The notes below the pieces were generated by a model. That model was not told the origin of the DNA, did not search any database, and saw only the letters and a list, made by a program, of their open reading frames with translations. Below are positions 1 to 64,000 of a stretch of DNA of 64,000 nt, piece by piece (positions within the stretch are counted from its first letter, which is position 1; each line of letters opens with the position of its first letter). Source of the stretch: Limisphaerales bacterium (lineage in GTDB: Bacteria > Verrucomicrobiota > Verrucomicrobiia > Limisphaerales > JBBRWD01). The translations under genes and the position numbers were made by a program. Where the stretch lies: positions 17,308-81,307 of the forward strand of contig JBBRWD010000007.1 of NCBI GenBank assembly GCA_038249465.1, written 5' to 3'.

Positions 1-626
1 GTATCAAGAGCGCCGCTGTCGTGATCTTCGCCATCGGTGAACATCACCAGAATCTTGTGGTTGTCGGTCTTCTCCTTGAACGCTCCGAGCGACGCGGTGA
101 TCGCCTCACTCACTGCGGTGCCACCTTGAGGGATGATGTTCGCTTTAAGTTCGTTGATACTCTGCCAGAAGACCTCGTCGTCGTAGGTGAGCGGGCATTG
201 GAGGAAGGCCGTGCCCGCGAAGGCGACCAGCGCCACGCGATCGGTGCGCGCCAGTTTCTTCAATTCGAACGCGGCCAATTTCGCCTTGGTCAGGCGGTTC
301 GGATTGGTGTCATCCGCGAGCATGCTGCGCGAAACATCGATCGCCACCACTATATCCAGCCCGCGCTGACGCGCCTCCTCCCAATCGTATCCCCAGCGCG
401 GTCCCGCCAGGGCGATGAGGAGAAGGAAGGACGAGCCTAGCACCAAGGCGATGCGCACCTTCTGCCGTTGTTGCGAGACGCTCGACGTGAGATTGCCCAA
501 CAGTCGCGCATGAACGAATTGCGTCATGAGCCGGCGCTTGACCCGCCAGGCCCACCAGAAGAATCCGGCCAGTGCAGCCGTGATGGGCAGCGCCAGCCAG
601 GCGATCCATGGATGTGTGAATTGCAT
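1..626 (-). CDS. VWA domain protein, BatB-like (runs off the window start)
   Basis: Manual translation from ATG 626: MQFTHPWIAWLALP...GPRWG...GLDIVVAIDVSRSMLA (MIDAS DxSxS)...DRVALVAFAG...FTDGED. Not in the ORF track because it is truncated. Follows batA. Confidence 0.85.
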   Translation of the reverse strand, partial: MQFTHPWIAWLALPITAALAGFFWWAWRVKRRLMTQFVHARLLGNLTSSVSQQRQKVRIALVLGSSFLLLIALAGPRWGYDWEEARQRGLDIVVAIDVSRSMLADDTNPNRLTKAKLAAFELKKLARTDRVALVAFAGTAFLQCPLTYDDEVFWQSINELKANIIPQGGTAVSEAITASLGAFKEKTDNHKILVMFTDGEDHDSGALD

Positions 627-646
627 GCTTCAATACTCCAGACCCG

Positions 647-1648
647 TCACGGCAACCGCCGCCAGACGGTCTGGTCCAAAGCGATTCCGAGCAACAGCAG
701 GAAGATCCCGGGCACCAGCACCCAGGGAAACAGTTCCTTCACGTTGACATACTTTTTCACTTCGACCTCGGATTTTTCGAGACGATCAATCTCGTCGTAG
801 ATCTTCTGCAGTGTGTCGGTGCTGTCGGCGCGAAAATATTGTCCGCCTGTTTTCTGGGCGACGGATTTGAGCACGTCCTCATCGATATCCACGGCCACGT
901 TTCGGTAGCCGACAAGCTGCCCGAACTGGCGCACGGGGAAAGGCGCCGTGCCGCGGGTGCCGACGCCGATGGTGTACACTTTCACGCCGAGAGATTGCGC
1001 GGCCTCGGCTGCCGTCCGCGGCGGAACCTTGCCGGCATTGTTCTGCCCGTCGGTCATCAGGATGACGATCTTGCTCTTGGATTGCAGGTCGCGCAGGCGA
1101 TTGATGCTGGCCGCGAGTGCCGAGCCGATGGCGGTGCCGTCCTCAATGGTGTGAAGCTCCAGCCGGCCGAGATTTTGCAGCAGGAACTCATGATCCAGCG
1201 TCATCGGCGCGGCGACATACGCGCGCCCGGCGAAAGCCACCAGGCCGATGCGGTCACCGCTGCGTTTGTCGATGAACTTGCGCAACACATCCTTGGCGAC
1301 CACCAGGCGATTGACCTGACGCCCGGCAACTTTGAAGTCCTCCGACTCCATGCTGCCCGAGAGGTCCAGCGCCACCACGATATCAATGCCGCTCGCTTTG
1401 ATCTTCGTCTCGCTTTGCACAAACTGCGGCCGCGCCAACGCCACGATGAACGCGCCCAACGCCAGCCAACGCAGCGCAGCCAGCACGCGGCCCGCGCTTG
1501 ATGGTTTCAAGTTCGCCACGCTGCGCACGAGTTGCGTCGAGGAGTAGAGAAACGCCGCCTGTTGCGACGCGCGCCGGCCCTTCAGCCATGCCAGCACGGG
1601 CAGCGCGAGCAGCAATAGCAGGAACCATGGATGGTCGAAATGCGGCAC
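647..1648 (-). CDS. VWA domain protein, BatA-like
   Basis: N-terminal 'FDHPWFLLLLL' TM, DLSGSM MIDAS, DRIGLVAFAG, TDGQNN, C-terminal TM; lies in the moxR-DUF58 operon. Confidence 0.9.
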   Translation of the reverse strand: MPHFDHPWFLLLLLALPVLAWLKGRRASQQAAFLYSSTQLVRSVANLKPSSAGRVLAALRWLALGAFIVALARPQFVQSETKIKASGIDIVVALDLSGSMESEDFKVAGRQVNRLVVAKDVLRKFIDKRSGDRIGLVAFAGRAYVAAPMTLDHEFLLQNLGRLELHTIEDGTAIGSALAASINRLRDLQSKSKIVILMTDGQNNAGKVPPRTAAEAAQSLGVKVYTIGVGTRGTAPFPVRQFGQLVGYRNVAVDIDEDVLKSVAQKTGGQYFRADSTDTLQKIYDEIDRLEKSEVEVKKYVNVKELFPWVLVPGIFLLLLGIALDQTVWRRLP

Positions 1649-1652
1649 GGAT

Positions 1653-2282
1653 TTAGCGTGTTTCGGGTTTTGAACTTTGTGTTACGAGCGGCGGGGGCAG
1701 GGCTCCGTCCGGGGCCGCCGCGATGGGATCGAACTGCGTCTCATCCACCAGGCGCAGCGCACTCTGGTGCAGCTCGCGTAGCGATTCCTCGGTTGGTTCG
1801 AATCGAGCGAACTTCACCAAGTCGCAGCTCTGGAGGAATCCACCGAGACTTTCCTTTTGCAGATCGTTCAGTCGATTCGTGCCCTGAAGCTCCGTGAGGA
1901 ATTCCTCCGTGGTGCGGTCCGGCGCGTGAAAGTCAAAACGCTCTTCGAGGTACATGCGCAGTGCGTCCGACACCGCCGTGCAAAAAGGCTTCGGCTCGCT
2001 GATCAGCCGGAGTGCTTCTTCCAAGCGATGGCGAGCACGTACATGTGGCGGAGTCGGCGGAATCGCCAGCGGTTGCAGGCGACGCCGCCACCAGCGCGTG
2101 AGCAGGAATGCCAGCGCGGCGATGACCAACGCGCCGCCCAACCACCAGACCCACTCCCAACCGCTCGGGATCGGCACCGGCGGCTTGACCGGTCGGAGAT
2201 CGTTCGTACCGGAAAGCGATGTCGTTGCCGCCGGCGTGGCGGTCTTTGGCGGGACAATCAAGGCTATCGAGTTCGTGGCCAT
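1653..2282 (-). CDS. Membrane-anchored Bat-operon protein (DUF4381-like)
   Basis: Single TM, 'S.ALR.YLE.RF...TTEE' and 'DLVKFA' motifs; typical position between DUF58 and batA. Confidence 0.7.
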   Translation of the reverse strand: MATNSIALIVPPKTATPAATTSLSGTNDLRPVKPPVPIPSGWEWVWWLGGALVIAALAFLLTRWWRRRLQPLAIPPTPPHVRARHRLEEALRLISEPKPFCTAVSDALRMYLEERFDFHAPDRTTEEFLTELQGTNRLNDLQKESLGGFLQSCDLVKFARFEPTEESLRELHQSALRLVDETQFDPIAAAPDGALPPPLVTQSSKPETR

Positions 2283-2296
2283 CGGTGAAATCGCTT

Positions 2297-3256
2297 TCAG
2301 CCGTGCAAGCGTCGCTTCTCGCGGGTTTCAAAAAACTTCCCCAGCGCTGCGGCGTAAGGCTGGCCGGCGAGAAGCTGGATGGAATCAATATTGGCCGAAC
2401 GGAACATGCGCACCAGTTCCGTCTGCGCCTTCTGTTGGCGTTCCTGGAACGAGGCCCGCAAACGGCCCACGCCGGTGTTCACTTCCATCACCTTGCCCGT
2501 CTCGGAGTCCTCCAGCATCAGCCGGCCGATGTTCGGCAGCTCCATTTCGTAGCGGTCGGCGATATGGACGGCGACGACGTCGTGGCGGCGGTTGGCCTGA
2601 CGGAGCGCGTTGAAGCAGCCGAGCGAAAGATGCGACTGACCGGCGCTCATCCCGCCGCGCATTGAGCGGACCGGCGTGTTGCGGGTCGGCATGCTTTCGT
2701 CGAGGAAATCGGAAATCACCACCGCGATGGCGCGATGCGCGGTGACGCGGCGGAGAAATTCCAACGCGGTGTTGAGGTTCGTGCCGCGGCGCTTCGGCTC
2801 GAAGAACAGAATTTCGCGGATGACGCGCAGCACATGGCGGCGGCCCTTCCGCGGCGGCATGTATTTCTCCACCTCGTCCGTGAAGAGAATCAGCCCGACC
2901 TTGTCGTTGTTGCGAATGGCGGAGAAGGCGAGCACCGAGGCAATCTCGGCGGCGAGCTCGCGCTTGGATTGTTCGCTGGAACCAAAGAGGCCAGAGGCGC
3001 TGAGATCTACGACGAGCATGAGCGTCAACTCGCGTTCCTCGACGAACTTCTTCACGAACGGATGATTCATCCGCGCGGTGACATTCCAATCAATGGCGCG
3101 GACTTCATCGCCGGGCTGATACTCGCGGACCTCCTCGAAGTTCATGCCCTGACCCTTGAAGACGCTATGGTACTGCCCGGCGAGCGACTCGCTCACCAGC
3201 CGGCTGGTGCGAATCTCGATCTGGCGGATCTTCTTGAGAATTTCGCGAGGAATCAT
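2297..3256 (-). CDS. DUF58 domain protein
   Basis: Start MIPREILKK at 3256; 'G.YHSVFKGQGMNFEEVREYQPGDEVRAIDWNVTAR' signature; moxR operon context. Confidence 0.9.
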   Translation of the reverse strand: MIPREILKKIRQIEIRTSRLVSESLAGQYHSVFKGQGMNFEEVREYQPGDEVRAIDWNVTARMNHPFVKKFVEERELTLMLVVDLSASGLFGSSEQSKRELAAEIASVLAFSAIRNNDKVGLILFTDEVEKYMPPRKGRRHVLRVIREILFFEPKRRGTNLNTALEFLRRVTAHRAIAVVISDFLDESMPTRNTPVRSMRGGMSAGQSHLSLGCFNALRQANRRHDVVAVHIADRYEMELPNIGRLMLEDSETGKVMEVNTGVGRLRASFQERQQKAQTELVRMFRSANIDSIQLLAGQPYAAALGKFFETREKRRLHG

Positions 3257-3275
3257 ACGAACGCGTGAGGAGTCG

Positions 3276-3485
3276 TCAGTCGAGTTGCCACACAAACATC
3301 TCCGGGCGACCGGTGGCGCGACGAATCTCGTTGGCCCGCCTCTGGAGACCAACCAAGATGCGAAGCTTTTCTTCAATCGGCAGGCGCGCGGCCTCGTGGC
3401 GACTGGCGCGCTTTCGCTCGAAGATTTCTTCCGCGATTTTCTTCACTTGGGGACTCATGACTTCGACGTTTTGAACTGGTTCCAT
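3276..3485 (-). CDS. Small basic helical protein, putative partner/antitoxin of the upstream nucleotidyltransferase
   Basis: 69 aa ORF overlapping the 3' end of the NTase-like gene; 'K..SRHEAARLPIEEKLRIL..LQ' pattern. Confidence 0.55.
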   Translation of the reverse strand: MEPVQNVEVMSPQVKKIAEEIFERKRASRHEAARLPIEEKLRILVGLQRRANEIRRATGRPEMFVWQLD

Positions 3486-3961
3486 TTGTCGGTCAACTGG
3501 TGGCGATTCAGGATCTCAGTAAGAGCGTTAGAATCCACTTCAGCTTCGTCCAGCAACATGGCCACGCGGGCGGAATCCTTGGTCCGTCCGGTCTTGAGGG
3601 CGATGGCAATGAGGTGTTCGACACGCATGACTCTGGTTGTCGTTTGTCCAACGAGACGCTCGATAGCCTGCCGGACTGCTTCTTCAGTCAGCGCATCGTA
3701 GGCTGGGATGAGTTGAACGAGCGTGCCCGCCAACACGAGATGCTCGCGTCGTTCGATTGCGCCCCGCGCTTTCAAGTAATCATAGATAGGAGTCAAGGAG
3801 AGCAATCCGTTGGCGGGCTGTTTCATCAAGATGAAAGCATCCAGATCCTCGGTGACGACCGCTTCGGCATAAAACAAGGCCGCCAGCGCGCCACCGATGG
3901 CGTAACGATCCACCAATCCGGACTTCTCCAGGTCGTTAAGGATTTGAATCGTCTTTTCCAT
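3455..3961 (-). CDS. Nucleotidyltransferase-like protein (Pol-beta superfamily, AbiEii/DUF6036-like)
   Basis: Likely start MEKTIQIL; 'YAIGGALA..Y....TEDLD' motif and C-terminal 'GR.KD'. Confidence 0.7.
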   Translation of the reverse strand: MEKTIQILNDLEKSGLVDRYAIGGALAALFYAEAVVTEDLDAFILMKQPANGLLSLTPIYDYLKARGAIERREHLVLAGTLVQLIPAYDALTEEAVRQAIERLVGQTTTRVMRVEHLIAIALKTGRTKDSARVAMLLDEAEVDSNALTEILNRHQLTDKWNQFKTSKS

Positions 3962-3999
3962 GCTGTCTCGTTCCGTCATTGCAGAATGATGGTCAACTT

Positions 4000-4113
4000 T
4001 CAGCCGCAAATCGAACAAGCCTCCCGCGCCGGCCCGGGCACCGCCTCGCTCACCACTAAGCTGGTGCGAATCTCGATCTGGCGGAACTTCTTGAGGATTT
4101 CGCGAGGGATCAT
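4000..4113 (-). pseudogene. Duplicated 5' fragment of the DUF58 gene (37 aa: MIPREILKKFRQIEIRTSLVVSEAVPG...)
   Basis: About 65 nt nearly identical to 3190-3256 (the start of the intact DUF58 gene), then diverges to a stop at 4000. Confidence 0.8.
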
Positions 4114-4352
4114 TCGGGGTCACTCAGGCAGTTCTTATATCGTCGATAGGCAAACCACGCCAAAGTCGCAGAGCCGAACGTGAAGCATGTGGTGGGTGCT
4201 CGTAGATCGATGCGTATGCGCCGCGGCTGCGGTGATTCAGCCGGCTTGCGCTTCCATTGGACAGTGGCGAGCCAGGAGCCAATGCAGACCGGCGCAAGGA
4301 TGATGGCCAAAAAACAAAAGACCACGGTTAGCGACAGCCAGAAGTCTTTCAT
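4110..4352 (-). CDS. Small hypothetical membrane protein
   Basis: Hydrophobic ORF right after the moxR stop; its TGA overlaps the ATG of the DUF58 fragment (ATGA). Start uncertain. Confidence 0.4.
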   Translation of the reverse strand: MKDFWLSLTVVFCFLAIILAPVCIGSWLATVQWKRKPAESPQPRRIRIDLRAPTTCFTFGSATLAWFAYRRYKNCLSDPE

Positions 4353-4369
4353 GGCTTTCATTCTCTGCT

Positions 4370-5359
4370 TCACGGCACCGGCAGCTCATCAAAAATCTTT
4401 TGCACGATGGTCTCGCTCGTCTTCTCTTCCGCCTCGGCCTCGTAAGTGATGGTGACGCGATGGCGGAGCACGTCCATGCCGATGCTCTTTACGTCCTGTG
4501 GCGTGACATAGCCGCGGCCTTTCAGGAACGCGTACGCCTTGGCGGCGAGAGTTAGAGCAATCGTGGCACGCGGCGAGGCGCCGAGTTGGATCAGTCCTTG
4601 GAGTTGGAGATTGTAGTGCGCCGGATCGCGCGTGGCGCAAACCAGATCCACGATGTAGTCCTTCACCTTGTCGTCGATGTAGATGTCATTGATGACTTCG
4701 CGCGCGGCTAGAATCGTCTTGGCATCCACCACCGCCTTGGCCTCGGGCAGATGGCTGGTCTTGGCCATCAAGTCGAGAATCTGCCGTTCCTCCTCGCGCG
4801 AGGGATAACCGATCTTCAGCTTCAACATGAAGCGATCCACCTGCGCCTCGGGCAACGGGTAGGTGCCCTCCTGCTCGATGGGATTCTGCGTCGCCAGCAC
4901 GAGGAAAGGCTCTTCCAACTTAAAAGTATGATCGCCTATCGTGACCTGCTTCTCCTGCATTGCTTCCAGCAGCGCGCTCTGCACCTTGGCCGGGGCGCGA
5001 TTGATTTCGTCGGCGAGGACGAGGTTAGAGAAAACGGGGCCTTTACGCGTGGTAAACCCGCCGGATTGAGGGTTGTAAATCTGCGTGCCGATGACGTCGG
5101 CGGGCAGCATGTCGGGGGTGAATTGGAGTCGTGCGAATTTGGTGCTCAAGCTGGCGGCCAGCGTTTTCACCGACAGCGTCTTGGCGAGACCGGGCACGCC
5201 TTCGAGCAGCACGTGCCCGTTGGCCAGCAGTCCGATGACGAGGCGCTCGACGAGGTAGTTCTGGCCGATGACGACCCGGCCGATTTCGGTGAACAGCGGG
5301 CGGATGAATTCACCCGACCGTTTGACTTCTTCGTTGATGGCAGTAATTCCGTTACTCAT
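4370..5359 (-). CDS. moxR: MoxR-family AAA+ ATPase
   Basis: GVPGLAKT Walker A, LADEINR Walker B, ATQNPIEQEGTYPLPEAQ.DRF. Confidence 0.95.
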   Translation of the reverse strand: MSNGITAINEEVKRSGEFIRPLFTEIGRVVIGQNYLVERLVIGLLANGHVLLEGVPGLAKTLSVKTLAASLSTKFARLQFTPDMLPADVIGTQIYNPQSGGFTTRKGPVFSNLVLADEINRAPAKVQSALLEAMQEKQVTIGDHTFKLEEPFLVLATQNPIEQEGTYPLPEAQVDRFMLKLKIGYPSREEERQILDLMAKTSHLPEAKAVVDAKTILAAREVINDIYIDDKVKDYIVDLVCATRDPAHYNLQLQGLIQLGASPRATIALTLAAKAYAFLKGRGYVTPQDVKSIGMDVLRHRVTITYEAEAEEKTSETIVQKIFDELPVP

Positions 5360-5684
5360 GACGCTTGATGTTGTCGCGGTGGATGACACCAGAAATCTCC
5401 CCGGTGTTCAACTCTTGCGCAAAAGTGATTAATAAGGGGTCGGGCCTTACTACCAAACTCATGTCGAGCAATGGAGCTTTTAGAATCACCTGACACTGGC
5501 AGGGCTCTGCGGCTTGTCTCGCATTCGTCGCCCTGCTGATTTTTTGTAAGGTTCTTTGGCGCTCCGGGGCGGCAGTTCAATTCGCTGGCATGACGAGGGT
5601 AAAGCCGATCCGGCCTTCAACCATTGAATTCGGGTGCAGAACCGGTTTGCCGCCTGGAAGCAAACACGGTATTCTTCGCCCGAC

Positions 5685-7616
5685 ATGTTTGTTTATCCAA
5701 AGCGATACGATGTCATTGTTGTCGGAGCGGGCCACGCTGGTATCGAGGCAGCGCTCGCGGCCGCCCGTATCGGCAGCGAGACTTTGCTGTTGTCCATCAA
5801 CTTGGATTCGATCGGCCAGATGTCCTGCAATCCGGCCATCGGGGGATTGGCGAAAGGGCATCTTGTTCGCGAGATCGACGCTCTTGGAGGAGAGATGGGC
5901 AAGGCCACCGACATGACAGGGCTACAGTTCCGGATGCTGAATACCAAGCGAGGCCCGTCGGTATGGGCGCCGCGCGCGCAGTGCGACAAGAAGGCATATC
6001 AATTCCGATTGAAGTGGATCTGTGAACGGCAACCGAATCTGGATGTGAAACAAGGGCAGGGTATGCGATTGCTCGCTGACAGCGGCATGGTAATTGGTGT
6101 CGAGACGACGCTTGGCGTGCAATATCACGGGAAGACCGTGATCGTGACTACCGGAACCTTTTTGCGCGGTTTGATGCACATCGGTTCTACACAGGAGTCA
6201 GGCGGGCGGGCCGGTGAGGCGGCGGCGACTGGTCTGTCGGGTTCGCTACAGGCATTGGGTTTGAAACTGGGACGGTTGAAGACGGGCACACCTCCGCGAT
6301 TGGCGAGGCGATCGATTGACTTTGAAATGATGGAAATTCAGCTCGGTGATGAACCGGTGCCTCACTTCACTTATTGGAGAGACGATTTGTTCCACGTGGA
6401 ACATTCCGGCATTCCGCGGAACGAGATGAGCCGGTCCGGCGGCAGGTTTCCGACCGGTTCTATCCTGGACCGTATCAGCGGACAGTTGCCATGCCATATC
6501 ACCTACACGACCGACCGCACGGCTGAAGTCATCCGGGCCAACCTTCACAAGTCACCACTTTACTCCGGCATCATCGAAGGCGTCGGGCCACGATATTGCC
6601 CGTCCATTGAGGACAAGATCGTGCGATTCCCGGATAGGGAGCGCCAGCAACTTTTCCTCGAACCCGAGGGCATCGCGACGGACGAGTATTATGTGAATGG
6701 ATTCTCCACAAGTCTGCCGCTTGAAGTCCAGATTGAGATGGTTCAGTCCATCGTCGGGTGTGAGCGGGCCGAGATCATGCGCCCAGCCTACGCCGTTGAG
6801 TATGATTTTGCCTTCCCGACGCAGCTCCAAACTTCGCTCGAAACGAAAACGTGCAGGAATCTGTATCTTGCCGGCCAAATCAACGGAACTTCCGGCTACG
6901 AGGAGGCTGCCGCGCAAGGATTGATGGCGGGAATCAATGCCGCCCGACGTGCCCGAGGGTTGGAACCGATTGTATTGCGGCGCGACCAGGCTTACATCGG
7001 CGTGCTCATTGACGACCTTGTCACCAAAGGCACCACCGAGCCGTATCGGATGTTCACCTCGCGAGCGGAACACCGGATGATTTTGCGGCAGGACAACGCG
7101 GACTTCCGCCTCTGCGACCTTGGATACGAAACAGGCTTGTTGCCGGGGCGGAACTTTGCGCAGTTCCAGAAGAAACGCTTGGCGGTGTCAGCAGAGTTGC
7201 ACCGCCTGCAAACCACTCGCAGCGGAGTCGAACTCCTTGCTCAACTGCTGCGGCGGCCAGAAATCAACTACGCGGCTCTGCCGTCGAAAAATGTGGCGCT
7301 CTCGGCTGCCGAGATTCAACAGGTCGAGATCGAGGTGAAATACGCCGGGTATATCCAGCGACAAGAGTTAGAGATTGAAAGGTTTAAGGGATTGGAGGAA
7401 AAGTCGATCCCTGGCTGGCTGGACTTCCAAAAGATCAAGGGACTACGAACGGAAGCGCGCCTTAAACTCGACCGGATTCGCCCCGCAACACTCGGTCAGG
7501 CCTCCCGGATATCCGGCGTTTCTCCAGCGGATCTCGCCATCGTCATGGTCTGGATGAAGCGTGGCCGCCCTGAAGACACTCCATTTGAGAATACCTCAGC
7601 AGTGACAGGAGAGTGA
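5685..7616 (+). CDS. mnmG: tRNA uridine-5-carboxymethylaminomethyl modification enzyme MnmG (GidA)
   Basis: YDVIVVGAGHAG, MSCNPAIGG, GPRYCPSIEDK, AGQINGTSGYEEAAAQG, EPYRMFTSRAE. Confidence 0.97.
   Translation: MFVYPKRYDVIVVGAGHAGIEAALAAARIGSETLLLSINLDSIGQMSCNPAIGGLAKGHLVREIDALGGEMGKATDMTGLQFRMLNTKRGPSVWAPRAQCDKKAYQFRLKWICERQPNLDVKQGQGMRLLADSGMVIGVETTLGVQYHGKTVIVTTGTFLRGLMHIGSTQESGGRAGEAAATGLSGSLQALGLKLGRLKTGTPPRLARRSIDFEMMEIQLGDEPVPHFTYWRDDLFHVEHSGIPRNEMSRSGGRFPTGSILDRISGQLPCHITYTTDRTAEVIRANLHKSPLYSGIIEGVGPRYCPSIEDKIVRFPDRERQQLFLEPEGIATDEYYVNGFSTSLPLEVQIEMVQSIVGCERAEIMRPAYAVEYDFAFPTQLQTSLETKTCRNLYLAGQINGTSGYEEAAAQGLMAGINAARRARGLEPIVLRRDQAYIGVLIDDLVTKGTTEPYRMFTSRAEHRMILRQDNADFRLCDLGYETGLLPGRNFAQFQKKRLAVSAELHRLQTTRSGVELLAQLLRRPEINYAALPSKNVALSAAEIQQVEIEVKYAGYIQRQELEIERFKGLEEKSIPGWLDFQKIKGLRTEARLKLDRIRPATLGQASRISGVSPADLAIVMVWMKRGRPEDTPFENTSAVTGE
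6388..6403. promoter_or_regulatory. parS centromere-like site TGTTCCACGTGGAACA inside mnmG
   Basis: Perfect 16-bp palindrome matching the widely conserved ParB-binding parS consensus; translated as (L)FHVE(H). Confidence 0.85.
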
Positions 7617-7636
7617 GACGTTCACGCCTCTGAAAG

Positions 7637-7674
7637 TGCGACAATTCTGCGTGTCACAGCGCCATTATGTCGCA
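7637..7674. promoter_or_regulatory. Inverted repeat TGCGACAAT...ATTATGTCGCA, candidate enhancer-binding-protein site (UAS)
   Basis: Imperfect palindrome about 85-120 bp upstream of the sigma-54-like motif. Confidence 0.45.
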
Positions 7675-7758
7675 TATTCACAAGGAAATCCGCTGCATCT
7701 TCTGGATCAAATTCAGATAACATGTTGCAGTCTAACCACCTAAACAATAGTGCTGCTG

Positions 7759-7775
7759 CTGGCATTGCCATTGCT
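7759..7775 (+). promoter_or_regulatory. Sigma-54 (-24/-12) promoter of dnaK: CTGGCATTGCCATTGCT
   Basis: Fits YTGGCA-N6-TTGCW with correct GG/GC spacing, 30 nt before the dnaK ATG. Confidence 0.65.
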
Positions 7776-7805
7776 GAAGTAGGTGGTACTTAAAGAACTG
7801 ATTTT

Positions 7806-9761
7806 ATGGCAAAAGTCTTAGGCATTGATTTAGGCACAACCAACTCCTGCATGGCCACGATGGAAGGTGGCGAGCCGGTTGTATTGGAGAATTCCGAAGG
7901 CAAACGCACCACCCCGTCCGTGGTGGCTTTCGCCAAATCTGGCGAGCGACTCGTTGGCGAGGCGGCGAAACGTCAGGCGGTGACCAATCCGCGCAATACG
8001 GTTTACTCCATCAAGCGCTTCATGGGACGCAAGTTTGACGAGGTCCAGGAGGAACTCAAGCGCGTCCCCTACAAAGTCGTCCGCGCCAGTAACGGCGATG
8101 CGGTTGTGGAGGTCGAAATCGAGGGGCAGCCCAAGCAGTTCACGCCGCCGGAAATTTCGGCGATGATTCTTGCGAAGCTGAAGGCCGACGCCGAAATGCG
8201 TCTCGGTGAAAAGATTACCCAAGCCGTGATTACGGTGCCGGCGTACTTCAATGACTCCCAGCGTCAGGCTACCAAAGACGCCGGACGCATCGCAGGCTTG
8301 GAAGTCCTCCGCATCATCAACGAGCCGACGGCCGCTTCCCTGGCTTATGGCCTCGATAAGAAAAAAGATGAAAAGATCGCCGTTTACGACCTCGGTGGCG
8401 GCACCTTCGACATCTCGGTGCTGGAGATTGGTGACGGTGTTTTCGAGGTGAAGGCCACCAATGGCGATACTCACTTGGGCGGCGACGACTGGGACAACCG
8501 GATCATGGATTGGATTCTCGACGAGTTCAAACGCGACTCCGGCATGGACCTGCGCAAGCAGCCGGACGCCTTGCAGCGCATCAAGGAAGAAGCCGAGAAA
8601 GCGAAGATCGCCCTTTCCAGCGCCCAGCAGTACGAAATCAACCTGCCGTTCATCACGGCCGATGCCAGCGGGCCGAAGCACATCAGCATGAAGCTCACGC
8701 GCTCGAAGATGGAGCAACTCTGTGATGACTTGTTCGAGCGCACGGTGGCACCGGTGAAGAACTGTCTGAAAGACTCCGGCATCACCAGCGACAAGATCGA
8801 CGAACTGGTGCTGGTTGGCGGCATGACACGCATTCCGCGCGTGGTCGAGGTCGCGCATTCGCTGGTCAACAAGCCGCCGCATCAGGGCGTGAATCCCGAT
8901 GAAGTCGTCGCCATCGGCGCCGGCATCCAGGGTGGCGTGCTCAAGGGCGACGTGAAGGACGTGCTTTTGCTCGACGTCACGCCGCTGTCGCTCGGCATCG
9001 AAACGCTGGGTGGCGTGTTCACGCGCCTCATTGAGCGCAACACCACCATTCCGACGCGCAAATCCGAAATCTTCTCGACCGCGTCCGACAACCAGCCGGG
9101 CGTGGAGATTCATGTTTTACAAGGCGAGCGCCAGTTCTCTCGTGACAACAAGACGATTGGCAAATTCCAGCTCACCGACATTCCTCCCGCGCCGCGCGGC
9201 ATGCCACAGATCGAAGTCACCTTTGACATCGACGCCAACGGCATCCTGCACGTCAACGCCAAGGATCTTGGAACAGGCAAGGAACAGAAGATCACCATCA
9301 CCGCCAGCAGCGGACTCTCGAAGGACGAGATCGAGAAGATGCGCAAGGACGCTGAATTGCACGCCGAGGAAGATCGCAAGCAACGCGAAGCTGTCGAAGC
9401 GCGCAACGAGGCGGACAACGCTGTCTATCGCAGCGAGAAGATGCTCAAGGACAACGCCGACAAACTTCCGGCCGAGGAGAAAGCCAAGATCGAGAGCGCA
9501 GTCGTCGGTGTGAAGGAAGCCCTCAAGGGCACCGACGCGGCGGCCATCAAGGCTGCGGCGGAGAAATTGAACGAAGCCTGGCAGGCGGCCTCCGCCGAAC
9601 TTTACAAAGCCGCGGCAGCCAAAGGCCAGGGCGCTCCGGGCGCCGGCGCGCAGCCCGGGCAAGCCAACGGCGGTCCCGGCGAGCCCGAAGCCGAGGGCAA
9701 GTCCAAGAAGGACGACGGCCCGATCATCGACGCAGAAGTCGTCGATGAAAAGAAGAGCTAG
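7806..9761 (+). CDS. dnaK: Chaperone DnaK (Hsp70)
   Basis: [32 protein letters not shown]. Confidence 0.99.
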
Positions 9762-9899
9762 AATTTCGCCGCCGGCCAGTCGCTTCGCAAATTACAAGAT
9801 GATCGAAGCGGGGGTCGGCAGTGACTTTTCCCACAGCGCGTGCTGAGGGATTTGATTCAACGGAAAAATCAAACGAACAACACAAACCACCAAGTAAAT

Positions 9900-10193
9900 A
9901 TGGCAATTAACCTGAAACCTCTCGGCGACCGCGTTCTTGTTGAACCCGTCGAAGAGAAGGAAACCAAAAAGGGCGGCATCATCATCCCCGATACCGCCAA
10001 GGAAAAACCCACCGAAGGTCTCGTGCGTGCGCTCGGCACGGGCAAGCTCGACGACGACGGCAAGCGGATTCCGTTCGAGGTCAAGGTCGGCGACCGCGTG
10101 CTCGTGAGCAAATACGGCGGCACCGAAATCAAGCTCGATGGCAAGGAGTTCAAGCTCCTCAATGCTGACGACCTCCTCGGCATCATCGGCTAA
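9900..10193 (+). CDS. groES: Co-chaperonin GroES
   Basis: [31 protein letters not shown]. Confidence 0.98.
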
Positions 10194-10236
10194 GCGAACT
10201 CTCAACCCTCATTTAACCCAGAACCAAATATAGATT

Positions 10237-11883
10237 ATGGCAGCGAAACAACTTCTATTCGACGAAGCAGCGCGTCAGGCGATCCTGCGCGGCGTGTCCA
10301 AGCTCTCCAAGGCTGTGGCCGCCACTCTCGGACCCAAAGGCCGCAACGTCGTCATCGACAAAAAATTCGGCTCCCCGACCGTGACCAAGGACGGCGTCAC
10401 TGTCGCCAAGGAAATCGAGCTCGAGGATCCCTATGAAAACATGGGCGCCCAGATGGTCCGCGAAGTCGCCAGCAAGACGAGCGACGCCGCGGGCGACGGC
10501 ACCACCACCGCCACTGTGCTTGCCGAGGCGATCTATCGCGGCGGCCTGAAGTTCGTCACCTCCGGTGCGAATCCCATCGGCATCCAGCGCGGCATCGCCA
10601 AGGCGGTCGAATGCGCCGTGGGCCACCTCGACAAGATCACCAAGAAGGTCAAAGACAAGGAAGAGATCAAGCAGGTCGCCACTGTCTCCGCCAACTGGGA
10701 CACCACCATCGGCGAGATCATCGCTGACGCCATGGACAAGGTCGGCAAGGACGGCACCATCACCGTCGAAGAAGCCAAGTCCATCGAGACCACCCTCGAA
10801 GTCGTCGAAGGCATGCAGTTCGACAAGGGCTATCTCTCGCCCTACTTCGTGACCAACGCTGAGACGATGGAAGCAAAGATGGAGGACGCCTACATCCTGA
10901 TCTTCGAAAAGAAAATCAGCAGCCTCAAGGACATGCTCCCGTTGCTTGAGAAGACCGCCAAGATCGGCAAGCCGCTCCTCATCCTCTCCGAGGATGTCGA
11001 AGGCGAAGCCCTGGCCACCCTCGTGGTGAACAAGCTCCGCGGCACCATCAACGTCTGCGCTGTCAAGGCGCCTGGCTTCGGCGACCGCCGCAAGGCCATG
11101 TGCGAAGACATCGCCATCCTCACCGGTGGCAAGTTCATCAGCGAAGACCTCGGCATCAAGCTCGAGAACATTGAACTGAGCGACCTCGGCCGCGCCAAGA
11201 GCATCGTGGTGGACAAGGAAAACACCACCATCGTCGAAGGCAACGGCAAGAGCTCCGACATCCAGGGCCGCGTGAATCAAATTCGCCGCCAGATCGAGGA
11301 AACCACCTCGGACTACGACAAGGAAAAGTTGCAGGAACGCCTGGCGAAGCTCGCCGGTGGCGTGGCCGTCATCAATGTCGGCGCTGCGACCGAGACTGAG
11401 ATGAAGGAGAAAAAGGCCCGCGTCGAAGACGCGCTGCACGCGACCCGCGCAGCCGTCGAAGAAGGCATCGTCCCTGGCGGTGGCGTGGCTCTGCTCCGCT
11501 GCCTCAATGCGATCGATACGGCCAAGCCGCTCAACGACGACGAGGCCATCGGCATCGGCATCGTCAAACGCGCGATTGAATACCCGTTGCGCGCCCTCGC
11601 GGCCAACGCGGGCATCGAAGGCTCGGTCGTGGTCGAAGAAGTCAAGAAGCGCAAAGGCAACGACGGCTACAACGTCGCCACCGGCGCCTACGAAGACCTC
11701 GTCAAGGCCGGCGTGGTGGACCCGAAGAAGGTCACCCGCACCGCGCTGCAAAACGCGGCCTCCATCGCTGGATTGCTCCTGACCACGGAATGCCTCATCA
11801 CCGAGCTTCCGGAGAAGGACAAGAAGCCAGCCGGCGGCCCTGACCACGGCGGCGGCGGCATGGGCGGCGGCATGGATTACTAA
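10237..11883 (+). CDS. groEL: Chaperonin GroEL
   Basis: [24 protein letters not shown]-rich tail. Confidence 0.99.
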
Positions 11884-11915
11884 GCGAATCCCGCCGTCAA
11901 TCCCTGACAATTCAC

Positions 11916-11949
11916 GCGAGGCTGGAGCAATCCAGCCTCGCTTTGTTTT
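11916..11949 (+). terminator. Rho-independent terminator after groEL
   Basis: GCGAGGCTGGA-GCAA-TCCAGCCTCGC followed by TTTGTTTT. Confidence 0.8.
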
Positions 11950-12053
11950 GTTGAGGACCGCCGCGCGACGCGTCCGCGACACTCCGCCGCAGTTCGTCCA
12001 CGCCCAGCCTTGTGTCACGCCTCGAATCAGGCGAAGCTCGGCACAAATCCAAC

Positions 12054-12783
12054 ATGCGTGTTCTCATAGCTACCGTGACGGCGGGTGCGGGCCACATGCA
12101 GGCGGCGGCGGCGCTGGAGGAAGCGTGGCGCGCTCTCCGGCCAGGCGACGATCTGAAACGCCTCGACGTTCTCGATTTCACTTCGCGTCTCTATCGCAAG
12201 ACCTACGTCGATGGTTACGCGAAGCTCGTCAAGCATGCGCCGGATTTGTGGGCGCTGATGTACCAGAAAGCCGACAACCCCTCACTCCTTCGCAGAATCA
12301 GCCGGCTGCGGCGCACGCTGGCCCTCCTGCCCACTGGACGATTTGCCCACGAAGTGAAGCGGTTCGCCCATCCCCGGCCAGGAAGCGGCGAACAGCGATT
12401 TCCTGCTCGAACAAGGCGTGGCGGCCAAGGTCAATCGCGTGGAGGATCTGCCGTTTCGCCTCGGCGCCTCTCGACACTGCCCCCGAAGGCAACCGGGTTG
12501 GAGCGCGGCGTTGACGTCGCTTCATCGTTCGAGAGACCGTCCGGCAATGTTTCGCCCACACCCATCGAACGCTGAAGCGGCCTCAAGGCCGCGCGCCGGG
12601 GGCAGTGCGCGGATGCGCCCGTTTCGCCTCGGCCGCCTGCTCGGCTCGGAGAAACTCACCGCGATGGCCAAAGCCGCTCGCTCGCTCGGCAAGCCAGACG
12701 CCGCTCGCGCGGTCTGCGAACGAACCTTGGAGAAGTGGCGCTCGCACGGGATCGAATGGAGCAAGAGGAAAGACAACGCATGA
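12054..12783 (+). pseudogene. MGDG-synthase/UgtP-like (GT28) glycosyltransferase remnant
   Basis: N-terminus MRVLIATVTAGAGHMQAA jumps, with a frameshift near 12366, to the C-terminal motif PIPGQEAANSDFLL. The middle is missing and the C-terminal part carries a 159-bp repeat. Confidence 0.75.
12462..12620. mobile_element. MITE-like 159-bp element, copy 1 (GGCGC(C)TCTCGACACTGCC...GGCAGTGCGCGGATGCGCCC)
   Basis: Terminal inverted repeats; flanking direct repeat CCGTTTCGCCTCGGC at 12451 and 12619; a near-identical inverted copy lies at 57420-57578. Confidence 0.8.
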
Positions 12784-13886
12784 GGACATTGGAAGCCGGA
12801 ATCATTCTCAGCGCAGTCCTGCTATCGCTCGGGACTTCAGCGATCGAATCGCGCGGCGACGAACTCAGGCGAGACGAACGCGTGATGCTCTATCCGGCCA
12901 TGGGCTGGCGCGCGAATGGGCAGTGGGAGATCGAACTGCACGGCTGGGTCTTCGAGCCTGAGCGGCGGCGACTCACCGAAGCAGTGGTCCGCCGCTCCCT
13001 TGGCATGGACGACGACGAGATGTCACAAGCGGAGCAACGGGTCTTTCACGAACGCATCCAGCCCTTCCTGGCGGACAGCGAAGGCGGGAAGCGCGTGCGG
13101 GTGCGGATCGGCGATGGCCCGGAGTCAGTCGCGGAAGCGGATCGTGGCGGACGATGTCGCTGGCGATTCACAGTGAGCGACGACCAGGTGGCGCGTTGGC
13201 AATCCACCGGATTGTTCACGAACGGTGTCGCCCGGTTCCTCATCGTCCGGCCCAACCGGCAGGAAGCTGCTCCGACTTTGCTGGAGTTGCTCGAACCAAT
13301 CGGCGTGTCCGCGATCTCGGACATCGACGATACCATCAAGATCAGCGCCGTCGGCAATCGTCGTGAACTGCTGCGGAACACGTTTTGCCGGCCAATGGCA
13401 CCTCTGCCGGGGATGGCAGAACTTTATCGAGCGTGGGAGAAAGCCGGCGCGCTCTTTCACTACGTCTCGGCCAGTCCTTGGCAGCTCTACGAACCGTTGA
13501 GTGCCTTCACGCGCAGCAACAGTTTTCCAGCGGGCACCTTTCACCTGAAACAGCTTGGAGTGACTGACGGCTCGCTGCGGAGGCTTTTCGATTCACCCGA
13601 AGAGTACAAAGTCCCGATCATCGAGGAGCTGCTGGCCCGCTTTCCTCAACGACAGTTCATTCTCGTGGGAGACTCGGGTGAAAAGGATCCCGAGATCTAC
13701 GGTGAACTGGCCAGGAAGCATCCCGAGCAAGTTGCGAAGATCCTCATCCGCAGGACAGAGGGCGCACCAATGACCGAGTCACGGCTACGCTCGGCTTTTG
13801 CGGACATGGCCCGGGAACGCTGGCAGATGTTCGATGCGGTCACGGAGATCGATCAAAGCCTGCCGCAGGATTCCACTAAACGATAA
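12780..13886 (+). CDS. App1-family (DUF2183) phosphatidate phosphatase-like protein with signal peptide
   Basis: ISDIDDTIK HAD motif, FHYVSASPWQLY, LVGDSGEKDPEIY. Confidence 0.85.
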   Translation: MRTLEAGIILSAVLLSLGTSAIESRGDELRRDERVMLYPAMGWRANGQWEIELHGWVFEPERRRLTEAVVRRSLGMDDDEMSQAEQRVFHERIQPFLADSEGGKRVRVRIGDGPESVAEADRGGRCRWRFTVSDDQVARWQSTGLFTNGVARFLIVRPNRQEAAPTLLELLEPIGVSAISDIDDTIKISAVGNRRELLRNTFCRPMAPLPGMAELYRAWEKAGALFHYVSASPWQLYEPLSAFTRSNSFPAGTFHLKQLGVTDGSLRRLFDSPEEYKVPIIEELLARFPQRQFILVGDSGEKDPEIYGELARKHPEQVAKILIRRTEGAPMTESRLRSAFADMARERWQMFDAVTEIDQSLPQDSTKR

Positions 13887-13957
13887 TAGATCGCAGTCCT
13901 GCCCGGGTGGCGTGTCCGAAATCCCGATCGCCTAAAAATGCAGGTCAACCGAATCCA

Positions 13958-14791
13958 TTAACCCGCGACCCGTTTCACCAACTCCTTCGCCGCGCGAATG
14001 TCCGCGGCGCGCTGGTTGCCGGCCTCCCGTTCGATGCTGCACCAGCCCGCGAAGCCGAGTTCCTCCAGCAGCGCGAAGAAGGCCGGCCAGTTGACCTCGC
14101 CGGTGCCGGCGGCGACTTCCTCGCCCCACGTGCCCGGAACCTTGGTGCGGCGCGCGTCCTTGAGGTGGCATTGCTTGAGCCACGGCGCGAGCACGCGCAG
14201 TGCCTCGATGGGATCGCCCTTGTCGTAGAGAATCATGTTCGCCGGATCGAAATTCACGCCGACGTTCGGGCAGCCCAGCTTTTCGAGAAACATTCTCAGC
14301 GTGTCGGCGGTCTCCTGCCCGGTCTCGAAGGCGAGGTCGATGCCCTTGGCCGCGAACAGATCCGCGATGAGCGCGATGCGCTGGCGCAGGCGCGCGAAGG
14401 CGGGATCGGCCTCGTCATGCGGCAGGAAGCCCGCGTGAAACGTCACCAGCCGCAGGTCAAGCTGGTGGGCGATATCCGCGATGACCTGAATGTTGCTCCA
14501 GTTTTTGTTCCACGTCTCGTCCGGAACCACGCCGCCGGTGCGCGCAATGGATTCGATGCTGGAGTAATCCTCGCCCACGGTGCCGAACATGCCGGACACC
14601 AGGGCGATGCCCTGCTGGCGCATGAGCGCGCCGCACTGGCCCCAGACGGCCGGCGATTCGCGCAACGGATCGAGGGCAAGTTGCACGCGGGCGAGGCCGA
14701 GATCTTTGACGGCGTCGATGAGGTCCTGCGGGGTGGCGGGTTGCAGAGACCAACTGCAGACGGCGAGACGATCGAGGAACGATGGAGTCAT
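13958..14791 (-). CDS. Sugar phosphate isomerase/epimerase (xylose-isomerase-like TIM barrel)
   Basis: Metal ligands in FETG, NFDPAN, CHLKD, SIERE. Confidence 0.85.
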   Translation of the reverse strand: MTPSFLDRLAVCSWSLQPATPQDLIDAVKDLGLARVQLALDPLRESPAVWGQCGALMRQQGIALVSGMFGTVGEDYSSIESIARTGGVVPDETWNKNWSNIQVIADIAHQLDLRLVTFHAGFLPHDEADPAFARLRQRIALIADLFAAKGIDLAFETGQETADTLRMFLEKLGCPNVGVNFDPANMILYDKGDPIEALRVLAPWLKQCHLKDARRTKVPGTWGEEVAAGTGEVNWPAFFALLEELGFAGWCSIEREAGNQRAADIRAAKELVKRVAG

Positions 14792-14868
14792 GGGCGGAAG
14801 AATGATCCCAGTGAGCGAAAACGCAAGTCCGGCGGCTCAACTTCGGCGCGGCGCATCCGGGCACGCGC

Positions 14869-15921
14869 TTACAACCGCACTTCCTTGCCGGTGGTCGCCG
14901 ATTGGTAGATGGCATCCATTACTGCCTGCACTTCCACGGTTTCTTCCGGCGTCACCAGCGGGCGTTTGCCGTCGATCGCGCAGGCCACGAAGTGATGCAA
15001 CGGATTCTCCACGTAGGGCACCTTGGGCGCGTTGAGATGAATGACTTCCACGCCGTCCGGGATGTTTTTCACGAACTGTGCTGGGAAAAGGCCCACGCCA
15101 CCGAGCGTGCCGAATAGATCGAGACCGTATTCGCGCGCCTGCGGGGCAAGGTAAGACTCCCAACTGGTCTCCATCGAGATGGTCCGCCCGGACTTCAGCT
15201 TCAGCAGCGCCACGTTGAAATCCTCCACGTCGCAGGGCCGCTTCGGGTCCACGTCGCTCTTGCCCCAATCGGACTCTCCGAGGCCGCGCGGGCCGAACTT
15301 GGCATGTTGATGCGCCATCACACTGACCACCGTGAACTCCTTCATCAAATGCAGGCAGGAATCGAGCAATGGCAGGCCAAGGTCCACGCCGCATCCTCCG
15401 CCCGAAAGCTGCTTGCGCGTGTACCAGGAGCCGATGCGCGGAATGCCGTGGCGTTTCATCCAGAAACACCGCGCGTGATACACTTCGCCGAGATCGCCGC
15501 GCTCGATGTGCGCCTTGGCCAGTTGCGTGTGGCGGTTGAAGCGCAGGTTGTGCCCCACCATCAACGTGCGGCGCATCTTCTTCGCCACGTCGGCCACCTT
15601 GGTGGCTTCCTTGGCATTCATCGCCAGCGGCTGGGCGACGAAGACATGCTTGCGCGCGTTGAGCGCCTCGATGGCCACGCTGGCGTGGAGGTGGTTGGGA
15701 AGTGCCACGGCAACCGCGTCGATGTCGGGCTGCTCCAGAAGCTCGTGGTAGTCGCAGTAATTGCGCGGAATGTGCAGGCGGTCACACGCTTCCCGGGAGC
15801 GTTGCGGATGACTCTCAGCGATGGCGACCGCAACGGCACGCGGACACGTCGTCAGGCTGGTCAGCAGTTCCAAACCGGTGGCGCCGGTTCCAATGACGGC
15901 ACAACGGAGCTTGTCGGCCAT
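14869..15921 (-). CDS. Gfo/Idh/MocA-family oxidoreductase-like protein
   Basis: AVIGTGATG, DIDAV..ALPNHLH, GHNLRF, DVED; the canonical EKP reads AQP. Confidence 0.8.
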   Translation of the reverse strand: MADKLRCAVIGTGATGLELLTSLTTCPRAVAVAIAESHPQRSREACDRLHIPRNYCDYHELLEQPDIDAVAVALPNHLHASVAIEALNARKHVFVAQPLAMNAKEATKVADVAKKMRRTLMVGHNLRFNRHTQLAKAHIERGDLGEVYHARCFWMKRHGIPRIGSWYTRKQLSGGGCGVDLGLPLLDSCLHLMKEFTVVSVMAHQHAKFGPRGLGESDWGKSDVDPKRPCDVEDFNVALLKLKSGRTISMETSWESYLAPQAREYGLDLFGTLGGVGLFPAQFVKNIPDGVEVIHLNAPKVPYVENPLHHFVACAIDGKRPLVTPEETVEVQAVMDAIYQSATTGKEVRL

Positions 15922-16083
15922 AGGGAATGGAGGTAGAGGGTTTCACTTGAGTGGCTTACGATGCCGCAATGATTACGCCGATGGAATATTTGGGTCAATG
16001 CGGAACTGCCAGCCGAGCCAGAATAATTGATTGGAAGCACTTTTCGATTCAGGTGCCCTCATGAAATCGACACGTCAATTCAA

Positions 16084-18126
<2,043 letters not shown>

Positions 18127-18152
18127 CGGCCGCGCCGGCGCGTCGATTCCTC

Positions 18153-18533
18153 ATGGATACTCCCGATCAACCTCCGGTCCCAACTCCGCCCCGCCGAATC
18201 GGTCTCGCGGTGGCCAGCATAATGTTCGTATTGTTCGTCGTTCTCCTGGCGGTGATCGCTATGCCAAATCAGGTAAACACCGGTCGCCATAACCCGCGGA
18301 TCGTTTGCGTGGCGAATTTGAAATTCATCGAAGGCGCTAAGGCATTCTGGGCCTTGGAGAACAAGAAGCACCCCTCCGATGTTCCGAAGGACGCAGATAT
18401 TTTCGGGAGAGACAAAGCCATCTCTATGAAGCCGAAATGTCCCGCAGGCGGCATCTACACCCTGAACGCCGTCTCCGAATTACAGCAATGCTCGGTGCAT
18501 GGCGACCTCAGCCAATGGCGCGGTGGCAAGTGA
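18153..18533 (+). CDS. Pilin/pseudopilin-like single-TM protein
   Basis: Hydrophobic helix ending 'AVIAMPN', 'C.ANLK.IEGAK..WA', C-terminal 'CPAGG.Y....CS.HG'. Confidence 0.55.
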   Translation: MDTPDQPPVPTPPRRIGLAVASIMFVLFVVLLAVIAMPNQVNTGRHNPRIVCVANLKFIEGAKAFWALENKKHPSDVPKDADIFGRDKAISMKPKCPAGGIYTLNAVSELQQCSVHGDLSQWRGGK

Positions 18534-18610
18534 AAGATGGCCCGTCCTCGATAGTCAGCGCGGCCAAGAACAGGATTGGCTTCCCGCCGTTGGCTCGCTA
18601 TCCGTTGTTC

Positions 18611-19840
18611 ATGCTCAACTCCCGTTCCATGTGCGGTGCGGTCGCCGCTGCCATCAGCACGTTCGTGTTGTCCGCGACCAATACGCCGTCGGCCTATGCC
18701 GCCTCCGCGTTGCGTATGCCAGCCAGCGACCAGACGCTCTCCATTTGCGTTCCCGCGCCCGAGGGAATCGCGATCACTCCCGGTTCACGCTGGCAACTGG
18801 TCGAATCCGATCTCAACGGTGCGCGCCTTTCCGCCACAATCGCGCCCGCACCGGACAAATCGGGTGCGACGGGCAAGGCCTGGCAGATTCTCGCCAACGT
18901 GCCGCCTCGCGCTGGCGCCAGTGGCGAACGCTGGTTCAATCTTGCGCCCGCGCCAGACTCTTCGCCGGCTGCGTTTCGATTTACCGATGCTTCGCCCGAC
19001 TCGCTGCGCCTGTCGGAGGGCCAGCGCCCGGTGCTGGTCTATAATCACGGCGTCCTGCGCAAGGCCGGCGTGCCGGCGGACCGCGCCCGCAGCACCTACG
19101 TGCATCCGCTCTTCGGTCTCGATGGCGAGGTGCTGACCGATGATTTCCCCAAAGACCATTACCATCATCGCGGACTGTTCTGGGCTTGGCCGCATGTGCG
19201 CGTCGGCACGAATCACTACGACCTCTGGATGCTGAACGGCATCGCGCAACGCTTCGAGCGCTGGCTGGCGCGCGACGCCGGTCCGGGCGGCGCAGTGCTC
19301 GGCGTCGAGAACGGCTGGTATGTCGGCGACCGCAAGGTGATGCAGGAACGCGTCTGGCTGCGCGTCTTCCCGGCGGCCAACGGCGCGCAGGCGGTGGACG
19401 TGGACCTGACGCTCATTCCGCATGGCCAGCCCATCGCGCTCACGGGTGCTGAAGGCAAGAGCTACGGCGGACTCACGCTGCGTTTCGCGCCCAACACCAA
19501 CACGGTCATCACCACCCCGCTCGGCAACTCGTCGAAGGATCTGCCAATGACGCGCCTCGCCTGGGCTGACCTCACGGCGAAATATCCGGATGCGCCGGCG
19601 GCGAGCGGCGCGGCGATCTTTATCGCGCCCGATCATCCCGATTACCCGCCGATGTGGCTGACACGCCACTACGGCGTGCTGTGTGTCGGCTGGCCGGGCA
19701 TCGATGCGAAGGAATTTCCCGCCGGTGAATCCATCCGCTGCCGTTATCGCGTGTGGATTCATCGCGGTGCGACGGACCAGTCCGCAATGGAGAAGGTCTA
19801 TGCCGCCTATCTCGCCGGAGAAAAGTCCGCCTGGAAATAG
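18611..19840 (+). CDS. Secreted DUF6807 ('PmoA-family') protein
   Basis: Signal peptide; 'YVHPL....G..LT..FP.DH.HHRGLFWAW', 'YGGL..RFA', 'LTRHYG'. Confidence 0.7.
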   Translation: MLNSRSMCGAVAAAISTFVLSATNTPSAYAASALRMPASDQTLSICVPAPEGIAITPGSRWQLVESDLNGARLSATIAPAPDKSGATGKAWQILANVPPRAGASGERWFNLAPAPDSSPAAFRFTDASPDSLRLSEGQRPVLVYNHGVLRKAGVPADRARSTYVHPLFGLDGEVLTDDFPKDHYHHRGLFWAWPHVRVGTNHYDLWMLNGIAQRFERWLARDAGPGGAVLGVENGWYVGDRKVMQERVWLRVFPAANGAQAVDVDLTLIPHGQPIALTGAEGKSYGGLTLRFAPNTNTVITTPLGNSSKDLPMTRLAWADLTAKYPDAPAASGAAIFIAPDHPDYPPMWLTRHYGVLCVGWPGIDAKEFPAGESIRCRYRVWIHRGATDQSAMEKVYAAYLAGEKSAWK

Positions 19841-19858
19841 TCAGCCATCCACCGCTAT

Positions 19859-19976
19859 GAAAGTCTCCGCAGGTAGGGCGCGTCTGTCTCAGCGCGCCGT
19901 TTGGGCCAGCGCCAGTTGCGGCGCGCTGAGGACAGACGCGCCCCACCACTCTCGGTGGCAACAGTGCGGATACTTC
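19859..19976. repeat. REP doublet family D (GGTAGGGCGCGTCTGTC..., 19872-19947) inside a GAAAGTCTCC...GGATACTTC shell
   Basis: Long hairpin; an inverted homolog lies at 51544-51664. Confidence 0.75.
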
Positions 19977-20000
19977 TGTAACAACCAACCTGAAATCCTC

Positions 20001-20945
20001 ATGAAATCACTCGTCCAGCTCTTCGCAGCAGTTTCCTTCGTCACCGCTCCAGCCACTCTGGCGGCCGATGCCTCCAAGGCCGCGGCGTTGTCCGGTCCTG
20101 CGCAGTCACTTCGTGCCGAGCAGAAGGCGGATCGCGTGGTCGTCTCCGTGGCGGGCCAGCCTTTTACTGAGTACCTGTTCACCGACGCCGAGAAATATCC
20201 GTATTTCTTCCCGGTGATCGGGCCGCGCTCCGCCGAATCAGTGGCGGCGCGACGCCTGACCAATTTCCCGCATCATAGCTCGGTGTTCTTCGGCTGCGAT
20301 CGCGTCAACGGCGGCAATTACTGGCAGGAAGGACTGGAACGCGGGCGCATCATCGCGAAGAGCACGAAGCTGATTTCCGCCGAGGGGCCGCGCGTGGTGA
20401 TTGAGCAGGATTGCAGTTGGGAACGGCCCGGCGCCGAGGCGCCGTTCACCGACCACCGCGTCATCACCATCGCCGCGCCGTCGCCGGATTTGCGGTTCAT
20501 CGATTTCGACGTGACGCTCAAGCCGCGCAGCAAGGTGAAGATTGAAAAGACCAATCACTCGCTGTTCTCGGTGCGCGCCGCGCCCGACCTGACGCCGTCC
20601 GGCGGCGGCGAACTGGTGAACGCCAACGGCGAGCGAGGAGAGAAAGGCACCTTTGGCAAGAAAGCTGGTTGGGCAACCTTTCGTGGCCAGCGCCAAGGAC
20701 AGACCGAGGGCGTGGCGATTTTTGATTCGCCTCAGAATCGCTGGTCGCCGTCGCCATGGTTCACGCGCGATTACGGCTTCATGTCGCCGACGCCCATGTA
20801 CTGGCCCGAGAAGAACAGCATCGAACTCGCTCCCGGCGAGGATGTGCGCCTGCGCTACCGGGTGGTCGTGTACGGAGGCACGCTCGACGAAGCACAGCTC
20901 AAGGCGCTCTTCGAGCAGTGGGCCAGGGACGGCCAGGCGCCTTGA
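20001..20945 (+). CDS. Secreted DUF6807 ('PmoA-family') protein, paralog 2
   Basis: Signal peptide; 'KYPYFFP..GP', 'PHHSS.FF.CD.VNG.NYW', 'WFTRDYG'. Confidence 0.7.
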   Translation: MKSLVQLFAAVSFVTAPATLAADASKAAALSGPAQSLRAEQKADRVVVSVAGQPFTEYLFTDAEKYPYFFPVIGPRSAESVAARRLTNFPHHSSVFFGCDRVNGGNYWQEGLERGRIIAKSTKLISAEGPRVVIEQDCSWERPGAEAPFTDHRVITIAAPSPDLRFIDFDVTLKPRSKVKIEKTNHSLFSVRAAPDLTPSGGGELVNANGERGEKGTFGKKAGWATFRGQRQGQTEGVAIFDSPQNRWSPSPWFTRDYGFMSPTPMYWPEKNSIELAPGEDVRLRYRVVVYGGTLDEAQLKALFEQWARDGQAP

Positions 20946-20992
20946 GGAGAAACCCACGAAAGATGACCGACCTTCGCCGCCAGAAACTGCGG

Positions 20993-21070
20993 CGTAGCGG
21001 CGTCTCGGCAGAGCGCCGATCTCTCCGCGCGTTCTTTTAGATGGCGGCGCTCTGCCGAGACGCCGCTACG
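20993..21070. repeat. REP doublet family A (CGTAGCGGCGTCTCGGCAGAGCGCC...GGCGCTCTGCCGAGACGCCGCTACG)
   Basis: Long-stem hairpin with GTAG end motif; further copies at 36112, 39504 and 48148. Confidence 0.85.
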
Positions 21071-21199
21071 GGGAATCGGCTTCAGTTGACAGAAGTCAAT
21101 TGCACCCCGCGGAAGTTTCCTTTAATCCCATCGTGTCACCCGGGCCTAGTGCGCGCCGGGTTTGTTGTAGTTTAAACCCGAAATCCACCCGCAACATTT

Positions 21200-22504
21200 A
21201 TGAGCCAGCCAATGCGCTTCACGCTGTCCCAGGCGGACATGCCGAAACAATGGTACAACCTCAACGCCGATTTCCCGGAACCGCTCCCGCCGCCGCTCCA
21301 TCCCGGCACGCGTCAGCCGGTCACGCCGGAGATGATGACGGCCATTTTCCCCGAGAATCTTGTCCAGCAGGAGATGTGTCAGGACCGGTGGATCGAGATT
21401 CCCGAGCCGGTGCAGGATGTTTACACCCTGTGGCGTCCGACGCCGCTGCTACGAGCCGTTCGACTGGAGAAGGCGCTCCAGACGCCCGCGCACATTTACT
21501 ACAAGTACGAGGGCGGCAGCCCGGCCGGCAGCCACAAACCCAACACGGCCGTGCCGCAGGCCTACTACAACAAGCTGGCCGGCACCAAACGGCTCGCCAC
21601 CGAGACGGGCGCCGGCCAATGGGGATCGTCGCTCGCGCTGGCTTGCCGGCTCTTCGGCATGGAATGCACGGTGTACATGGTCAAGGTGAGTTTCATCCAG
21701 AAGCCTTACCGCAAGCTGATGATGGAAACATGGGGGGCGAATGTCTTCGCCAGCCCGAGCCAGAACACCGAGTTCGGTCGCAAATTGCTCGCGCAGGATC
21801 CGGATTGCGCCGGCAGCCTGGGCATCGCCATCAGTGAGGCGGTCGAGGATACGGTCAAAACACCTCACACGAAATACGCGCTGGGCAGCGTGCTCAATCA
21901 CGTCTGCATGCACCAGAGCATCATCGGCCAGGAAGCCATCAAGCAGATGGAACTCGCGGGTGAGGATCCGGACGTGGTCATCGGCTGCGTGGGCGGCGGC
22001 AGCAACTTCGCCGGCATCGCCTTTCCGTTCATCCACCGCAAAATCACCGAAAAGAAGAACTACCAGATCGTCGCTGTCGAACCGGCCTCGTGCGCGTCGA
22101 TCACCAAAGGCGAGTTGAAATACGACTTCGGCGACACCGCGGAGATGACGCCGCTGGTGATGATGCACACGCTCGGGCACAACTTCATGCCGCCGAGCAT
22201 CCACGCGGGCGGCCTGCGTTATCACGGCATGGCCCCGATGGTCAGTCACGCGGTCAAGCTCGGTCTCGCCAGCGCGATTTCGGTGCCGCAGACCAAGGTC
22301 TTCGAGTCGGCGGTGCTCTTCGCCCGCACCGAGGGCATCGTGCCGGCTCCCGAACCGTCCCACGCGATTGCCGCCGTCATCGACGAGGCGATTCGCTGCC
22401 GCGAAGAAGGGAAGAAGAAGGTCATCCTCTTCAACCTGTGCGGCCACGGCATGCTCGACCTGCCGTCCTACGAAAGTTACCTGAGCGGCAAGCTCAAGGA
22501 TTGA
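21200..22504 (+). CDS. trpB2: TrpB2-type PLP-dependent tryptophan synthase beta chain
   Basis: GSHKPNTA (PLP lysine), [27 protein letters not shown]. Confidence 0.92.
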
Positions 22505-22544
22505 CCCGCACCCTGCTGGCGCCAGAGCATTGGCGCAAATAACA

Positions 22545-22580
22545 GCGAAGCGGATCCAGGAGGATCCGCTTCGCGCTTTT
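22545..22580 (+). terminator. Hairpin terminator between convergent genes
   Basis: GCGAAGCGGATCC-AGGA-GGATCCGCTTCGC then GCTTTT. Confidence 0.6.
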
Positions 22581-22607
22581 CAGCAACAGCCACCGCGCCG
22601 TGGTCGC

Positions 22608-23051
22608 TCACTTCAAGTCCGGTCGGGGCGGCGGCAGGTTGAGAGGCGCCAGGCCTCCGGTTCCCGGGGCGATCGCGCCGGGGGTCAGAGGATAATACTG
22701 TCCGAGCAGCGGGCGGTAACGTTCGAGAACAGGCTGGAAGTCGCGGTTGGTTGCGGCGAACACGTGCAACTGCGCGATGAATTGACGGATGTTCGGCTCT
22801 CGCCCTTTTTGGAAGGCATTCTTCGCCAGCTCAAGCTGCGGCCGCAGTTCGCTCAGTTGCGCCCGGGCGATGCGTGCCTGATAGGCGAGGAAAAGTACCA
22901 CCGCGAGAAAGAGCGGCAGGGCCGCCGCGGCCAGCGCGAACAGCCAGACGCGCAAACGGCCGACCTGGAGACGGAGTTGAAGAAGCTCGGTCTGCACCGG
23001 GTCGGGTGCCGGCGTCTGGAGCAAGTCACCTTGAGAAGGGGTCGGATTCAT
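22608..23051 (-). CDS. Hypothetical single-TM protein
   Basis: Likely start MNPTPSQG; TM, then coiled segment, then 'NRDFQPVLERY' and a Pro-rich tail. Confidence 0.55.
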   Translation of the reverse strand: MNPTPSQGDLLQTPAPDPVQTELLQLRLQVGRLRVWLFALAAAALPLFLAVVLFLAYQARIARAQLSELRPQLELAKNAFQKGREPNIRQFIAQLHVFAATNRDFQPVLERYRPLLGQYYPLTPGAIAPGTGGLAPLNLPPPRPDLK

Positions 23052-23056
23052 GGCGA

Positions 23057-23356
23057 TCAGCGGGTGGAACGGACGGGCCCGGGGAGGGCTGCAGGCCCAG
23101 CCGGGGCGGCGGGTCTGGCCTTGAGGCTGTATTGCTGGAGGATGGGATCGATGGCCGCGTTGGTCCGGCTGTAATTGAGCGCACTGTTGGCCATGTCCTG
23201 GAGGAAGGTCATGGTGTTGTTCATCTGCGCCGATTGGACCCGGAGCCGTTCCAACTTGAGGACCGTGGTGAGGTAATAAATCACCAGGCCGATCGACAGC
23301 AGCGAGCCGAGGCAAAGTCCGGCCACCAGAAGGGCGCCGACGGGATTATTTTTCAT
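23057..23356 (-). CDS. Hypothetical single-TM protein, apparent paralog of the downstream ORF
   Basis: MKNNPVGALLVAG TM; 'NAAIDPILQQY' resembles 'NRDFQPVLERY'. Confidence 0.55.
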   Translation of the reverse strand: MKNNPVGALLVAGLCLGSLLSIGLVIYYLTTVLKLERLRVQSAQMNNTMTFLQDMANSALNYSRTNAAIDPILQQYSLKARPAAPAGPAALPGPVRSTR

Positions 23357-23541
23357 AGCGCGGACGGAATCTATCGTGGGGGAAGCCACCATGTCCAAGA
23401 TGATTTTTCCGGCGATGGGCCGCCCGGCGCATACCTTTCATGCCTGGAAAATGAGGCCCGAACACCCTGCGGCTGTTGGTTGCGCTGACCAGTCAGGGGC
23501 TGGCCAAGTGATGCTGGCGCCGGATCAAAAACGGTTTTTTT

Positions 23542-23757
23542 GTGGCGAAAGAAGAACCCATTGGCCTGACCGGCACAGGCACGCAGGTGTTGCCGGGCAC
23601 GATGTTTCGGGCAGCCCTGCCCAATGGCCACCAAGTCCTCGCTCATATCTCTGGCAGGATGCGCAAGAATTTCATCCGCATCCGCGTTGGCGAGAAGGTG
23701 CAGGTCGAAATCACTCCCTGCCATCTCAGCAAGGCCCGCATCGCCTTCCGCAACTGA
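23542..23757 (+). CDS. infA: Translation initiation factor IF-1 (divergent)
   Basis: GTG start; [27 protein letters not shown]. Confidence 0.85.
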
Positions 23758-23796
23758 CCCCGGGCGGCATTTCTGCGTTGCGCGCCATGCCGTGAC

Positions 23797-24201
23797 TCAG
23801 AGGTTCGGCGCCGGCACGACCATCTTGAATGGAGGAATCCGGGTGATGACTCGCCGCCCGCGCTCATCCAAGCCGAGGTAACTGCCGGCGGCCTCGGCGC
23901 GGTGGGTGTCGAGCAGGTGATAGCTGTTGTAGGTGAAATGCTCCCCCGGTTCGAGGCGCGGAGATTTCCCCACCACCCCATCGCCTTCCACCGCGGTGAT
24001 TTCGCCGCGCGCGTTGCGGACCACCCATTTGCGGCCCTTGATGGTCACCGTCACGTCGCTGTCGTTGTGGATGGTGATGAAATAAATGAAACAATGCGGC
24101 CGGTCGGGTGGCGTGGCGGCGTGAGGTTCATAGCGCACCTCGTCCACTGTGACGCGCAGGCCGGGGAGTTCGAGCAATTCAGGAGGGGATTCGTCGGGCA
24201 T
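23797..24201 (-). CDS. apaG: ApaG domain protein
   Basis: Y.ITIHN, R.W, VEGDGVVG..P.L.PGE.F.Y.S. Confidence 0.85.
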   Translation of the reverse strand: MPDESPPELLELPGLRVTVDEVRYEPHAATPPDRPHCFIYFITIHNDSDVTVTIKGRKWVVRNARGEITAVEGDGVVGKSPRLEPGEHFTYNSYHLLDTHRAEAAGSYLGLDERGRRVITRIPPFKMVVPAPNL

Positions 24202-24250
24202 GGTGGGGGTGGCAGCAAAGCCTGTGGTGGTATGAGAAACGTCTCGGTGC

Positions 24251-24526
24251 TCACAATGACGATGCGCCGCTGTCCGGCAACGCTCGTTTTCGGAAGGCGA
24301 AGCTCACGCCCCACAAGGCGCCCGCCGCCGCGAAACCGCCGGCGAGGAAATCCACGCCGGGCAGAAAATGGTTCTCCCACCGCATGCCATCGAGGCCGGT
24401 GACCTCGTCTTGGATCGGCACCGCCACGCGCGTTTTGGTCCAGCCCGTGTTCGGACCGCCGAAAAACCACAGGGCCAGCGTGACCACCGCCACCCCGAGC
24501 GCCACAAGTCTGAGTCCGGTTCGCAT
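24251..24526 (-). CDS. Small two-TM hypothetical protein
   Basis: Two hydrophobic segments around 'GWTKT......DEVTGL....WE..FLPGVDFL'. Confidence 0.55.
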   Translation of the reverse strand: MRTGLRLVALGVAVVTLALWFFGGPNTGWTKTRVAVPIQDEVTGLDGMRWENHFLPGVDFLAGGFAAAGALWGVSFAFRKRALPDSGASSL

Positions 24527-24731
24527 GGCGCAAGGCTACCCGCTTGTCGCGCCGCGGTAAAACGGCAATCTCGGCGGCGGTGGCCTCCCTTTCCAAATCC
24601 GGCAACTGCGGATTCCGCTGGATTTCAACACCCGAAAGAAAGAGCGCGGTTCCTCTTGAAGCCCCTTCCAGCGGCTGGTAGCTTCCCGCCCGCTTGTTAG
24701 AAACCTGAATCTGAAAATTGAAATTGCAAAC

Positions 24732-26552
24732 ATGAGTAATATGAACCCCCCGACGAATAACCAGGCCCTGTTGAACTGGGTCAAGGAGATGGCGGAACTC
24801 TGCCAGCCAGCGGCCATCCATTGGTGCGACGGCTCCGAGGCGGAAAACCAGCAGTTGTGCGACCTCATGGTCCAGGGCGGCACCTTTACCAAGCTCGACG
24901 AGAAGAAACGCCCGGGCTCCTACCTGGCGCGCTCGCATCCCAGTGACGTGGCCCGCGTGGAGGACCGCACTTTCATCTGCTTCAAGACGAAGGAAGAGGC
25001 CGGCCCCGCCAACAATTGGGCCGAACCGGTGGAGATGCGCCAGCGTCTGCGCGGCATTTTCAAAGGCTGCATGGCCGGCCGCACGATGTACGTCATCCCC
25101 TTCGTCATGGGGCCGCTCAATTCACCCATTGCCAAGGTCGGCATCGAAGTCACCGACTCGCCCTATGTCGTCGTCAACATGCGCATCATGACGCGCATGG
25201 GGAAGCAGGCGCTCGACAAACTCGGCGACACCGGGACGTTCATCCCCTGCCTGCACTCCGTCGGTGCTCCCCTCAAGCCCGGCCAGAAGGATGTCGCGTG
25301 GCCGTGCGAACCCGATCCGGGCAAGAAGTACATCGTCCATTTCCCTGAGGATTCCTCGATCTGGTCCTACGGTTCGGGCTACGGCGGCAACGCCCTGCTG
25401 GGCAAGAAATGTCTCGCGCTCCGCATTGCCTCGATCGTGGCGAAGAACGAAGGCTGGATGGCCGAGCACATGCTCATCCTCGCGTTGACCTCGCCTGCCG
25501 GGAAAACGCACTACGTCTGCGCCGCGTTCCCCAGCGCCTGCGGCAAGACCAACCTCGCCATGATGCTGCCCTCGCTGCCGGGGTGGACGGTTCGCACCCT
25601 TGGCGATGACATTGCGTGGATCCGCGTCGGCAAGGACGGCCATCTGTACGCGATGAATCCGGAAACCGGCTTCTTCGGCGTCGCACCGGGCACCTCGAAG
25701 CAATCGAACCCGAACGCGCTCGCATCCATCTCGCGCAACACCATTTTCACCAACGTGGTGCTCACGCCGGACAACGACGTCTGGTGGGAAGACATGGGCG
25801 TGCCGGCTCCGGCCAAAGGCATCGATTGGGAAGGCAACGAGTGGACGCCGGATTCTGGCAAGAAGGGCGCGCATCCGAATTCGCGCTTCACCGCCCCGGC
25901 GTCGCAATGCCCCGTGATCGATCCCAACTGGGAGAATCCCGAGGGCGTGCCCATCGCGGCGATTCTCTTCGGCGGACGCCGTCCCTCGACGATTCCGCTG
26001 GTCAACGAGGCCTTCGACTGGGAGCACGGCGTGTTCATGGGTTCGGCTTGCGGTTCGGAAACGACGATGGCCGCGCTTGGCAAGGCCGGCGTGCTCCGAC
26101 GTGATCCGTTCGCCATGCTGCCGTTCTGCGGCTACAACATGGGCGACTACTTCGCGCACTGGATCTCGATGGCCAAGCGCACTGATCGCAGCAAGCTGCC
26201 GAAGATTTTCTTCGTGAACTGGTTCCGGAAAAGCCCCGATGGCAAGTGGCTCTGGCCAGGCTTCGGCGAAAACAGCCGCGTGCTCAAGTGGGTGTGCGAG
26301 CGCGTCGAAGGCACCGGAAAATCGGTCGAAACCCCCATCGGCCACCTGCCGGCTCCGGGAGCGCTCGACCTGGCGGGCTTGAACATGACGGCGGAGAACG
26401 TCACCCAACTGCTCGAAGTCGATCTGGCCGGTTGGAAGGCCGAGATCGAGGACATCGCCGCCAACTACGCGAAGTTCGGCGACCGCCTGCCGGCGGCGCT
26501 CTCGGCCCAGCTCGAGCAACTGCGCGCGCGAATCACCAAAGCGGGCGCTTAA
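24732..26552 (+). CDS. pckG: Phosphoenolpyruvate carboxykinase (GTP)
   Basis: [39 protein letters not shown]. Confidence 0.97.
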
Positions 26553-26613
26553 GCCAGCCCGTCATCCACCGGGAGCGCGGTCGAACGGCCCGCTCCGGAA
26601 ATAACTCACCTTC

Positions 26614-26639
26614 AAGACCGCGGGCAACCGCGGTCTTTT
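26614..26639 (+). terminator. Rho-independent terminator after pckG
   Basis: AAGACCGCGG-GCAA-CCGCGGTCTT-TT. Confidence 0.75.
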
Positions 26640-26688
26640 CGTTTGGGGGCAACGAGAAAATTACGAGACGACGGGCGGGCCTCGCACC

Positions 26689-28467
26689 TTATCCGGCGCG
26701 CCTTTCCTCCGGCTTGGGTCTCTGGCGGATCAGGTCAAACTGGCAGAGGCGCACTTCCGGTTTTCCGTGGCTGTCACGCACCAGCCTGTTGTCGGGATCG
26801 AAGGAAATCAGGAGATGGTCCGACTTGAGACGCAGATGCTCGTAGCCGAGGTGGCGCAGGCGTTGATGGGTGCTCTCCACCAGGCCGGCCATGACTTGAT
26901 CGGTGATGATGTCCTCACGACAGGCGTGTTCGGCATTGATGCCGCGGAAGAAGCGTCCGTCGCACTCGGCGAGCCATTCGTCCAAGCCGTTCCAGAATCC
27001 CCAGATGCTGATGTAATCGTGCTCCGGTGACAGCACCGGCTCACCCTCCGGGGTGAGAAGGTGGGCCATCGCCACATGCCGGCGGCGATCCACGTTGTCT
27101 CCCGGCGCTATCTTGTGGCCCGTCTTATAGATGGCGCGGGGATAAACGGTTTTGAAGCCGGCCCGGCTCAACGCAAAGGCGGCGGCAAATTCCTCGAACG
27201 GACTGTTGTAGCCGAAGCGAATGATGTCGTCCGAGCGCGGTTCGGTGGCGGCGACATTGGGGAGATCTCCGACGCGCGAAACCCGCCAGACGAGATTGAT
27301 GCTGTCTTTGGTGCGGGTGCGGAAGACCTGATTGTTGGTCGAGAGCGATTCCTTGAGGGTGCGCCGCCAGCGTTCCGGAAGGAAGTAGTTGAACAGATCG
27401 GGATCCGTGCCCGCGACCCAGAGATGCCCGCCGGTGCTCTCGGTGTGGCCGTGAATGTAGTCCACGCCGAGGATGTTCATCGCCTTGAGGTGCGCCGGCA
27501 GCGGGCGGGCCGAGGTGACCTCAAAGCGCTTCGCCATGTGCTGAAGGTAATGGCGGCGATGCGACCCGCGCACGGCCTGCTCGTGCTCGGGCGTGCGCAG
27601 CAGCAGTTCGTAATCGATCAGCGCATAGATCAATTCGCCGTGCGCGCCGCGCAGCAGCGTGCCGTCGGGCTTGGGACGCACGATGATGTGGGCCGGCTTC
27701 ATGTCGGCCACGCGATAGCCTTTCTGCTCCAGATCGTGAATGACGAGGCTGGTCGTCGCTCCGACTGCCCGAGTGCGCTCTTCCGCTTCGGCCTTCCATC
27801 GGCTGGCGGCCTCGGCCAAATCCACGCCTTTCACCCAGCCATACAGGAGCACGTATTGGCGGAGAATATCCAGCTCCACGCCGGGATGGCGGGCAATCTT
27901 GTCGGCGATGCGGCGTTCGGAGCGGCCGGTCTGCCAAAGCTGGAGGCGCTCCGAAGGAACATAGATGGCCAGCGGTTTCTGTGTGCGCATCTGGAGGGTC
28001 TCAGGCCCGTGATGGCCATCGCGCAATTCCATCAACAGCGAGAACTCCTCGAACGGGCTGTTGAATTCGGCGTGGATGAAGCGGTTGATGCTGTGCGTGT
28101 CCATGGCCACGTCTTCGCCCACGCGCGACCATTTAACCACCAGCTGGACGTTGCGGTTGCGGAGCCGCCGGGTGGGCACGTGATAGACAACGCTGGTGCC
28201 GAGCAATCGCTTGCGCTTGACGTCGAACCAGCCCTTGGCAAACCAGTTCTGCGGCAGGAGATGCTCCCAGAAGGGGATGCCATATTTCGTCAGATACAGG
28301 TCACCGCCGTCGCTCGTCTTGAGGTGCAGGTAACGAACATCCAGCAACTCGACAGACATGGCCTTGTCTGGAAGACCGGGAATCCCTGCGGCCAAGGGGT
28401 CGTCCTCCATGGAACGATGGCCGGAGTACGGCCCCGATGGAGCAGAGATCGGCTGATCGGGTTTCAT
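26689..28467 (-). CDS. Internally duplicated atypical protein-kinase-like protein
   Basis: Both halves carry 'SRVG...NSPFEEF...P.AIY'; the first half also has VVK, DMKPAH and IDYE. Confidence 0.6.
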   Translation of the reverse strand: MKPDQPISAPSGPYSGHRSMEDDPLAAGIPGLPDKAMSVELLDVRYLHLKTSDGGDLYLTKYGIPFWEHLLPQNWFAKGWFDVKRKRLLGTSVVYHVPTRRLRNRNVQLVVKWSRVGEDVAMDTHSINRFIHAEFNSPFEEFSLLMELRDGHHGPETLQMRTQKPLAIYVPSERLQLWQTGRSERRIADKIARHPGVELDILRQYVLLYGWVKGVDLAEAASRWKAEAEERTRAVGATTSLVIHDLEQKGYRVADMKPAHIIVRPKPDGTLLRGAHGELIYALIDYELLLRTPEHEQAVRGSHRRHYLQHMAKRFEVTSARPLPAHLKAMNILGVDYIHGHTESTGGHLWVAGTDPDLFNYFLPERWRRTLKESLSTNNQVFRTRTKDSINLVWRVSRVGDLPNVAATEPRSDDIIRFGYNSPFEEFAAAFALSRAGFKTVYPRAIYKTGHKIAPGDNVDRRRHVAMAHLLTPEGEPVLSPEHDYISIWGFWNGLDEWLAECDGRFFRGINAEHACREDIITDQVMAGLVESTHQRLRHLGYEHLRLKSDHLLISFDPDNRLVRDSHGKPEVRLCQFDLIRQRPKPEERRAG

Positions 28468-28635
28468 AAGGTAAATCTGCCAAGCCTGCGGCCCCCGGCA
28501 AGCGGTGAAATCAACCTTCTGCGAGGCCAACTTTCCTCCGTGACGAGCGCCCCGCGTTCTGCTTAGTTGTCGGGCTTTCCCAGGGAGTTGTCCCGGGTGT
28601 CGGGAGTTACCCGGGCCTTTCGGGGAATAACTTTT

Positions 28636-29529
28636 ATGAGAAATTTGTTGAGCATCGAGACTCTGTCAGCGGCGGACATGAAGATGATTCTGCACAACTC
28701 CACCGTGTTCAAGCGAGACCGCGCCTCCCATTCGCGTCCCCTTTCCGGCCAGACCTGGGCGCTCATGTTTTCCAAATCTTCCACGCGCACCCGGGTATCC
28801 TTCGAAGTCGGCATCCGCGAACTGGGCGGCCAGGTGATGTTCCTCAGCTCCGCCTCCATCCAGCTCGGCCGGGGCGAACCCATCAAGGACACCGCGCGCG
28901 TCATGGGCCGGATGGTCCACGGCGCGGTCATCCGCACCTTTGCTCAGTCCGATGTGGTCGAATTCGCCGAATACGCGCGCATCCCCACCATCAATGCGCT
29001 GACCGACGAGGAGCATCCCTGCCAGATTCTGGCGGACGTGTTCACCATCCAGGAAAAGCGCGGGCCGATCGAAGGCCAGATCGTGACCTTTGTGGGCGAT
29101 GGCGCCTGCAACGTGCCGGTGTCGTGGATCTTTGCCGCCGCGAAACTCGGCTTTGAACTTCGCATCGCGGCACCCCGGAATTACCAGCCGGCCCCCGAGA
29201 TCCTCGCCCGCGCCGGCGGAAAGGTCGTCGTCACCGATGATTTGCGCGCCGCCGCCAGCGGGGCGGACGTGCTCTACACCGACGTGTGGGTGTCGATGGG
29301 CAAGGAGGCGGAATCCGAGCAGCGACTCAAAGAACTCGCCGGCTACCAGATCAATGCCGCCGTGGTGAAGCTCGCCAAACCTGGCGCGCTCGTCATGCAC
29401 TGTCTGCCCGCCTATCGCGGCAAGGAGATCGACGAGGAAGCCTTCGAGTCAAACGCCCAGACCATTTTTGACCAGGCCGAAAACCGGCTGCATGTGCAGA
29501 AGGCGGTGCTCGATTGGTCGGTCTGTTGA
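28636..29529 (+). CDS. argF: Ornithine carbamoyltransferase
   Basis: KSSTRTR, HPCQ, DVWVSMG, HCLP. Confidence 0.95.
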   Translation: MRNLLSIETLSAADMKMILHNSTVFKRDRASHSRPLSGQTWALMFSKSSTRTRVSFEVGIRELGGQVMFLSSASIQLGRGEPIKDTARVMGRMVHGAVIRTFAQSDVVEFAEYARIPTINALTDEEHPCQILADVFTIQEKRGPIEGQIVTFVGDGACNVPVSWIFAAAKLGFELRIAAPRNYQPAPEILARAGGKVVVTDDLRAAASGADVLYTDVWVSMGKEAESEQRLKELAGYQINAAVVKLAKPGALVMHCLPAYRGKEIDEEAFESNAQTIFDQAENRLHVQKAVLDWSVC

Positions 29530-29546
29530 ACGGTGCCTCGTCGTCG

Positions 29547-30896
29547 CTAATTCGTCCTGACGCGGAAAAACCGGCGGCTGGGAGGAGTCACCATTGGCAG
29601 GGCGATGGTCGTCACCGCGCCGGGCGCGTTGGTCGTATAGACCGTGGTCCAACTGTTGGAAAGCAGCGTCACCGAGGATTCCACGATGAGGGTCTGACCG
29701 GCGTCGGACCTGACCTGGAAGCGGAACTGGTTCGTCAGAATTGCCGCGGTGTTGGTCAGCAGGGTCGCCGGGCTGTTGGTGCCGGCGGTCACGAGCGAGA
29801 ACTCCGTGATCGTGACCCGCGCGGAACTGGTCACCGACGCGGTGCCATTCGAGGCGGAGGCCAGCCGGGCGAAGTAGATCGTGGCGCGATAATTGGTGTT
29901 TGCCAGCAGGGTGTTGGCGGGAATCACGACCGATCTGGCCGTGCCTCTCAGTGTGCCGGGTTGCGGCGGCTCCGGTGACGTGAAAGCATCCCCAACCTCG
30001 ACCCAGATATAATCACTGGCAGTTCCACCCACAAATGGATCCCAAAACAGCGTGAACGGCTGCGATGGATTGACCGCCTGGGCCGCGACGTAATTCGTGA
30101 CCTGCGGCGCATTGGGTTGCAGGTTCAAATTCGGCAGGTTGACGGTGATCTGCTGATTCGAGGCGGCGGCGGTCACGGTGAATTGATAGGCGCCGCCGGG
30201 ATACTTCGCGTTGAACGCCGGCAGATCGTTGGTGGCATAATCGAAAAAGGAGAAGCTCTCCAGCGCAATCGGTGATCGGGTGAGCGACAGCACCGGCTGG
30301 CCGGGCGGCTGCACCGTCACCGAATTCGCGGTGCGGTTTGAGGCGAGGAGGGTGCCGGCATTGAAGAAAGAGGAGAGCTCTGGATCCAGCGCCGGTATCG
30401 CCGAGTTGGTCTGAAGGTAGCGGTGGTAAACGCCGACGAAAAAGCTGGTCGCCGCGTTGGTGCCGGTCCCGCCACCGGATGACGAACCGCTGGTGGAGAA
30501 GAAGCCTTGTCCGAAGACAAAGTCTGCGGTCTCGATCGTTTCCCCAAACATGGTCCACTGAATCGTCGCGTCAGCAGGCCAGGCGGGTGCCGGCGTGATC
30601 GTTGCCACGGTTTCGGCGAGGTTCCAGGAAACAGTGGTGTCCAAAGGCAACGGAAGGCCTCCGCTCTTGATGAAACTGAAGAAGGTGGAATCCGGCGACG
30701 TGTTCATCGGCACAGCAAACGTAAAGACGACGGGGGCCGATGCGGATACACTGGTGGTTCCGTCGAGCGGGTTGACCGTGAAGTCCGCGGCCGATGCCAG
30801 AGGCCCGGTGGTCCACAGCCCGCCGCCGACCGCCAGCGCGAGCAAGGTTGCCCGCAAGGATTGAGAAAAACCGTGTGATGTGTTCCTTGTATTCAT
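29547..30896 (-). CDS. Secreted protein with N-terminal Ig-like (Big_5/SbsA-like) domain and C-terminal 'ESSVTL..W...RRFFRV' motif
   Basis: Signal peptide, 'P.DG.T.V....PVVFTF..PMN', Thr/Asn-rich beta composition. Confidence 0.65.
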   Translation of the reverse strand: MNTRNTSHGFSQSLRATLLALAVGGGLWTTGPLASAADFTVNPLDGTTSVSASAPVVFTFAVPMNTSPDSTFFSFIKSGGLPLPLDTTVSWNLAETVATITPAPAWPADATIQWTMFGETIETADFVFGQGFFSTSGSSSGGGTGTNAATSFFVGVYHRYLQTNSAIPALDPELSSFFNAGTLLASNRTANSVTVQPPGQPVLSLTRSPIALESFSFFDYATNDLPAFNAKYPGGAYQFTVTAAASNQQITVNLPNLNLQPNAPQVTNYVAAQAVNPSQPFTLFWDPFVGGTASDYIWVEVGDAFTSPEPPQPGTLRGTARSVVIPANTLLANTNYRATIYFARLASASNGTASVTSSARVTITEFSLVTAGTNSPATLLTNTAAILTNQFRFQVRSDAGQTLIVESSVTLLSNSWTTVYTTNAPGAVTTIALPMVTPPSRRFFRVRTN

Positions 30897-30962
30897 AGAG
30901 ATGGTTCCTGTTTAGCGGATCGACCGCTCAGTTCAATTCCAAAATCTTTCCGTCAAACCGCC

Positions 30963-31048
30963 AGGCAGGGGGTTGCCATCCACCCACCGCGCACTTCTGG
31001 CTGCCCTCCGTGCCCGCAGCGGCGCGGTGAGGACACCGCGCCCAACCT
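30963..31048. repeat. Degenerate REP family D-like copy
   Basis: Right arm GCGGCGCGGTGAGGACACCGCGCCCAACC resembles the family D arm; left arm decayed. Confidence 0.45.
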
Positions 31049-31079
31049 TGACCTTTCGGGCCGGGAGCCGGTCGCAACC

Positions 31080-31925
31080 TCAGTCCAGCGCCTCATCGCT
31101 CGGTTCGTCCATCGCAACACCTGGAGCGCCGGCGTAGCGGCGCAGATACTTCAACGCCACCGTCAGATCCTTCGGCCAGGGCGCGGTCAAGACCAGCTCG
31201 GCGCCAGTGACCGGATGCGGCAGCTTCAGTTCTTCGAGGTGCAGCGCCGTGCTGCCGACGAGCGGACGCTCTTCCTGCCCCGGCTTGAGACGGTAGTTGC
31301 GCTTGAAGGACGAAAGAAGCAACTGGCGTCCGCCGTAGAGCATGTCGCCCACGATGGGCGTCTGACTCCAGCGCAGATGCGCGCGAATCTGGTGCCGCCG
31401 ATCCGTGAGCGGACGGCACTCGACCAGGCTGCATTTCCCGAAGGATTCGAGCAGCTTGAAACGGGTGTGCGCGCGTTTGCCGTGCTCGCGATCCACCCGC
31501 GCCATCTCCGGCTTGAGCGCATGAGTCCCGAGCGGCTGGTCAATCTCCCACTCGGTCTGCGCCGGGCGGCCGCGCATCAGGGCGAGATATTTCCTCAGAG
31601 GTGTTTCGGCGCTGAAGAGCGCGGCCAGCGCCACCAGCGCGGCGTGGGATTTGGCCAGGATCAGCACGCCGGTGGCCTCGCTGTCGAGACGGTGGGCGGG
31701 TTTCAGGTAGCTGAGCCCGCGCTCGCGCGCCCAGGGTTTGCCCTCGGCGATGGCCCGGTGCAGGAGCGTGGTGAGGTCGGGTTGCTCAAGGTGAAACCGG
31801 TCGGGCGCGGCGGGCAGAAGCGGCGGCTTGTTGAGCACGAGAAGATGCTCGTCCTCCAGCAGCACGTCGATTTCCCAGAAGCCGCCTTTGTCGGGCGCGG
31901 AAAGCTTGATGGCGGAATTGCTCAC
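31080..31925 (-). CDS. RluA-family RNA pseudouridine synthase
   Basis: LVLNKP, AHRLDSEATG (catalytic Asp), HQIRAHL, PIVGD.LYG. Confidence 0.9.
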   Translation of the reverse strand: MSNSAIKLSAPDKGGFWEIDVLLEDEHLLVLNKPPLLPAAPDRFHLEQPDLTTLLHRAIAEGKPWARERGLSYLKPAHRLDSEATGVLILAKSHAALVALAALFSAETPLRKYLALMRGRPAQTEWEIDQPLGTHALKPEMARVDREHGKRAHTRFKLLESFGKCSLVECRPLTDRRHQIRAHLRWSQTPIVGDMLYGGRQLLLSSFKRNYRLKPGQEERPLVGSTALHLEELKLPHPVTGAELVLTAPWPKDLTVALKYLRRYAGAPGVAMDEPSDEALD

Positions 31926-32025
31926 AATGAAGGGACAGTCGCCGCAACCGGAGTTTCATCCGGCGTGATCCACCCGGGGCAGAGGGCGCCAATGTGCTTC
32001 AGCCTGGAGGAGGTCCGTCTCCCGC

Positions 32026-33714
32026 TCACTGAGGTTGCGCTCCGGCACCGGGCTGGCCGCCGGGCAGTTCGCGCTGCGGCACATTGAGCTGCGACAACTC
32101 AGCCTGGCGGCGGAACCAATGATTGAACGCCTCGCCCTGCCGGTAGGCCCGCAGACGCGCGGTGAACTCCGGCATCTCGGCCTTGACCTTCGCATCCGAC
32201 GCCGGAATCCGGGCGCTGAGGTAGGCGACGATGCCGCCCTCGGCCAGCGGGACGAACGGGCTGGCTTTGCCGACCTCAAGGTCGCTGGCGATACCGCTGA
32301 TCATGCGCGGATTCAGGCGCACGGAGAGATTGGTGAGGGTTTCGGCGTTGGCCGCGGAGAAAGGCGGAACGATGATGGTCTTGACCTTGTCGGCCGTCGC
32401 GACCTCCAGGAAGGACTTCTTGGCGGCCAGTCCGTTGGTCAGGTTGCGCTCAAAAGTCTGGCCAGCGGTGCGCGCGATCACCAGCGCCTCGGCTTCCTTG
32501 TAGTCCTGCATCACCTTGGCGCGGACCTGATCGTACGACGGCATTTCGCTGGGCACCTCGGCCTGGCGGGCGATGACGAAGACGGCGTTCGAGCCGACAA
32601 TGGGCGAGAACTCAATGGGCCGGTTGGTGCTCAGCGCCAGCGCCTTGGTGCGCAGAGTCTCGGGGAATTGCGTGAGGTCCAGACCGTTGAGGCTGTCGAA
32701 CGGAGGCGTGACCTTGACCGCATAATTCCTGGCGGCGGCGAACTTGGCCAGATTCTCCACGCGATTGGCCTCGGGCTGGCTGATGAGTTCCGTGCCGAAC
32801 GCGCTCGCTTCGCGCCGGGCAACGATCAGCGCCTGCGATTGGCGGATCTCTTCCTTCATCCGCACCTTGGCCTCCGCATCGGTGAGCGGCTTACCATCGG
32901 CGCTGGTGAAGTAGTTCGTGCCGCGGCGGGCGTATTCCTCGGTGATGAAGCCGTCGAGGTTGGTGATGGTGCCGAGATACTTGTCGGCTTCGGCAAGGAA
33001 GTTGGTCGCCGGAAACGCCACGTAGCTGACGGTGATGCGGCGCGGAATGCGATAGCCGGCGGCATGGATGCTGAAATAATTGCTCAGCGCCGCGGGCGTA
33101 ACTGTCACCTGCTCCACGTAATTCGAGGCGAAGAAGACGGCGAGTTGCACGGCGAGTTCCTCGTTTTCCTTGCGGAAATACGACTCGGCATCGCGCGGAT
33201 TCACCAGCCGGGCGCCGACCGCGGCGCTGTTGACGAGCTGGAGGATGCCCGCCTCGTGCCGGATGAACTTCTCGAACTCCTGCCACGAGACGCCGCCCGG
33301 CTGAAGGATTTCCGCCTCGAATTTCTCGGCCGGGAATTCGCCGATCCGATCCTTCATCATGCGGCCGACCGCCTGCTCGCTGGGGGTGATGTTCAACTCC
33401 TTGAGCTTCTCAAGGATGAAAACGCGCGAAACCGCCTCGCGCTCCATGTTCCGGCCGGTGGCCTCGTCGTTGCCCGGCCACTCGCGGCCCCCGGAACGCA
33501 TGAAGTAGCTCAGCCTCATCTCCACCATGCCGTTGCGTATCTCGTCCACGGTGATGGGCCGGCCCTTGATCGAACCGAAGTTGCCCGTCTGCCGCCCGCC
33601 AAGGCCTCTGTCCATCTTCTGATAAGGCGAGAAGAAGACGACGAAACTGATCACCGTGATGGTGATGATGATGGCCCACAGCCAGGTCTGATGTTTACGA
33701 ATCGTGCCAAACAT
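32026..33714 (-). CDS. SurA-N/PpiD-like periplasmic folding chaperone
   Basis: N-terminal 'MF..IRK' plus TM, then 'G.I.G.PIT..E', in the PpiD/SurA N-domain layout. Confidence 0.7.
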   Translation of the reverse strand: MFGTIRKHQTWLWAIIITITVISFVVFFSPYQKMDRGLGGRQTGNFGSIKGRPITVDEIRNGMVEMRLSYFMRSGGREWPGNDEATGRNMEREAVSRVFILEKLKELNITPSEQAVGRMMKDRIGEFPAEKFEAEILQPGGVSWQEFEKFIRHEAGILQLVNSAAVGARLVNPRDAESYFRKENEELAVQLAVFFASNYVEQVTVTPAALSNYFSIHAAGYRIPRRITVSYVAFPATNFLAEADKYLGTITNLDGFITEEYARRGTNYFTSADGKPLTDAEAKVRMKEEIRQSQALIVARREASAFGTELISQPEANRVENLAKFAAARNYAVKVTPPFDSLNGLDLTQFPETLRTKALALSTNRPIEFSPIVGSNAVFVIARQAEVPSEMPSYDQVRAKVMQDYKEAEALVIARTAGQTFERNLTNGLAAKKSFLEVATADKVKTIIVPPFSAANAETLTNLSVRLNPRMISGIASDLEVGKASPFVPLAEGGIVAYLSARIPASDAKVKAEMPEFTARLRAYRQGEAFNHWFRRQAELSQLNVPQRELPGGQPGAGAQPQ

Positions 33715-33895
33715 AAGTGAAATCCCAGAATTAGAGGGCGGAAGCTAACTGCCACGCCGCCGGGCGGTCAAACGCAAAAACGGATCATTTCGGCGGGGTC
33801 CGCGGTCACGATGTTCCCCGGCCGCGCCGCATCCTCCTTTCATCAGACTTGTCTCGCCGGGAGCTTGTCCCCATTCTGCCCGCGACTTTTTGAAC

Positions 33896-36424
33896 ATGAC
33901 GACTGAACCCGCCATCACGCCGGAACTGGTGAAGAAGCACAATCTCACCCCCGACGAATACACGAAAATTCTGGAACTTCTCGGGCGCGAGCCGAGTTAC
34001 ACCGAGCTGGGCATCTTCTCAGTGATGTGGAGCGAGCATTGCTCTTACAAAAACACCCGCCCGCTGCTGAAAACCTTCCCCACCAAGTCGCCGAAAATTC
34101 TCGTCGGCGCGGGCGAGGAAAACGCCGGCATCATCGACATCGGCGACGGGCTGGCCATTGCCTTCAAGATCGAATCGCACAATCACCCCAGCGCGGTCGA
34201 GCCGTTTCAGGGCGCCGCGACGGGCGTGGGCGGCATCGTGCGCGACATCTTTACCATGGGCGCCCGGCCCATCGCGTCGGTCAACTCGCTGCGTTTCGGA
34301 CCCATCGTTTCAGATGTAGCAGCGGACGTGAGTCCGCTCCATTCAAATCCCGGAAATGATCAGAGCCGACTCACGTCGGCTGCTACCAACGGGGAGAATG
34401 AGGCCGCCTTGAGGAACAACCGCCGGCTCTTCAGCGGTGTCGTCGCCGGCATCGCGCATTACGGCAATTGTTTCGGCATTCCGACCATCGCGGGCGAAGT
34501 GTATTTCGACAAATCGTACGAGGGCAATCCGCTGGTGAACGCCTTCTGCCTCGGCGTGCTGCGTCACGATCAAATCGCGCGCGGCGCCGCCAAGGGCATC
34601 GGCAATCCCGTGTTCTACGTCGGTCCGGCCACCGGACGCGACGGACTGGCGGGCGCGGCGTTTGCCTCGCAGGATCTGACCGAGGAATCCGCCGAGCAAC
34701 AGCGCGGCGCGGTGCAGGTGGGCGATCCCTTCATGGAAAAGCTCGTCTGCGAAGCCTGCCTCGAACTCCTCGCCACCGGAGTGGTGGCGGGCATCCAGGA
34801 CATGGGCGCCGCCGGCTTGACGTGCTCGACGTGCGAAACCGCCGCACGCGCCGGCACGGGCATCGAGATCGAGTTGGACAAGGTGCCGCAGCGCGCGCCG
34901 AACATGTCGAGCTATGAGATCATGCTCAGCGAATCGCAGGAGCGCATGCTCATCATTGTGCAAAAGGGGCACGAGGACGAAGTGAAGCGCATCTTCGACA
35001 AGTGGGATCTGCCCTGGGCCGAGGTGGGCGTCGTCACCGACACCGGCCACATGGTCGTGCGCCATCACGGCAAGATCGTCGCGGACATTCCGGCCAGAAA
35101 GATTGCTGACGAGTCGCCGATCTATCAGCGCGAAGCGCGCGAACCGGAGTATCTGAAGGACGTGCGCGCGTTCCGATTGAACGGCCTCGACGACACCAAG
35201 GATCCCATCGCGAACCTCAAGGCGCTGCTCGCGTGGCCGACGATTGCCTCCAAGAACTGGGTCTATCGCCAATATGACCACATGGTGCGCGACAACACGG
35301 TCGTGTGCCCCGGCAGCGATGCGGCCGTGCTGCGCATCAAGGCCGATTGCGTGCCGGGTGGTTTGGAGTGCGGTGACTTGTCACCAGCGGCGGCGGGACT
35401 AGTCCCGCCGCAGACAAGCGCCGACAAGTCGGCGCACTCCAAAGACAAGCTCATCGCCATCTCCGTCGATTGCAACGGTGGCTATTGTTATCTCGATCCT
35501 TACGAAGGCGGCAAAATCGCCGTGGCGGAATGTGCGCGCAATCTCGCCTGCACCGGCGCCGTCCCGCTCGGCGCAACCGACAACCTCAACTTCGGCAACC
35601 CGCACAACCCCGAGCTTTTCTGGCAGCTCAAGGAATGCGTGCGCGGACTCGCCGATGCGTGCCGCGCCTTCAACGCGCCGGTGACTGGCGGCAATTGCTC
35701 GCTCTACAACCAGAGCCCGAGCGGCCCGATTGACCCGACACCCACCGTGGCGCTGGTCGGCCTCATCGAGAAGCCGGAGCACATCACCACGCAGTGGTTC
35801 AAGGACGAGGGCGACGCCATCATCCTGCTCGGCGACATCGTTGAGGAAACTGACAAGCTGGCAGGCCTCGGCGGCAGCGCTTATCTGCAAGTCATCCACG
35901 GCAAGAAGACCGGCACGCCGCCGCGCCTGAATCTCGATGAGGAAGCCAACCTGCACCGCACGTTGCGCTCGCTCATTGTGGGCGGCGGCATCAAGAGCGC
36001 GCACGATTGCAGCGAAGGCGGTCTCGCGGTGGCACTGGCCGAGAGCTGCATCTCGCAACTCACCGCGCGCGGCACGCCGCGCTTCATCGGCGCGACGGTG
36101 GACCTGACGGGCGTAGCGGCGTCTCGGCAGAGCGCCCCAAATCAGGCCCCAGCCCAAAGTGCGGCGCTCTCCCGAGACGCCGCTACGATGAGGCTTGACG
36201 CGCTGCTGTTCGGTGAAAGTCAGGGCCGGGTCGTCATCACCTGCACCGCACTGGATGCCACCAAGGTGGTGGAACGCGCGAAGATCCTCGGCGTGCCTGC
36301 CGCAAAGATCGGCACCGTGGGAGGTGACGCGCTCAAGCTCAAGACCCCGGCTGGCGAATTCTCCGCGCCCTTGGCGGAGTTGCACGACGGCTGGTGGAAC
36401 AGCATCGCGCGGACGATGAAGTGA
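33896..36424 (+). CDS. purL: Phosphoribosylformylglycinamidine synthase subunit PurL (small type) with three in-frame repeat insertions
   Basis: [46 protein letters not shown]. Confidence 0.97.
34316..34386. repeat. REP doublet family B, in-frame in purL
   Basis: GTAGCAGCGGACGTGAGTCCGCTC...GAGCCGACTCACGTCGGCTGCTAC; encodes [24 protein letters not shown]. Confidence 0.85.
35362..35443. repeat. REP doublet family C, in-frame in purL
   Basis: TTTGGAGTGCGGTGACTTGTCACC...GCGCCGACAAGTCGGCGCACTCCAAA; encodes LECGDLSP...SADKSAHSK. Confidence 0.8.
36112..36187. repeat. REP doublet family A, in-frame in purL
   Basis: Same arms as 20993-21070; encodes VAASRQSA...[10 protein letters not shown]. Confidence 0.85.
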
Positions 36425-36483
36425 CGGGGCCGCCCATTTCCATCTTCCCAGCCGGTCCACCCGTCCGCTACGCTGCGCGCACT

Positions 36484-37630
36484 ATGTTTGATGTGATAAA
36501 AGAGCAATTGCGCACCGCGGCGGACAAACTCACGCATCTGCGGAGGTTTCTTTGACTTGCCCGCCTTGCAACAACGGGCCAGCGAAATCGAAGCCTTGAT
36601 GGCTTCGGAGACTTTTTGGAGCAACCGCGAGAAGGCGCAGAAGATCATCGACGAGGCCAACACCCTGCGGCGCAAAATTGACCCGCTCAAGGACGCGACC
36701 CGCCGCCTCGACGACCTGGCGGTGCTCACCGAACTTGCGGAGGGCGAACCTCTCGCCGCCCAACCGGGGCATCTCAAGGATCTGGAAACCGACACCGCGC
36801 GCTTCCTCGCGGACCTCGACCAGATCGAGCTGCGCGTCTTCCTGAGCAGCCCGCAGGACCGCGCCAATTGCATCCTCAGCATCAAGCCCGGCGCGGGCGG
36901 CACCGAGGCGTGCGACTGGGCGGAGATGCTCATGCGCATGTATCAGCGCTGGGCCGAATTGCGCGGCTGGGAAGTCGAGATCACGGATATCCTGTCCGGC
37001 GACGTCGCGGGCATCGCCAGCGTCACCCTTTTCATCCGGGGCGAAAATGCCTTTGGATTTTTCAAGGCCGAGCGCGGCGTGCATCGGCTGGTGCGCATCT
37101 CGCCGTTCGACTCGAACAAGCGTCGGCACACGAGCTTTACCGGCGTGGATGTCGTCGCCGAGATCGAGGACGAGGCGGAAATCGTGATTCCGCCGACAGA
37201 ATTGCGCATCGACACCTTTCGCTCGGGCGGCAAGGGCGGACAGAACGTCAACAAGGTCGAGACTGCGGTGCGCATCACGCATATTCCCTCCGGCCTGGTG
37301 GCGGCGTCGCAGGCGCAGCGGTCGCAGGCGCAAAATCGCGAGACCGCCCTCAAGCTGCTCCTCTCGAAACTCTACGCCTTGCGCGAGGATCAGAAGAAGG
37401 CGGAACAGGAGCGGTTCTACGCCGAGAAGGGCGTCATCGGCTGGGGCAACCAGATTCGCAGCTACGTCTTCCAGCCTTACACCATGGTCAAGGATCTCCG
37501 CACCGGCGTCCAGACCAGCGACGTGCAGGGCGTCATGGACGGGAACCTCGACCCGTTCGTCAACGGCTGGCTGCGCGCCGGCAGCCCGACCAAGCGCATC
37601 CCGGGCGTCAAAGAAGACGCGGAGGATTAG
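36484..37630 (+). CDS. prfB: Peptide chain release factor 2 with programmed +1 frameshift at CTT-TGA-C (36550-36556)
   Basis: MFDVIKEQLRTAADKLTHLRRFL* continues in +1 as DLPALQ; SD-like GGAGG just upstream; SPF and GGQ motifs. Confidence 0.95.
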
Positions 37631-37660
37631 ATCGCGGTGCGCAGCGACCGTCATCCGTTA

Positions 37661-37751
37661 CCCCTGAACCGTAGCAGCCGACGTGAGTCGGCTCTAACTT
37701 TCCCCGGTTGCAGATGGAGCGGACTCACGTCCGCTGCTACGCGGTTCATGG
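37661..37751. repeat. REP doublet family B (37670-37741) inside a CCCCTGAACC...GGTTCATGG shell
   Basis: Arms match the purL copy at 34316. Confidence 0.8.
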
Positions 37752-37807
37752 TGAGGGGTGAGAACGTCGAGAGGCTCCTGATTTCGCAGGTGTTTGGTGA
37801 AGCATTT

Positions 37808-37856
37808 CCCCCTCACCTCACCCTTCCCTCTCCCCTCCCTCCGGGAGCGGAGAGGG
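37808..37856. repeat. CCCTCACC...CCCTCTCCC...GGAGAGGG-type palindromic repeat
   Basis: Imperfect hairpin; single copy in this window. Confidence 0.45.
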
Positions 37857-37910
37857 TTAACAAGTGGTCCGCCCTCGTCTTCTCCGGCGGCCTGAGCGGC
37901 GAGTAATCCC

Positions 37911-38441
37911 ATGCGTTCGTCCGAATCACTCCCCGACACGCTCTGCCTGGCCTGCGGCCTGTGCTGCAACGGCGTTCTTTTCAAGGACGTTGAACTCCAA
38001 TCCGGCGACGATGCAAAGCGACTCGCCGCCGCCGGTCTTCCGGTGAAATCACGCGCCTCGACGGCGACGACGAAGGTCAAGTTCCCGCAGCCCTGCGCCG
38101 CGCTGTGCGCCGATAATAAGTGCCGCCTCTACGCCGAGCGCCCCACGCGCTGCCGGCAGTTTGAATGTCTGTTGTTCCAGGAAGTCGCACGCGGAGAGGT
38201 GGAACTCTCCGCCGCGCTGCGCACCGTGCGCACCGCGCATCGACGCGCGGCCACGGTGGTCGAACTGCTCCGTCAACTTGGCGACAAGAACGAGGCGCTC
38301 GCCTTGAGTCTGCGTTTCCAGAGAACGCAACGCCGGATTGAGCGCGCGCTGCCTGATGAGGAGACTGCCGCACTCTACGCCGACCTCACGCTTGCGGTGC
38401 ATGACCTGAACCTGCTGCTGCGGGAGAAATTCTATCGCTGA
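37911..38441 (+). CDS. YkgJ-family CxxCxxCC zinc/iron-chelating protein
   Basis: CLACGLCC...PC..L....C.LY.ERP..CRQF.C. Confidence 0.85.
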   Translation: MRSSESLPDTLCLACGLCCNGVLFKDVELQSGDDAKRLAAAGLPVKSRASTATTKVKFPQPCAALCADNKCRLYAERPTRCRQFECLLFQEVARGEVELSAALRTVRTAHRRAATVVELLRQLGDKNEALALSLRFQRTQRRIERALPDEETAALYADLTLAVHDLNLLLREKFYR

Positions 38442-38539
38442 GCAAAGCGCCGGTTCGTGCGGTTTCTGAAAACCAGCGGACACGCTCCGATGGTGAGCAG
38501 TGCGTTCTCACCCGCGAAGCCGCCGCAAACTCTCGTCCT

Positions 38540-39475
38540 TCAGTGCATGTCCACCGAGCAAGTGCCCAGCCCGCCGCGATAGTAATTGAACTGCACGTTC
38601 GGATGATCGGCCAGCAACGACATGGGAACCGCCGTGTCCACGATTCGCTTTGAGATCATGTAAGCCGTGAGCCGCTGGCCGAAAGGATTGTCGTGGTAGC
38701 CCGGATGCCAGATGGAAACTTTCTCCGCCCGCCACGTTTCCAGCGGGCCAACGCTGATGGCCATGGTCGGGACCATCGCAATGTTTCCGCCGGCGCTGGT
38801 GCGGGCGTTTTGCGCGATGGTCAGCGGATGGAGCTTCACCACGCGCGTGGCCAGCTTGCGAAACTCCTCCTTCGACGGCGGCGCCTGCCGGTGCTTGCCC
38901 GCGCGCGGCAGCGGATCGTTGAACGCCCAGTGCTTCACGTCGCCCTGTCCGCCCTGCATCACCGCGCAACGCACGCTGCCGTCCCAAGTTTTGCGGTACG
39001 GCGCGGTGTCGGCCTTCGGGAAATGCAGGTGCGCGTCGGGCATCCGCAGCGTCTTGTCGATGCGGTTAAAGCACACCTCGCGATCGCATTTCTCGAACGA
39101 CAGCGGATGCGTCGCCGGCACTTCGCGGCCGGTCGCAGAATCAAACCACTCGTCCATGCCCCAGAAATGACCCGCGCGCACGTCGAGGACGAGCGTGTTG
39201 ACCAGCCGCGCCACGAGCGGGAGTTGCTCGGTCGGCCCGATGGGGCCACAGACGCCGACCGGGTTGTCAGCGGTGCTCTGCCGCCAGGCAGTGATGTATT
39301 CGAGTGCTTCCGCGAGATAGAAATCCTCCACCGTGTCGTACATCACGACCTTGAAGCCGGGGCGTGAAAGCCGCTCGACATCGCGCGGTGTGAGCCGGGC
39401 GGCGGCGGCGATGAGTTCGGCATCGAGCGTGGTGTAATCCCACCAGTCGGGCGAGATGGAACTGGGTTTGCGCAT
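38540..39475 (-). CDS. Glucosamine-6-phosphate isomerase/deaminase-like (NagB fold) protein
   Basis: [11 protein letters not shown]...H.AFNDP, 'TI.QNAR', 'VP.SLL..HPN'. Confidence 0.75.
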
Positions 39476-39503
39476 AGGGTGTGGGTGGTTCGTTGTTCGT
39501 TGG

Positions 39504-39575
39504 CGTAGCGGCGTCACGGGAGAGCGCCGCATTGAATCTATTTCAATGGCGGCGCTCTGCCGAGACGCCGCTACG
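39504..39575. repeat. REP doublet family A
   Basis: Same arms as 20993-21070. Confidence 0.85.
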
Positions 39576-39595
39576 CTGAGGCATCGCGCGGGGAT

Positions 39596-40387
39596 TCACA
39601 AGCCGGCCTCGTATTTTCGATTGATCAAAAAATTCTTCCCCAACGCATCGCGCAGCGGATCGGCATCTTCGGCGCAGAAGCCGTAGTGGAGATGCCGCCG
39701 CCAGCCTTCGGCGTGGGTGAAGCGGCGCGACATCCGGCCGAGTTCGCGCGAAAACCGTTCCATCGTCAGCAGATACTGGTTCATCCCCTGCGAGGCGCTC
39801 AGCCAATCCTGCTGGCTCCGGTGCGCCGCCAGTGCGTCCCGCTTGCGCTCGAACACCGTCGTCGTATTCACGAAAGCTCCCGCGGCAATGCGTCGCCGCA
39901 GCGGATCGCGCAGCCCGTGCGGCATGGCGTGATACACCGTCACCTCCCCGTCCACCGGAGCGCGGCGCGGCGCGGTGCGGTAGTTGTTCATGCCGCGCAG
40001 GAACGCCGCCGTCACCGCCAGCCGGCAGGTGTTGGTGTGGTCCTCCATGTAGTCCTGCGGCGAGGGCACGAGCAGAATCGACGGACCGACTTCACGGATG
40101 ACCGCCGCCAGACAGCGCAGCGTCTTGTCGTCGTAAAAAATCTCCGCGTCCTCAACGAGGCTGGGATGAAACACCGCGCCGAGCAGCTTCGCCGCACCCT
40201 GGCTTTCGGCGCGGCGGATGCGGCGCAAGCGCGACGGCGGATGAACCTGGCTGCCGCACGAGCCGCTGGCGAGGTTCATGTAGTGAAGCTCGTAGCCCGC
40301 CTGCCGGAGCAGCAGGAGCGTTCCGCCCATCATGAACTCGATATCGTCCGGATGGGCGCCGATGGACATGGCAATGCGCCGGGTCAT
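39596..40387 (-). CDS. PIG-L/LmbE-family N-acetylsugar deacetylase
   Basis: GAHPDDIE, R..E, D...DH, HRSQ. Confidence 0.9.
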   Translation of the reverse strand: MTRRIAMSIGAHPDDIEFMMGGTLLLLRQAGYELHYMNLASGSCGSQVHPPSRLRRIRRAESQGAAKLLGAVFHPSLVEDAEIFYDDKTLRCLAAVIREVGPSILLVPSPQDYMEDHTNTCRLAVTAAFLRGMNNYRTAPRRAPVDGEVTVYHAMPHGLRDPLRRRIAAGAFVNTTTVFERKRDALAAHRSQQDWLSASQGMNQYLLTMERFSRELGRMSRRFTHAEGWRRHLHYGFCAEDADPLRDALGKNFLINRKYEAGL

Positions 40388-40498
40388 GGTGATGGCGAGA
40401 TGCGCTCGCCGGAGTTGGTGCCTGGTTGACGGTGCTTGCGATTTGTAGAGCAGACGGAAGTTTGAAGGAACAGAAATCCGCGCAAGAACTAGATCCGG

Positions 40499-40614
40499 CG
40501 CGCATCTCAGTACTTGTAACGGCTGTGGCGAGAGGCAGCGGCAGGCTGCGATCTGCTGGCACTCCTCGGGCGACAAGACGCCGATTCAGACCGTTCAAGA
40601 AAGTGAGATGCGCG
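40499..40614. mobile_element. MITE-like element with CGCGCATCTCA...TGAGATGCGCG termini
   Basis: Imperfect ~23-bp terminal inverted repeats related to the GCGCATC ends of the 159-bp family. Confidence 0.55.
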
Positions 40615-40907
40615 TAGGCCAATTCTGATATGCATTCCTGACTTGCTCCCAGCCCGCAGAGGAAGCAGGTTCTACCCAATAAGCCACCACAACGAGGATG
40701 AGCGCCGTCACGTCATACGAGGAACTGAGCCAGTGCGCGAAGATCGTCTCCGGCAACGGGGCGGCGGGCGTGGTCGGTTCGCCCACCAGCACACACGTTC
40801 CGACGTCAGAGCGGCGAGCTACGCGGATCCCGCTTTTCTTCAGAGGTCAGAGATCAGGAGCCAGCATCCCGGAACTCGTCATGCATCCCTCGTAACTTAA
40901 AACAGCC

Positions 40908-42962
40908 ATGTCTGCCCCAGCTCCCAACCTCAATCCGGCCCGTGTTCTTCCACCATCCGCTCACGGAACTGCGATACCGCGCCACCGCCGCCGGAGAAGT
41001 CCGTGCGCTTACGCGTGGGTGGCGCTGAGCCTGCTCCTCGTCTCGCCGGCAATCCGGGTGTGGTGCCAGTCCAGCGGACGCATTCCTGGAACCGTGGTCA
41101 GTTGGGGCAGGCAAGTGTTCCCGCACATTGAGTCTGGAACACGCTTCACGGCTATCGCCGCCGGACGCGATCACAATCTGGCGCTCGACTTCGAAGGGAT
41201 GGTCGTGGCGTGGGGAGACAACTATGTTGGCCAAAGCACGGCACCGACGGGATTGAGAGGCGTCATCGCCATCGCTGCGGGAGCGAGTCACAGTCTGGCG
41301 CTCAAATCCGACGGAGCAGTCGTAGCCTGGGGAGCCAACGGTTCTGGCCAGAGTACGGTGCCCGGTGGTCTGGGCAGCATCATCGCCATCGCCGCGGGAA
41401 ATGCTCACAGTCTGGCGCTCCAGTCCGACGGAATGGTCGTGGCGTGGGGATCTAATAATTATGGCCAGAGCACGGTGCCCAGTGGTCTGAGCAACGTCGT
41501 CGCCGTCGCCGCAGGAGAGCAGCACGGTCTGGCGCTCAAATCCAACGGGACGGTCGTGGCTTGGGGAGCCAACGGTTCTGGCCAGAGCACCGTGCCGAGT
41601 GATCTGAGCGGCGTCATGGCAATCGCCGCAGGAGGGTATTACAGCCTGGCGCTCAAATCCGACGGGACTGTCGTGGCGTGGGGAGCCAACTATTCTGGCC
41701 AAAGCACAGTGCCAATCGGTCTGAGCGGCGTCATGGCCATCGCCGCAGGAGGGGAGCACAGTCTGGCGCTCAAATCCGACGGGACAGTCGTGGCTTGGGG
41801 AGCCGACGGTGCTGGCCAGAGCACGGTGCCCGGTGGTCTGGGCAGCATCATCGCCATCGCCGCAGGAAATGCTCACAGTTTGGCGCTCAAATCCAACGGT
41901 GCTGTCGTGGCGTGGGGAAACAACTATGTTGGCCAAAGCACGGCACCGACCGGATTGGGGGGCGTCATCACCATCGCCGCGGGATTGAGTCACAGTCTGG
42001 CGCTCAAATCCGACGGAACAGTCGTGGCTTGGGGAGCCAGCGGTGCTGGCCAGAGCACGGTGCCCGGTGGTCTGGGCAGCGTCATCGCCATCGCCGCAGG
42101 ATACGCTCACAGTCTGGCGCTCAAATCCGACGGAACAATCGTGGCTTGGGGATACGACAGTTCTGGGCAGAGCACGGTGCCCAGTGGTCTGAGCAACGTC
42201 GTCGCTGTTGCCGCAGGAGAGCGGCACAGCCTGGCGCTCAAATCCGACGGTACGGTCGTGGTGTGGGGAGCCAACGATTATGGCCAGAGCACGGTGCCCG
42301 GTGGTCTGAGCAACGTCATCGCCGTCGCCGCAGGAGAGCGGCACAGTTTGGCGCTCAAATCCGACGGTACGGTCGTGGTGTGGGGAGCCAACGATTTCTG
42401 CCAAAGCACAGTGCCAATCGGTCTGAGCGGAGTCATGGCCATAGCCGCAGCAGTGGAGCACAGTCTGGCGCTCAAATCTGACGGCACGGTCGTGGCATGG
42501 GGGCAAATTTGGAATGGCTCTTTTGCGAATTCCTTACCGGTTTACGTACCAGAAACCGTTCCAAACGGACTGAGCGGCGTCATCGCAATCGCCGCAGGAG
42601 CGGATCACAGTCTGGCGCTCAAATCCGACGGGACGGTCGAGGCGTGGGGATACAACGGTGCTGGCCAAAGCACGGTCCCGAGCGGTTTGAACGGCGTCAT
42701 CGCCATCGCCGCTGGATGGGGACACAGTCTGGCGCTGGTTCGAGATCGCGTCTGCTTCGGCTCGGCATGGTCTCCGGGCGACGGCTCTTTCCGCTTGACC
42801 ATCGGCAACGTGATGGGCCGCACCGTGCGGCTGGAGGTTTCGACAAACCTGGTCGATTGGGGCGCGGTCACGAATTTCATCGGCACCACCAACACGGTTC
42901 TCTTCCAAGACCCCGCCATCACCAACACGAGCCGCCGGTTCTACCGGGCGGTTGTCCCATGA
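40908..42962 (+). CDS. RCC1/BLIP-II repeat protein (14 repeats, mostly 39 aa) with C-terminal 'STNLVDW...RRFYRA' motif
   Basis: Repeats of VVAWG.N..GQSTVP.GL..V.AIAAG..HSLALKSDG with a 117-bp unit. Confidence 0.9.
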   Translation: MSAPAPNLNPARVLPPSAHGTAIPRHRRRRSPCAYAWVALSLLLVSPAIRVWCQSSGRIPGTVVSWGRQVFPHIESGTRFTAIAAGRDHNLALDFEGMVVAWGDNYVGQSTAPTGLRGVIAIAAGASHSLALKSDGAVVAWGANGSGQSTVPGGLGSIIAIAAGNAHSLALQSDGMVVAWGSNNYGQSTVPSGLSNVVAVAAGEQHGLALKSNGTVVAWGANGSGQSTVPSDLSGVMAIAAGGYYSLALKSDGTVVAWGANYSGQSTVPIGLSGVMAIAAGGEHSLALKSDGTVVAWGADGAGQSTVPGGLGSIIAIAAGNAHSLALKSNGAVVAWGNNYVGQSTAPTGLGGVITIAAGLSHSLALKSDGTVVAWGASGAGQSTVPGGLGSVIAIAAGYAHSLALKSDGTIVAWGYDSSGQSTVPSGLSNVVAVAAGERHSLALKSDGTVVVWGANDYGQSTVPGGLSNVIAVAAGERHSLALKSDGTVVVWGANDFCQSTVPIGLSGVMAIAAAVEHSLALKSDGTVVAWGQIWNGSFANSLPVYVPETVPNGLSGVIAIAAGADHSLALKSDGTVEAWGYNGAGQSTVPSGLNGVIAIAAGWGHSLALVRDRVCFGSAWSPGDGSFRLTIGNVMGRTVRLEVSTNLVDWGAVTNFIGTTNTVLFQDPAITNTSRRFYRAVVP

Positions 42963-43260
42963 TCATCCGGTGACACGGAGGCCCGTTGCGCTGCATCTGG
43001 CGGTGGCGTCCATTCAGTCACTGGTGGAGGAACCCCGAGCGACAGTCACTCCGGCGGCGAAGCAGTTGGAGGAAGTGCAGACGCAGGCAGTGAAGACCTG
43101 AAGCATGTGCGACCCGCCGATGGCACCGTGCTTGTCAGCCGCCATGAGGTATCACAACAGTCAGCGTGCGGTTTGCCGGCGGCACTGCAAATGGCTGGCC
43201 AACCGAAGTCGGTCACGCTTCAATGCGCCTGAAACAGCACCCAGAAATCCAAAGCGTCGT

Positions 43261-44844
43261 ATGAATTGGCAGCAAACACTCGCCCTCGTTCTCCTCACAT
43301 CGTCCTCGTGCTTCACATCGACCGCGGCCTCCCCGCCCCAGCGGCCGAACGTCCTGTTCATCATGACAGACGACCACGCCGCCCACGCCATCAGCGCCTA
43401 CGGCAGCAAAGTGAACAAGACGCCGCAGATGGATCGGCTGGCGCGCGAAGGCATGCGCTTTGACCGCTGCTACGCGGTCAACTCGATCTGCACGCCGAGC
43501 CGTGCCACGATTCTTACGGGCAAATATAGCCACAAGAACGGCGTGCCCGTCTTCAACGCGTTCAACGGCGAGCAGCCGAACGTCGCCAAGTATCTCCAGT
43601 CGGCCGGCTACCAGACCGCGATGGTCGGCAAATGGCATCTCGGGTCCGATCCCACCGGATTTGATTACTGGGAGATTCTTCCCGGCCAGGGACGCTACAT
43701 CGATCCGGTTCTATACGACCGCGACGGCGCACGCGTGTACGAAGGCTACGCCACCGATGTCATCACCGATCTCGGTTTGTCCTGGTTGCTCAAGCGCGAC
43801 CCATCGAAGCCGTTTTTCCTGATGCTCCATCACAAGGCGCCCCACCGCGAGTGGACGCCGGACGAGAAGCATCGTCAGATGTTTGCCGACCGCCACATCC
43901 CGGAGCCGCCGACGTTGCGCGACGATTACGCGACGCGCACCGATGCATTGCGCGAGCAGAAGCAATCGGTGTTCAAGGACCTCACGCGGCGAGATCTCAA
44001 ACTCATTCCTCCGCCTGAACTCAAGGGAACGAATCGCCAGGCGTGGTTTGGACACAAACCCACGGAGGTCGAGATCACCGACGCCAAAGGCCGCAAGCGC
44101 ATCCTCACCGGCGCGAAGCTCGACGAGTGGAAATACCAGCGTTACATGCAGGACTACCTTGCCTGCGTGCAAAGCGTGGATGACAACGTCGGCCGCGTGC
44201 TCGACTGGCTCGACACCTACAAGCTGCGCGACAACACCATCGTCATCTACACCAGCGACCAGGGATTCTTCCTCGGCGATCACGGCCTCTACGACAAACG
44301 GTTTTTCTACGAGGAATCGCCGCGCATGCCGTTCATCGTGCGCTGGCCGGGGGTGACGAAGTCGGGCAGCACCACCGCGGCGCTCGCCATCAACGCCGAC
44401 TTCGCGCCCACCTTTCTGTCGGCGGCCGGACTCGAGGTGCCGGGCGACATGCAGGGCGTGAGCCTGCTGCCGGTGATGCGTGGTGAGAAGCCGGCGAACT
44501 GGCGTCACAGTCTCTACTACCGCTACTACCACGACCCCGGCCACCACGACACGCGCGCCCACTATGCGGTGCGGACGGACACGCATAAACTGATTTATTA
44601 TTGGAAGAAGGACCAATGGGAGTGCTTCGACCTGGTGAAAGATCCGCGCGAGCTGCGCAACATTTACATCGAACCCGCCGCGCAATCCGTCGTCGCCCAG
44701 CTTAAGGATGAACTCGCGCGCCTGCGCCGCGAATTGCAGGACAACGATGAGTTTTCCAAGGAGTTGCCGAGGGATGGCGTCGATGGCCCGCCGAAGAAGT
44801 GGAAGCCGGGATTCGGCCCGCGCCGGAGCGTAGATGGCGAGTGA
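43261..44844 (+). CDS. Formylglycine-dependent sulfatase (S1 family), secreted
   Basis: RPNVLFIMTDDH, CTPSR, GKWHLG, YTSDQG, DKR. Confidence 0.93.
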   Translation: MNWQQTLALVLLTSSSCFTSTAASPPQRPNVLFIMTDDHAAHAISAYGSKVNKTPQMDRLAREGMRFDRCYAVNSICTPSRATILTGKYSHKNGVPVFNAFNGEQPNVAKYLQSAGYQTAMVGKWHLGSDPTGFDYWEILPGQGRYIDPVLYDRDGARVYEGYATDVITDLGLSWLLKRDPSKPFFLMLHHKAPHREWTPDEKHRQMFADRHIPEPPTLRDDYATRTDALREQKQSVFKDLTRRDLKLIPPPELKGTNRQAWFGHKPTEVEITDAKGRKRILTGAKLDEWKYQRYMQDYLACVQSVDDNVGRVLDWLDTYKLRDNTIVIYTSDQGFFLGDHGLYDKRFFYEESPRMPFIVRWPGVTKSGSTTAALAINADFAPTFLSAAGLEVPGDMQGVSLLPVMRGEKPANWRHSLYYRYYHDPGHHDTRAHYAVRTDTHKLIYYWKKDQWECFDLVKDPRELRNIYIEPAAQSVVAQLKDELARLRRELQDNDEFSKELPRDGVDGPPKKWKPGFGPRRSVDGE

Positions 44845-44864
44845 CCTCGTCCGCCATATCGCCC

Positions 44865-45809
44865 ATGACTCTCTGGAATGCTTTGCTGAGTCTCTGCCTG
44901 GTGGGGCTGCTGGCCGGTTGCAGAACCGTGCCGCCTGCGGCGGAGCAACTTTCGCTTGCTGCCAATACGCCCCCGACAAATTCACCGGTCGTAGCGGCCG
45001 TGAGTGTTTCCAACGCCGCGCGAGTCTCGGGCACCAACGGCCCAACGCTGCGACTCGACACGAGCCGCGGCGCATCTCCCGATAATCCCATCGCGGACTT
45101 CATGTATTTCGTGCCGCTGATTTCGCCTGATCCGGTCGCGACCAGCGAGAATCCGGGCAACACCCAGCAGGCGCGATTGCTGAGCACCACGCGGCACCTC
45201 GCCCCGGAGAAATTCTCGGCGACCTGCGAATTCGAAATCATCGGCGCCGGCTCCCAGCGCAATGTCTTTGACCCCACCAATCATCTTCGCCGCAGCGAAC
45301 AAAGGCTCAAGGACGGCGGGGTGCTGGAGCGACAGCTCGACAACATCGTGGTCTCCGGCGCAGGCCGTGGGCGCATCGAAGTGGAGGGCGTCATGAGCAA
45401 CGCGGCACCGGTGGTCACCGAGGTTCGACTGCGCTTCAACGACGCGGGACAGCCCAGCCCGGTCACCATCGGCCTGCACGATTTCCGGTGGGTGGATGGA
45501 GCCGTCCGCTCCGAGAACGCGGTGGTCGCGCGGGTCAATACGCTGACTTTTCGGCGCGCGCCCGGCCGGCCGAAGATGGATGTTTCGGTTGCGTCCGTGA
45601 AGCGTGCCGACGCCGGGAGCGGACTGTGGCAGCAATTCGTCGGCGGGGTGACTGGACTGGCTGCGAACTTCTTTCTCAAGCCCATCACCGTGGACAAGGC
45701 CGGACACGAAGCGATGCTCGCCTTCGGACGCGCGTTGGCGATGGGCGAAACGAGTTTTACCTTTCCACGCGCGAAGAACCTCCAGCCCAAACCGGCGCCG
45801 GGACGCTGA
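44865..45809 (+). CDS. Hypothetical lipoprotein
   Basis: MTLWNALLSLCLVGLLAGC lipobox; long ORF. Confidence 0.6.
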   Translation: MTLWNALLSLCLVGLLAGCRTVPPAAEQLSLAANTPPTNSPVVAAVSVSNAARVSGTNGPTLRLDTSRGASPDNPIADFMYFVPLISPDPVATSENPGNTQQARLLSTTRHLAPEKFSATCEFEIIGAGSQRNVFDPTNHLRRSEQRLKDGGVLERQLDNIVVSGAGRGRIEVEGVMSNAAPVVTEVRLRFNDAGQPSPVTIGLHDFRWVDGAVRSENAVVARVNTLTFRRAPGRPKMDVSVASVKRADAGSGLWQQFVGGVTGLAANFFLKPITVDKAGHEAMLAFGRALAMGETSFTFPRAKNLQPKPAPGR

Positions 45810-45837
45810 GCGCGGTTGCGAGTCAGCCGGTGTCTGG

Positions 45838-46713
45838 TCAGAGCACCACTTCCGTGCCCACGCCAGCGTCGGTGAAGATCTCCAACAACACCGAATGCGG
45901 CACACGCCCATCGACGAACGACACCTTTTCGATGCCGGCTTTGATGGCGGTGACGGCGCTGTCCACCTTCGGGATCATGCCCTTGTCCACCACGCCAGCC
46001 TTCTTGAGTCCATCCACCTCGCCGGTCTTCAAGTGCGGAATGACTGTTGCCGGGTCTTTCGGGTCACGCATCAGTCCGGGCACATCGCTCATGAAAACGA
46101 GCCGCCTGGCCTTGAGGGCAACGGCGGTCATGGCCGCAGCCACGTCCGCGTTGCAATTGTAAATGTGCCCATCCGCGCCGCGCGCCGTCGGGCTGATGAC
46201 CGGCGTGATGCCCATCGCGATGCACTCCAGTAACGGCTCGGTGTTCACTTCGATCACTTCGCCCACGTAGCCGATGTCGAGATCCTCGCCTGCCGGGCCT
46301 TTGACGAAAATCTTGCGGCAGCGAAAAATGTCCGGCCCCGCAAAACCTCGCGCCATGCCCCCGAGGGAATTGATCGTTGCCACCACCTCGGGATTGATTT
46401 CGCGCGAAAGCACGTCGTCCACGATCTGCACCGTGGCATCGTCGGTGACGCGCTGGCCCTGGATAAACTGCGCCTTGAGCCCGGCCTTCTCCATCGCGCG
46501 GGTGATGGCCTTGCCGCCGCCATGCACGACAATGGGATTAATCTCGACCGCTTCGAGGAAGACGATATCGCTGGCCACGCCATTGCGCACCGCCGGATCC
46601 GGCGAATCCATGAACGAGCCGCCGTATTTCACCACGAAGGTGGCGCCGCTGAACTTCTGGATGTAAGGCAGCGCTTCGAGCAGCGTGGCCGCTTTGGAGA
46701 TGAGGTCTTGCAT
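45838..46713 (-). CDS. argB: Acetylglutamate kinase
   Basis: EALPYI, VVKYGG, VHGGG, NAD, GMIPK. Confidence 0.95.
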   Translation of the reverse strand: MQDLISKAATLLEALPYIQKFSGATFVVKYGGSFMDSPDPAVRNGVASDIVFLEAVEINPIVVHGGGKAITRAMEKAGLKAQFIQGQRVTDDATVQIVDDVLSREINPEVVATINSLGGMARGFAGPDIFRCRKIFVKGPAGEDLDIGYVGEVIEVNTEPLLECIAMGITPVISPTARGADGHIYNCNADVAAAMTAVALKARRLVFMSDVPGLMRDPKDPATVIPHLKTGEVDGLKKAGVVDKGMIPKVDSAVTAIKAGIEKVSFVDGRVPHSVLLEIFTDAGVGTEVVL

Positions 46714-46718
46714 GAGAA

Positions 46719-48044
46719 TCAGCCTCCGAGGGAACCGGGATCGCTCACGTCGCCCTTGTTGAAATCGACGTATTCCTCGGTGAGATCGGCGGCATACATC
46801 AGCGCGCCGGCATTCCCCAGGTTCAGACGGATGTGGAGGTCGAATTCCTTCGGCGCCACCGCGGCGCACAGAGCCTTGAAGGTCGCCTTCGTCGGCTGGC
46901 CGCGCTTCAGGCTCCAGAGAATCTTGCGGCTGCCGGGCGCGCTGTAGCCGATGTCCACCTTTTCCTCCACGATCGTCGCCGCGCTGTAGCCGATGGCGTC
47001 GATGATGCGGCCCCAATTTGGATCGCCGCCGAACCAGCTCGTCTTGACCAGCGCGCTGTTGGCCACCGCGCGGGCCGCGGCATCCGCATCGGCGAAGGTT
47101 TTCGCGCCGCTCACGCGCACGGTCACAAAACGCGTCACGCCTTCACCATCGCGCACAATCTTCTTGGCGAGTTCGAGGCAAACGCCATTCAGCGCCGCCT
47201 GAAATACTTTGAGCTTCGAACTTTGAGCTTTGAGCTTCTGGTTTCCAGCGAGTCCATTGGCCAGCACGAGGACGGTGTCGTTGGTGCTCATGTCGCCGTC
47301 GATGGTGATGCGGTTGAAGCTCTGCGCCACGGCTTCCTGGAGGCACGCCTGCAGCATCTTCGCCTCGATGGCGGCGTCCGTGGTGATGAAACACAGCATT
47401 GTCGCGTGCAACGGCATGGCGGCCGGGCGCGCACCGGTGGCGCTCATGCCTGGCTGAATCATGCCGGCGCCCTTGCAGATGCCGCCGATGCGCACCGGCC
47501 GGCCATCGAGCTTGAACTCCACCGCGACCTGCTTCGGCTTGGTGTCGCTGGTCATGATGGCTTCCGCGGTGTGGTCCGCGTTCTCCGGAGCGCTGTCGAG
47601 CAGGGTGATGGCTTCGAGAATTCCAGCGCAGACGTTTTCCATCGGCATGTTCACGCCGATGCGTCCCGTCGAGCCGACCAGCGCGTGGGCCTGCGGCATG
47701 TGAAGTTGCTTTGCCAGCAGCGCAGTCATGGCCTGCGCATCCTTGAGCCCCTGACGTCCGGTGCAGGCGTTGGCGTTGCCAGAGTTGACGACAATGGCCT
47801 GGGCCACGCCGCCGCGGACGCGTTCGGCGCAGACCTTGACGGGCGCGGCGCAAACCTGGTTGGTGGTGAACATCCCGGCTACCACCGCGGGAACCTCGGA
47901 AACGATCAGCGCAAGATCGCGCTTGCGTCCTTTGTTGGAGCCTTTGCCCGTGCCGAGCCGTTTGATGTCGCAGAACACGCCGCTGGCCAGGAAGCCCTGC
48001 GGCGCGACGATGGAACCGGTGATTTCGCGAAACGCTTTTTTCAT
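46719..48044 (-). CDS. argJ: Ornithine acetyltransferase/N-acetylglutamate synthase ArgJ
   Basis: NSGNANACTG, KGAGMI, ATML cleavage site, DGD.STND, DGEG, DPNWGR. Confidence 0.95.
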   Translation of the reverse strand: MKKAFREITGSIVAPQGFLASGVFCDIKRLGTGKGSNKGRKRDLALIVSEVPAVVAGMFTTNQVCAAPVKVCAERVRGGVAQAIVVNSGNANACTGRQGLKDAQAMTALLAKQLHMPQAHALVGSTGRIGVNMPMENVCAGILEAITLLDSAPENADHTAEAIMTSDTKPKQVAVEFKLDGRPVRIGGICKGAGMIQPGMSATGARPAAMPLHATMLCFITTDAAIEAKMLQACLQEAVAQSFNRITIDGDMSTNDTVLVLANGLAGNQKLKAQSSKLKVFQAALNGVCLELAKKIVRDGEGVTRFVTVRVSGAKTFADADAAARAVANSALVKTSWFGGDPNWGRIIDAIGYSAATIVEEKVDIGYSAPGSRKILWSLKRGQPTKATFKALCAAVAPKEFDLHIRLNLGNAGALMYAADLTEEYVDFNKGDVSDPGSLGG

Positions 48045-48147
48045 CTTCGTTGCGGTTCGCAGTACCACAACCGCCGCCGCGCCTCAAACATCTTTGTGCC
48101 TCGCGCGGCGAAAAGTCCTCGTCGTGCATCTGTGCCATGACCTCCGG

Positions 48148-48221
48148 CGTAGCGGCGCGTCGGCAGACCGCCGCAATTATCCCTGATTGAGTTTGCGGCG
48201 CTCTCCCGAGACGCCGCTACG
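48148..48221. repeat. REP doublet family A
   Basis: CGTAGCGGCG...GAGACGCCGCTACG arms. Confidence 0.8.
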
Positions 48222-48468
48222 AAGCTCCTTCCAGATTCATCGCGCGGGCTGAAACGCGCCAACGCTCGGCGCGCGATCCGTCGGCACCGGATTCCCGAAA
48301 ACACCGCGGCCCCCGTTGTTCGGCCCGATGACGCCGAGCAGCCAAGCGAATGCTTCGTGGAGGAAATGTCGTGTTCATGCCTGTGTCCGGATGGTGGAAG
48401 GCGGCATGAAGAGCGGCAAGGCCGGGGTTGACTTTTTGGGATCGATTCCGAGACTGGCTGAAAGAGCC

Positions 48469-49050
48469 ATGACGACCGCCAACAAAGTGACCATCGCGCG
48501 GATCCTGCTCGTGCCTTTCTTCGTCATGCAGGTGCTCTATTACGTCGAATCGGGGGCGGAAATCCATCGGCTGCTGGCCATTCTCAGTTTTGCCGTCGCG
48601 GCCATCAGCGACGGCATCGATGGCTATATTGCGCGGCGTTACAACCAGCGCAGCGAACTGGGCGCCTTCCTCGACCCGCTGGCCGACAAGCTTCTGCTTG
48701 TCTCGGGCGTGGTGTTGTTGAGCTTCGATCATGCGCCGCACCTGCCGCGACTGCCGCTGTGGCTCACGGTCACGGTGCTCAGCCGCGACGTGCTGCTCGC
48801 CATCGGGACATGGGTGATCCAACACACTTGCGGCAAAACCGTCGTCCGGCCATCACTCCTGGGCAAAGCCGCCACCGTAATGCAGATGACCTGCGTGCTC
48901 TGGGCTTTGCTCAAATGGCCAGGAAACTGGCTCTTGGTGTGGTTGGTGGTGGCGGCTGCGCTCACCGCCATTTCGGGCGTGTTCTACATCATTGACGGAG
49001 TGGGACAACTCAGCGCCAGCCCAAAGAGCACCGCCTCACCGCGACAGTGA
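48469..49050 (+). CDS. pgsA: CDP-alcohol phosphatidyltransferase (PgsA-like)
   Basis: N..T..R and DGIDGYIAR......LG..LDPLADK signature. Confidence 0.88.
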   Translation: MTTANKVTIARILLVPFFVMQVLYYVESGAEIHRLLAILSFAVAAISDGIDGYIARRYNQRSELGAFLDPLADKLLLVSGVVLLSFDHAPHLPRLPLWLTVTVLSRDVLLAIGTWVIQHTCGKTVVRPSLLGKAATVMQMTCVLWALLKWPGNWLLVWLVVAAALTAISGVFYIIDGVGQLSASPKSTASPRQ

Positions 49051-49107
49051 GAGCATGGCACGCCTGGTCGCCGCCAGTCGCGCCCGCTCAAGGGTTATCG
49101 TCGAGGT

Positions 49108-49135
49108 TTGACAAAATCGGGGTTCGCTATAGCGT
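49108..49135 (+). promoter_or_regulatory. Putative sigma-70 promoter of lexA (TTGACA ... TAGCGT/TATAGC)
   Basis: Perfect -35 hexamer 43 nt upstream of the ATG; -10 assignment ambiguous. Confidence 0.4.
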
Positions 49136-49150
49136 TGTCTCACCGTTTCC

Positions 49151-49771
49151 ATGAAGGCATTGACCGTCAAACAGCAGGAAATTCTCGGGTTCATCCGCCG
49201 GCAGCAGCAGGAGTCAGGCGTCTCCCCCACCTTGCGCGAGATCGCCGCCGAGTTTGGTTTTCGCAGCATGACGGCCGCCGCCGATCATGTCCGGGCGCTC
49301 CGCAAGAAGGGCCATCTGGCCCATGAACCCCGGCGTGCCCGTTCACATCGCATTCTTTCCCCGCTCCAGGAACTGCGCGGCACGACCCTCGATATTCCCG
49401 TGTTCGGCAGCATCCCGGCCGGTTTTGCGACCGACTGTGTCGAGGAACCGCTCGGCTGCGTGTCGGTCGATGCCCGCACTCTCGGCGTCAGTGCGGGCGC
49501 ACAACTCGTCGCCCTGCGCGTGCGCGGTGAATCGATGACCGGTCGCCACATCATCGAGGGCGACTGTGTGATCCTGGACAAGAACCGTTCGCCGCGACCC
49601 GGCGACGTGGTGGCGGCATTGATCGACCAGGAGAGCACGCTGAAGACCTTCGCACTTGAACGCGGACACCCTGTGCTGCGGGCCGAGAATCCCCGCTACC
49701 CCACGCTGATTCCCGCCACCGACCTTGCGATTCAAGGCGTCATGGTTGGCTTGGTGCGGAGTGGTGGCTGA
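49151..49771 (+). CDS. lexA: LexA transcriptional repressor
   Basis: LT.KQ.EIL, PTLREI, IPAG cleavage site, GESM (Ser), TLK (Lys). Confidence 0.92.
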   Translation: MKALTVKQQEILGFIRRQQQESGVSPTLREIAAEFGFRSMTAAADHVRALRKKGHLAHEPRRARSHRILSPLQELRGTTLDIPVFGSIPAGFATDCVEEPLGCVSVDARTLGVSAGAQLVALRVRGESMTGRHIIEGDCVILDKNRSPRPGDVVAALIDQESTLKTFALERGHPVLRAENPRYPTLIPATDLAIQGVMVGLVRSGG

Positions 49772-49854
49772 CCAGCCATTCCTTCCCCGCTTGGTCGGCT
49801 CGCACTGACTCCCTTTCCGTTGCCAAAGCGCGCCCGCTCGCGTCCACTCCGGCC

Positions 49855-50598
49855 ATGCAGTTCGAGCTGTTCCGTCCATCGCGACTCCCGCTCACCAATC
49901 CTGGGGAAGCATTGACCGTGGGCGGACGGCTGGTGCCGTTGCGTTTCGTGCGCCACCTCCGCGCCCGCCGTTACGTGTTGCGCGTGGACCGCGACGGGGC
50001 GGCGCGCGTGACGGTGCCGCGCTCCGGTTCCCTGACTGAAGCGCGCCGCTTCGCAGAACGCCAGACCGCTTGGATTGAACGTCAGCTCTCGCGCCAGGCG
50101 AGCACGGCTGCCGCCCCGGGCTCCTGGGGACCGGATACTACGTTCTACTTCCGCGGCGAACGCGTCACGCCAGCCCTCACGATCAATGACGGACGGGTGG
50201 AAATCCGCTTTGCCGATCAAACCCTCTTTACAGCAGGAGCCGACACCAATCTGCGCGCCGTGGTGGAAGCTCACCTGCGCGCGCTGGCCGGCGCCGAGCT
50301 TCCGCCCCGCGTGCTCGAATATGCGGCCGTTCACCAACTCAGCGTCCGACGCGTCCAAGTGCGGGCGCAACGCTCCCGCTGGGGATCGTGCTCGCGCCGG
50401 GGCACCATTTCGCTCAACTGGCGGCTCATCCAGACGCTTCCGTTCGTGCGCGACTACATCATCCTGCACGAGTTGATGCACCTGCGGGAGATGAACCACT
50501 CGGCGCGCTTCTGGCGGGAGGTCGAACGCGTCTGCCCTTATTTTTACGAAGCGGAACGCTGGCTGAAGAAATTCGGCCGCGAATTGTTGCGCGATTGA
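49855..50598 (+). CDS. YgjP/DUF45-like zinc metallohydrolase
   Basis: SRWGSCS, LNWRL, HELMH, NHS..FW. Confidence 0.88.
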   Translation: MQFELFRPSRLPLTNPGEALTVGGRLVPLRFVRHLRARRYVLRVDRDGAARVTVPRSGSLTEARRFAERQTAWIERQLSRQASTAAAPGSWGPDTTFYFRGERVTPALTINDGRVEIRFADQTLFTAGADTNLRAVVEAHLRALAGAELPPRVLEYAAVHQLSVRRVQVRAQRSRWGSCSRRGTISLNWRLIQTLPFVRDYIILHELMHLREMNHSARFWREVERVCPYFYEAERWLKKFGRELLRD

Positions 50599-50712
50599 AG
50601 TTCAACCCGAATTCCGAAGCAGCAGGGCTCCATGGCAGTAGCTCAGGCATCCTGCTTGACTCGAGTACGGCTACCAACACACACAAGGTGTCTGTGCCAC
50701 TTCAAATTCGGT

Positions 50713-51525
50713 TCAAAGCTGCTCGCGCAGCCAGCCGGGACGATTCGTCGTGATGCCATCCACGCCGAGATCGCGCAGGCGCCTTGCGTCCTCCGCCGCG
50801 TCCACCGTCCACACGTACAGCTTCAAGCCAGCGCGCTTGATCTCCTTCGCCGTCGCCGCCTCGATCGGCCCGCGGTACCCAAGGTCGAGTCCGTCAAGCT
50901 GCGCCGCTTTCGCCTGTTCGATGAGGCCCGCGATGGACGGCTGCCACTCGCCGCTCACGCCGCGTTTGAAGTCGGCAATCCAGCAGACTTCCCGGTCGGG
51001 AAACCGTTTCTTGGCGAGCTTCACCACGTCGTACTTGAAGCTGATGATCACGGTCTGCGCAGGTTTGAGCGCCGAGCGTTGCAGCGCCGCAGACAGTTCA
51101 TCGAGGCCTTCCGGCCCGCATTTGATCTCGATGAAAATTCGTTTGCCCGCCGGCACGGTGGCCAGCAAGTCATCGAGCGTCGGGATCTTTTCGCCGCGCC
51201 AGCGCGCTGCTTTCCAGCCTCCGGCTTCGAGCCCCGCAATTTCCGCGAGCGTCGTCTCGCCAATCTTCTTCGCCATCCCGGCGGTGCGCTTGAGCGAGTC
51301 ATCGTGCATCACGATCAGCTTGCCATCCTTGGAAAGATGCACGTCGAGTTCGACGGCGTCGGCGTGCTGCTGCCAGGCAAGACGGGCGGAGGCCACGGTG
51401 TTCTCAGGCGCGTCGAACGAAGCGCCGCGGTGCGCGATGATGTCAACGGCGGAGGCGGGCATGGCAATCAAGCCCGCGCCCAGCACGGTCAGCGCGGCCA
51501 GTGAAAGATTATTCATGAAGAACAT
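50713..51525 (-). CDS. Glycerophosphodiester phosphodiesterase, secreted
   Basis: IAHRGAS..APENT, VELDV, MHD, IEIK, VWTVD, GITTN. Confidence 0.92.
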   Translation of the reverse strand: MFFMNNLSLAALTVLGAGLIAMPASAVDIIAHRGASFDAPENTVASARLAWQQHADAVELDVHLSKDGKLIVMHDDSLKRTAGMAKKIGETTLAEIAGLEAGGWKAARWRGEKIPTLDDLLATVPAGKRIFIEIKCGPEGLDELSAALQRSALKPAQTVIISFKYDVVKLAKKRFPDREVCWIADFKRGVSGEWQPSIAGLIEQAKAAQLDGLDLGYRGPIEAATAKEIKRAGLKLYVWTVDAAEDARRLRDLGVDGITTNRPGWLREQL

Positions 51526-51543
51526 CGAGTTGTGAATCGTTGC

Positions 51544-51664
51544 GAAAGTTTCCGTGCCACGGTCCCAACCCAGAGCGGCAGGGCGCGTCTGTCCCAGCGC
51601 GCCGTCTGGGCCATCGCCAATCGCGGCGCGCTGGGACAGACGCGCCCTGCCTGTGGAGACTTTC
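51544..51664. repeat. REP doublet family D (51577-51651) inside a GAAAGTTTCC...GGAGACTTTC shell
   Basis: Inverted homolog of 19859-19976. Confidence 0.75.
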
Positions 51665-51685
51665 CCGGCGATTGATACTCTTGGT

Positions 51686-54600
51686 TCATTTTGTGCCGAG
51701 GCAAGCTGCGGTTGTCTGCGAAGCGGGCTGGAGCAGCTTCCACACGCGCAACGCCTCGGTCGCCCCCCAGGCCTGCGCGTCGCAGCCGCGCTGCGTGTGC
51801 GGCGCGTCGCCGTCGGTGATCTCCGGCAATTGTCCGATGCATCCTTCGGCCAGCAAGCGGTCGGCGCTGCCCAGATAACTGCGCGCCGCGGCCACGGCGT
51901 CGGGCGAAAAATTCCACGCCTGTGCCAGGGCCTCGCAAAATCCCGGGAAGGTCCACGCCCAGGCCGTGCCGTTGTGATAGGCCGGCTTGCGCTGTGTGTC
52001 CTCATCGCCTTCGTAGCGGCCCCAATACGGCCGGTGGGGATCGTTCAGCAGACGTCCATCCGGCGCACGTACCGGCAACGGCGGCGACACTGGCAGCGGC
52101 GCCAGCGATCGCAGCGCGCCAGGCACGACCAGATGGCGCGCGGCGGCCTCGACATTGCGTCGCGCCCGTTCGCCTTCCACCACGCCGAGGCTGACGGCCA
52201 TGAGGCTGTTGCTTCGCAATGCATCCTGTGCGGCAGCACCGCGCGCGGGTTGACCGCGTGGGGCGACGAGCACATCCGCCAGCCAACCTTTTGTTTCGAG
52301 CCAGAACAATTGATGCACCGACGCGGTCGCTTGTTCCGCGAGCGATTGCCAGGAAACTCCTTCGGCGGGCACCCCGAGCCGTTCGAGCACCCGCAGCAGG
52401 CGAATCCAAAGCACCTGGATTTCGATCGGGTAGCCTTCGCGCGGCGTGCCGGCCGGGAAATTCGTATCCATCCAGGTGAAGTGGCTCGGGCTCCAGATCA
52501 GCGCCGAGACGGGGTCCATGATGATGCCGTTGGGCGTCCCGCGGCGGTAGTGGATGGCAATCGACTTCAGCACCTCGGCCAGGGTGCGTCCGTCGCGGTT
52601 GACCTTGAGATCAAACGACGCATCTCCGGCGCGCGCCGCGAGATCCTCGCAGGCCACGCCGAACCAAAGGGGCGCGTCGCTCGTGTCGCGATTCGAGGCG
52701 TCCTCGCCGTGAATGCTGTTGGGCAGCGTGCCGCTCTGCTCGAAGCCGCCGAAGACGAGCAGCAGCCGGCGAACCTCTTCCTCGAGTCCGGCGGCGAGCA
52801 GGCCGCGAGCGCAGATGAGCGAATCGCGGCCCCAGTCGAGAAACCACGGATAGCCGGCGATGACGGTTTTGCCTTCGCCGCGCCGCGCCACGAAGGCCTG
52901 AACCGCCAGCGCGAGGCGCCGGCCGAAATCGTCATCCGGTGCGAGCGCCGCGCGTGCGACGGCCAGTTCATTGGCCCGCAGCCGATTCTCGATGAAGCCG
53001 GTCGCTTCGGCGCGCGGCGGTTCGGCGGATTCGGCGTTGACCGTGAAAGTTGCCACCGCTCCTTTGGCCAGCGGCAGCTCAAACCATCCCGGGCTGAAGG
53101 CATCGCCCTGAGCCACCTGGCCGCGCGAGCCCTCGACCGGATGCGCGAGGCCGTCGCACCACTCGGGCTGCGGATGATAGATTCCCGCATCGCTCCCGAC
53201 TCGGACCTGGCGATCCGCGGCGGGCGTGAAGGCGAAGCCAGCGTGGTCGGCCAGCGGATGGGTGTTCGATTGGAAATGGAAATCGGCCCCGCCATTGTGC
53301 TGTGTTTCGGAATGGAAGCTGCGATCCTCAAGGTCGAAGCGCACCGTGAGCGACACGCTGCATTGGGGCGGCAACTCATGGCCGAAGGGAACCGCCGTTG
53401 CCGGACGATGGAAACGGAGCACGGTGGTGTTGCGCCCATCGAGCAGATCCGCCGTCAGTTGAATCTCGACCGCGCGGCTGTCGCCTGCGCTGGCCACGAA
53501 GCGCCAGGCCGCGGGCGGTCCGGGCGAGAAGTCCACCAGGTTTTCCAGATGCAGCGGCGTGATGAATCCATCGGCGTTCACCCAGACGCGCACGCGCTTG
53601 ACGAAGACATGCCGGTCCACCGGCACGTCGGGATGGAGATTCGCCCCAAGCAGGCAATCGTATTTCGAACGAATCGCGCCGAGATCGACGCCGAGCCGCG
53701 CCATGCCGCCGCGTCCGTTGGTGAGCAGCACGAGCGATCCGGGAGCGCGAAAATCCGGCTCGACCTTGGGCACCGCGCCGAGAAATCGCAGCGGCGCGCG
53801 CAGGCGCGGGTCCGGCTGCGTGTAACGCTCCAGTTCGATTTCCGCGTCGCCCACCGGCTGGCCGGGCGCAAAGCAGGCGTAGTGCCGGCCGCCGGCTTCG
53901 ATCGAAGCCTCATGCTGTGGTCGCAGGCCGCGCGCGCGCAAGACTGCCCGGAAAGGCGCGTCGTCGTCGATCAGCAGCCAGTGATCGTGGGGCACCAGCG
54001 TGACGCGGTGGCGCGACGGCAGGCACCACGAGATCACCTGCGGAAAACCTCCCGGGACCAGGGTGGTTTCGAGCGCGGTGATGAGATCGCTCCGGACCTG
54101 CGCCGGGTCGAGCGCAGTGAGAGCCCCGAGGAATTCCCGCGGGCTGCGCGCCACGAGCGCCGAGAGTTTTCGCCAGTCGAAGGCGCTGATGTCCTGGCCG
54201 GCAAAGTGCCGGCTCACCACGGTGATGCCCCAGGCGGATTGCGCGCGGGCGCAGCGATAGCGATCGCCGTCCAGGCCGCGCGGCCCGGCCGTGGCGCCCA
54301 GGCAGAAAGCTGCGCCGGCTTCCAAGCGGAAGACCACTTTGTCGGCGGTCTCGGCCTCGATGACGGGCGGATTCTGGCCGAGAAGATCGAGGCTGGGTTC
54401 GCCAAGCTGCCGGAAGATTTTGCGGCTGAGCGCCAGCGTGTGCGTCTGCCGCGTGTCGGGGTTCACCAGCACGAGCACGCAGTCGAGTCCTTCCTGCGAT
54501 TCGCGGCCGAGCGCATAGATTTGATCCTCGGCGGCACTTAACCGGGTGAGCCGTGCGCCGTCGAAGAAGCACGGATGCTGATCGAGCAGTTCATTCAGGC

Positions 54601-56047
54601 GCGCGAGTTCTGGAAGAATGTTGTCGCTCCGGCCCCACGCGAGGCCACGGCTTTGATGGACCTGCAACCTCTCGGGCGCCAGCCATTCGACGCCGCAGGT
54701 GAAGCCGAAGCCGCCGCTGACGCTGGTGAGGGCGCAGAGGCGGTTGCGCAGGAGCGACCATTGCCGTCCGAGGCGCGCCAGCCGTTCATTGTCGTGCGTC
54801 TCGCTGTAGTGAACGTAAAGGCCGACGCGCGTGCTCTGGCGCAGCGCGTAATCGAGGTAGTCGGCGATTTCGTGCCGCGAGTAATTCTGGAACAACTCGG
54901 AGTAGGCCCACTGCATGCCGCCCTCGGTGAGCAGGTTTTCCGTGGCTTCCCACGAGCCACCGAGACCTTCGAGGAGGAAGATGGTGTCGGGAAATTCCGT
55001 GTGGACGCGCGCGGTGATGTAACGCCACGCGGGCACGGGAATCTTGTAGCCGGCGTCGCAACGGAAGCCATCCACGCCGCGCCGGCACCATTCGAGGAAT
55101 ACTTCGGCGAGATGTTCCCAGAGGGCGCGATTGGAGTGGTCGAGCTCGACCAGATCCTCCCACGTTGTGCCCCAGGCGCCGGGGCTGACGAATTCCCCAT
55201 CCGCGCGACGGACGAACCAGCCCGGATGATTCTCCTGGAGCGTCGAGCCCCAGCCGGTGTGATTGGCCACCACATCGAGGAAGACCCGGCCGCCGCGGAG
55301 GTGCGTCTCGTAGGTGAGCTCGCGGAACTGATCGACGCCGGTGGTGCGCTTGTCGAATTCAACCAGCGCCGGATCGATCGCCAGAAAATCCTGACAGGCA
55401 TACGGGCTGCCAAAGCGGCCGAAGCGCGCATTGGTGGTGGGCGTGGGATTGACCGGCAGCAGGTGCAGAATGCGGCAGCCCAGCGTGTCGATGATGTGCG
55501 GCAGCGCGCGCGCCAGATCACGCAGCTTGCCCGAGGCGGGGATGACCGTGAAACCGTCGCGGTCGAGCGAGGTCAGGACGTGTTCGAGTTCCTCGTTGAC
55601 GGTGGAAGCCAGCGGCGCCGTGGGACCGAACATGCGGGGGAACGCGCAGTAAATTGTGTTCGCGGTGCGATACGCGTCGGGCTGCACGCTCACGCCGAAA
55701 TCGGGGCCGGGGGGCCAGTGCTGCCGGCCGGCGGGATCAATCGCGTAGGCTTTGGCGCGGAAGAAGCCGACCTCGGTCAGCGCCAGCGACACACCCCAAG
55801 CGTTGTCGCCAGCGGTAGCCAGAGTCAGATCGCGCCAGGAAGGTTGCGAGAGGCGAAGCTGGCCGGTGTGGGCGTGGATGATCTCGCGGCGCAGCATGGC
55901 GCCGCGGCCGAGATTGGTGCGCAGCCGCGCCTGCCATCCAGCGGGCAGGGAGCGGCCATCAGCGAAGCGCAGCGAGAAGGAGACTTGATCACCGACGAAC
56001 CGGATCAGCCGTTCTCCCACCGCCGGAGCCATGACGAGGTTTTCCAT
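51686..56047 (-). CDS. Large glycogen-debranching enzyme: GH13 alpha-amylase domain plus GDE_N and amylo-alpha-1,6-glucosidase (GDE_C)
   Basis: DVVANH, DGFRCDAG, THD; 'LTNGRGG'; IAGYPWFLDWGRD, TWMD, AYHNGTAWAW, QAW. Confidence 0.88.
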   Translation of the reverse strand: MENLVMAPAVGERLIRFVGDQVSFSLRFADGRSLPAGWQARLRTNLGRGAMLRREIIHAHTGQLRLSQPSWRDLTLATAGDNAWGVSLALTEVGFFRAKAYAIDPAGRQHWPPGPDFGVSVQPDAYRTANTIYCAFPRMFGPTAPLASTVNEELEHVLTSLDRDGFTVIPASGKLRDLARALPHIIDTLGCRILHLLPVNPTPTTNARFGRFGSPYACQDFLAIDPALVEFDKRTTGVDQFRELTYETHLRGGRVFLDVVANHTGWGSTLQENHPGWFVRRADGEFVSPGAWGTTWEDLVELDHSNRALWEHLAEVFLEWCRRGVDGFRCDAGYKIPVPAWRYITARVHTEFPDTIFLLEGLGGSWEATENLLTEGGMQWAYSELFQNYSRHEIADYLDYALRQSTRVGLYVHYSETHDNERLARLGRQWSLLRNRLCALTSVSGGFGFTCGVEWLAPERLQVHQSRGLAWGRSDNILPELARLNELLDQHPCFFDGARLTRLSAAEDQIYALGRESQEGLDCVLVLVNPDTRQTHTLALSRKIFRQLGEPSLDLLGQNPPVIEAETADKVVFRLEAGAAFCLGATAGPRGLDGDRYRCARAQSAWGITVVSRHFAGQDISAFDWRKLSALVARSPREFLGALTALDPAQVRSDLITALETTLVPGGFPQVISWCLPSRHRVTLVPHDHWLLIDDDAPFRAVLRARGLRPQHEASIEAGGRHYACFAPGQPVGDAEIELERYTQPDPRLRAPLRFLGAVPKVEPDFRAPGSLVLLTNGRGGMARLGVDLGAIRSKYDCLLGANLHPDVPVDRHVFVKRVRVWVNADGFITPLHLENLVDFSPGPPAAWRFVASAGDSRAVEIQLTADLLDGRNTTVLRFHRPATAVPFGHELPPQCSVSLTVRFDLEDRSFHSETQHNGGADFHFQSNTHPLADHAGFAFTPAADRQVRVGSDAGIYHPQPEWCDGLAHPVEGSRGQVAQGDAFSPGWFELPLAKGAVATFTVNAESAEPPRAEATGFIENRLRANELAVARAALAPDDDFGRRLALAVQAFVARRGEGKTVIAGYPWFLDWGRDSLICARGLLAAGLEEEVRRLLLVFGGFEQSGTLPNSIHGEDASNRDTSDAPLWFGVACEDLAARAGDASFDLKVNRDGRTLAEVLKSIAIHYRRGTPNGIIMDPVSALIWSPSHFTWMDTNFPAGTPREGYPIEIQVLWIRLLRVLERLGVPAEGVSWQSLAEQATASVHQLFWLETKGWLADVLVAPRGQPARGAAAQDALRSNSLMAVSLGVVEGERARRNVEAAARHLVVPGALRSLAPLPVSPPLPVRAPDGRLLNDPHRPYWGRYEGDEDTQRKPAYHNGTAWAWTFPGFCEALAQAWNFSPDAVAAARSYLGSADRLLAEGCIGQLPEITDGDAPHTQRGCDAQAWGATEALRVWKLLQPASQTTAACLGTK

Positions 56048-56124
56048 GCGAGTACGCGTCGGACGTTTGGGAGGATGCGGAGTGCGGGCAGCGGACGGCA
56101 ATCTCAAATCTGAGACTCCAAATT

Positions 56125-56634
56125 TCAGGCAGGCGGAACCGGCGGGATGCCGGCGGCCGCGTTGATGCGGGATCTCACCTGGTTGAGCAGACCCTGATAG
56201 TATTCCGCGCTTTTGCGCGAGACCAGTTTCTCCTCCCCCATGGCGAGATCTCCCCGGCCATCGACTCGATAGACTTTGCAGGAGAGCCGGAACACCCCCA
56301 ACTCATAGGCCACGACCGCAATCCGGGCGCGGATCCAGATGCTTTCAAACCAGCCGCCGTAGGCCAGCGTGTCCCACTTTGTGCCCTCGCGCTCAAACAC
56401 CAATTCGCCGCCGGCGGAGGTCTTCAGCATGAAACCACTTTCGCGGAAGACATTGAAGGTGACCTCGGAGATGGCGGCACGCGTCGAGTTCGTGATGAAG
56501 ACCGAGGCGAGCGAGCCATCATCCGGGGTGCCCGGCGCGACTTGGGGGGATTTGCAGGCTGAGAACAAGAATGCCGCCGTAAGCGTGAGGAAGAGGGCGG
56601 AAAAAAGCCGGCGCAGCGCGATGTGCAAATTCAT
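56125..56634 (-). CDS. Hypothetical lipoprotein
   Basis: LFSAC lipobox. Confidence 0.6.
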   Translation of the reverse strand: MNLHIALRRLFSALFLTLTAAFLFSACKSPQVAPGTPDDGSLASVFITNSTRAAISEVTFNVFRESGFMLKTSAGGELVFEREGTKWDTLAYGGWFESIWIRARIAVVAYELGVFRLSCKVYRVDGRGDLAMGEEKLVSRKSAEYYQGLLNQVRSRINAAAGIPPVPPA

Positions 56635-56730
56635 GGGCGGACACTACGCGGACGATTCGCGCCGGGCAACGAGGGTTTGCGTGAACCAGCGAAGGTTTCC
56701 CGAAGGATCGCCGTCCGCACGCTTCCTGGC

Positions 56731-57087
56731 CTACGGCGCCGGCGCCATCTTGATCTGCCCGGTGGTGGCGTCGTAGGTGAGTTTAAGACCCTGCGGCGCG
56801 ACCGGCAGCTTCGGCAGGTAGCCTTTCTCGACGAGTTCGTTGAGGTGCTTGGGCAGGCGTTCCTCGGCGGCCTCAAACATCTTGATGGCTTGCGCGACGT
56901 TGGCGAGATCCAGGTTCTTGCTGACGGTGGTCCCGGCCTTGCCGACGGCGCCCAAGTAGTCCACGGGCGCCGTGAGCGGATTGCCGCTGGAGGTTCCTGC
57001 TGCCGGTTTCTTGGGGTCCTCCTTTTTACCGCAGCCCGCGCCAACCGCAAGCGCGGCCAACACGAGGAGTGCAACCGGGAATTTCAT
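56731..57087 (-). CDS. Hypothetical lipoprotein (pseudopilin/GspG-like C-terminus)
   Basis: MKFPVALLVLAALAVGAGC; 'P..L.ELV..GYL..LP..P.G....YD...G'. Confidence 0.6.
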   Translation of the reverse strand: MKFPVALLVLAALAVGAGCGKKEDPKKPAAGTSSGNPLTAPVDYLGAVGKAGTTVSKNLDLANVAQAIKMFEAAEERLPKHLNELVEKGYLPKLPVAPQGLKLTYDATTGQIKMAPAP

Positions 57088-57171
57088 GGGCAAGGGGAAA
57101 TATTTGATCGCAAAAGCAAACACGGGCGCCAGGAGGAATCCCGGCGCCCGAGCTTGAGAGAGTTTTCCAGC

Positions 57172-57303
57172 TTACTTCGCCGGAGCCGGGGCCGGGGTGG
57201 CGTTGGTGCTGGGGGCGGTCGGAGGTGTCGGCTGGGTGCCGGAATCACAACCGGCGAACACGAACGCGGTGACAGCGAGGAGCAGGATGGACAGTAGTTT
57301 CAT
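57172..57303 (-). CDS. 43-aa lipoprotein (MKLLSILLLAVTAFVFAGCDSGTQPTPPTAPSTNATPAPAPAK)
   Basis: Manual translation; FAGC lipobox; below the ORF-track size cutoff. Confidence 0.7.
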   Translation of the reverse strand: MKLLSILLLAVTAFVFAGCDSGTQPTPPTAPSTNATPAPAPAK

Positions 57304-57419
57304 AGTGGATTGGAGTAGTTTTTTTCTCTCAGACCGAAAGCACTTCGGCCCGTCGGAAAGGAGTCATATCCGACGCTTCGGCAACATGCCAAGGAGAATC
57401 TGGACTCGAACCATTGCCC

Positions 57420-57578
57420 GGGCGCGTCCACGCACTGCCCCCGGCGCGCGGCCTTGAGGCCGCTTCAGCGTGCGATGGGTGTTGGGGAAACATTGGCGGA
57501 CGGTCTCTCGAACGATGAAGCGACGTAAACGTCGCGCTCCAACCCGGTTGCCTTCGGAGGCAGTGTCGAGATGCGCCC
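57420..57578. mobile_element. MITE-like 159-bp element, copy 2 (inverted relative to copy 1)
   Basis: Near-identical to 12462-12620; flanking direct repeat CCATTGCCCGGGCGCGTC at 57411 and 57579. Confidence 0.8.
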
Positions 57579-57631
57579 CCATTGCCCGGGCGCGTCGGTA
57601 AACGGGTGGATCTGGACCGCGGTGCGGGGGG

Positions 57632-57949
57632 TTACCGCCGGCGCACGCCGAGCCGTTCCCGCGCGGCTTCGCTCATCATGTCCGGGCTCCAGGGCGGATC
57701 CCAGACGATGTCCACCTGAACGTCCGCCACCCCGGACACTTCGAGCAATGCCTTGCTCACGCCCCAGGCGATGCTCTCGTGCATCGGACAGCCGGGCGTG
57801 GTCAGCGTCATCACCACGGTCACGATGCCGCCCTCCGCGCGCACGTCATACACCAGGCCGAGATCGACGATGTTGCAGCCCAGTTCCGGGTCATCGACCT
57901 GACGAAGGGTTTCCCACAGGGGTTGGTTTTCGAGAGCGGGTGCGTTCAT
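57632..57949 (-). CDS. Metal-sulfur cluster assembly factor (SufT/PaaD, DUF59)
   Basis: V.DPELG.NIVDLGLVY, TLTTPGCP, VWDPPW. Confidence 0.9.
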   Translation of the reverse strand: MNAPALENQPLWETLRQVDDPELGCNIVDLGLVYDVRAEGGIVTVVMTLTTPGCPMHESIAWGVSKALLEVSGVADVQVDIVWDPPWSPDMMSEAARERLGVRRR

Positions 57950-59367
57950 GCGGATGGCTTTGGATGGGGTTTGAGCACGAGCGGTTGCAGGCAAGGCCGG
58001 AAGAGATGGCTGAGAATCTTCGCCATGTTCGCGGCGAACAGCAGGAGGCTCGCTGCGAGGAGAACCGCGCCGGCCAGGCACATCTTTTCATTCATCATCA
58101 CGATGCCGGCACCCGTCACGATCAGGGCGGCGAGATAACTGCCGAAGCTGGCCACCTGCAGGCGCGCCGAGTAGAGATCCGCCAGCGAGGGCACCTTGCA
58201 CCGGCCAATCTGCCGGCTGTACACCGCGTACCAGACAAGAAAGGGCATGATTTTGAAAAGCATGCCGAGGATGGCGAGCGTCACCACGCCGAGCAGCGCG
58301 AGGAAGCCGTAGAGATTCTCCATCTGCCCGGTGAAGTCGGTCAGCGCCACTCCGGGCCACGACAGGAACAGGCCGAGGCCCGCCACCGGCGCGAGCAGCG
58401 AGAGCGCGAGGAGAAAGGCTTTGATGCCCCAATCGAGTTCGCGGCGCAGCCGGGCCTGGAGAATCGCGCGCATTTCCCATCCGTACACCACCAGACCGCC
58501 GGTCACCACGGCCGCGAAGACGGGCTTCAGCGCGCTTTGCAGCAGCACCGTGACGAAGAGTCCGGCGAGTCCGGCATTGAGCAGTCCGATGGACCAGGCC
58601 GCGCGCCTCGTGCTTTGCACGTCGCTGAGGGTGAACATCGGGACCAGCTTGTAGGAGACGCCCACGATCATCATCAGGAAGAAGCCGATGAACGCTGCGT
58701 GCGCGTGCGCGTGCATTTGCGCCATCGGCTGGAACGGGCTGAAGCTCCAGCATTTCGCCGCGGTCAGATACAGGCCGGCCAGCATGGCGAAGGAGATCCA
58801 GAACAGCGCCGAGGCGATGGCCCAGGCGATGACATTCCAGCGCGGAATCCGCTTCAGCGTGCGCGCGATGTTATAGACGAACAGCCCGATGCCCAGTCCA
58901 GCCAGGGAGCCCCAATGACCGACCTGTTTCATGTCGAAAATCCAGAACGTCCAGACCATCCCGGCCACGCCGAGCGCGTGCATGACGAACTGCCACCGGC
59001 CCAGCCGTTCGCTGAAGAGCCGGGCTTCCAGCGCCACCGGGACGAGCTGATACATCGCGCCCATCACGATGGACGCAATGAAGCCGAGCGTGAAGATGTG
59101 GGTGATGGCGAGGATCTGCGATCCGTAATGGTAATTGGCCAGCACGTCCGGCCGCGCCACGAGAAAGCCGGCGCCGGTGAAGAGCGAGAGCAGGCCGAAG
59201 ATCATGAAACGCATCGGCAGCGCGATGGACGGCGCGTTCTGGCTCGCCGGTCCACTCACGGAACTGGCGGCGCGCAGCATCGGCGCGGAAGCTGGCGCTG
59301 GCATCGGTCCCGGTGGCGTGGTACTGGCAGGCGTGTTGAAGGAACGGCTGGCGGCAAAGGCGCTCAT
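57946..59367 (-). CDS. Polytopic membrane protein, heme-copper oxidase subunit I/NnrS-like fold
   Basis: About 12 TM; 'THIFTLGF...MGAMYQL.PV' and 'HAH....GF....I.G..Y.L.PMF'. Confidence 0.7.
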   Translation of the reverse strand: MSAFAASRSFNTPASTTPPGPMPAPASAPMLRAASSVSGPASQNAPSIALPMRFMIFGLLSLFTGAGFLVARPDVLANYHYGSQILAITHIFTLGFIASIVMGAMYQLVPVALEARLFSERLGRWQFVMHALGVAGMVWTFWIFDMKQVGHWGSLAGLGIGLFVYNIARTLKRIPRWNVIAWAIASALFWISFAMLAGLYLTAAKCWSFSPFQPMAQMHAHAHAAFIGFFLMMIVGVSYKLVPMFTLSDVQSTRRAAWSIGLLNAGLAGLFVTVLLQSALKPVFAAVVTGGLVVYGWEMRAILQARLRRELDWGIKAFLLALSLLAPVAGLGLFLSWPGVALTDFTGQMENLYGFLALLGVVTLAILGMLFKIMPFLVWYAVYSRQIGRCKVPSLADLYSARLQVASFGSYLAALIVTGAGIVMMNEKMCLAGAVLLAASLLLFAANMAKILSHLFRPCLQPLVLKPHPKPSA

Positions 59368-59389
59368 GGCGAAGGGGGTCAGAGGGGCG

Positions 59390-59614
59390 TCACTTGCGGC
59401 GGATGACGGTGATGAAGCTGCCGCCAGGCTGTTCCTCACTGGCGCCTGTGAAACCACGTTCCTCAAGAAATCCGTAGAGGTGCATCGGGCGGCGGTCCGT
59501 TTGCGCGCGCAGTTCGGCGCCGTCGGGCAGCGTGGCGAGGGCTTCGAGAATCCGCACGAGCGGCTGCGGGGGCTCCAGACCGCGCGCATCAACCGCAATC
59601 ACATTGTCACTCAT
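59390..59614 (-). CDS. DUF2249 domain protein (SirA/TusA-like fold)
   Basis: VDARGLEPPQPL..IL...DRRP..L...L..RGF. Confidence 0.85.
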   Translation of the reverse strand: MSDNVIAVDARGLEPPQPLVRILEALATLPDGAELRAQTDRRPMHLYGFLEERGFTGASEEQPGGSFITVIRRK

Positions 59615-59685
59615 AGCGGCAGAACCGTAGCCGCTCGCGCCCGTCGGCGCTTTGATACGCATCAACGAACGCAGCGGTGCTCCGT

Positions 59686-60717
59686 TTACTGCGGGACCGC
59701 CCTGTCGGCTGGCTCGACCTTGTTCTCCAACTCCTTCACGCGGCGGATCAGTTCGGGCAGCCGTTCCAACGCAATGTAGATGCGTTTCGTTTCACGATCC
59801 CGACGTGCCGGAGCGCCGAGCCATTTTTCGCCATCAGGGATGTCCGTCATCACGCCGGACTGTGCGGATATGGTGACATGGTTGCCAATCTTGAGATGTC
59901 CGGCCAGGCCGACCTGTCCCGCCAGCGTCACGTGATCACCCAGCTTCGTGCTGCCGGCGATGCCCGTCTGCGAGATGATGATGCAATGCTCTCCAATGAC
60001 GACGTTGTGCCCGATCTGCACCAGATTGTCGATCTTGGTGTCCCGCCCGATGACGGTGCTGCCGAGCGCGCCGCGATCGATCGTGGTGTTGGCTCCGATC
60101 TCGACGTCGTCGTGGAGAACAACATTGCCCACCTGGCTCACCTTGACCTGCTGGCCTTGATCCAACACGTAGCCGAAGCCATCGGAGCCGATGACCGCAC
60201 CGGCATGAATGCGCACGCGCCGGCCGATGCTGGTCCGCGGATAAATGGTGACGCGTGGATAAACGCGCGTGTCCTCGCCGAGGCATGCGTCGTCGCCCAC
60301 GTAGGCGAGTGCTTGCAATACCACACGCGGCCCGAGGTGGACGCGTTCGCCGACCACGCAACCCGGGCCAATGTGCACCGTGGAATCCACCTGCGCCGAC
60401 GCCGCCACCACGGCCGTGGGATGCACGCCCGGCGCGAAGACCGGTTCCGGAAAGAACAGCGGCAGCACCCGGGCGAAGGCTGCGCGCGGATTGGCCACGC
60501 GGATGAGCGTCTTGCTTCCATGGGTCACATCCTTCGGCACCAGGATGGCGCTGGCGGCGCTTTGCTCGGCGCGGGCGAGGTAAGTCTCATTCTCGGCAAA
60601 GGTGAGGTCGCCGGCCTTGGCGAGATTCGCCGCGGCGAATCCGGTCAGAGCGACGGAGCCGTCGCCGGCAATCTCCCCGCCCAGTTGACGGGCAATTTCA
60701 GCAGCAGTGAAAGGCAT
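59686..60717 (-). CDS. lpxD: UDP-3-O-acyl-glucosamine N-acyltransferase LpxD
   Basis: Hexapeptide repeats, IGSDGFGY, VEIGANTTIDRG, KIDNLVQIGHN. Confidence 0.96.
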   Translation of the reverse strand: MPFTAAEIARQLGGEIAGDGSVALTGFAAANLAKAGDLTFAENETYLARAEQSAASAILVPKDVTHGSKTLIRVANPRAAFARVLPLFFPEPVFAPGVHPTAVVAASAQVDSTVHIGPGCVVGERVHLGPRVVLQALAYVGDDACLGEDTRVYPRVTIYPRTSIGRRVRIHAGAVIGSDGFGYVLDQGQQVKVSQVGNVVLHDDVEIGANTTIDRGALGSTVIGRDTKIDNLVQIGHNVVIGEHCIIISQTGIAGSTKLGDHVTLAGQVGLAGHLKIGNHVTISAQSGVMTDIPDGEKWLGAPARRDRETKRIYIALERLPELIRRVKELENKVEPADRAVPQ

Positions 60718-60786
60718 GACGTGGCAAATAGGTTTGAGATCTGAGATTCCAGCGGAGCGGCGGGAAGACCTTCGCCGGTGTCCGGT

Positions 60787-61155
60787 TCACCGTACCGTAC
60801 CGGTCTGTTTGATGACGGCGTTCTTCTCGCCGCAAACGATCATGCGCGGCTTCCACGCGTCGGCCTGCGCTTCCTCGACTTCGGTGAACGCCATGATGAC
60901 GAGGCGTTCGCCCGCCTTGCCGAGATGGGCGGTGGAACCGTTGAGCACGATGGCGCCGGAGCCGCGCTCGCCGCGGATGGCATACGTCTCGAAACGGTTG
61001 CCGTTGGCCAGATTGCTGCACAGGATGCGCTCGTACTGGCGCAATCCCACAAGCTCCATCAAGTCCTCCGCAATCGTGAGGCTGCCTTCATAATCAACAC
61101 TCGCGCCGGTGACCTGGGCGCGGTGAATCTTCGATTTGAGCAGGTGTATCAACAT
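60787..61155 (-). CDS. panD: Aspartate 1-decarboxylase
   Basis: LKSKIHRA.VT, YEG/SLTI self-cleavage site, NGNRFETY. Confidence 0.95.
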   Translation of the reverse strand: MLIHLLKSKIHRAQVTGASVDYEGSLTIAEDLMELVGLRQYERILCSNLANGNRFETYAIRGERGSGAIVLNGSTAHLGKAGERLVIMAFTEVEEAQADAWKPRMIVCGEKNAVIKQTGTVR

Positions 61156-61247
61156 AGTCTCCAGGCAGACCGCCCGCCTGACAGCCCGGCAACTATAGGG
61201 TCGGGAAACGGACATTCAACTGCTAGTTTGGGCGCGCGTATTGATGG

Positions 61248-61430
61248 GGGCGCATCCGCGCACTGCCCGGAGCGCGGGTGTGTCGAAGACCATCCGCAGC
61301 AGCTTCGCCATAAGCAGCCGCTGACATACCCCCGATGCTTCCGCGCATTTTGGGCAGGCTGCGGCTGGTCGAGAACGACACAGCCGCGATCCGGTTTGGT
61401 ATGGCTCCGGGGCGGTGCGCGGATGCGCCC
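61248..61430. mobile_element. MITE-like element with the same GGGCGCATCCGCGCACTGCC termini as the 159-bp family but a different palindromic core
   Basis: ~20-bp TIRs; core arms GGAGCGCGGGTGTGTCG...CGACACAGCCGCGATCC. Confidence 0.7.
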
Positions 61431-61575
61431 CTCCTCCGGCGCTGCCCTGAACTTTGAGCTTGGAACTTTGAGCGTTGCCCTCGAAATTCCGCCCTCGCTG
61501 GCTGTGGCGGAAAACCAGCCGGTGACAGCGATCCTCGCGAGATTCAATTAGCACAGATCGCAGAGCAAAAACCGC

Positions 61576-62817
61576 ATGAAGCCGTCATCCATCTTCGAGA
61601 GTTACGCCGCGCGTCTGCGCGATTTCATCCGCCGCCATTCCCCGGCGGATGGATCCGTGGCGGCTGACGAGGGCGAATTCAACGCGCTCGCGCTGGATCT
61701 CTTCGGCCTCCACTACGCGCACAATCCCGCCTACCGCGCCCTCTGCCATGCGCGCAAACAGCTGCCGCTCGATGTGAGCAACTGGCGCGAAATCCCCGCC
61801 GTGCCCACCGTTGCCTTCAAGGAGATGGAGATGACGGTTCTCTGCCCCGACGAGCGCACCGCCGAGTTTCATTCGAGCGGCACCACCGGCGACGAACCGG
61901 GGCGCCATTTCCACTGCGACGCATCGCTGGCGATTTACGAGGCGTCGTTGCTGCCGTGGTTCCAGGCGCATGTGTTGCCGGAAACACTCGATGGCCCGGC
62001 CGGGTTCACGTTCGTCGCGCTTACGCCGCCGCCGTCGCTGGCGCCACATTCGTCGCTCGCGCACATGTTCGACACCGTGCGGCGGCGATTTGCCGCGGAG
62101 CAATCCATCTTCACCGGCGAGCCTGCACCCGAGGCTGGCTGGCGGGTGAACCATGAGGAGACGCTGCGCCGCCTGCGCGAAGCCGCGGCCCACGGGCTGC
62201 CGGTCGTGTTGCTCGGCACCGCATTCAACTTCGTTCACCTGCTCGACCGGATGACCGACGAGGGTGTGAGCCTGACACTTCCCGCCGGCTCGCGCGTGAT
62301 GGAAACCGGCGGCTACAAAGGCCGCTCACGCGAATTGCCGCGGCCCGAACTGCACGCGCTCATCGCCGCGCGCCTCGGCATCGCGCGAGATTTCATTGTC
62401 TGCGAATACGGCATGAGCGAACTGAGTTCGCAGGCCTACGACACCGTCGCCGGGATCGCGCGAGAGTCCCAGTTGGGTGCTCGCGAGTCGATTTCAAAAC
62501 CCCGTAGCAGCCGAGGTAACGAGGCTCAAATTTCCGGGAAATCAGAGCCTCCTCACGTCGGCTGCTACGGTTCTGAATCTGGCTCCCGAAACTTCCGCTT
62601 CCCCCCGTGGGCCCGTGCTCAAATCATCTCGCCCGAAACCGGAGACGAAGTCGGCGACGGCGAGGCCGGGCTGGTCCGCGTGCTGGATCTGGCCAACGTC
62701 GCCTCGGCGGTCACGCTGCAAACGGAAGATCTCGCCGTGCGACGCGGCGATGGTTTCGAATTGCTCGGGCGTTCGACCGACGCCGAACCGCGCGGGTGTT
62801 CCCTGATGTCGCTCTGA
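61576..62817 (+). CDS. LuxE/PaaK-like acyl-protein synthetase with an in-frame repeat insertion
   Basis: F.SSGTTG, ETGGYKG, EYGMSELSSQAY, DLAN, TEDL, LLGR. Confidence 0.85.
   Translation: MKPSSIFESYAARLRDFIRRHSPADGSVAADEGEFNALALDLFGLHYAHNPAYRALCHARKQLPLDVSNWREIPAVPTVAFKEMEMTVLCPDERTAEFHSSGTTGDEPGRHFHCDASLAIYEASLLPWFQAHVLPETLDGPAGFTFVALTPPPSLAPHSSLAHMFDTVRRRFAAEQSIFTGEPAPEAGWRVNHEETLRRLREAAAHGLPVVLLGTAFNFVHLLDRMTDEGVSLTLPAGSRVMETGGYKGRSRELPRPELHALIAARLGIARDFIVCEYGMSELSSQAYDTVAGIARESQLGARESISKPRSSRGNEAQISGKSEPPHVGCYGSESGSRNFRFPPWARAQIISPETGDEVGDGEAGLVRVLDLANVASAVTLQTEDLAVRRGDGFELLGRSTDAEPRGCSLMSL
62485..62585. repeat. REP family B doublet (62503-62569) inside a GAGTCGATTTCAAAACC...GGTTCTGAATCTGGCTC shell, in-frame in the LuxE-like gene
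   Basis: CGTAGCAGCCGAGGT...CTCACGTCGGCTGCTACG arms; encodes ESISKPRSSRGNEAQISGKSEPPHVGCYGSESGS. Confidence 0.75.
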
Positions 62818-62831
62818 GCTGCTTTCCCATC

Positions 62832-64000
62832 ATGAATCTGCCCAACTATTTCATCGCCGATCTGCCGCCCGAGGCGACGATCTCGGCGCAGTTGGTCGCC
62901 GATGCGTGCCAGACGCTGAAGCGCAACCGCGAAAGGCAATTGGGCGCCTACACGACGCCCGGCATCGTGCGCGTGCTGGCCGAACTCGGCGACAACTGGC
63001 TCCAGCCGGATTACCCATTTCGCCAATTTGCCCTCGCGCGCGGTCCGGCCGAGACCGGATTTTCTGTCGCGACGCTCGCCGCCGGGCTGGACGCGTTGTT
63101 CGGCCAGTGGTCCCGCGAGAATCTCCACGCATTGCTCGTCCAGGAACTCGGTCACGTGCAGCGCCTTGATGAGCCCTGTGCCACGCCGGAGGAACAGCGC
63201 GCCGGTCGTCAGTCACTCGTCACCGGACCCGAGATGCTCGCGCACATCACGGCCGGCAATCTCCCGAGTCCGACCCTCTTCAGCATCGCGCTCGGGCTGC
63301 TGGTGCGCTCGGCGCAATTTGTGAAATGCGCGCGCGGCGCGTCGTTCCTCCCGCGGCTCTTCGCCCATTCGCTTTACGAACTCGATCCCAGGCTCGCCTC
63401 GTGCCTCGAAATCGCCGAGTGGCGCGGTGGCGACGAGTCGCTCGAAGACGCGCTCTTCGCCGAGGCTGATTGTGTCACGGCGACCGGCAGTGATGAGACG
63501 CTCGCCTCCATCCGCCGCCGGCTGCCGGCGCGCACGCGCTTTCTCGGCTATGGCCATCGCGTGAGCTTTGGATACGTCGGCAAGGAACTCCTCGTCGGCT
63601 TCAGCGCGAAGAAAGCCGCTGCCCGCGCGGCTGCGGATGTCGCCGCGTGGAACCAGCTCGGCTGCCTTTCGCCGCACATCATCTACGTCGAGAGCGGCGG
63701 CTCCGTTTCCCCTGAACTCTTCGCCGAACTGCTCGCGGCGGAACTGGCGAAGCGTGAGGAGACGGAACCGCGCGGCGAACTGCATATCGAGATCGCTGCC
63801 ACCATCAGGGCGCGGCGGGACTTCTACGAAGTGCGCGCGGCCGGCGTGACCGACACCCGGCTGTGGTGCAGCGAAAATTCCACCGCGTGGACGGTGGTGT
63901 TCGAGGATGATCCGCGCTTCCAGGCATCGTGCCTGCACCGTTTCATCTACGTGAAGGCCGTGCAGAATCTCGACGAGGTGTTGCAGGGCGCCGATGCGGT
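62832..64000 (+). CDS. LuxC-like acyl-CoA reductase (runs off the window end)
   Basis: Manual translation MNLPNYFIADLP...HITAGNLP...ATGSDET...GYGHRVS...WNQLGCLSPH (catalytic Cys). Confidence 0.85.
   Translation, partial: MNLPNYFIADLPPEATISAQLVADACQTLKRNRERQLGAYTTPGIVRVLAELGDNWLQPDYPFRQFALARGPAETGFSVATLAAGLDALFGQWSRENLHALLVQELGHVQRLDEPCATPEEQRAGRQSLVTGPEMLAHITAGNLPSPTLFSIALGLLVRSAQFVKCARGASFLPRLFAHSLYELDPRLASCLEIAEWRGGDESLEDALFAEADCVTATGSDETLASIRRRLPARTRFLGYGHRVSFGYVGKELLVGFSAKKAAARAAADVAAWNQLGCLSPHIIYVESGGSVSPELFAELLAAELAKREETEPRGELHIEIAATIRARRDFYEVRAAGVTDTRLWCSENSTAWTVVFEDDPRFQASCLHRFIYVKAVQNLDEVLQGADA

Follow-up and report, generated by a model that had tools for sequence, protein, structure and literature searches.

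Some integrative elements supply a replacement end for the gene that they enter; examples are phage 21 and e14 at icd and the CIMEs of Streptococcus. The minimal mobile elements of Neisseria are alternative cassettes between two conserved genes, which are swapped by homologous recombination of the flanks. Restriction-modification gene units were reportedly found by Nobusato et al. 2000 to undergo insertion with long target duplication. The restriction-modification (R-M) units of Furuta et al. 2010 (PMC2853133) are without a mobility gene and have flanking direct repeats of more than 30 bp, up to about 420 bp. As set out in the sections of that paper on these units, the target to which the repeats correspond is present once in genomes with an empty site, and the repeats frequently abut gene ends; the proposed cycle is insertion, amplification via the repeats, and release. 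The criteria given there are repeats of more than 30 bp, an insert of less than 20 kb without another mobile-element gene, and the presence of R-M genes. In the present study, we analyzed small cassettes between the moxR and DUF58 genes of a Bat-like operon, for which insertion with long target duplication, in the form given in those sections, is the closest known kind. Neither a moxR-DUF58 hotspot nor toxin-antitoxin cassettes that have duplicated gene ends came up in a full-text literature search.

The window locus and its cargo

The window is the whole stretch of DNA that was analyzed, 64,000 nucleotides from a Limisphaerales bacterium, and all of its features discussed here are on the minus strand. 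The first gene of the operon stretch studied is moxR (4370..5389), which encodes an AAA+ ATPase (Pfam AAA_3, E 1.8e-65; AAA_lid_2, 3.7e-23). The intact DUF58 gene (2297..3256, 319 aa, VWA-type; Pfam DUF58, E 2.8e-82; VWA_2, 1.8e-17) has orthologues in 57 of 61 genomes. The downstream operon genes (647..2282) are a DUF4381-like gene (1653-2282), with a score of 23.8 bits under the cut-off of 27.2, and a BatA/VWA gene (647-1648) assigned by Pfam.

A repeat search found one direct repeat (3175-3259 and 4032-4116; 85 nt, 86% identical, 857 nt apart), which on the minus strand is the first ~28 codons of DUF58. The copy at 3175..3259, identified both as direct repeat and by profile match, is the true start of the intact gene, with its ATG at 3256. 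The upstream copy at 4032..4116 is an orphan, matched by nhmmer to profile positions 1-74 (E 9e-19), and its frame, from the ATG at 4113, stops after 37 codons at 4000. The two copies are alike from the ATG onward, and the sequences upstream of either ATG are unrelated. The orphan copy has 89% identity to the true copy of its own genome, against a mean of 75% to the copies of other genomes. An 87-aa membrane-like ORF (4110..4373) lies between the moxR stop and the orphan copy, and its TGA shares ATGA with the ATG of that copy; Pfam and NCBIfam searches placed this ORF in no family. The 857-nt insert is well below 20 kb and its ORFs contain no Pfam recombinase. A search of the genome with PF00589 gave 21 tyrosine-recombinase matches, of which none was on the 121-kb contig of the window (C7). 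No inverted repeats were found at the repeat boundaries, the RNA fold of the DUF58-start repeat was not unusual (z +0.74), and no Rfam families were found in window positions 2000-5600. The earlier note had described a duplicated DUF58 5' end with a dead-ending upstream copy, a nucleotidyltransferase-like gene and a small partner between the copies, a small membrane ORF overlapping the upstream copy by ATGA, and no integrase, and all of these descriptions hold.

The stretch is single-copy within the genome. In a separate assembly of a public run, which may be the source sample (X1 record 2), it is covered by one 1860-nt contig with 0 differences. Contigs of three other sets (X2, X3 and X4) join 4113/4114 to 4370/4374 without the 87-aa ORF, and other contigs of X3 and X4 do carry it. 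Thus, this ORF shows presence and absence in related populations, where the variation breaks exactly at gene boundaries. Three further contig joints (3149 to 4818; 4113 back to 3276 with 19 other letters; 3265 back to 3180) are ambiguous, as they have short sides and come from divergent strains or other organisms, and they were not taken as evidence.

The insert encodes two proteins. The first cargo gene (3455..3964, with an alternative ATG at 3979) encodes a MenT1/AbiEii-like minimal nucleotidyltransferase, and the second (3276..3485), which overlaps it by 31 nt, encodes a 69-aa partner. The sole Pfam match of the nucleotidyltransferase is DUF2204 (E 7e-5, 22.9 bits); it had no match above the curated threshold to Pfam AbiEii (PF08843), and no family in NCBIfam. 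The residues G24, G25, D40 and D42, which form the Pol-beta-type hGG ... DxD motif, are invariant in 17 homologues. A profile search against the PDB found 8an4_A (E 0.007), and the AF2 model (pLDDT 92.3) has MenT1/MenAT1 (8an5_B and 8an4_B; E 1e-7, TM 0.69) as its top Foldseek matches. A PDB search with the single sequence returned spurious repeat-protein matches only. The partner, for which Pfam and NCBIfam searches gave no family, is also encoded downstream of the nucleotidyltransferase gene at five other loci (L004, L132, L137, L170 and L149). At L132, this pair is the cargo of the moxR-DUF58 junction, with DUF58-start copies on both sides. MenAT1 of Mycobacterium tuberculosis (toxin MenT1 and antitoxin MenA1; PDB 8an4/8an5) has the minimal nucleotidyltransferase fold in common with the window cargo, and likewise the GG...DxD motif and a small paired protein. 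However, the sequence identity is only 17-19% and the partner resembles no family. We identify the window module as a MenT1-like putative toxin with a 69-aa putative antitoxin.

Cassettes at the junction in the order Limisphaerales

The relatives are soil and sediment bacteria, which belong, by their record titles, to the order Limisphaerales of Verrucomicrobiota. All genomes compared are metagenome bins, in which repeats can mislead assemblers; for the window, misassembly is unlikely, as dozens of other genomes have the same architecture. The gap between moxR and DUF58 in 47 loci was less than 180 nt in 24 and 0.6-3.9 kb in 15; four of the remaining loci had no moxR in the retrieved 3-6 kb and four were at contig ends. 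A second set of 80 loci comprised 43 short gaps, three of 200-500 nt, 20 of more than 500 nt, and 14 that were not reached. In empty-site genomes, the moxR stop ranges from an overlap with the DUF58 ATG to 178 nt ahead of it. The states of the junction are moxR adjoining DUF58, variable cargo, cargo after a DUF58-start copy, and arrays of two to three cassettes, and tandem 272-nt units are present in some segments. Even within one genus, the spacing varies from 206 to 1071 nt and the cargo differs by species.

The cargo of the expanded gaps is variable and consists chiefly of toxin-antitoxin modules. We found ParE with Unstab_antitox, DUF4160 with DUF2442, MazE with PIN, UPF0175 with DUF3368, and DUF433 with DUF5615, as well as HicB-like, Barstar, IS200, VanY, HNH, PDDEXK and other genes, and some inserts are single genes or gene-less repeat elements. 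The ParE/antitoxin pair is the commonest cargo, with PF05016 and PF09720 above the cut-off in adjacent small genes (loci L051, L052, L054, L055, L058, L063, L084, L089, L097, L098, L102, L104 and L105). This pair and several other modules are on the strand opposite to the operon, and only some cargo, that of the window included, is co-directional. The only recombinase genes in the cassettes examined are IS200-type transposases at three loci of relatives.

At least two DUF58-start matches were present in at least 65 of the 279 genomes with a match; at the level of loci, 40 are single-copy and 26 have two to four copies, and four copies were seen at L104 and L182. Every copy begins at the ATG and spans the first ~60-80 nt, and its inner end lies between +60 and +77 depending on the cassette family. 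The identity of the orphan to the true copy of the same genome (n=29) is 0.93 at +1..20, 0.29 past +80, and 0.36-0.43 over the 30 nt upstream of the ATG. Between genomes, orphan copies are conserved like true copies (0.90 vs 0.88), with variation mostly at third codon positions. At one diagnostic site, the orphan and true copy agree in 15 of 17 genomes; a division into 'element-type' and 'native-type' starts was dropped, given this agreement and the single diagnostic site. The 3' ends of moxR are duplicated as well, over the last ~50-110 nt and ending at the stop codon, and eight of nine orphan moxR ends finish in ...DELPVP-stop. Four DUF4160/DUF2442 cassettes had no conserved termini. Elsewhere in the window's genome, 3' gene-end duplications flank Pfam-confirmed toxin-antitoxin or defence genes on five contigs (C46, C9, C59, C51 and C16), two-copy repeats enclose PemK, nucleotidyltransferase with HEPN, and PIN with RHH modules on three (C10, C36 and C24), and the duplications at other genes have 97-99% identity. 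Diversity-generating retroelements were ruled out for these repeats, as the mismatches are not adenine-specific.

Thus, when the intervals of relatives were compared, as the earlier note had suggested, they contained variable cargo preceded by DUF58-start copies, and the integrase-free hotspot that it had predicted to form arrays does so (two to three cassettes, up to four copies); the one-off duplication or misassembly that it had named as a counter-reading was not borne out, given a separate contig and dozens of other genomes. Other parts of that reading need revision. Expression of the cargo from the moxR operon is unsupported for most cassettes, given the antisense orientation of the commonest cargo and several other modules; cargo such as that of the window is co-directional. 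A model in which recombination regenerates the DUF58 start is reasonable, but the chimeric patchwork expected of a single crossover was not seen between the two copies of a genome. Nor are such duplications specific to this junction, since they involve moxR 3' ends and other genes of the same genome.

The cassette tree is in conflict with the moxR tree. The cassettes of one genus are scattered over four clades; monophyly is rejected for them by the AU test (p 2.6e-14), and likewise for those of a second genus (p 1.1e-4). Cassette identity and moxR identity are only loosely related (r=0.18, 119 pairs). Judging from these sequence comparisons, cassettes are swapped between lineages. However, no cassette pair among the 119 is closer than the moxR genes of the hosts, which means that none of the pairs captures a recent transfer, and the tree conflict could stem from the sorting of old cassette lineages.

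Taken as part of the explanation that we favour, the moxR-DUF58 junction is rather probably a long-lived, order-wide insertion hotspot for small recombinase-free cassettes. The cassettes, bounded by copies of the flanking coding ends (the DUF58 start or the moxR end), would come and go, accumulate in arrays and pass between lineages at one site, and the exchange probably relies on the homologous recombination of the host, acting on the conserved gene ends and on the genes at either side. A less likely, but still serious, explanation is that a site-specific recombinase encoded elsewhere moves the cassettes, much as cis-mobilisable elements or integrase-less integron cassettes are moved, using the DUF58 start and the moxR end as att sites that keep the targets intact, as in phage 21 and e14 at icd. 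The sharp repeat boundaries on gene termini, as in elements carrying a replacement gene end, the 21 tyrosine-recombinase matches in the genome, and the resemblance of the arrays to integrons are in line with such an enzyme. However, apart from the IS200-type transposases at three loci, no cassette contains a recombinase and the window contig has no PF00589 match; the inner end of the repeat varies between families, the DUF4160/DUF2442 cassettes share no ends, the boundaries have no inverted repeats, the fold of the DUF58 start is ordinary, and many different genes are targets within one genome.

It is improbable that the DUF58 start was duplicated just once, in the order's ancestor, with the extra copy passing down vertically and often being lost, so that turnover was confined to the cargo and the cassettes are not mobile units. 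Such a history would account for the outer boundary (ATG) common to all copies, the likeness between a genome's orphan copy and its true copy, and the finding that no cassette pair is closer than the host genes. On the other hand, it is difficult to reconcile with the strong conflict between the cassette and moxR trees, with the differences in spacing and cargo among species of one genus, or with the like duplications at other genes of the genome. A neutral 75-nt remnant would not keep 90% identity across families, and the arrays and tandem 272-nt units indicate ongoing duplication.

The reading frame that begins at the orphan copy

In 24 of 30 segments, the frame of the orphan ATG is stop-free to the ATGA of the next DUF58 start; these segments are a non-random sample because the loci were picked for having two copies, and 17-18 of the 30 have one shared cassette ancestry. 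Ten of 12 further segments are open in the same way. The other two frames of these relay segments contain 1-18 stops. For ParE-type cassettes, whose toxin genes are on the other strand, all 18 frames are open, against 2.5 expected from a codon-resampling null; for the other cassette families, shuffle probabilities of an open frame range from 0.0002 to 0.38. The frame is open over unrelated cargo too, including palindromic repeat elements, and the segments without a relay carry sense-strand cargo ORFs. The window cassette has no relay. A long upstream frame ends on the ATGA of the orphan copy in only 17 of the 30 segments. Considering this count and the variable moxR stop in empty sites, strict termination-reinitiation coupling is not general.

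Under the explanation favoured here, the orphan DUF58 start would be kept by selection, and its ATG would open a stop-free relay over antisense or non-coding cargo. Since the relay runs up to the ATGA at which the next DUF58 begins, ribosomes could traverse the whole insert to DUF58, and this ribosome cover may safeguard the coupling of translation and spare the downstream bat genes from polarity. In the window, the cargo is co-directional and closely packed, so that a relay would be unneeded and the orphan start may be decaying, as its 37-codon dead end and 86% identity suggest. The explanation as a whole (hotspot, long target duplication, exchange by recombination and a selected relay frame) seems to us somewhat more probable than all others, with the mechanism and the role of the relay inferred. 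If confirmed, the relay bears on operon polarity, on translational coupling, and on the reading of long 'shadow' ORFs in GC-rich genomes. Genome annotation would be affected too, since a gene caller might choose the relay frame over the toxin genes. A stop-free relay across antisense cargo would be a measurable signature of selection for ribosome traffic, not for a protein.

A tentative extension is that the orphan start is a portable 'start adaptor' that lets operons tolerate selfish antisense inserts: a copy of the first ~25 codons of the downstream gene would restart translation where the insert lies, and selection would clear its frame of stops, so that ribosomes could cross the foreign DNA and reach the real start codon. 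There are 7-nt tandem repeats just ahead of the real DUF58 start, each unit of which shifts the frame by one; conceivably, these repeats could set or switch the ATGA ending. If they switch it, the expression of the downstream bat genes would be phase-variable. Should the adaptor prove general, relay frames would represent a new kind of ORF, selected but not protein-coding, and there would be a rule for where toxin-antitoxin cassettes can settle.

We think it improbable, slightly more so than a single ancient duplication, that the orphan-start frame is not just a ribosome relay but a true overlapping gene for a functional protein, for example one that engages MoxR through its DUF58 N-terminal peptide. 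The frame is preserved, its N-terminal 25 codons evolve as coding sequence, and at L056 a genuine lipoprotein-like gene, joined to the DUF58 start, occupies it. However, over the ParE region variability peaks at the first codon position of the relay frame (0.445), a pattern that points to the gene on the opposite strand, and the codon-position variability tracks ParE and the antitoxin on that strand. Openness across unrelated cargo and palindromic elements also argues against a functional protein. NCBIfam had no family for the products of L054, L056 and L050, and Pfam had none for L054 and L050, with only a sub-threshold match to Asp_protease_2 for L056. Finally, an assembly artefact or one-off local duplication in the window genome is very hard to credit: the genome was binned from a metagenome, and the two window copies are each other's closest relatives, but the structure is present in an independent contig set and in dozens of genomes from other studies, and L132 has the same cargo at the same site between DUF58-start copies.

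Comparison with described systems

Many independent genomes show the recombinase-free spread of toxin-antitoxin and other small selfish cassettes to conserved gene ends, which leaves long target duplications, a pattern previously documented mainly for R-M genes. As one junction serves as an order-wide landing pad, it offers a defined site for studying how cassettes are gained, lost, stacked and swapped.

The junction shares with the minimal mobile elements of Neisseria the alternative cassettes between conserved genes, whereas duplicated gene ends and a relay frame are not known to be part of the concept of those elements. Like the elements with a replacement gene end, the junction cassettes have direct repeats that reach from within the target gene to its terminus and leave the target intact. 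However, those elements rely on a known integrase, whether their own or a borrowed one, and on a defined core, neither of which was found in the junction cassettes; furthermore, the junction inserts are only 0.2-1.4 kb and use a 5' gene end besides the 3' end. Integron arrays and CALINs are alike in their small cassettes, often promoter-less or toxin-antitoxin, in the fixed site inside a transcription unit, and in being bounded by repeats. In contrast to them, there is no integron integrase nearby (the 21 PF00589 matches are all off the 121-kb contig), the repeats are copies of coding gene ends, where integrons have attC hairpins, and the cargo is mostly antisense to the operon. As for attC-like features, the boundaries have no inverted repeat and the RNA fold of the repeat is ordinary.

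The agreement is best with insertion with long target duplication as defined in the sections of Furuta et al. 2010 (PMC2853133) cited above. The repeats of the junction cassettes exceed 30 bp, and genomes without the insert contain their target once. The 857-nt insert of the window is below 20 kb and contains no other mobile-element gene; IS200 is present in the intervals of three relatives. The difference from those units is in the cargo, which here consists of toxin-antitoxin modules and other genes instead of R-M genes. Three features of the junction have no counterpart in those sections: the reuse of one junction throughout an order, with arrays; the repeat edges that fall exactly on a start or stop codon; and the stop-free frame that runs from the orphan start across the insert.

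The duplicated DUF58 start in the window

The Bat-like operon of the window, comprising moxR (AAA_3, E 1.8e-65), the DUF58 gene (true ATG at 3256; DUF58, E 2.8e-82), a DUF4381-like gene, and a BatA/VWA gene, is located on the minus strand from 5389 to 647. Between moxR and DUF58 are 1117 nt of extra DNA, which contain, also on the minus strand, an 87-aa membrane-like ORF (4373..4110), whose TGA overlaps the ATG at 4113; an orphan copy of the DUF58 start (ATG 4113; the first ~28 codons of DUF58, with the frame ending after 37 codons); a nucleotidyltransferase (NT) gene of 169-174 aa, beginning 20 or 35 nt past the stop of the orphan copy and running to 3455; and a 69-aa gene (3485..3276), which overlaps the NT gene by 31 nt and lies 19 nt ahead of the true ATG. 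The two starts form an 85-nt direct repeat of 86% identity, similar from the ATG onward. The stretch is single in its own genome, and an independent contig set has the same structure; thus, the duplicated DUF58 5' end enclosing a nucleotidyltransferase-like gene and a small partner, reported in the earlier note, was confirmed, and the finding of cargo with a duplicated DUF58 start at the moxR junction is real. In contigs of public sediment metagenomes from two other studies, the 87-aa ORF is missing and the moxR stop is joined straight to the orphan ATG; of the three metagenome runs showing these joins, two (X3 and X4) also have contigs that retain the ORF. As these presence and absence data are contigs, depth is uninformative. 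Read by eye, the final codons of the 87-aa ORF (window 4110-4373) overlap a short moxR-end-like sequence (ELP-stop). Elsewhere in the window (41154-42502), a 117-nt unit is repeated in tandem 11.5 times (78% matches); to the eye, this array resembles the RCC1-type beta-propeller repeats of a protein gene, and would then be nothing unusual.

The NT protein showed only a weak Pfam match (DUF2204, 22.9 bits). The nucleotidyltransferase motif GG...D.D is invariant across 17 homologues, a profile of NT homologues matches PDB 8an4_A of the AbiEii/AbiGii toxin family (E 0.007), and the nearest structures to the predicted model (pLDDT 92.3) are those of the toxin MenT1 and of the MenAT1 complex (E 1e-7, TM 0.69). 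Family searches with the 69-aa partner gave no family; five further loci carry it together with the NT gene. The pair is found at the same junction in L132, between decayed and intact DUF58 starts and followed by a ParE cassette, and in L137, L170, L149, and L188; L148 and L181 hold fragments of it. From these sequence and model comparisons, the two genes are read as a putative MenAT-like toxin-antitoxin module. NT homologues occur at various places in 15 of the 61 genomes searched, including that of the window. A second paralogue, 43% identical, is located elsewhere in the window's genome, G000 (C6:7149-7646, L003).

The moxR-DUF58 junction in relatives

The window's genome is the sole member of its family, and its relatives are Verrucomicrobiota (Limisphaerales or Pedosphaera-like bins), some of them plainly mislabelled. 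We surveyed 60 other families, each represented by a single genome; a DUF58 orthologue was present in 57 of 61 genomes (the window's included), and 47 loci from 46 of these genomes were inspected. The moxR stop lies between overlap with and 178 nt ahead of the DUF58 ATG in 24 loci, and a gap of 593-3888 nt separates the genes in 15. In four loci moxR was absent from the 3-6 kb fetched, and four were truncated by contig ends, one of which (L084) still has an extra DUF58 start. Another set, of 80 loci from partly shared genomes, gave gaps of 200 nt or less in 43, 200-500 nt in three, and more than 500 nt in 20, with moxR not reached in 14. The bins of L126, L131, L132, L134, L149, L165, L187, and L203 carry this verrucomicrobial operon under labels such as Bifidobacterium, Acidoferrum, or Limnocylindria and are likely to be wrongly labelled or mixed bins.

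Of the 401 genomes of the order, 279 gave a match to an 81-nt DUF58-start query (including one unpublished genome, G310, used for no other result). With only two candidates scored per genome, at least 65 of the 279 have two or more matches, in at least eight cases on separate contigs. Among the fetched loci, a profile search gave 26 with two to four full copies, all beginning at profile position 1, and one partial copy more in L094; the inner ends lie at positions 60-77. Arrays of three to four copies are present in L051, L052, L104, L127, L131, L132, L146, and L182. The earlier note had proposed an integrase-free cassette hotspot that could form arrays in relatives; empty sites, variable cargo, DUF58-start copies, and arrays were all found there.

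Across 29 pairs (without the frameshifted copy L052:5093), orphan and own true copy share an identity of 0.30-0.43 over the 60 nt preceding the ATG, 0.93-0.94 over +1..40, 0.64-0.72 over +61..80, and 0.23-0.29 beyond. The moxR flank mirrors this: eight loci hold nine orphan moxR 3' fragments, which begin 48-100 nt ahead of the stop; eight of the nine end in ...DELPVP-stop. Orphan copies vary mostly at third codon positions and match their own true copy at 90% identity versus 87% for true copies of other genomes, the own copy being nearer in 22 of 29 (Wilcoxon p 0.005). Tandem 7-nt repeats are seen directly 5' of DUF58 starts behind cassettes, within the 20-45 nt that precede the true ATG (e.g. 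L052, L058, L084, L104); the period-7 self-match there is 0.50 versus 0.33 in single-copy loci, with scores of at least 0.6 in 12 of 30 and 2 of 40, respectively. These repeats could be the operator/promoter side of antisense toxin-antitoxin genes, or a frame-setting device.

Pfam scans of ORFs of at least 55-66 aa covered 32 expanded intervals (L093-L095 and L103 left out). By far the commonest cargo is ParE with an Unstab_antitox antitoxin, on the strand opposite to the operon, as are DUF433+DUF5615 (L068) and a UPF0167 ORF (L091). Cargo on the operon strand includes DUF4160+DUF2442, MazE+PIN, UPF0175+DUF3368, a HicB-like gene, Barstar, and three IS200 transposases. Further cargo comprises VanY, HEAT, CN-hydrolase, DUF6304, DUF4272, PQQ propeller, HNH, peptidase S41, PD-(D/E)XK, KilA-N, and a beta-lactamase-like gene. 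Within genus g52, species vary in spacing and content. Expression of the cargo from the operon, as the earlier note expected, could apply at most to co-directional cargo, the window's included. The IS200-type Y1 transposase genes lie inside the intervals of L068, L087, and L089, from three g52 species. Gene-less segments of 206-407 nt, GC-rich and palindromic (REP/MITE-like), also occur between two DUF58 starts (oriented coordinates L101:4594-5001, L104:3779-4323, L086:4795-5001); they include two tandem 272-nt units, and the frame described below is open there too.

Cassette exchange and a proposed relay frame

One ParE/antitoxin cassette family makes up 17 of the first 30 inter-copy segments. 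Pairwise identities of these cassettes and of the host moxR genes are barely correlated (r = 0.18, 119 pairs): hosts of one genus with moxR 91-92% identical have cassettes only 57-59% identical, and two hosts of different families have a 77% identical cassette in common. A cassette pair more similar than its moxR pair was found in none of the 119. In trees without L093, which was dropped because it has the antitoxin only, moxR groups the hosts as expected, and the four g52 cassettes are scattered over four clades, in two of which the sister cassettes belong to other families (99-100% support). Monophyly was rejected by the AU test for g52 (p 2.6e-14) and g76 cassettes (p 1.1e-4), genera picked by taxonomy codes ahead of tree building. 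From this conflict and the AU rejection, we conclude that the site sees cassettes exchanged or replaced. A sorting of old lineages of cassettes would be a less favoured but still conceivable source of the conflict. Homologous recombination is probably what moves the cassettes.

Reading from the orphan ATG, 24 of 30 segments have a frame that is stop-free as far as the TGA within the ATGA of the next DUF58 start (relay frame); the other two frames contain 1-18 stops, and the segment length is 2 mod 3 in 25. The relay is open in 10 of 12 further valid segments (one partial segment at a locus edge dropped). Five of the six relay-less segments (window, L064, L087, L095, L103) carry operon-strand ORFs, and in the sixth (L052, 108 nt) the frame continues without a shift into the copy that follows. 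The cargo gene of L056 is itself a fusion to the DUF58 start. In the ParE family, the relay frame is antisense to both toxin and antitoxin genes, themselves in different frames. Site variability tracks the codon positions of ParE (0.445, 0.297, and 0.232 at positions 3, 1, and 2) and those of the antitoxin rather than the relay frame's own; thus, this frame is kept open and does not evolve as a protein. When both proteins were kept, synonymous codons redrawn from moxR usage, and non-coding parts shuffled, the chance of an open frame was 0.9-37% per cassette, and 2.5 of 18 were expected versus 18 of 18 observed, in cassettes that are not independent because they are related, yet show differences at 25-45% of sites. 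Shuffling cassettes of the other families gave chances of 0.0002 (L050), 0.022, 0.042, 0.10, 0.11, and 0.35-0.38. Selection may favour unbroken translation from the insertion point to DUF58, possibly for translational coupling or as a defence against Rho-type polarity. Of the empty sites, some but not all have overlapping moxR and DUF58, and a long upstream frame ending on its own ATGA is missing in 13 of 30 orphan copies.

Gene-end duplications and known systems

A whole-genome k-mer scan of G000 found 133 direct repeats of 50-400 nt spaced by 150-4000 nt, 22 of them strictly two-copy; the scan is conservative because it missed the window's own 86% repeat. Retroelement repeats were tested as their source and ruled out. 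Several repeats are 3' gene ends doubled around small cassettes, ending at or near the stop codon. A cargo scan (without L120-L125) placed a PIN gene between the copies of an oxidoreductase end, Uma2 between those of a decarboxylase end, and an AAA_15/AAA_21 + DUF3226 pair between those of a tRNA-synthetase end; DUF4160+DUF2442 and DUF433+DUF5615 are also inside such duplications. Two-copy repeats tied to no named gene end surround PemK (C10), NTase+HEPN (C36), and PIN+RHH (C24). The duplicated housekeeping ends (decarboxylase, oxidoreductase, tRNA synthetase, UbiD) are 90-99% identical and flank 0.85-1.9-kb cassettes (L107-L115 and L117; e.g. G000:C9:54643-55680, C59:16907-18031, C16:60724-62728).

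The literature searched gave no description of a moxR-DUF58 hotspot or of relay frames. The data demonstrate the repeats and where they end, the variety of cargo, the conflict between trees, and the depletion of stop codons. For lack of an integrase on the window's contig, the cassettes do not qualify as integrons. Integrase-type elements with replacement gene ends have a similar anatomy, but no integrase or fixed core was found here. Furuta et al. (2010, PMC2853133) defined insertion with long target duplication for restriction-modification units by repeats of more than 30 bp, the absence of other mobile elements, and a relative whose site is empty, and proposed a cycle of insertion, amplification, and release without a shown mechanism. 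The moxR-DUF58 cassettes share these structural features and, unlike the restriction-modification units of that definition, carry toxin-antitoxin and other cargo. Beyond the class as defined there, a single junction is reused order-wide, with arrays, boundaries at start and stop codons, and a relay frame.

Follow-up and report, generated by a model that had tools for sequence, protein, structure and literature searches.

Type II MITEs, the closest described relatives of the repeats analyzed here, have only their TIRs in common with their IS, according to the part of PMC10969869 available to us; the same part describes QMITE1 and QMITE2 of Coxiella burnetii, in which full MITEs grade into truncated REP-like copies. 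For the ISKra4 group, the accessible sections of PMC3942029 give inverted repeats of 18–39 bp and direct repeats of 8 or 9 bp, and the phyla they name for p-MULT 4 do not include Verrucomicrobia. Mosaic assemblies have been described as well: BIMEs are mosaics of REP and other conserved motifs in set combinations (PMC2817692, in excerpt), and in Pseudomonas a GTAG unit forms composites with unrelated stem-loop repeats (PMC3733652, in excerpt).

We analyzed a stretch of 64,000 nucleotides (the window) from a Limisphaerales bacterium, a soil- or sediment-type organism, within its draft assembly (217 contigs, 96% complete). An initial annotation of the window had described shells of inverted repeats enclosing exchangeable palindromic cores, and had named no described counterpart of this architecture; precedents do exist in the type II MITEs (PMC10969869), the BIMEs and the GTAG units with stem-loops (PMC3733652), as far as the excerpts of these sources go. 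The copies of the first repeat family, family A, are the following:

12462..12620, + strand: A1 MITE, 159 bp; first base C, consensus G; TIRs GGCGCCTCTCGACACTGCCCCCG and CGGGGGCAGTGCGCGGATGCGCCC
12453..12461, no strand assigned: left copy of the 9-bp target-site duplication GTTTCGCCT; right copy at 12621-12629
57420..57578, - strand: A1 MITE, 159 bp, in the opposite orientation to the copy at 12462-12620
57411-57419 and 57579-57587: 9-bp duplication CCATTGCCC around the copy at 57420-57578
61248..61430, + strand: A2 element, 183 bp, with the TIRs of A1 and an E-type core

The two A1 elements, at 12462-12620 and 57420-57578, are inverted copies of each other (aligned over 12463-12621 and 57419-57577, 159 nt, 94% complementary). 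The first is situated between groEL and an APP1-like gene and folds end to end as DNA at -52.9 kcal/mol (z = -4.27); into the second, contigs that a different study obtained from a related strain run from either side. A2 has only about 21–29 nt per end in common with the A1 copies (for the arms 12592-12620 and 61248-61276, 29 nt at 90% identity), and its interior differs, consisting of two GGAGCGCGG-stem-CCGCAGC hairpins inverted relative to each other; the element folds at -67 kcal/mol (z = -6.86). Its flanks, tattgatgg and ctcctccgg, do not match, so that a target duplication is absent, and it is the sole two-TIR copy among the ~5 A2-family members in the genome, the relatives being 72–86% identical with TIRs degraded or gone. 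The element at 61248-61430 is an old two-ended member of family A with an E-type hairpin-doublet core. Common termini around one core at 12462-12620 and 57420-57578 and around another at 61248-61430, as first annotated, are borne out by these alignments and by the genome-wide pattern counts below. None of the 51 ORFs of the window scanned against Pfam is a transposase, in agreement with the annotation.

Throughout the genome, the family A shell has the form GGGCGCATC-N4-CACTGCCCCC and matches the 22–24-bp TIR of a ~1.38-kb IS of the ISKra4 group (Mutator-like, DDE), which is present in many Verrucomicrobiota genomes and duplicates 9 bp of its target. Allowing at most one mismatch, the pattern GGGCGCATCNNNNCACTGCCCC has 229 genomic matches, against 0 for the reversed pattern. 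The A1 MITE, which is non-coding, is present in ~110–140 genomic copies (140 matches of at least 140 nt, median identity 93.7%), and several assembly contigs terminate within such copies. Among the 117 two-ended family A elements of up to 400 bp found genome-wide, the 9-bp flank repeat is perfect in 58 and agrees at 8 or more of the 9 positions in 80, whereas a shifted control reached this level in 0/117. Since these duplications surround shell and core together, the two move as one unit, the point for which the annotation had proposed a check; their length fits the ISKra4-group value. The shell also occurs elsewhere in the order: it was matched in 10 of the 41 genomes searched (the 40 relatives compared all belong to families other than that of the host), with 342 matches in G038, 31 in G002, 12 in G007 and 9 in G035, all from other GTDB families.

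Autonomous IS with matching TIRs, a second check proposed with the annotation, were found in other genomes, as copies of 1362–1378 bp that carry GGGCGCATC-N4-CACTGCCCCC at both ends. The ORF of the 1378-bp copy at G002:C105 matches NF033572 'ISKra4 family transposase' (E = 1.2e-42) with 146.6 bits, below the curated NCBIfam cut-off of 205 bits, and its 5' end looks frameshifted; G030:C50 codes for a transposase with 57% identity to this one, between the same TIRs, and the duplication TGTCACGGC flanks the element. When genome contigs were scanned, 25 loci in MAGs were obtained, mostly labelled Verrucomicrobiota or its classes, in 17 of which TIR pairs lie 1286–1407 bp apart (one pair, at L042, looks spurious). 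Flanks match at 8–9 of 9 positions at six autonomous loci. When A1 and A2 were compared by BLAST with 30 IS-bearing loci, significant matches were confined to the terminal 20–25 nt, apart from one E-like unit at L039, which lies beyond the IS in the flanking sequence; for the A1 interior nothing was found in these loci at E < 0.01, its likeness being limited to the terminal 22–25 nt. In the host assembly itself we found no cognate transposase. Only three ISKra4-like genes are present, 28–32% identical, whose termini show no clear inverted repeats and have only GGG(C/T)GC, the first 6 nt, in common with the shell. Because the assembly consists of 217 contigs, several of them ending inside A1 copies, the IS could be unassembled. 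These data support the view, already proposed in the annotation, that the shells of family A are ends of IS type on which a DDE transposase acts in trans; ISKra4-family elements with the same TIR do occur in other Verrucomicrobiota genomes.

We therefore read family A as type II MITEs of an ISKra4-group IS (prokaryotic Mutator-like, DDE) with several hairpin-doublet interiors on the same ends, a reading to which we assign a probability of roughly 0.75. As in type II MITEs generally, the elements are small and non-coding, carry the TIRs of an autonomous IS, are flanked by a target duplication and have an interior unrelated to that IS. They differ in that several unrelated interiors occur on one TIR set in one genome, that the TIR is constant across the GTDB families of an order, and that the interiors are composed of REP-like head-plus-hairpin modules, part of them found at other genomic sites too. 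With the ISKra4 group (p-MULT 4) they agree in the NF033572 match, in inverted repeats of 22–24 bp ending in G...C, and in the 9-bp direct repeats. The literature searched held no description of a Verrucomicrobiota lineage of this group or of its high-copy MITE derivatives. We would place family A among the type II MITEs, as a variant whose cores are REP-like: an unusual form of a known phenomenon and not a new kind of system.

The interiors were tabulated by assigning cores to reference cores, since single-linkage clustering placed 115 of the 117 elements together because nested elements bridge families. A1 accounts for 90 of the 117, variants of A1 for 18, A4 for 5 and A2 for 1; the others are one A5/F element and two nested ones (A1+A5 and A1+A4). 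Five unrelated interiors lie inside family A ends in the host genome (A1 with its variants, A4, E and F). Flanks match in all 5 A4 copies. At C46 18377 an F doublet fits exactly between two A TIRs, and this single two-ended copy has no target duplication; as the same holds for A2, unit transposition in the host genome is shown for A1 and A4 only. G038, the relative from another family, has at least five interiors in the shell, each with a 9-bp duplication; one of these elements is near-empty, with 53 bp and the structure TIR-GCGCTCC-TIR. One shell accordingly carries many cores, in two genomes, as the annotation had claimed for the window. Elements are directly nested at C31 2809 and C55 20429, and a hybrid at C18 10692 combines an A TIR at one end with a different outer arm at the opposite end. 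A1 units outside the shell are rare (4/144 and 8/155); the cores E, F and D are found bare or in more than one context. The commonest A cores have GGAG or GGCG heads and not GTAG, and such heads are also those of the E and A1 units. Across 10 arms of E-type hairpins, with stems counted directly, pairing holds in 69 of 70 stem cells, and stem positions 5–7 vary by changes on both sides, that is, in a compensatory manner.

Under the type II MITE reading, the shell would be what the transposase binds and would for that reason stay constant, and the whole element would be cut and pasted, leaving the 9-bp target duplication behind. As the transposase would read the ends alone, the interior would be replaceable. 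Judging from the two nested cases and the hybrid, cores were likely exchanged through a small palindromic repeat inserting between the ends, through collapse of a long palindrome, or through recombination between repeats. The family resembles QMITE1 and QMITE2 in that A2 decays in the same way; there, by the excerpt of PMC10969869, the process is one of sequence loss, whereas here cores have been replaced and not merely truncated. An improbable extension of this reading is that the GGAGCGCG-stem-GCAGC hairpin pair is a working internal module of a Mutator-like MITE superfamily and not passive cargo; compensatory change would then have maintained it throughout an order of Verrucomicrobiota, and it could for instance bind a second enzyme, specific for single strands (HUH-type), or a host factor. 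If so, two transposition chemistries would act on one and the same small element, with cores and shells recombining as separately evolving units.

A third interior in a related terminus had been annotated at one further position:

40499..40614, no strand assigned: inverted repeat of 11 nt (CGCGCATCTCA), single-copy, with a PIG-L-family gene to one side and an RCC1-repeat gene to the other

Searched against the genome, this stretch returned only its self match. Compared over the 16 specified positions of the shell, its two ends show 5 and 9 mismatches, and at up to 5 mismatches the shell has 11,992 genomic matches against 8,558 for the reversed control, which puts the likeness at chance level. 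We rejected it as a member of family A.

The remaining doublets of the window belong to families B, C and D:

34316..34386, + strand: B1, GTAG-tagged family B doublet without outer arms, in frame within purL
37661..37751, - strand: B2, family B doublet (37671-37740) with arms CCCCTGAACC and GGTTCATGG, intergenic
62485..62585, + strand: B3, family B doublet (62504-62568) with arms GAGTCGATTTCAAAACC and GGTTCTGAATCTGGCTC
20979..21085, no strand assigned: family C GTAG-tagged doublet
36098-36202 (in frame in purL), 39490-39590 and 48134-48236: further family C doublets
19846..19991, - strand: D1 (C7 37166), a diverged D-long element with a D doublet inside TCA(A/G)TCGTTGCGAAAGT-type TIRs, 77% identical to D2
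51533..51675, + strand: D2, D-long element with left TIR TGAATCGTTGCGAAAGT, D doublet core and right end ...CCGGCGATTGA, followed by TA

A different 107-bp repeat (37750-37856) abuts B2. Family B comprises 45 doublets and 29 single units genome-wide. The annotation had seen its core bare and in two shells: the doublets at 34316, 37671-37740 and 62504-62568 are real, but the shells are outer arms specific to subfamilies, those of the CCATGAACC / GGTTCAGGGG type being present on ~6 of the 45 doublets and those of the GAG.CGATTTCAAAA type on ~3–4 (arms like those of B3 recur at C97 and C63 and, in part, at C137). An A TIR lies near 0/56 B units and 1/175 C units. Family C, which had been placed in no shell, has A TIRs on both sides in 0 of its 175 units.

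The D-long form (~145 bp, TIR TCA(A/G)TCGTTGCGAAAGT) was found in ~40 long copies. Its shell pattern has 102 matches against 25 for the control, TA stands directly outside 31 of the 61 shell TIRs that adjoin a D unit, and 122 of the 133 matches to a D flank motif adjoin D loci. Counted with indels allowed, as one doublet arm usually has a 1-nt bulge, the D-long TIR is missing from both sides of 350 of the 405 D loci. A search for an autonomous partner of the D-long TIR gave no IS-sized pair; the pattern occurs 34 times in the host and 0–3 times in the 40 relatives. Both D copies that had been annotated in a GAAAGT(C/T)TCC shell are indeed D-long elements; the exchangeable core did not hold up, as 18 of 19 paired D shells contain the D core, an outcome the annotation had itself named as counting against exchange. 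The D shell in effect goes with a single core and, like those of family B, is a subfamily-specific outer arm. In B, C, D, E and F doublets, the head and the GC-rich hairpin are the constant part and the outer flanks vary by subfamily, giving the converse picture of one core in several shells or bare.

Mosaic assembly of REP with other motifs may be common to these repeats, the BIMEs and the composite Pseudomonas repeats; outer motifs do recur here (S2 has 28 matches against 4 for its control). They differ in that at least one outer motif class here is a bona fide DDE-transposon end with target duplication. The outer motifs of BIMEs are not known to be transposon ends.

GTAG heads with GC-rich hairpins in inverted doublets, as seen in B, C, D and F, raise the question of a second mobility layer, in which, as the annotation had proposed, the cores would be REPINs copied by a RAYT/HUH enzyme, packaged in MITE ends and moved again by a DDE transposase. 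We consider this rather unlikely. As with REPINs and RAYTs, GTAG-tagged inverted GC-rich doublets number in the tens to hundreds (at 45 to ~400 loci, mostly without TIRs) and IS200-like Y1 genes are present in the host genome, with 11 Y1_Tnp matches, all above the Pfam cut-off; the F doublet exactly between A TIRs at C46 18377 would fit as well, and GTAG repeats are reported from Verrucomicrobia in the excerpt of PMC3733652. Against this layer, none of the 11 Y1_Tnp loci has B, C, D, Dv, E, F, H or A1 units on both sides within 1 kb, so that the search for RAYT genes next to the cores, suggested in the annotation, gave no case; one-sided doublets alone occur near these loci, at distances above 300 bp from the matched domain, and the four short Y1 genes are flanked by their own low-copy hairpins (2–5 copies each). 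As the Y1 genes lack flanking dispersed repeats, there is no REPtron here, a difference from REPINs and RAYTs that adds to the GGAG heads on the commonest A cores and to the occurrence of some doublets within DDE-type TIRs with target duplications. The near-confinement of A1 units to the shell also speaks against packaging of a mobile core. No insertion polymorphism of bare doublets, and no empty or filled site of any other element, was seen in Logan contigs of four public runs over 44001-63900, which stop at the repeats and bridge no site; in X1–X3, the summed contig depth at A1 is ~90–100x the neighbouring depth, these sums not being copy numbers. What copies the bare doublets, and which transposase now acts in the host genome, are matters of inference.

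Alternatively, the host may keep the hairpin doublets for a function of its own, such as ending or stabilizing transcripts or binding a protein, with the shells as incidental carriers, which we regard as unlikely. Compensatory changes do maintain the stems, most window copies are intergenic, and the folds of the elements are far more stable than those of shuffled sequence. On the other hand, no Rfam family matches the window at the gathering threshold, and three doublets lie in frame inside purL, where a transcript-end role is not suggested; at the B1 site, alignment with solved PurL structures places the insertion at residues 139–176. Host function also leaves the 9-bp duplications unexplained. 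It is compatible with the type II MITE reading and does not oppose it.

Quite unlikely, in our estimate, is DDE transposition as the sole process, with bare cores as worn-down MITEs that have lost TIRs and duplications. The A2-family copies at C57, C43, C171 and C5, with one or degraded TIRs around the E core, show such wear, and truncated QMITE2 copies without DRs and TIRs 'more closely resembled REPs' in the accessible part of PMC10969869. This account is at odds with the 350 D loci that have no D-long TIR and with the near-absence of A TIRs around B and C units, and outside-inward decay does not predict doublets that are highly alike while their flanks are unrelated. Chance similarity in GC-rich DNA, true for 40499-40614 only, can be virtually dismissed: the pattern controls (229 against 0 for family A, 102 against 25 for family D) and the duplications of family A (80/117 against 0/117) refute it for both families.

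Through the type II MITE reading, a class of repeats that is abundant but lacks annotation is linked to one specific transposase family, with ~230 ends here and ~340 in a relative of another family. In practice, such repeats break assemblies, several contigs ending inside them, and the in-frame repeats within the essential gene purL affect annotation. The forms from the 53-bp near-empty element to 250 bp, with a hairpin, a GTAG-REP or another core, are a natural series for what a Mutator-like bacterial transposase needs beyond its ends. Many different interiors have, over a long period, been carried between a single set of transposon ends. The findings also bear on whether REP-like hairpins spread partly via MITEs.

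Family A elements end in terminal inverted repeats (TIRs) of the form GGGCGCATC(TCGA or CGCG)CACTGCCCCCG, the shell, which enclose a hairpin-rich interior, the core. As the initial annotation had described, the two long copies in the window form complementary arms (12463-12621 and 57419-57577; 159 nt, 94% complementary), and the element at 61248-61430 has its ends alone in common with them (29 nt, 90%). Across the draft genome (7.39 Mb, 217 contigs, G+C 62.2%), the 159-bp element gave 171 BLAST matches, 140 of which span at least 140 nt (median identity 93.7%), and a short direct repeat visibly flanks most copies. The 22-nt end pattern, allowing at most one mismatch, was found 229 times in the genome and never when read backwards as a control. 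Among 117 two-ended elements (≤400 bp), 58 carry a perfect 9-bp duplication and 80 have flanks that agree in at least 8 of 9 positions, compared with none of 117 in a control with the left flank displaced by 9 nt. Shell and core therefore insert as one, leaving a 9-bp duplication, as both A1 copies in the window illustrate:

12453-12461 and 12621-12629: 9-bp duplication GTTTCGCCT, flanking the first A1 copy
57411-57419 and 57579-57587: 9-bp duplication CCATTGCCC, flanking the second A1 copy

A related terminus had also been proposed at 40499-40614. Against the 16 specified shell positions its ends show 5 and 9 mismatches; with up to 5 allowed, the pattern yields 11,992 matches versus 8,558 for the reversed control. 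The likeness is at chance level, and the stretch has no other match anywhere in the genome.

Sorted by interior, the 117 two-ended elements split over several cores within a constant shell, as the initial annotation had claimed from far fewer copies.

Table. Interiors of two-ended family A elements (n = 117).
A1: 90
A1 variants: 18
A4: 5
A2 (E-type core, window copy): 1
A5 (F-family GTAG doublet): 1
Nested A1+A5: 1
Nested A1+A4: 1

Matching flanks were found in all five A4 copies, and no matching duplication in the flanks of the A2 window copy or the F-core copy. The four other A2 relatives (72–86% identity) have lost or degraded TIRs, and the A2 family is old. In G038, a relative from another GTDB family, the same ends surround at least five interiors, every one with a 9-bp duplication:

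E-like interiors: three classes of 161, 162 and 196 bp
GTAG-containing class: 140-151 bp
Near-empty shell (L054, G038:C49:5160-5280): 53 bp, TIR-GCGCTCC-TIR, 9-bp duplication GTGCGGAGG

Further, different interiors lie inside the shell in two other relatives (G002 and G035). Because the shells of these three genomes hold varied interiors, the central observation holds and reaches well past the window. At one G038 locus (L053, C12:1262-1472), an A-type MITE is inserted in an E-type hairpin unit, and its duplication, TGGAGCGCG, is the head of the interrupted unit, a single case and a possible hint that such heads are occasional transposase targets.

Across genomes, the usual plan is a TIR, an inverted pair of GGAGCGCG-hairpin units and a second TIR, with a 10–17-nt spacer between TIR and hairpin pair on one side only in some elements. 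In the 7-bp stem of E-type units, pairing holds for 69 of 70 cells (10 arms, from G038 and the window), and the inner three positions show two-sided changes (GC/CG, TA/CG, CG/GC). Whole elements fold along their full length, and do so far better than shuffled sequences (A1, z = -4.27; A2, z = -6.86).

The search for an autonomous insertion sequence (IS) with matching TIRs, suggested in the initial annotation, succeeded in other genomes. The shell end pattern is present in 10 of 41 genomes searched (control, 0 in all), including other GTDB families of the same order (342 matches in G038, 31 in G002, 12 in G007 and 9 in G035). In G002, an ORF that is apparently frameshifted in its 5' part lies between two shell ends spaced by 1378 bp and matches the NCBIfam model NF033572 'ISKra4 family transposase' (E = 1.2e-42; 146.6 bits, under the curated cut-off of 205). 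The same ends surround a 421-codon open frame in a further relative (G030), where the gene is 57% identical to that of G002 and the IS is flanked by the duplication TGTCACGGC. A scan of genome contigs for the transposase returned 25 loci, mostly from MAGs labelled Pedosphaera sp., Verrucomicrobiia or Verrucomicrobiota; these IS relatives place the lineage in Verrucomicrobiota. At 17 of them a TIR pair lies 1286–1407 bp apart (the pair at locus L042 looks spurious), most pairs start with GGGCGCATCTTGACACTGCCCCC, and flanks match at 8–9 of 9 positions at six loci. The ends and duplications fit the ISKra4 group as characterized in the relevant section of PMC3942029 (inverted repeats of 18–39 bp, direct repeats of 8 or 9 bp). 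Family A ends are thus those of an ISKra4-group IS. Since the likeness between MITE and IS is confined to the terminal 20–25 nt, family A elements classify as type II MITEs in the terms used in part of a review (PMC10969869).

The window, whose housekeeping genes include mnmG, dnaK, groEL, pckG, argF, purL, argJ, argB, lexA and lpxD, is without a transposase, as first noted (zero transposase domains in 51 ORFs scanned), and no Rfam family matched within it. The whole assembly holds just three ISKra4-like genes, which are distant (28–32% identical) and whose termini differ from the shell past the first six bases, so a resident transposase source was not found in the assembly. Many contigs terminate inside A1 copies (C2 230, C3 135, C30 148, C33 148, C86 127, C54 46480, C65 38747 and others), making A1 MITEs a main source of assembly breaks in this genome.

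The dispersed units differ in how often they occupy the A shell.

Table. Genomic contexts of core units.
A1 units: almost always in the A shell; without a nearby TIR in 4/144 and 8/155
E units: in the A shell, within a second outer inverted repeat (AGAGCCTGTCTGAAAA; 28 matches versus 4 in the control), in a one-sided A-TIR hybrid, or bare
F units: in the A shell at C46 and partly at C109, C101 and C31; 40 BLAST matches in total, mostly outside it
B (56), C (175) and D (246) units: never between two A TIRs; everywhere elsewhere

Family B comprises 45 doublets and 29 single units genome-wide. The outer arms assigned to it do occur, around about 6 and about 3–4 of the 45 doublets; doublets of the same core subtype are also found without them. 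For family D, both window copies do share a shell as proposed, belonging to a ~145-bp element (D-long) with the TIR TCA(A/G)TCGTTGCGAAAGT (102 matches versus 25 in the control). The D core fills 18 of 19 paired shells, and the family has a single core per shell. D-long gave 40 matches of at least 115 nt, with TA immediately outside 31 of 61 ends. Its shell brackets 16 of ~405 D loci on both sides, 39 on one and 350 on neither; it is nearly limited to its own genome (34 matches versus 0–3 among 40 relatives), and no autonomous partner was found in these genomes. A commoner context of D doublets is the flank GGTTGGGACCAAGCGTCTTC (133 matches, 122 adjoining D loci; e.g. C2 9178, 98197, 118214 and 186553).

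Several window repeats lie within or beside genes. Three palindromic repeats absent from solved PurL structures are inserted in the purL frame (33890-36424) without closing it:

~34304-34417: B1 doublet, residues 139-176
~35345-35453: 'H'-family inverted pair (TTTGGAGTGCGGTGACTTGTCACC...), residues 486-521
~36098-36202: C2 doublet, residues 736-770

The B3 doublet (62485-62585) lies within a 413-codon open frame (ORF 61576-62817) that matches LuxE at residues 14-105 only, and may extend or interrupt this LuxE-like ORF. Another ~107-bp repeat family (37750-37856; 9–14 genomic matches, e.g. C34, C110 and C2) abuts B2. The motif ACTTTGAGCTT(C/G)GAACTTTGAGC occupies two intergenic sites (47206-47246 and 61451-61477), the second starting 20 nt past the A2 element. 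Unrelated to the mobile repeats, a 117-bp tandem array (41121-42736; 10–12 copies, 70–86% identity) codes for the RCC1-type repeats of ORF 40908-42962.

A second mobility layer, in which RAYT-type tyrosine transposases (Y1_Tnp) would move the cores, found no support in this assembly. Of 11 Y1_Tnp matches above the Pfam cut-off, none has dispersed-family units on both sides within 1 kb. Four, including genes at C72, C39 and C12, are short IS200-like genes whose immediate flanks are their own low-copy hairpins (2–5 copies each). These loci resemble the 'TIR-flanked' tyrosine transposases of Di Nocera and colleagues, with their own hairpins rather than dispersed repeats; passages of the same paper (PMC3733652) record GTAG repeats from Verrucomicrobia, together with composites of a GTAG unit and an unrelated stem-loop. 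The doublets look like REPINs, but the defining RAYT link was not found in this assembly. Weak Y1_Tnp matches (31–34 bits) occur in 1083–1372-codon open frames (C82:22645, C87:27757 and C67:10705), which may be fused proteins or GC-rich spurious frames.

For family A, we infer that the transposase would require the ends alone, and the interior would therefore be replaceable. Three routes to new cores are suggested: one repeat inserting inside another (elements directly nested at C31 2809 and C55 20429), recombination (hybrid at C18 10692) and palindrome collapse (the 53-bp element). The opposite arrangement, in which head and hairpin stay constant and the flanks vary, would be expected if some other, putative agent recognised the hairpin.

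The initial proposal of exchangeable cores in mobile shells is thus confirmed in part as an observation and supported in part as an interpretation. In the literature searched, with subscription journals and ISfinder outside its scope, neither MITEs derived from ISKra4 elements in Verrucomicrobiota nor REP-like doublets between DDE-type ends were described. Type II MITEs, ISKra4 ISs, REP-like doublets and mosaic repeats are already-known kinds; what is new is the combination of these parts and its breadth. The finding would be of wider interest if transposition proved to need the hairpin module, or if a second enzyme proved to act on it.
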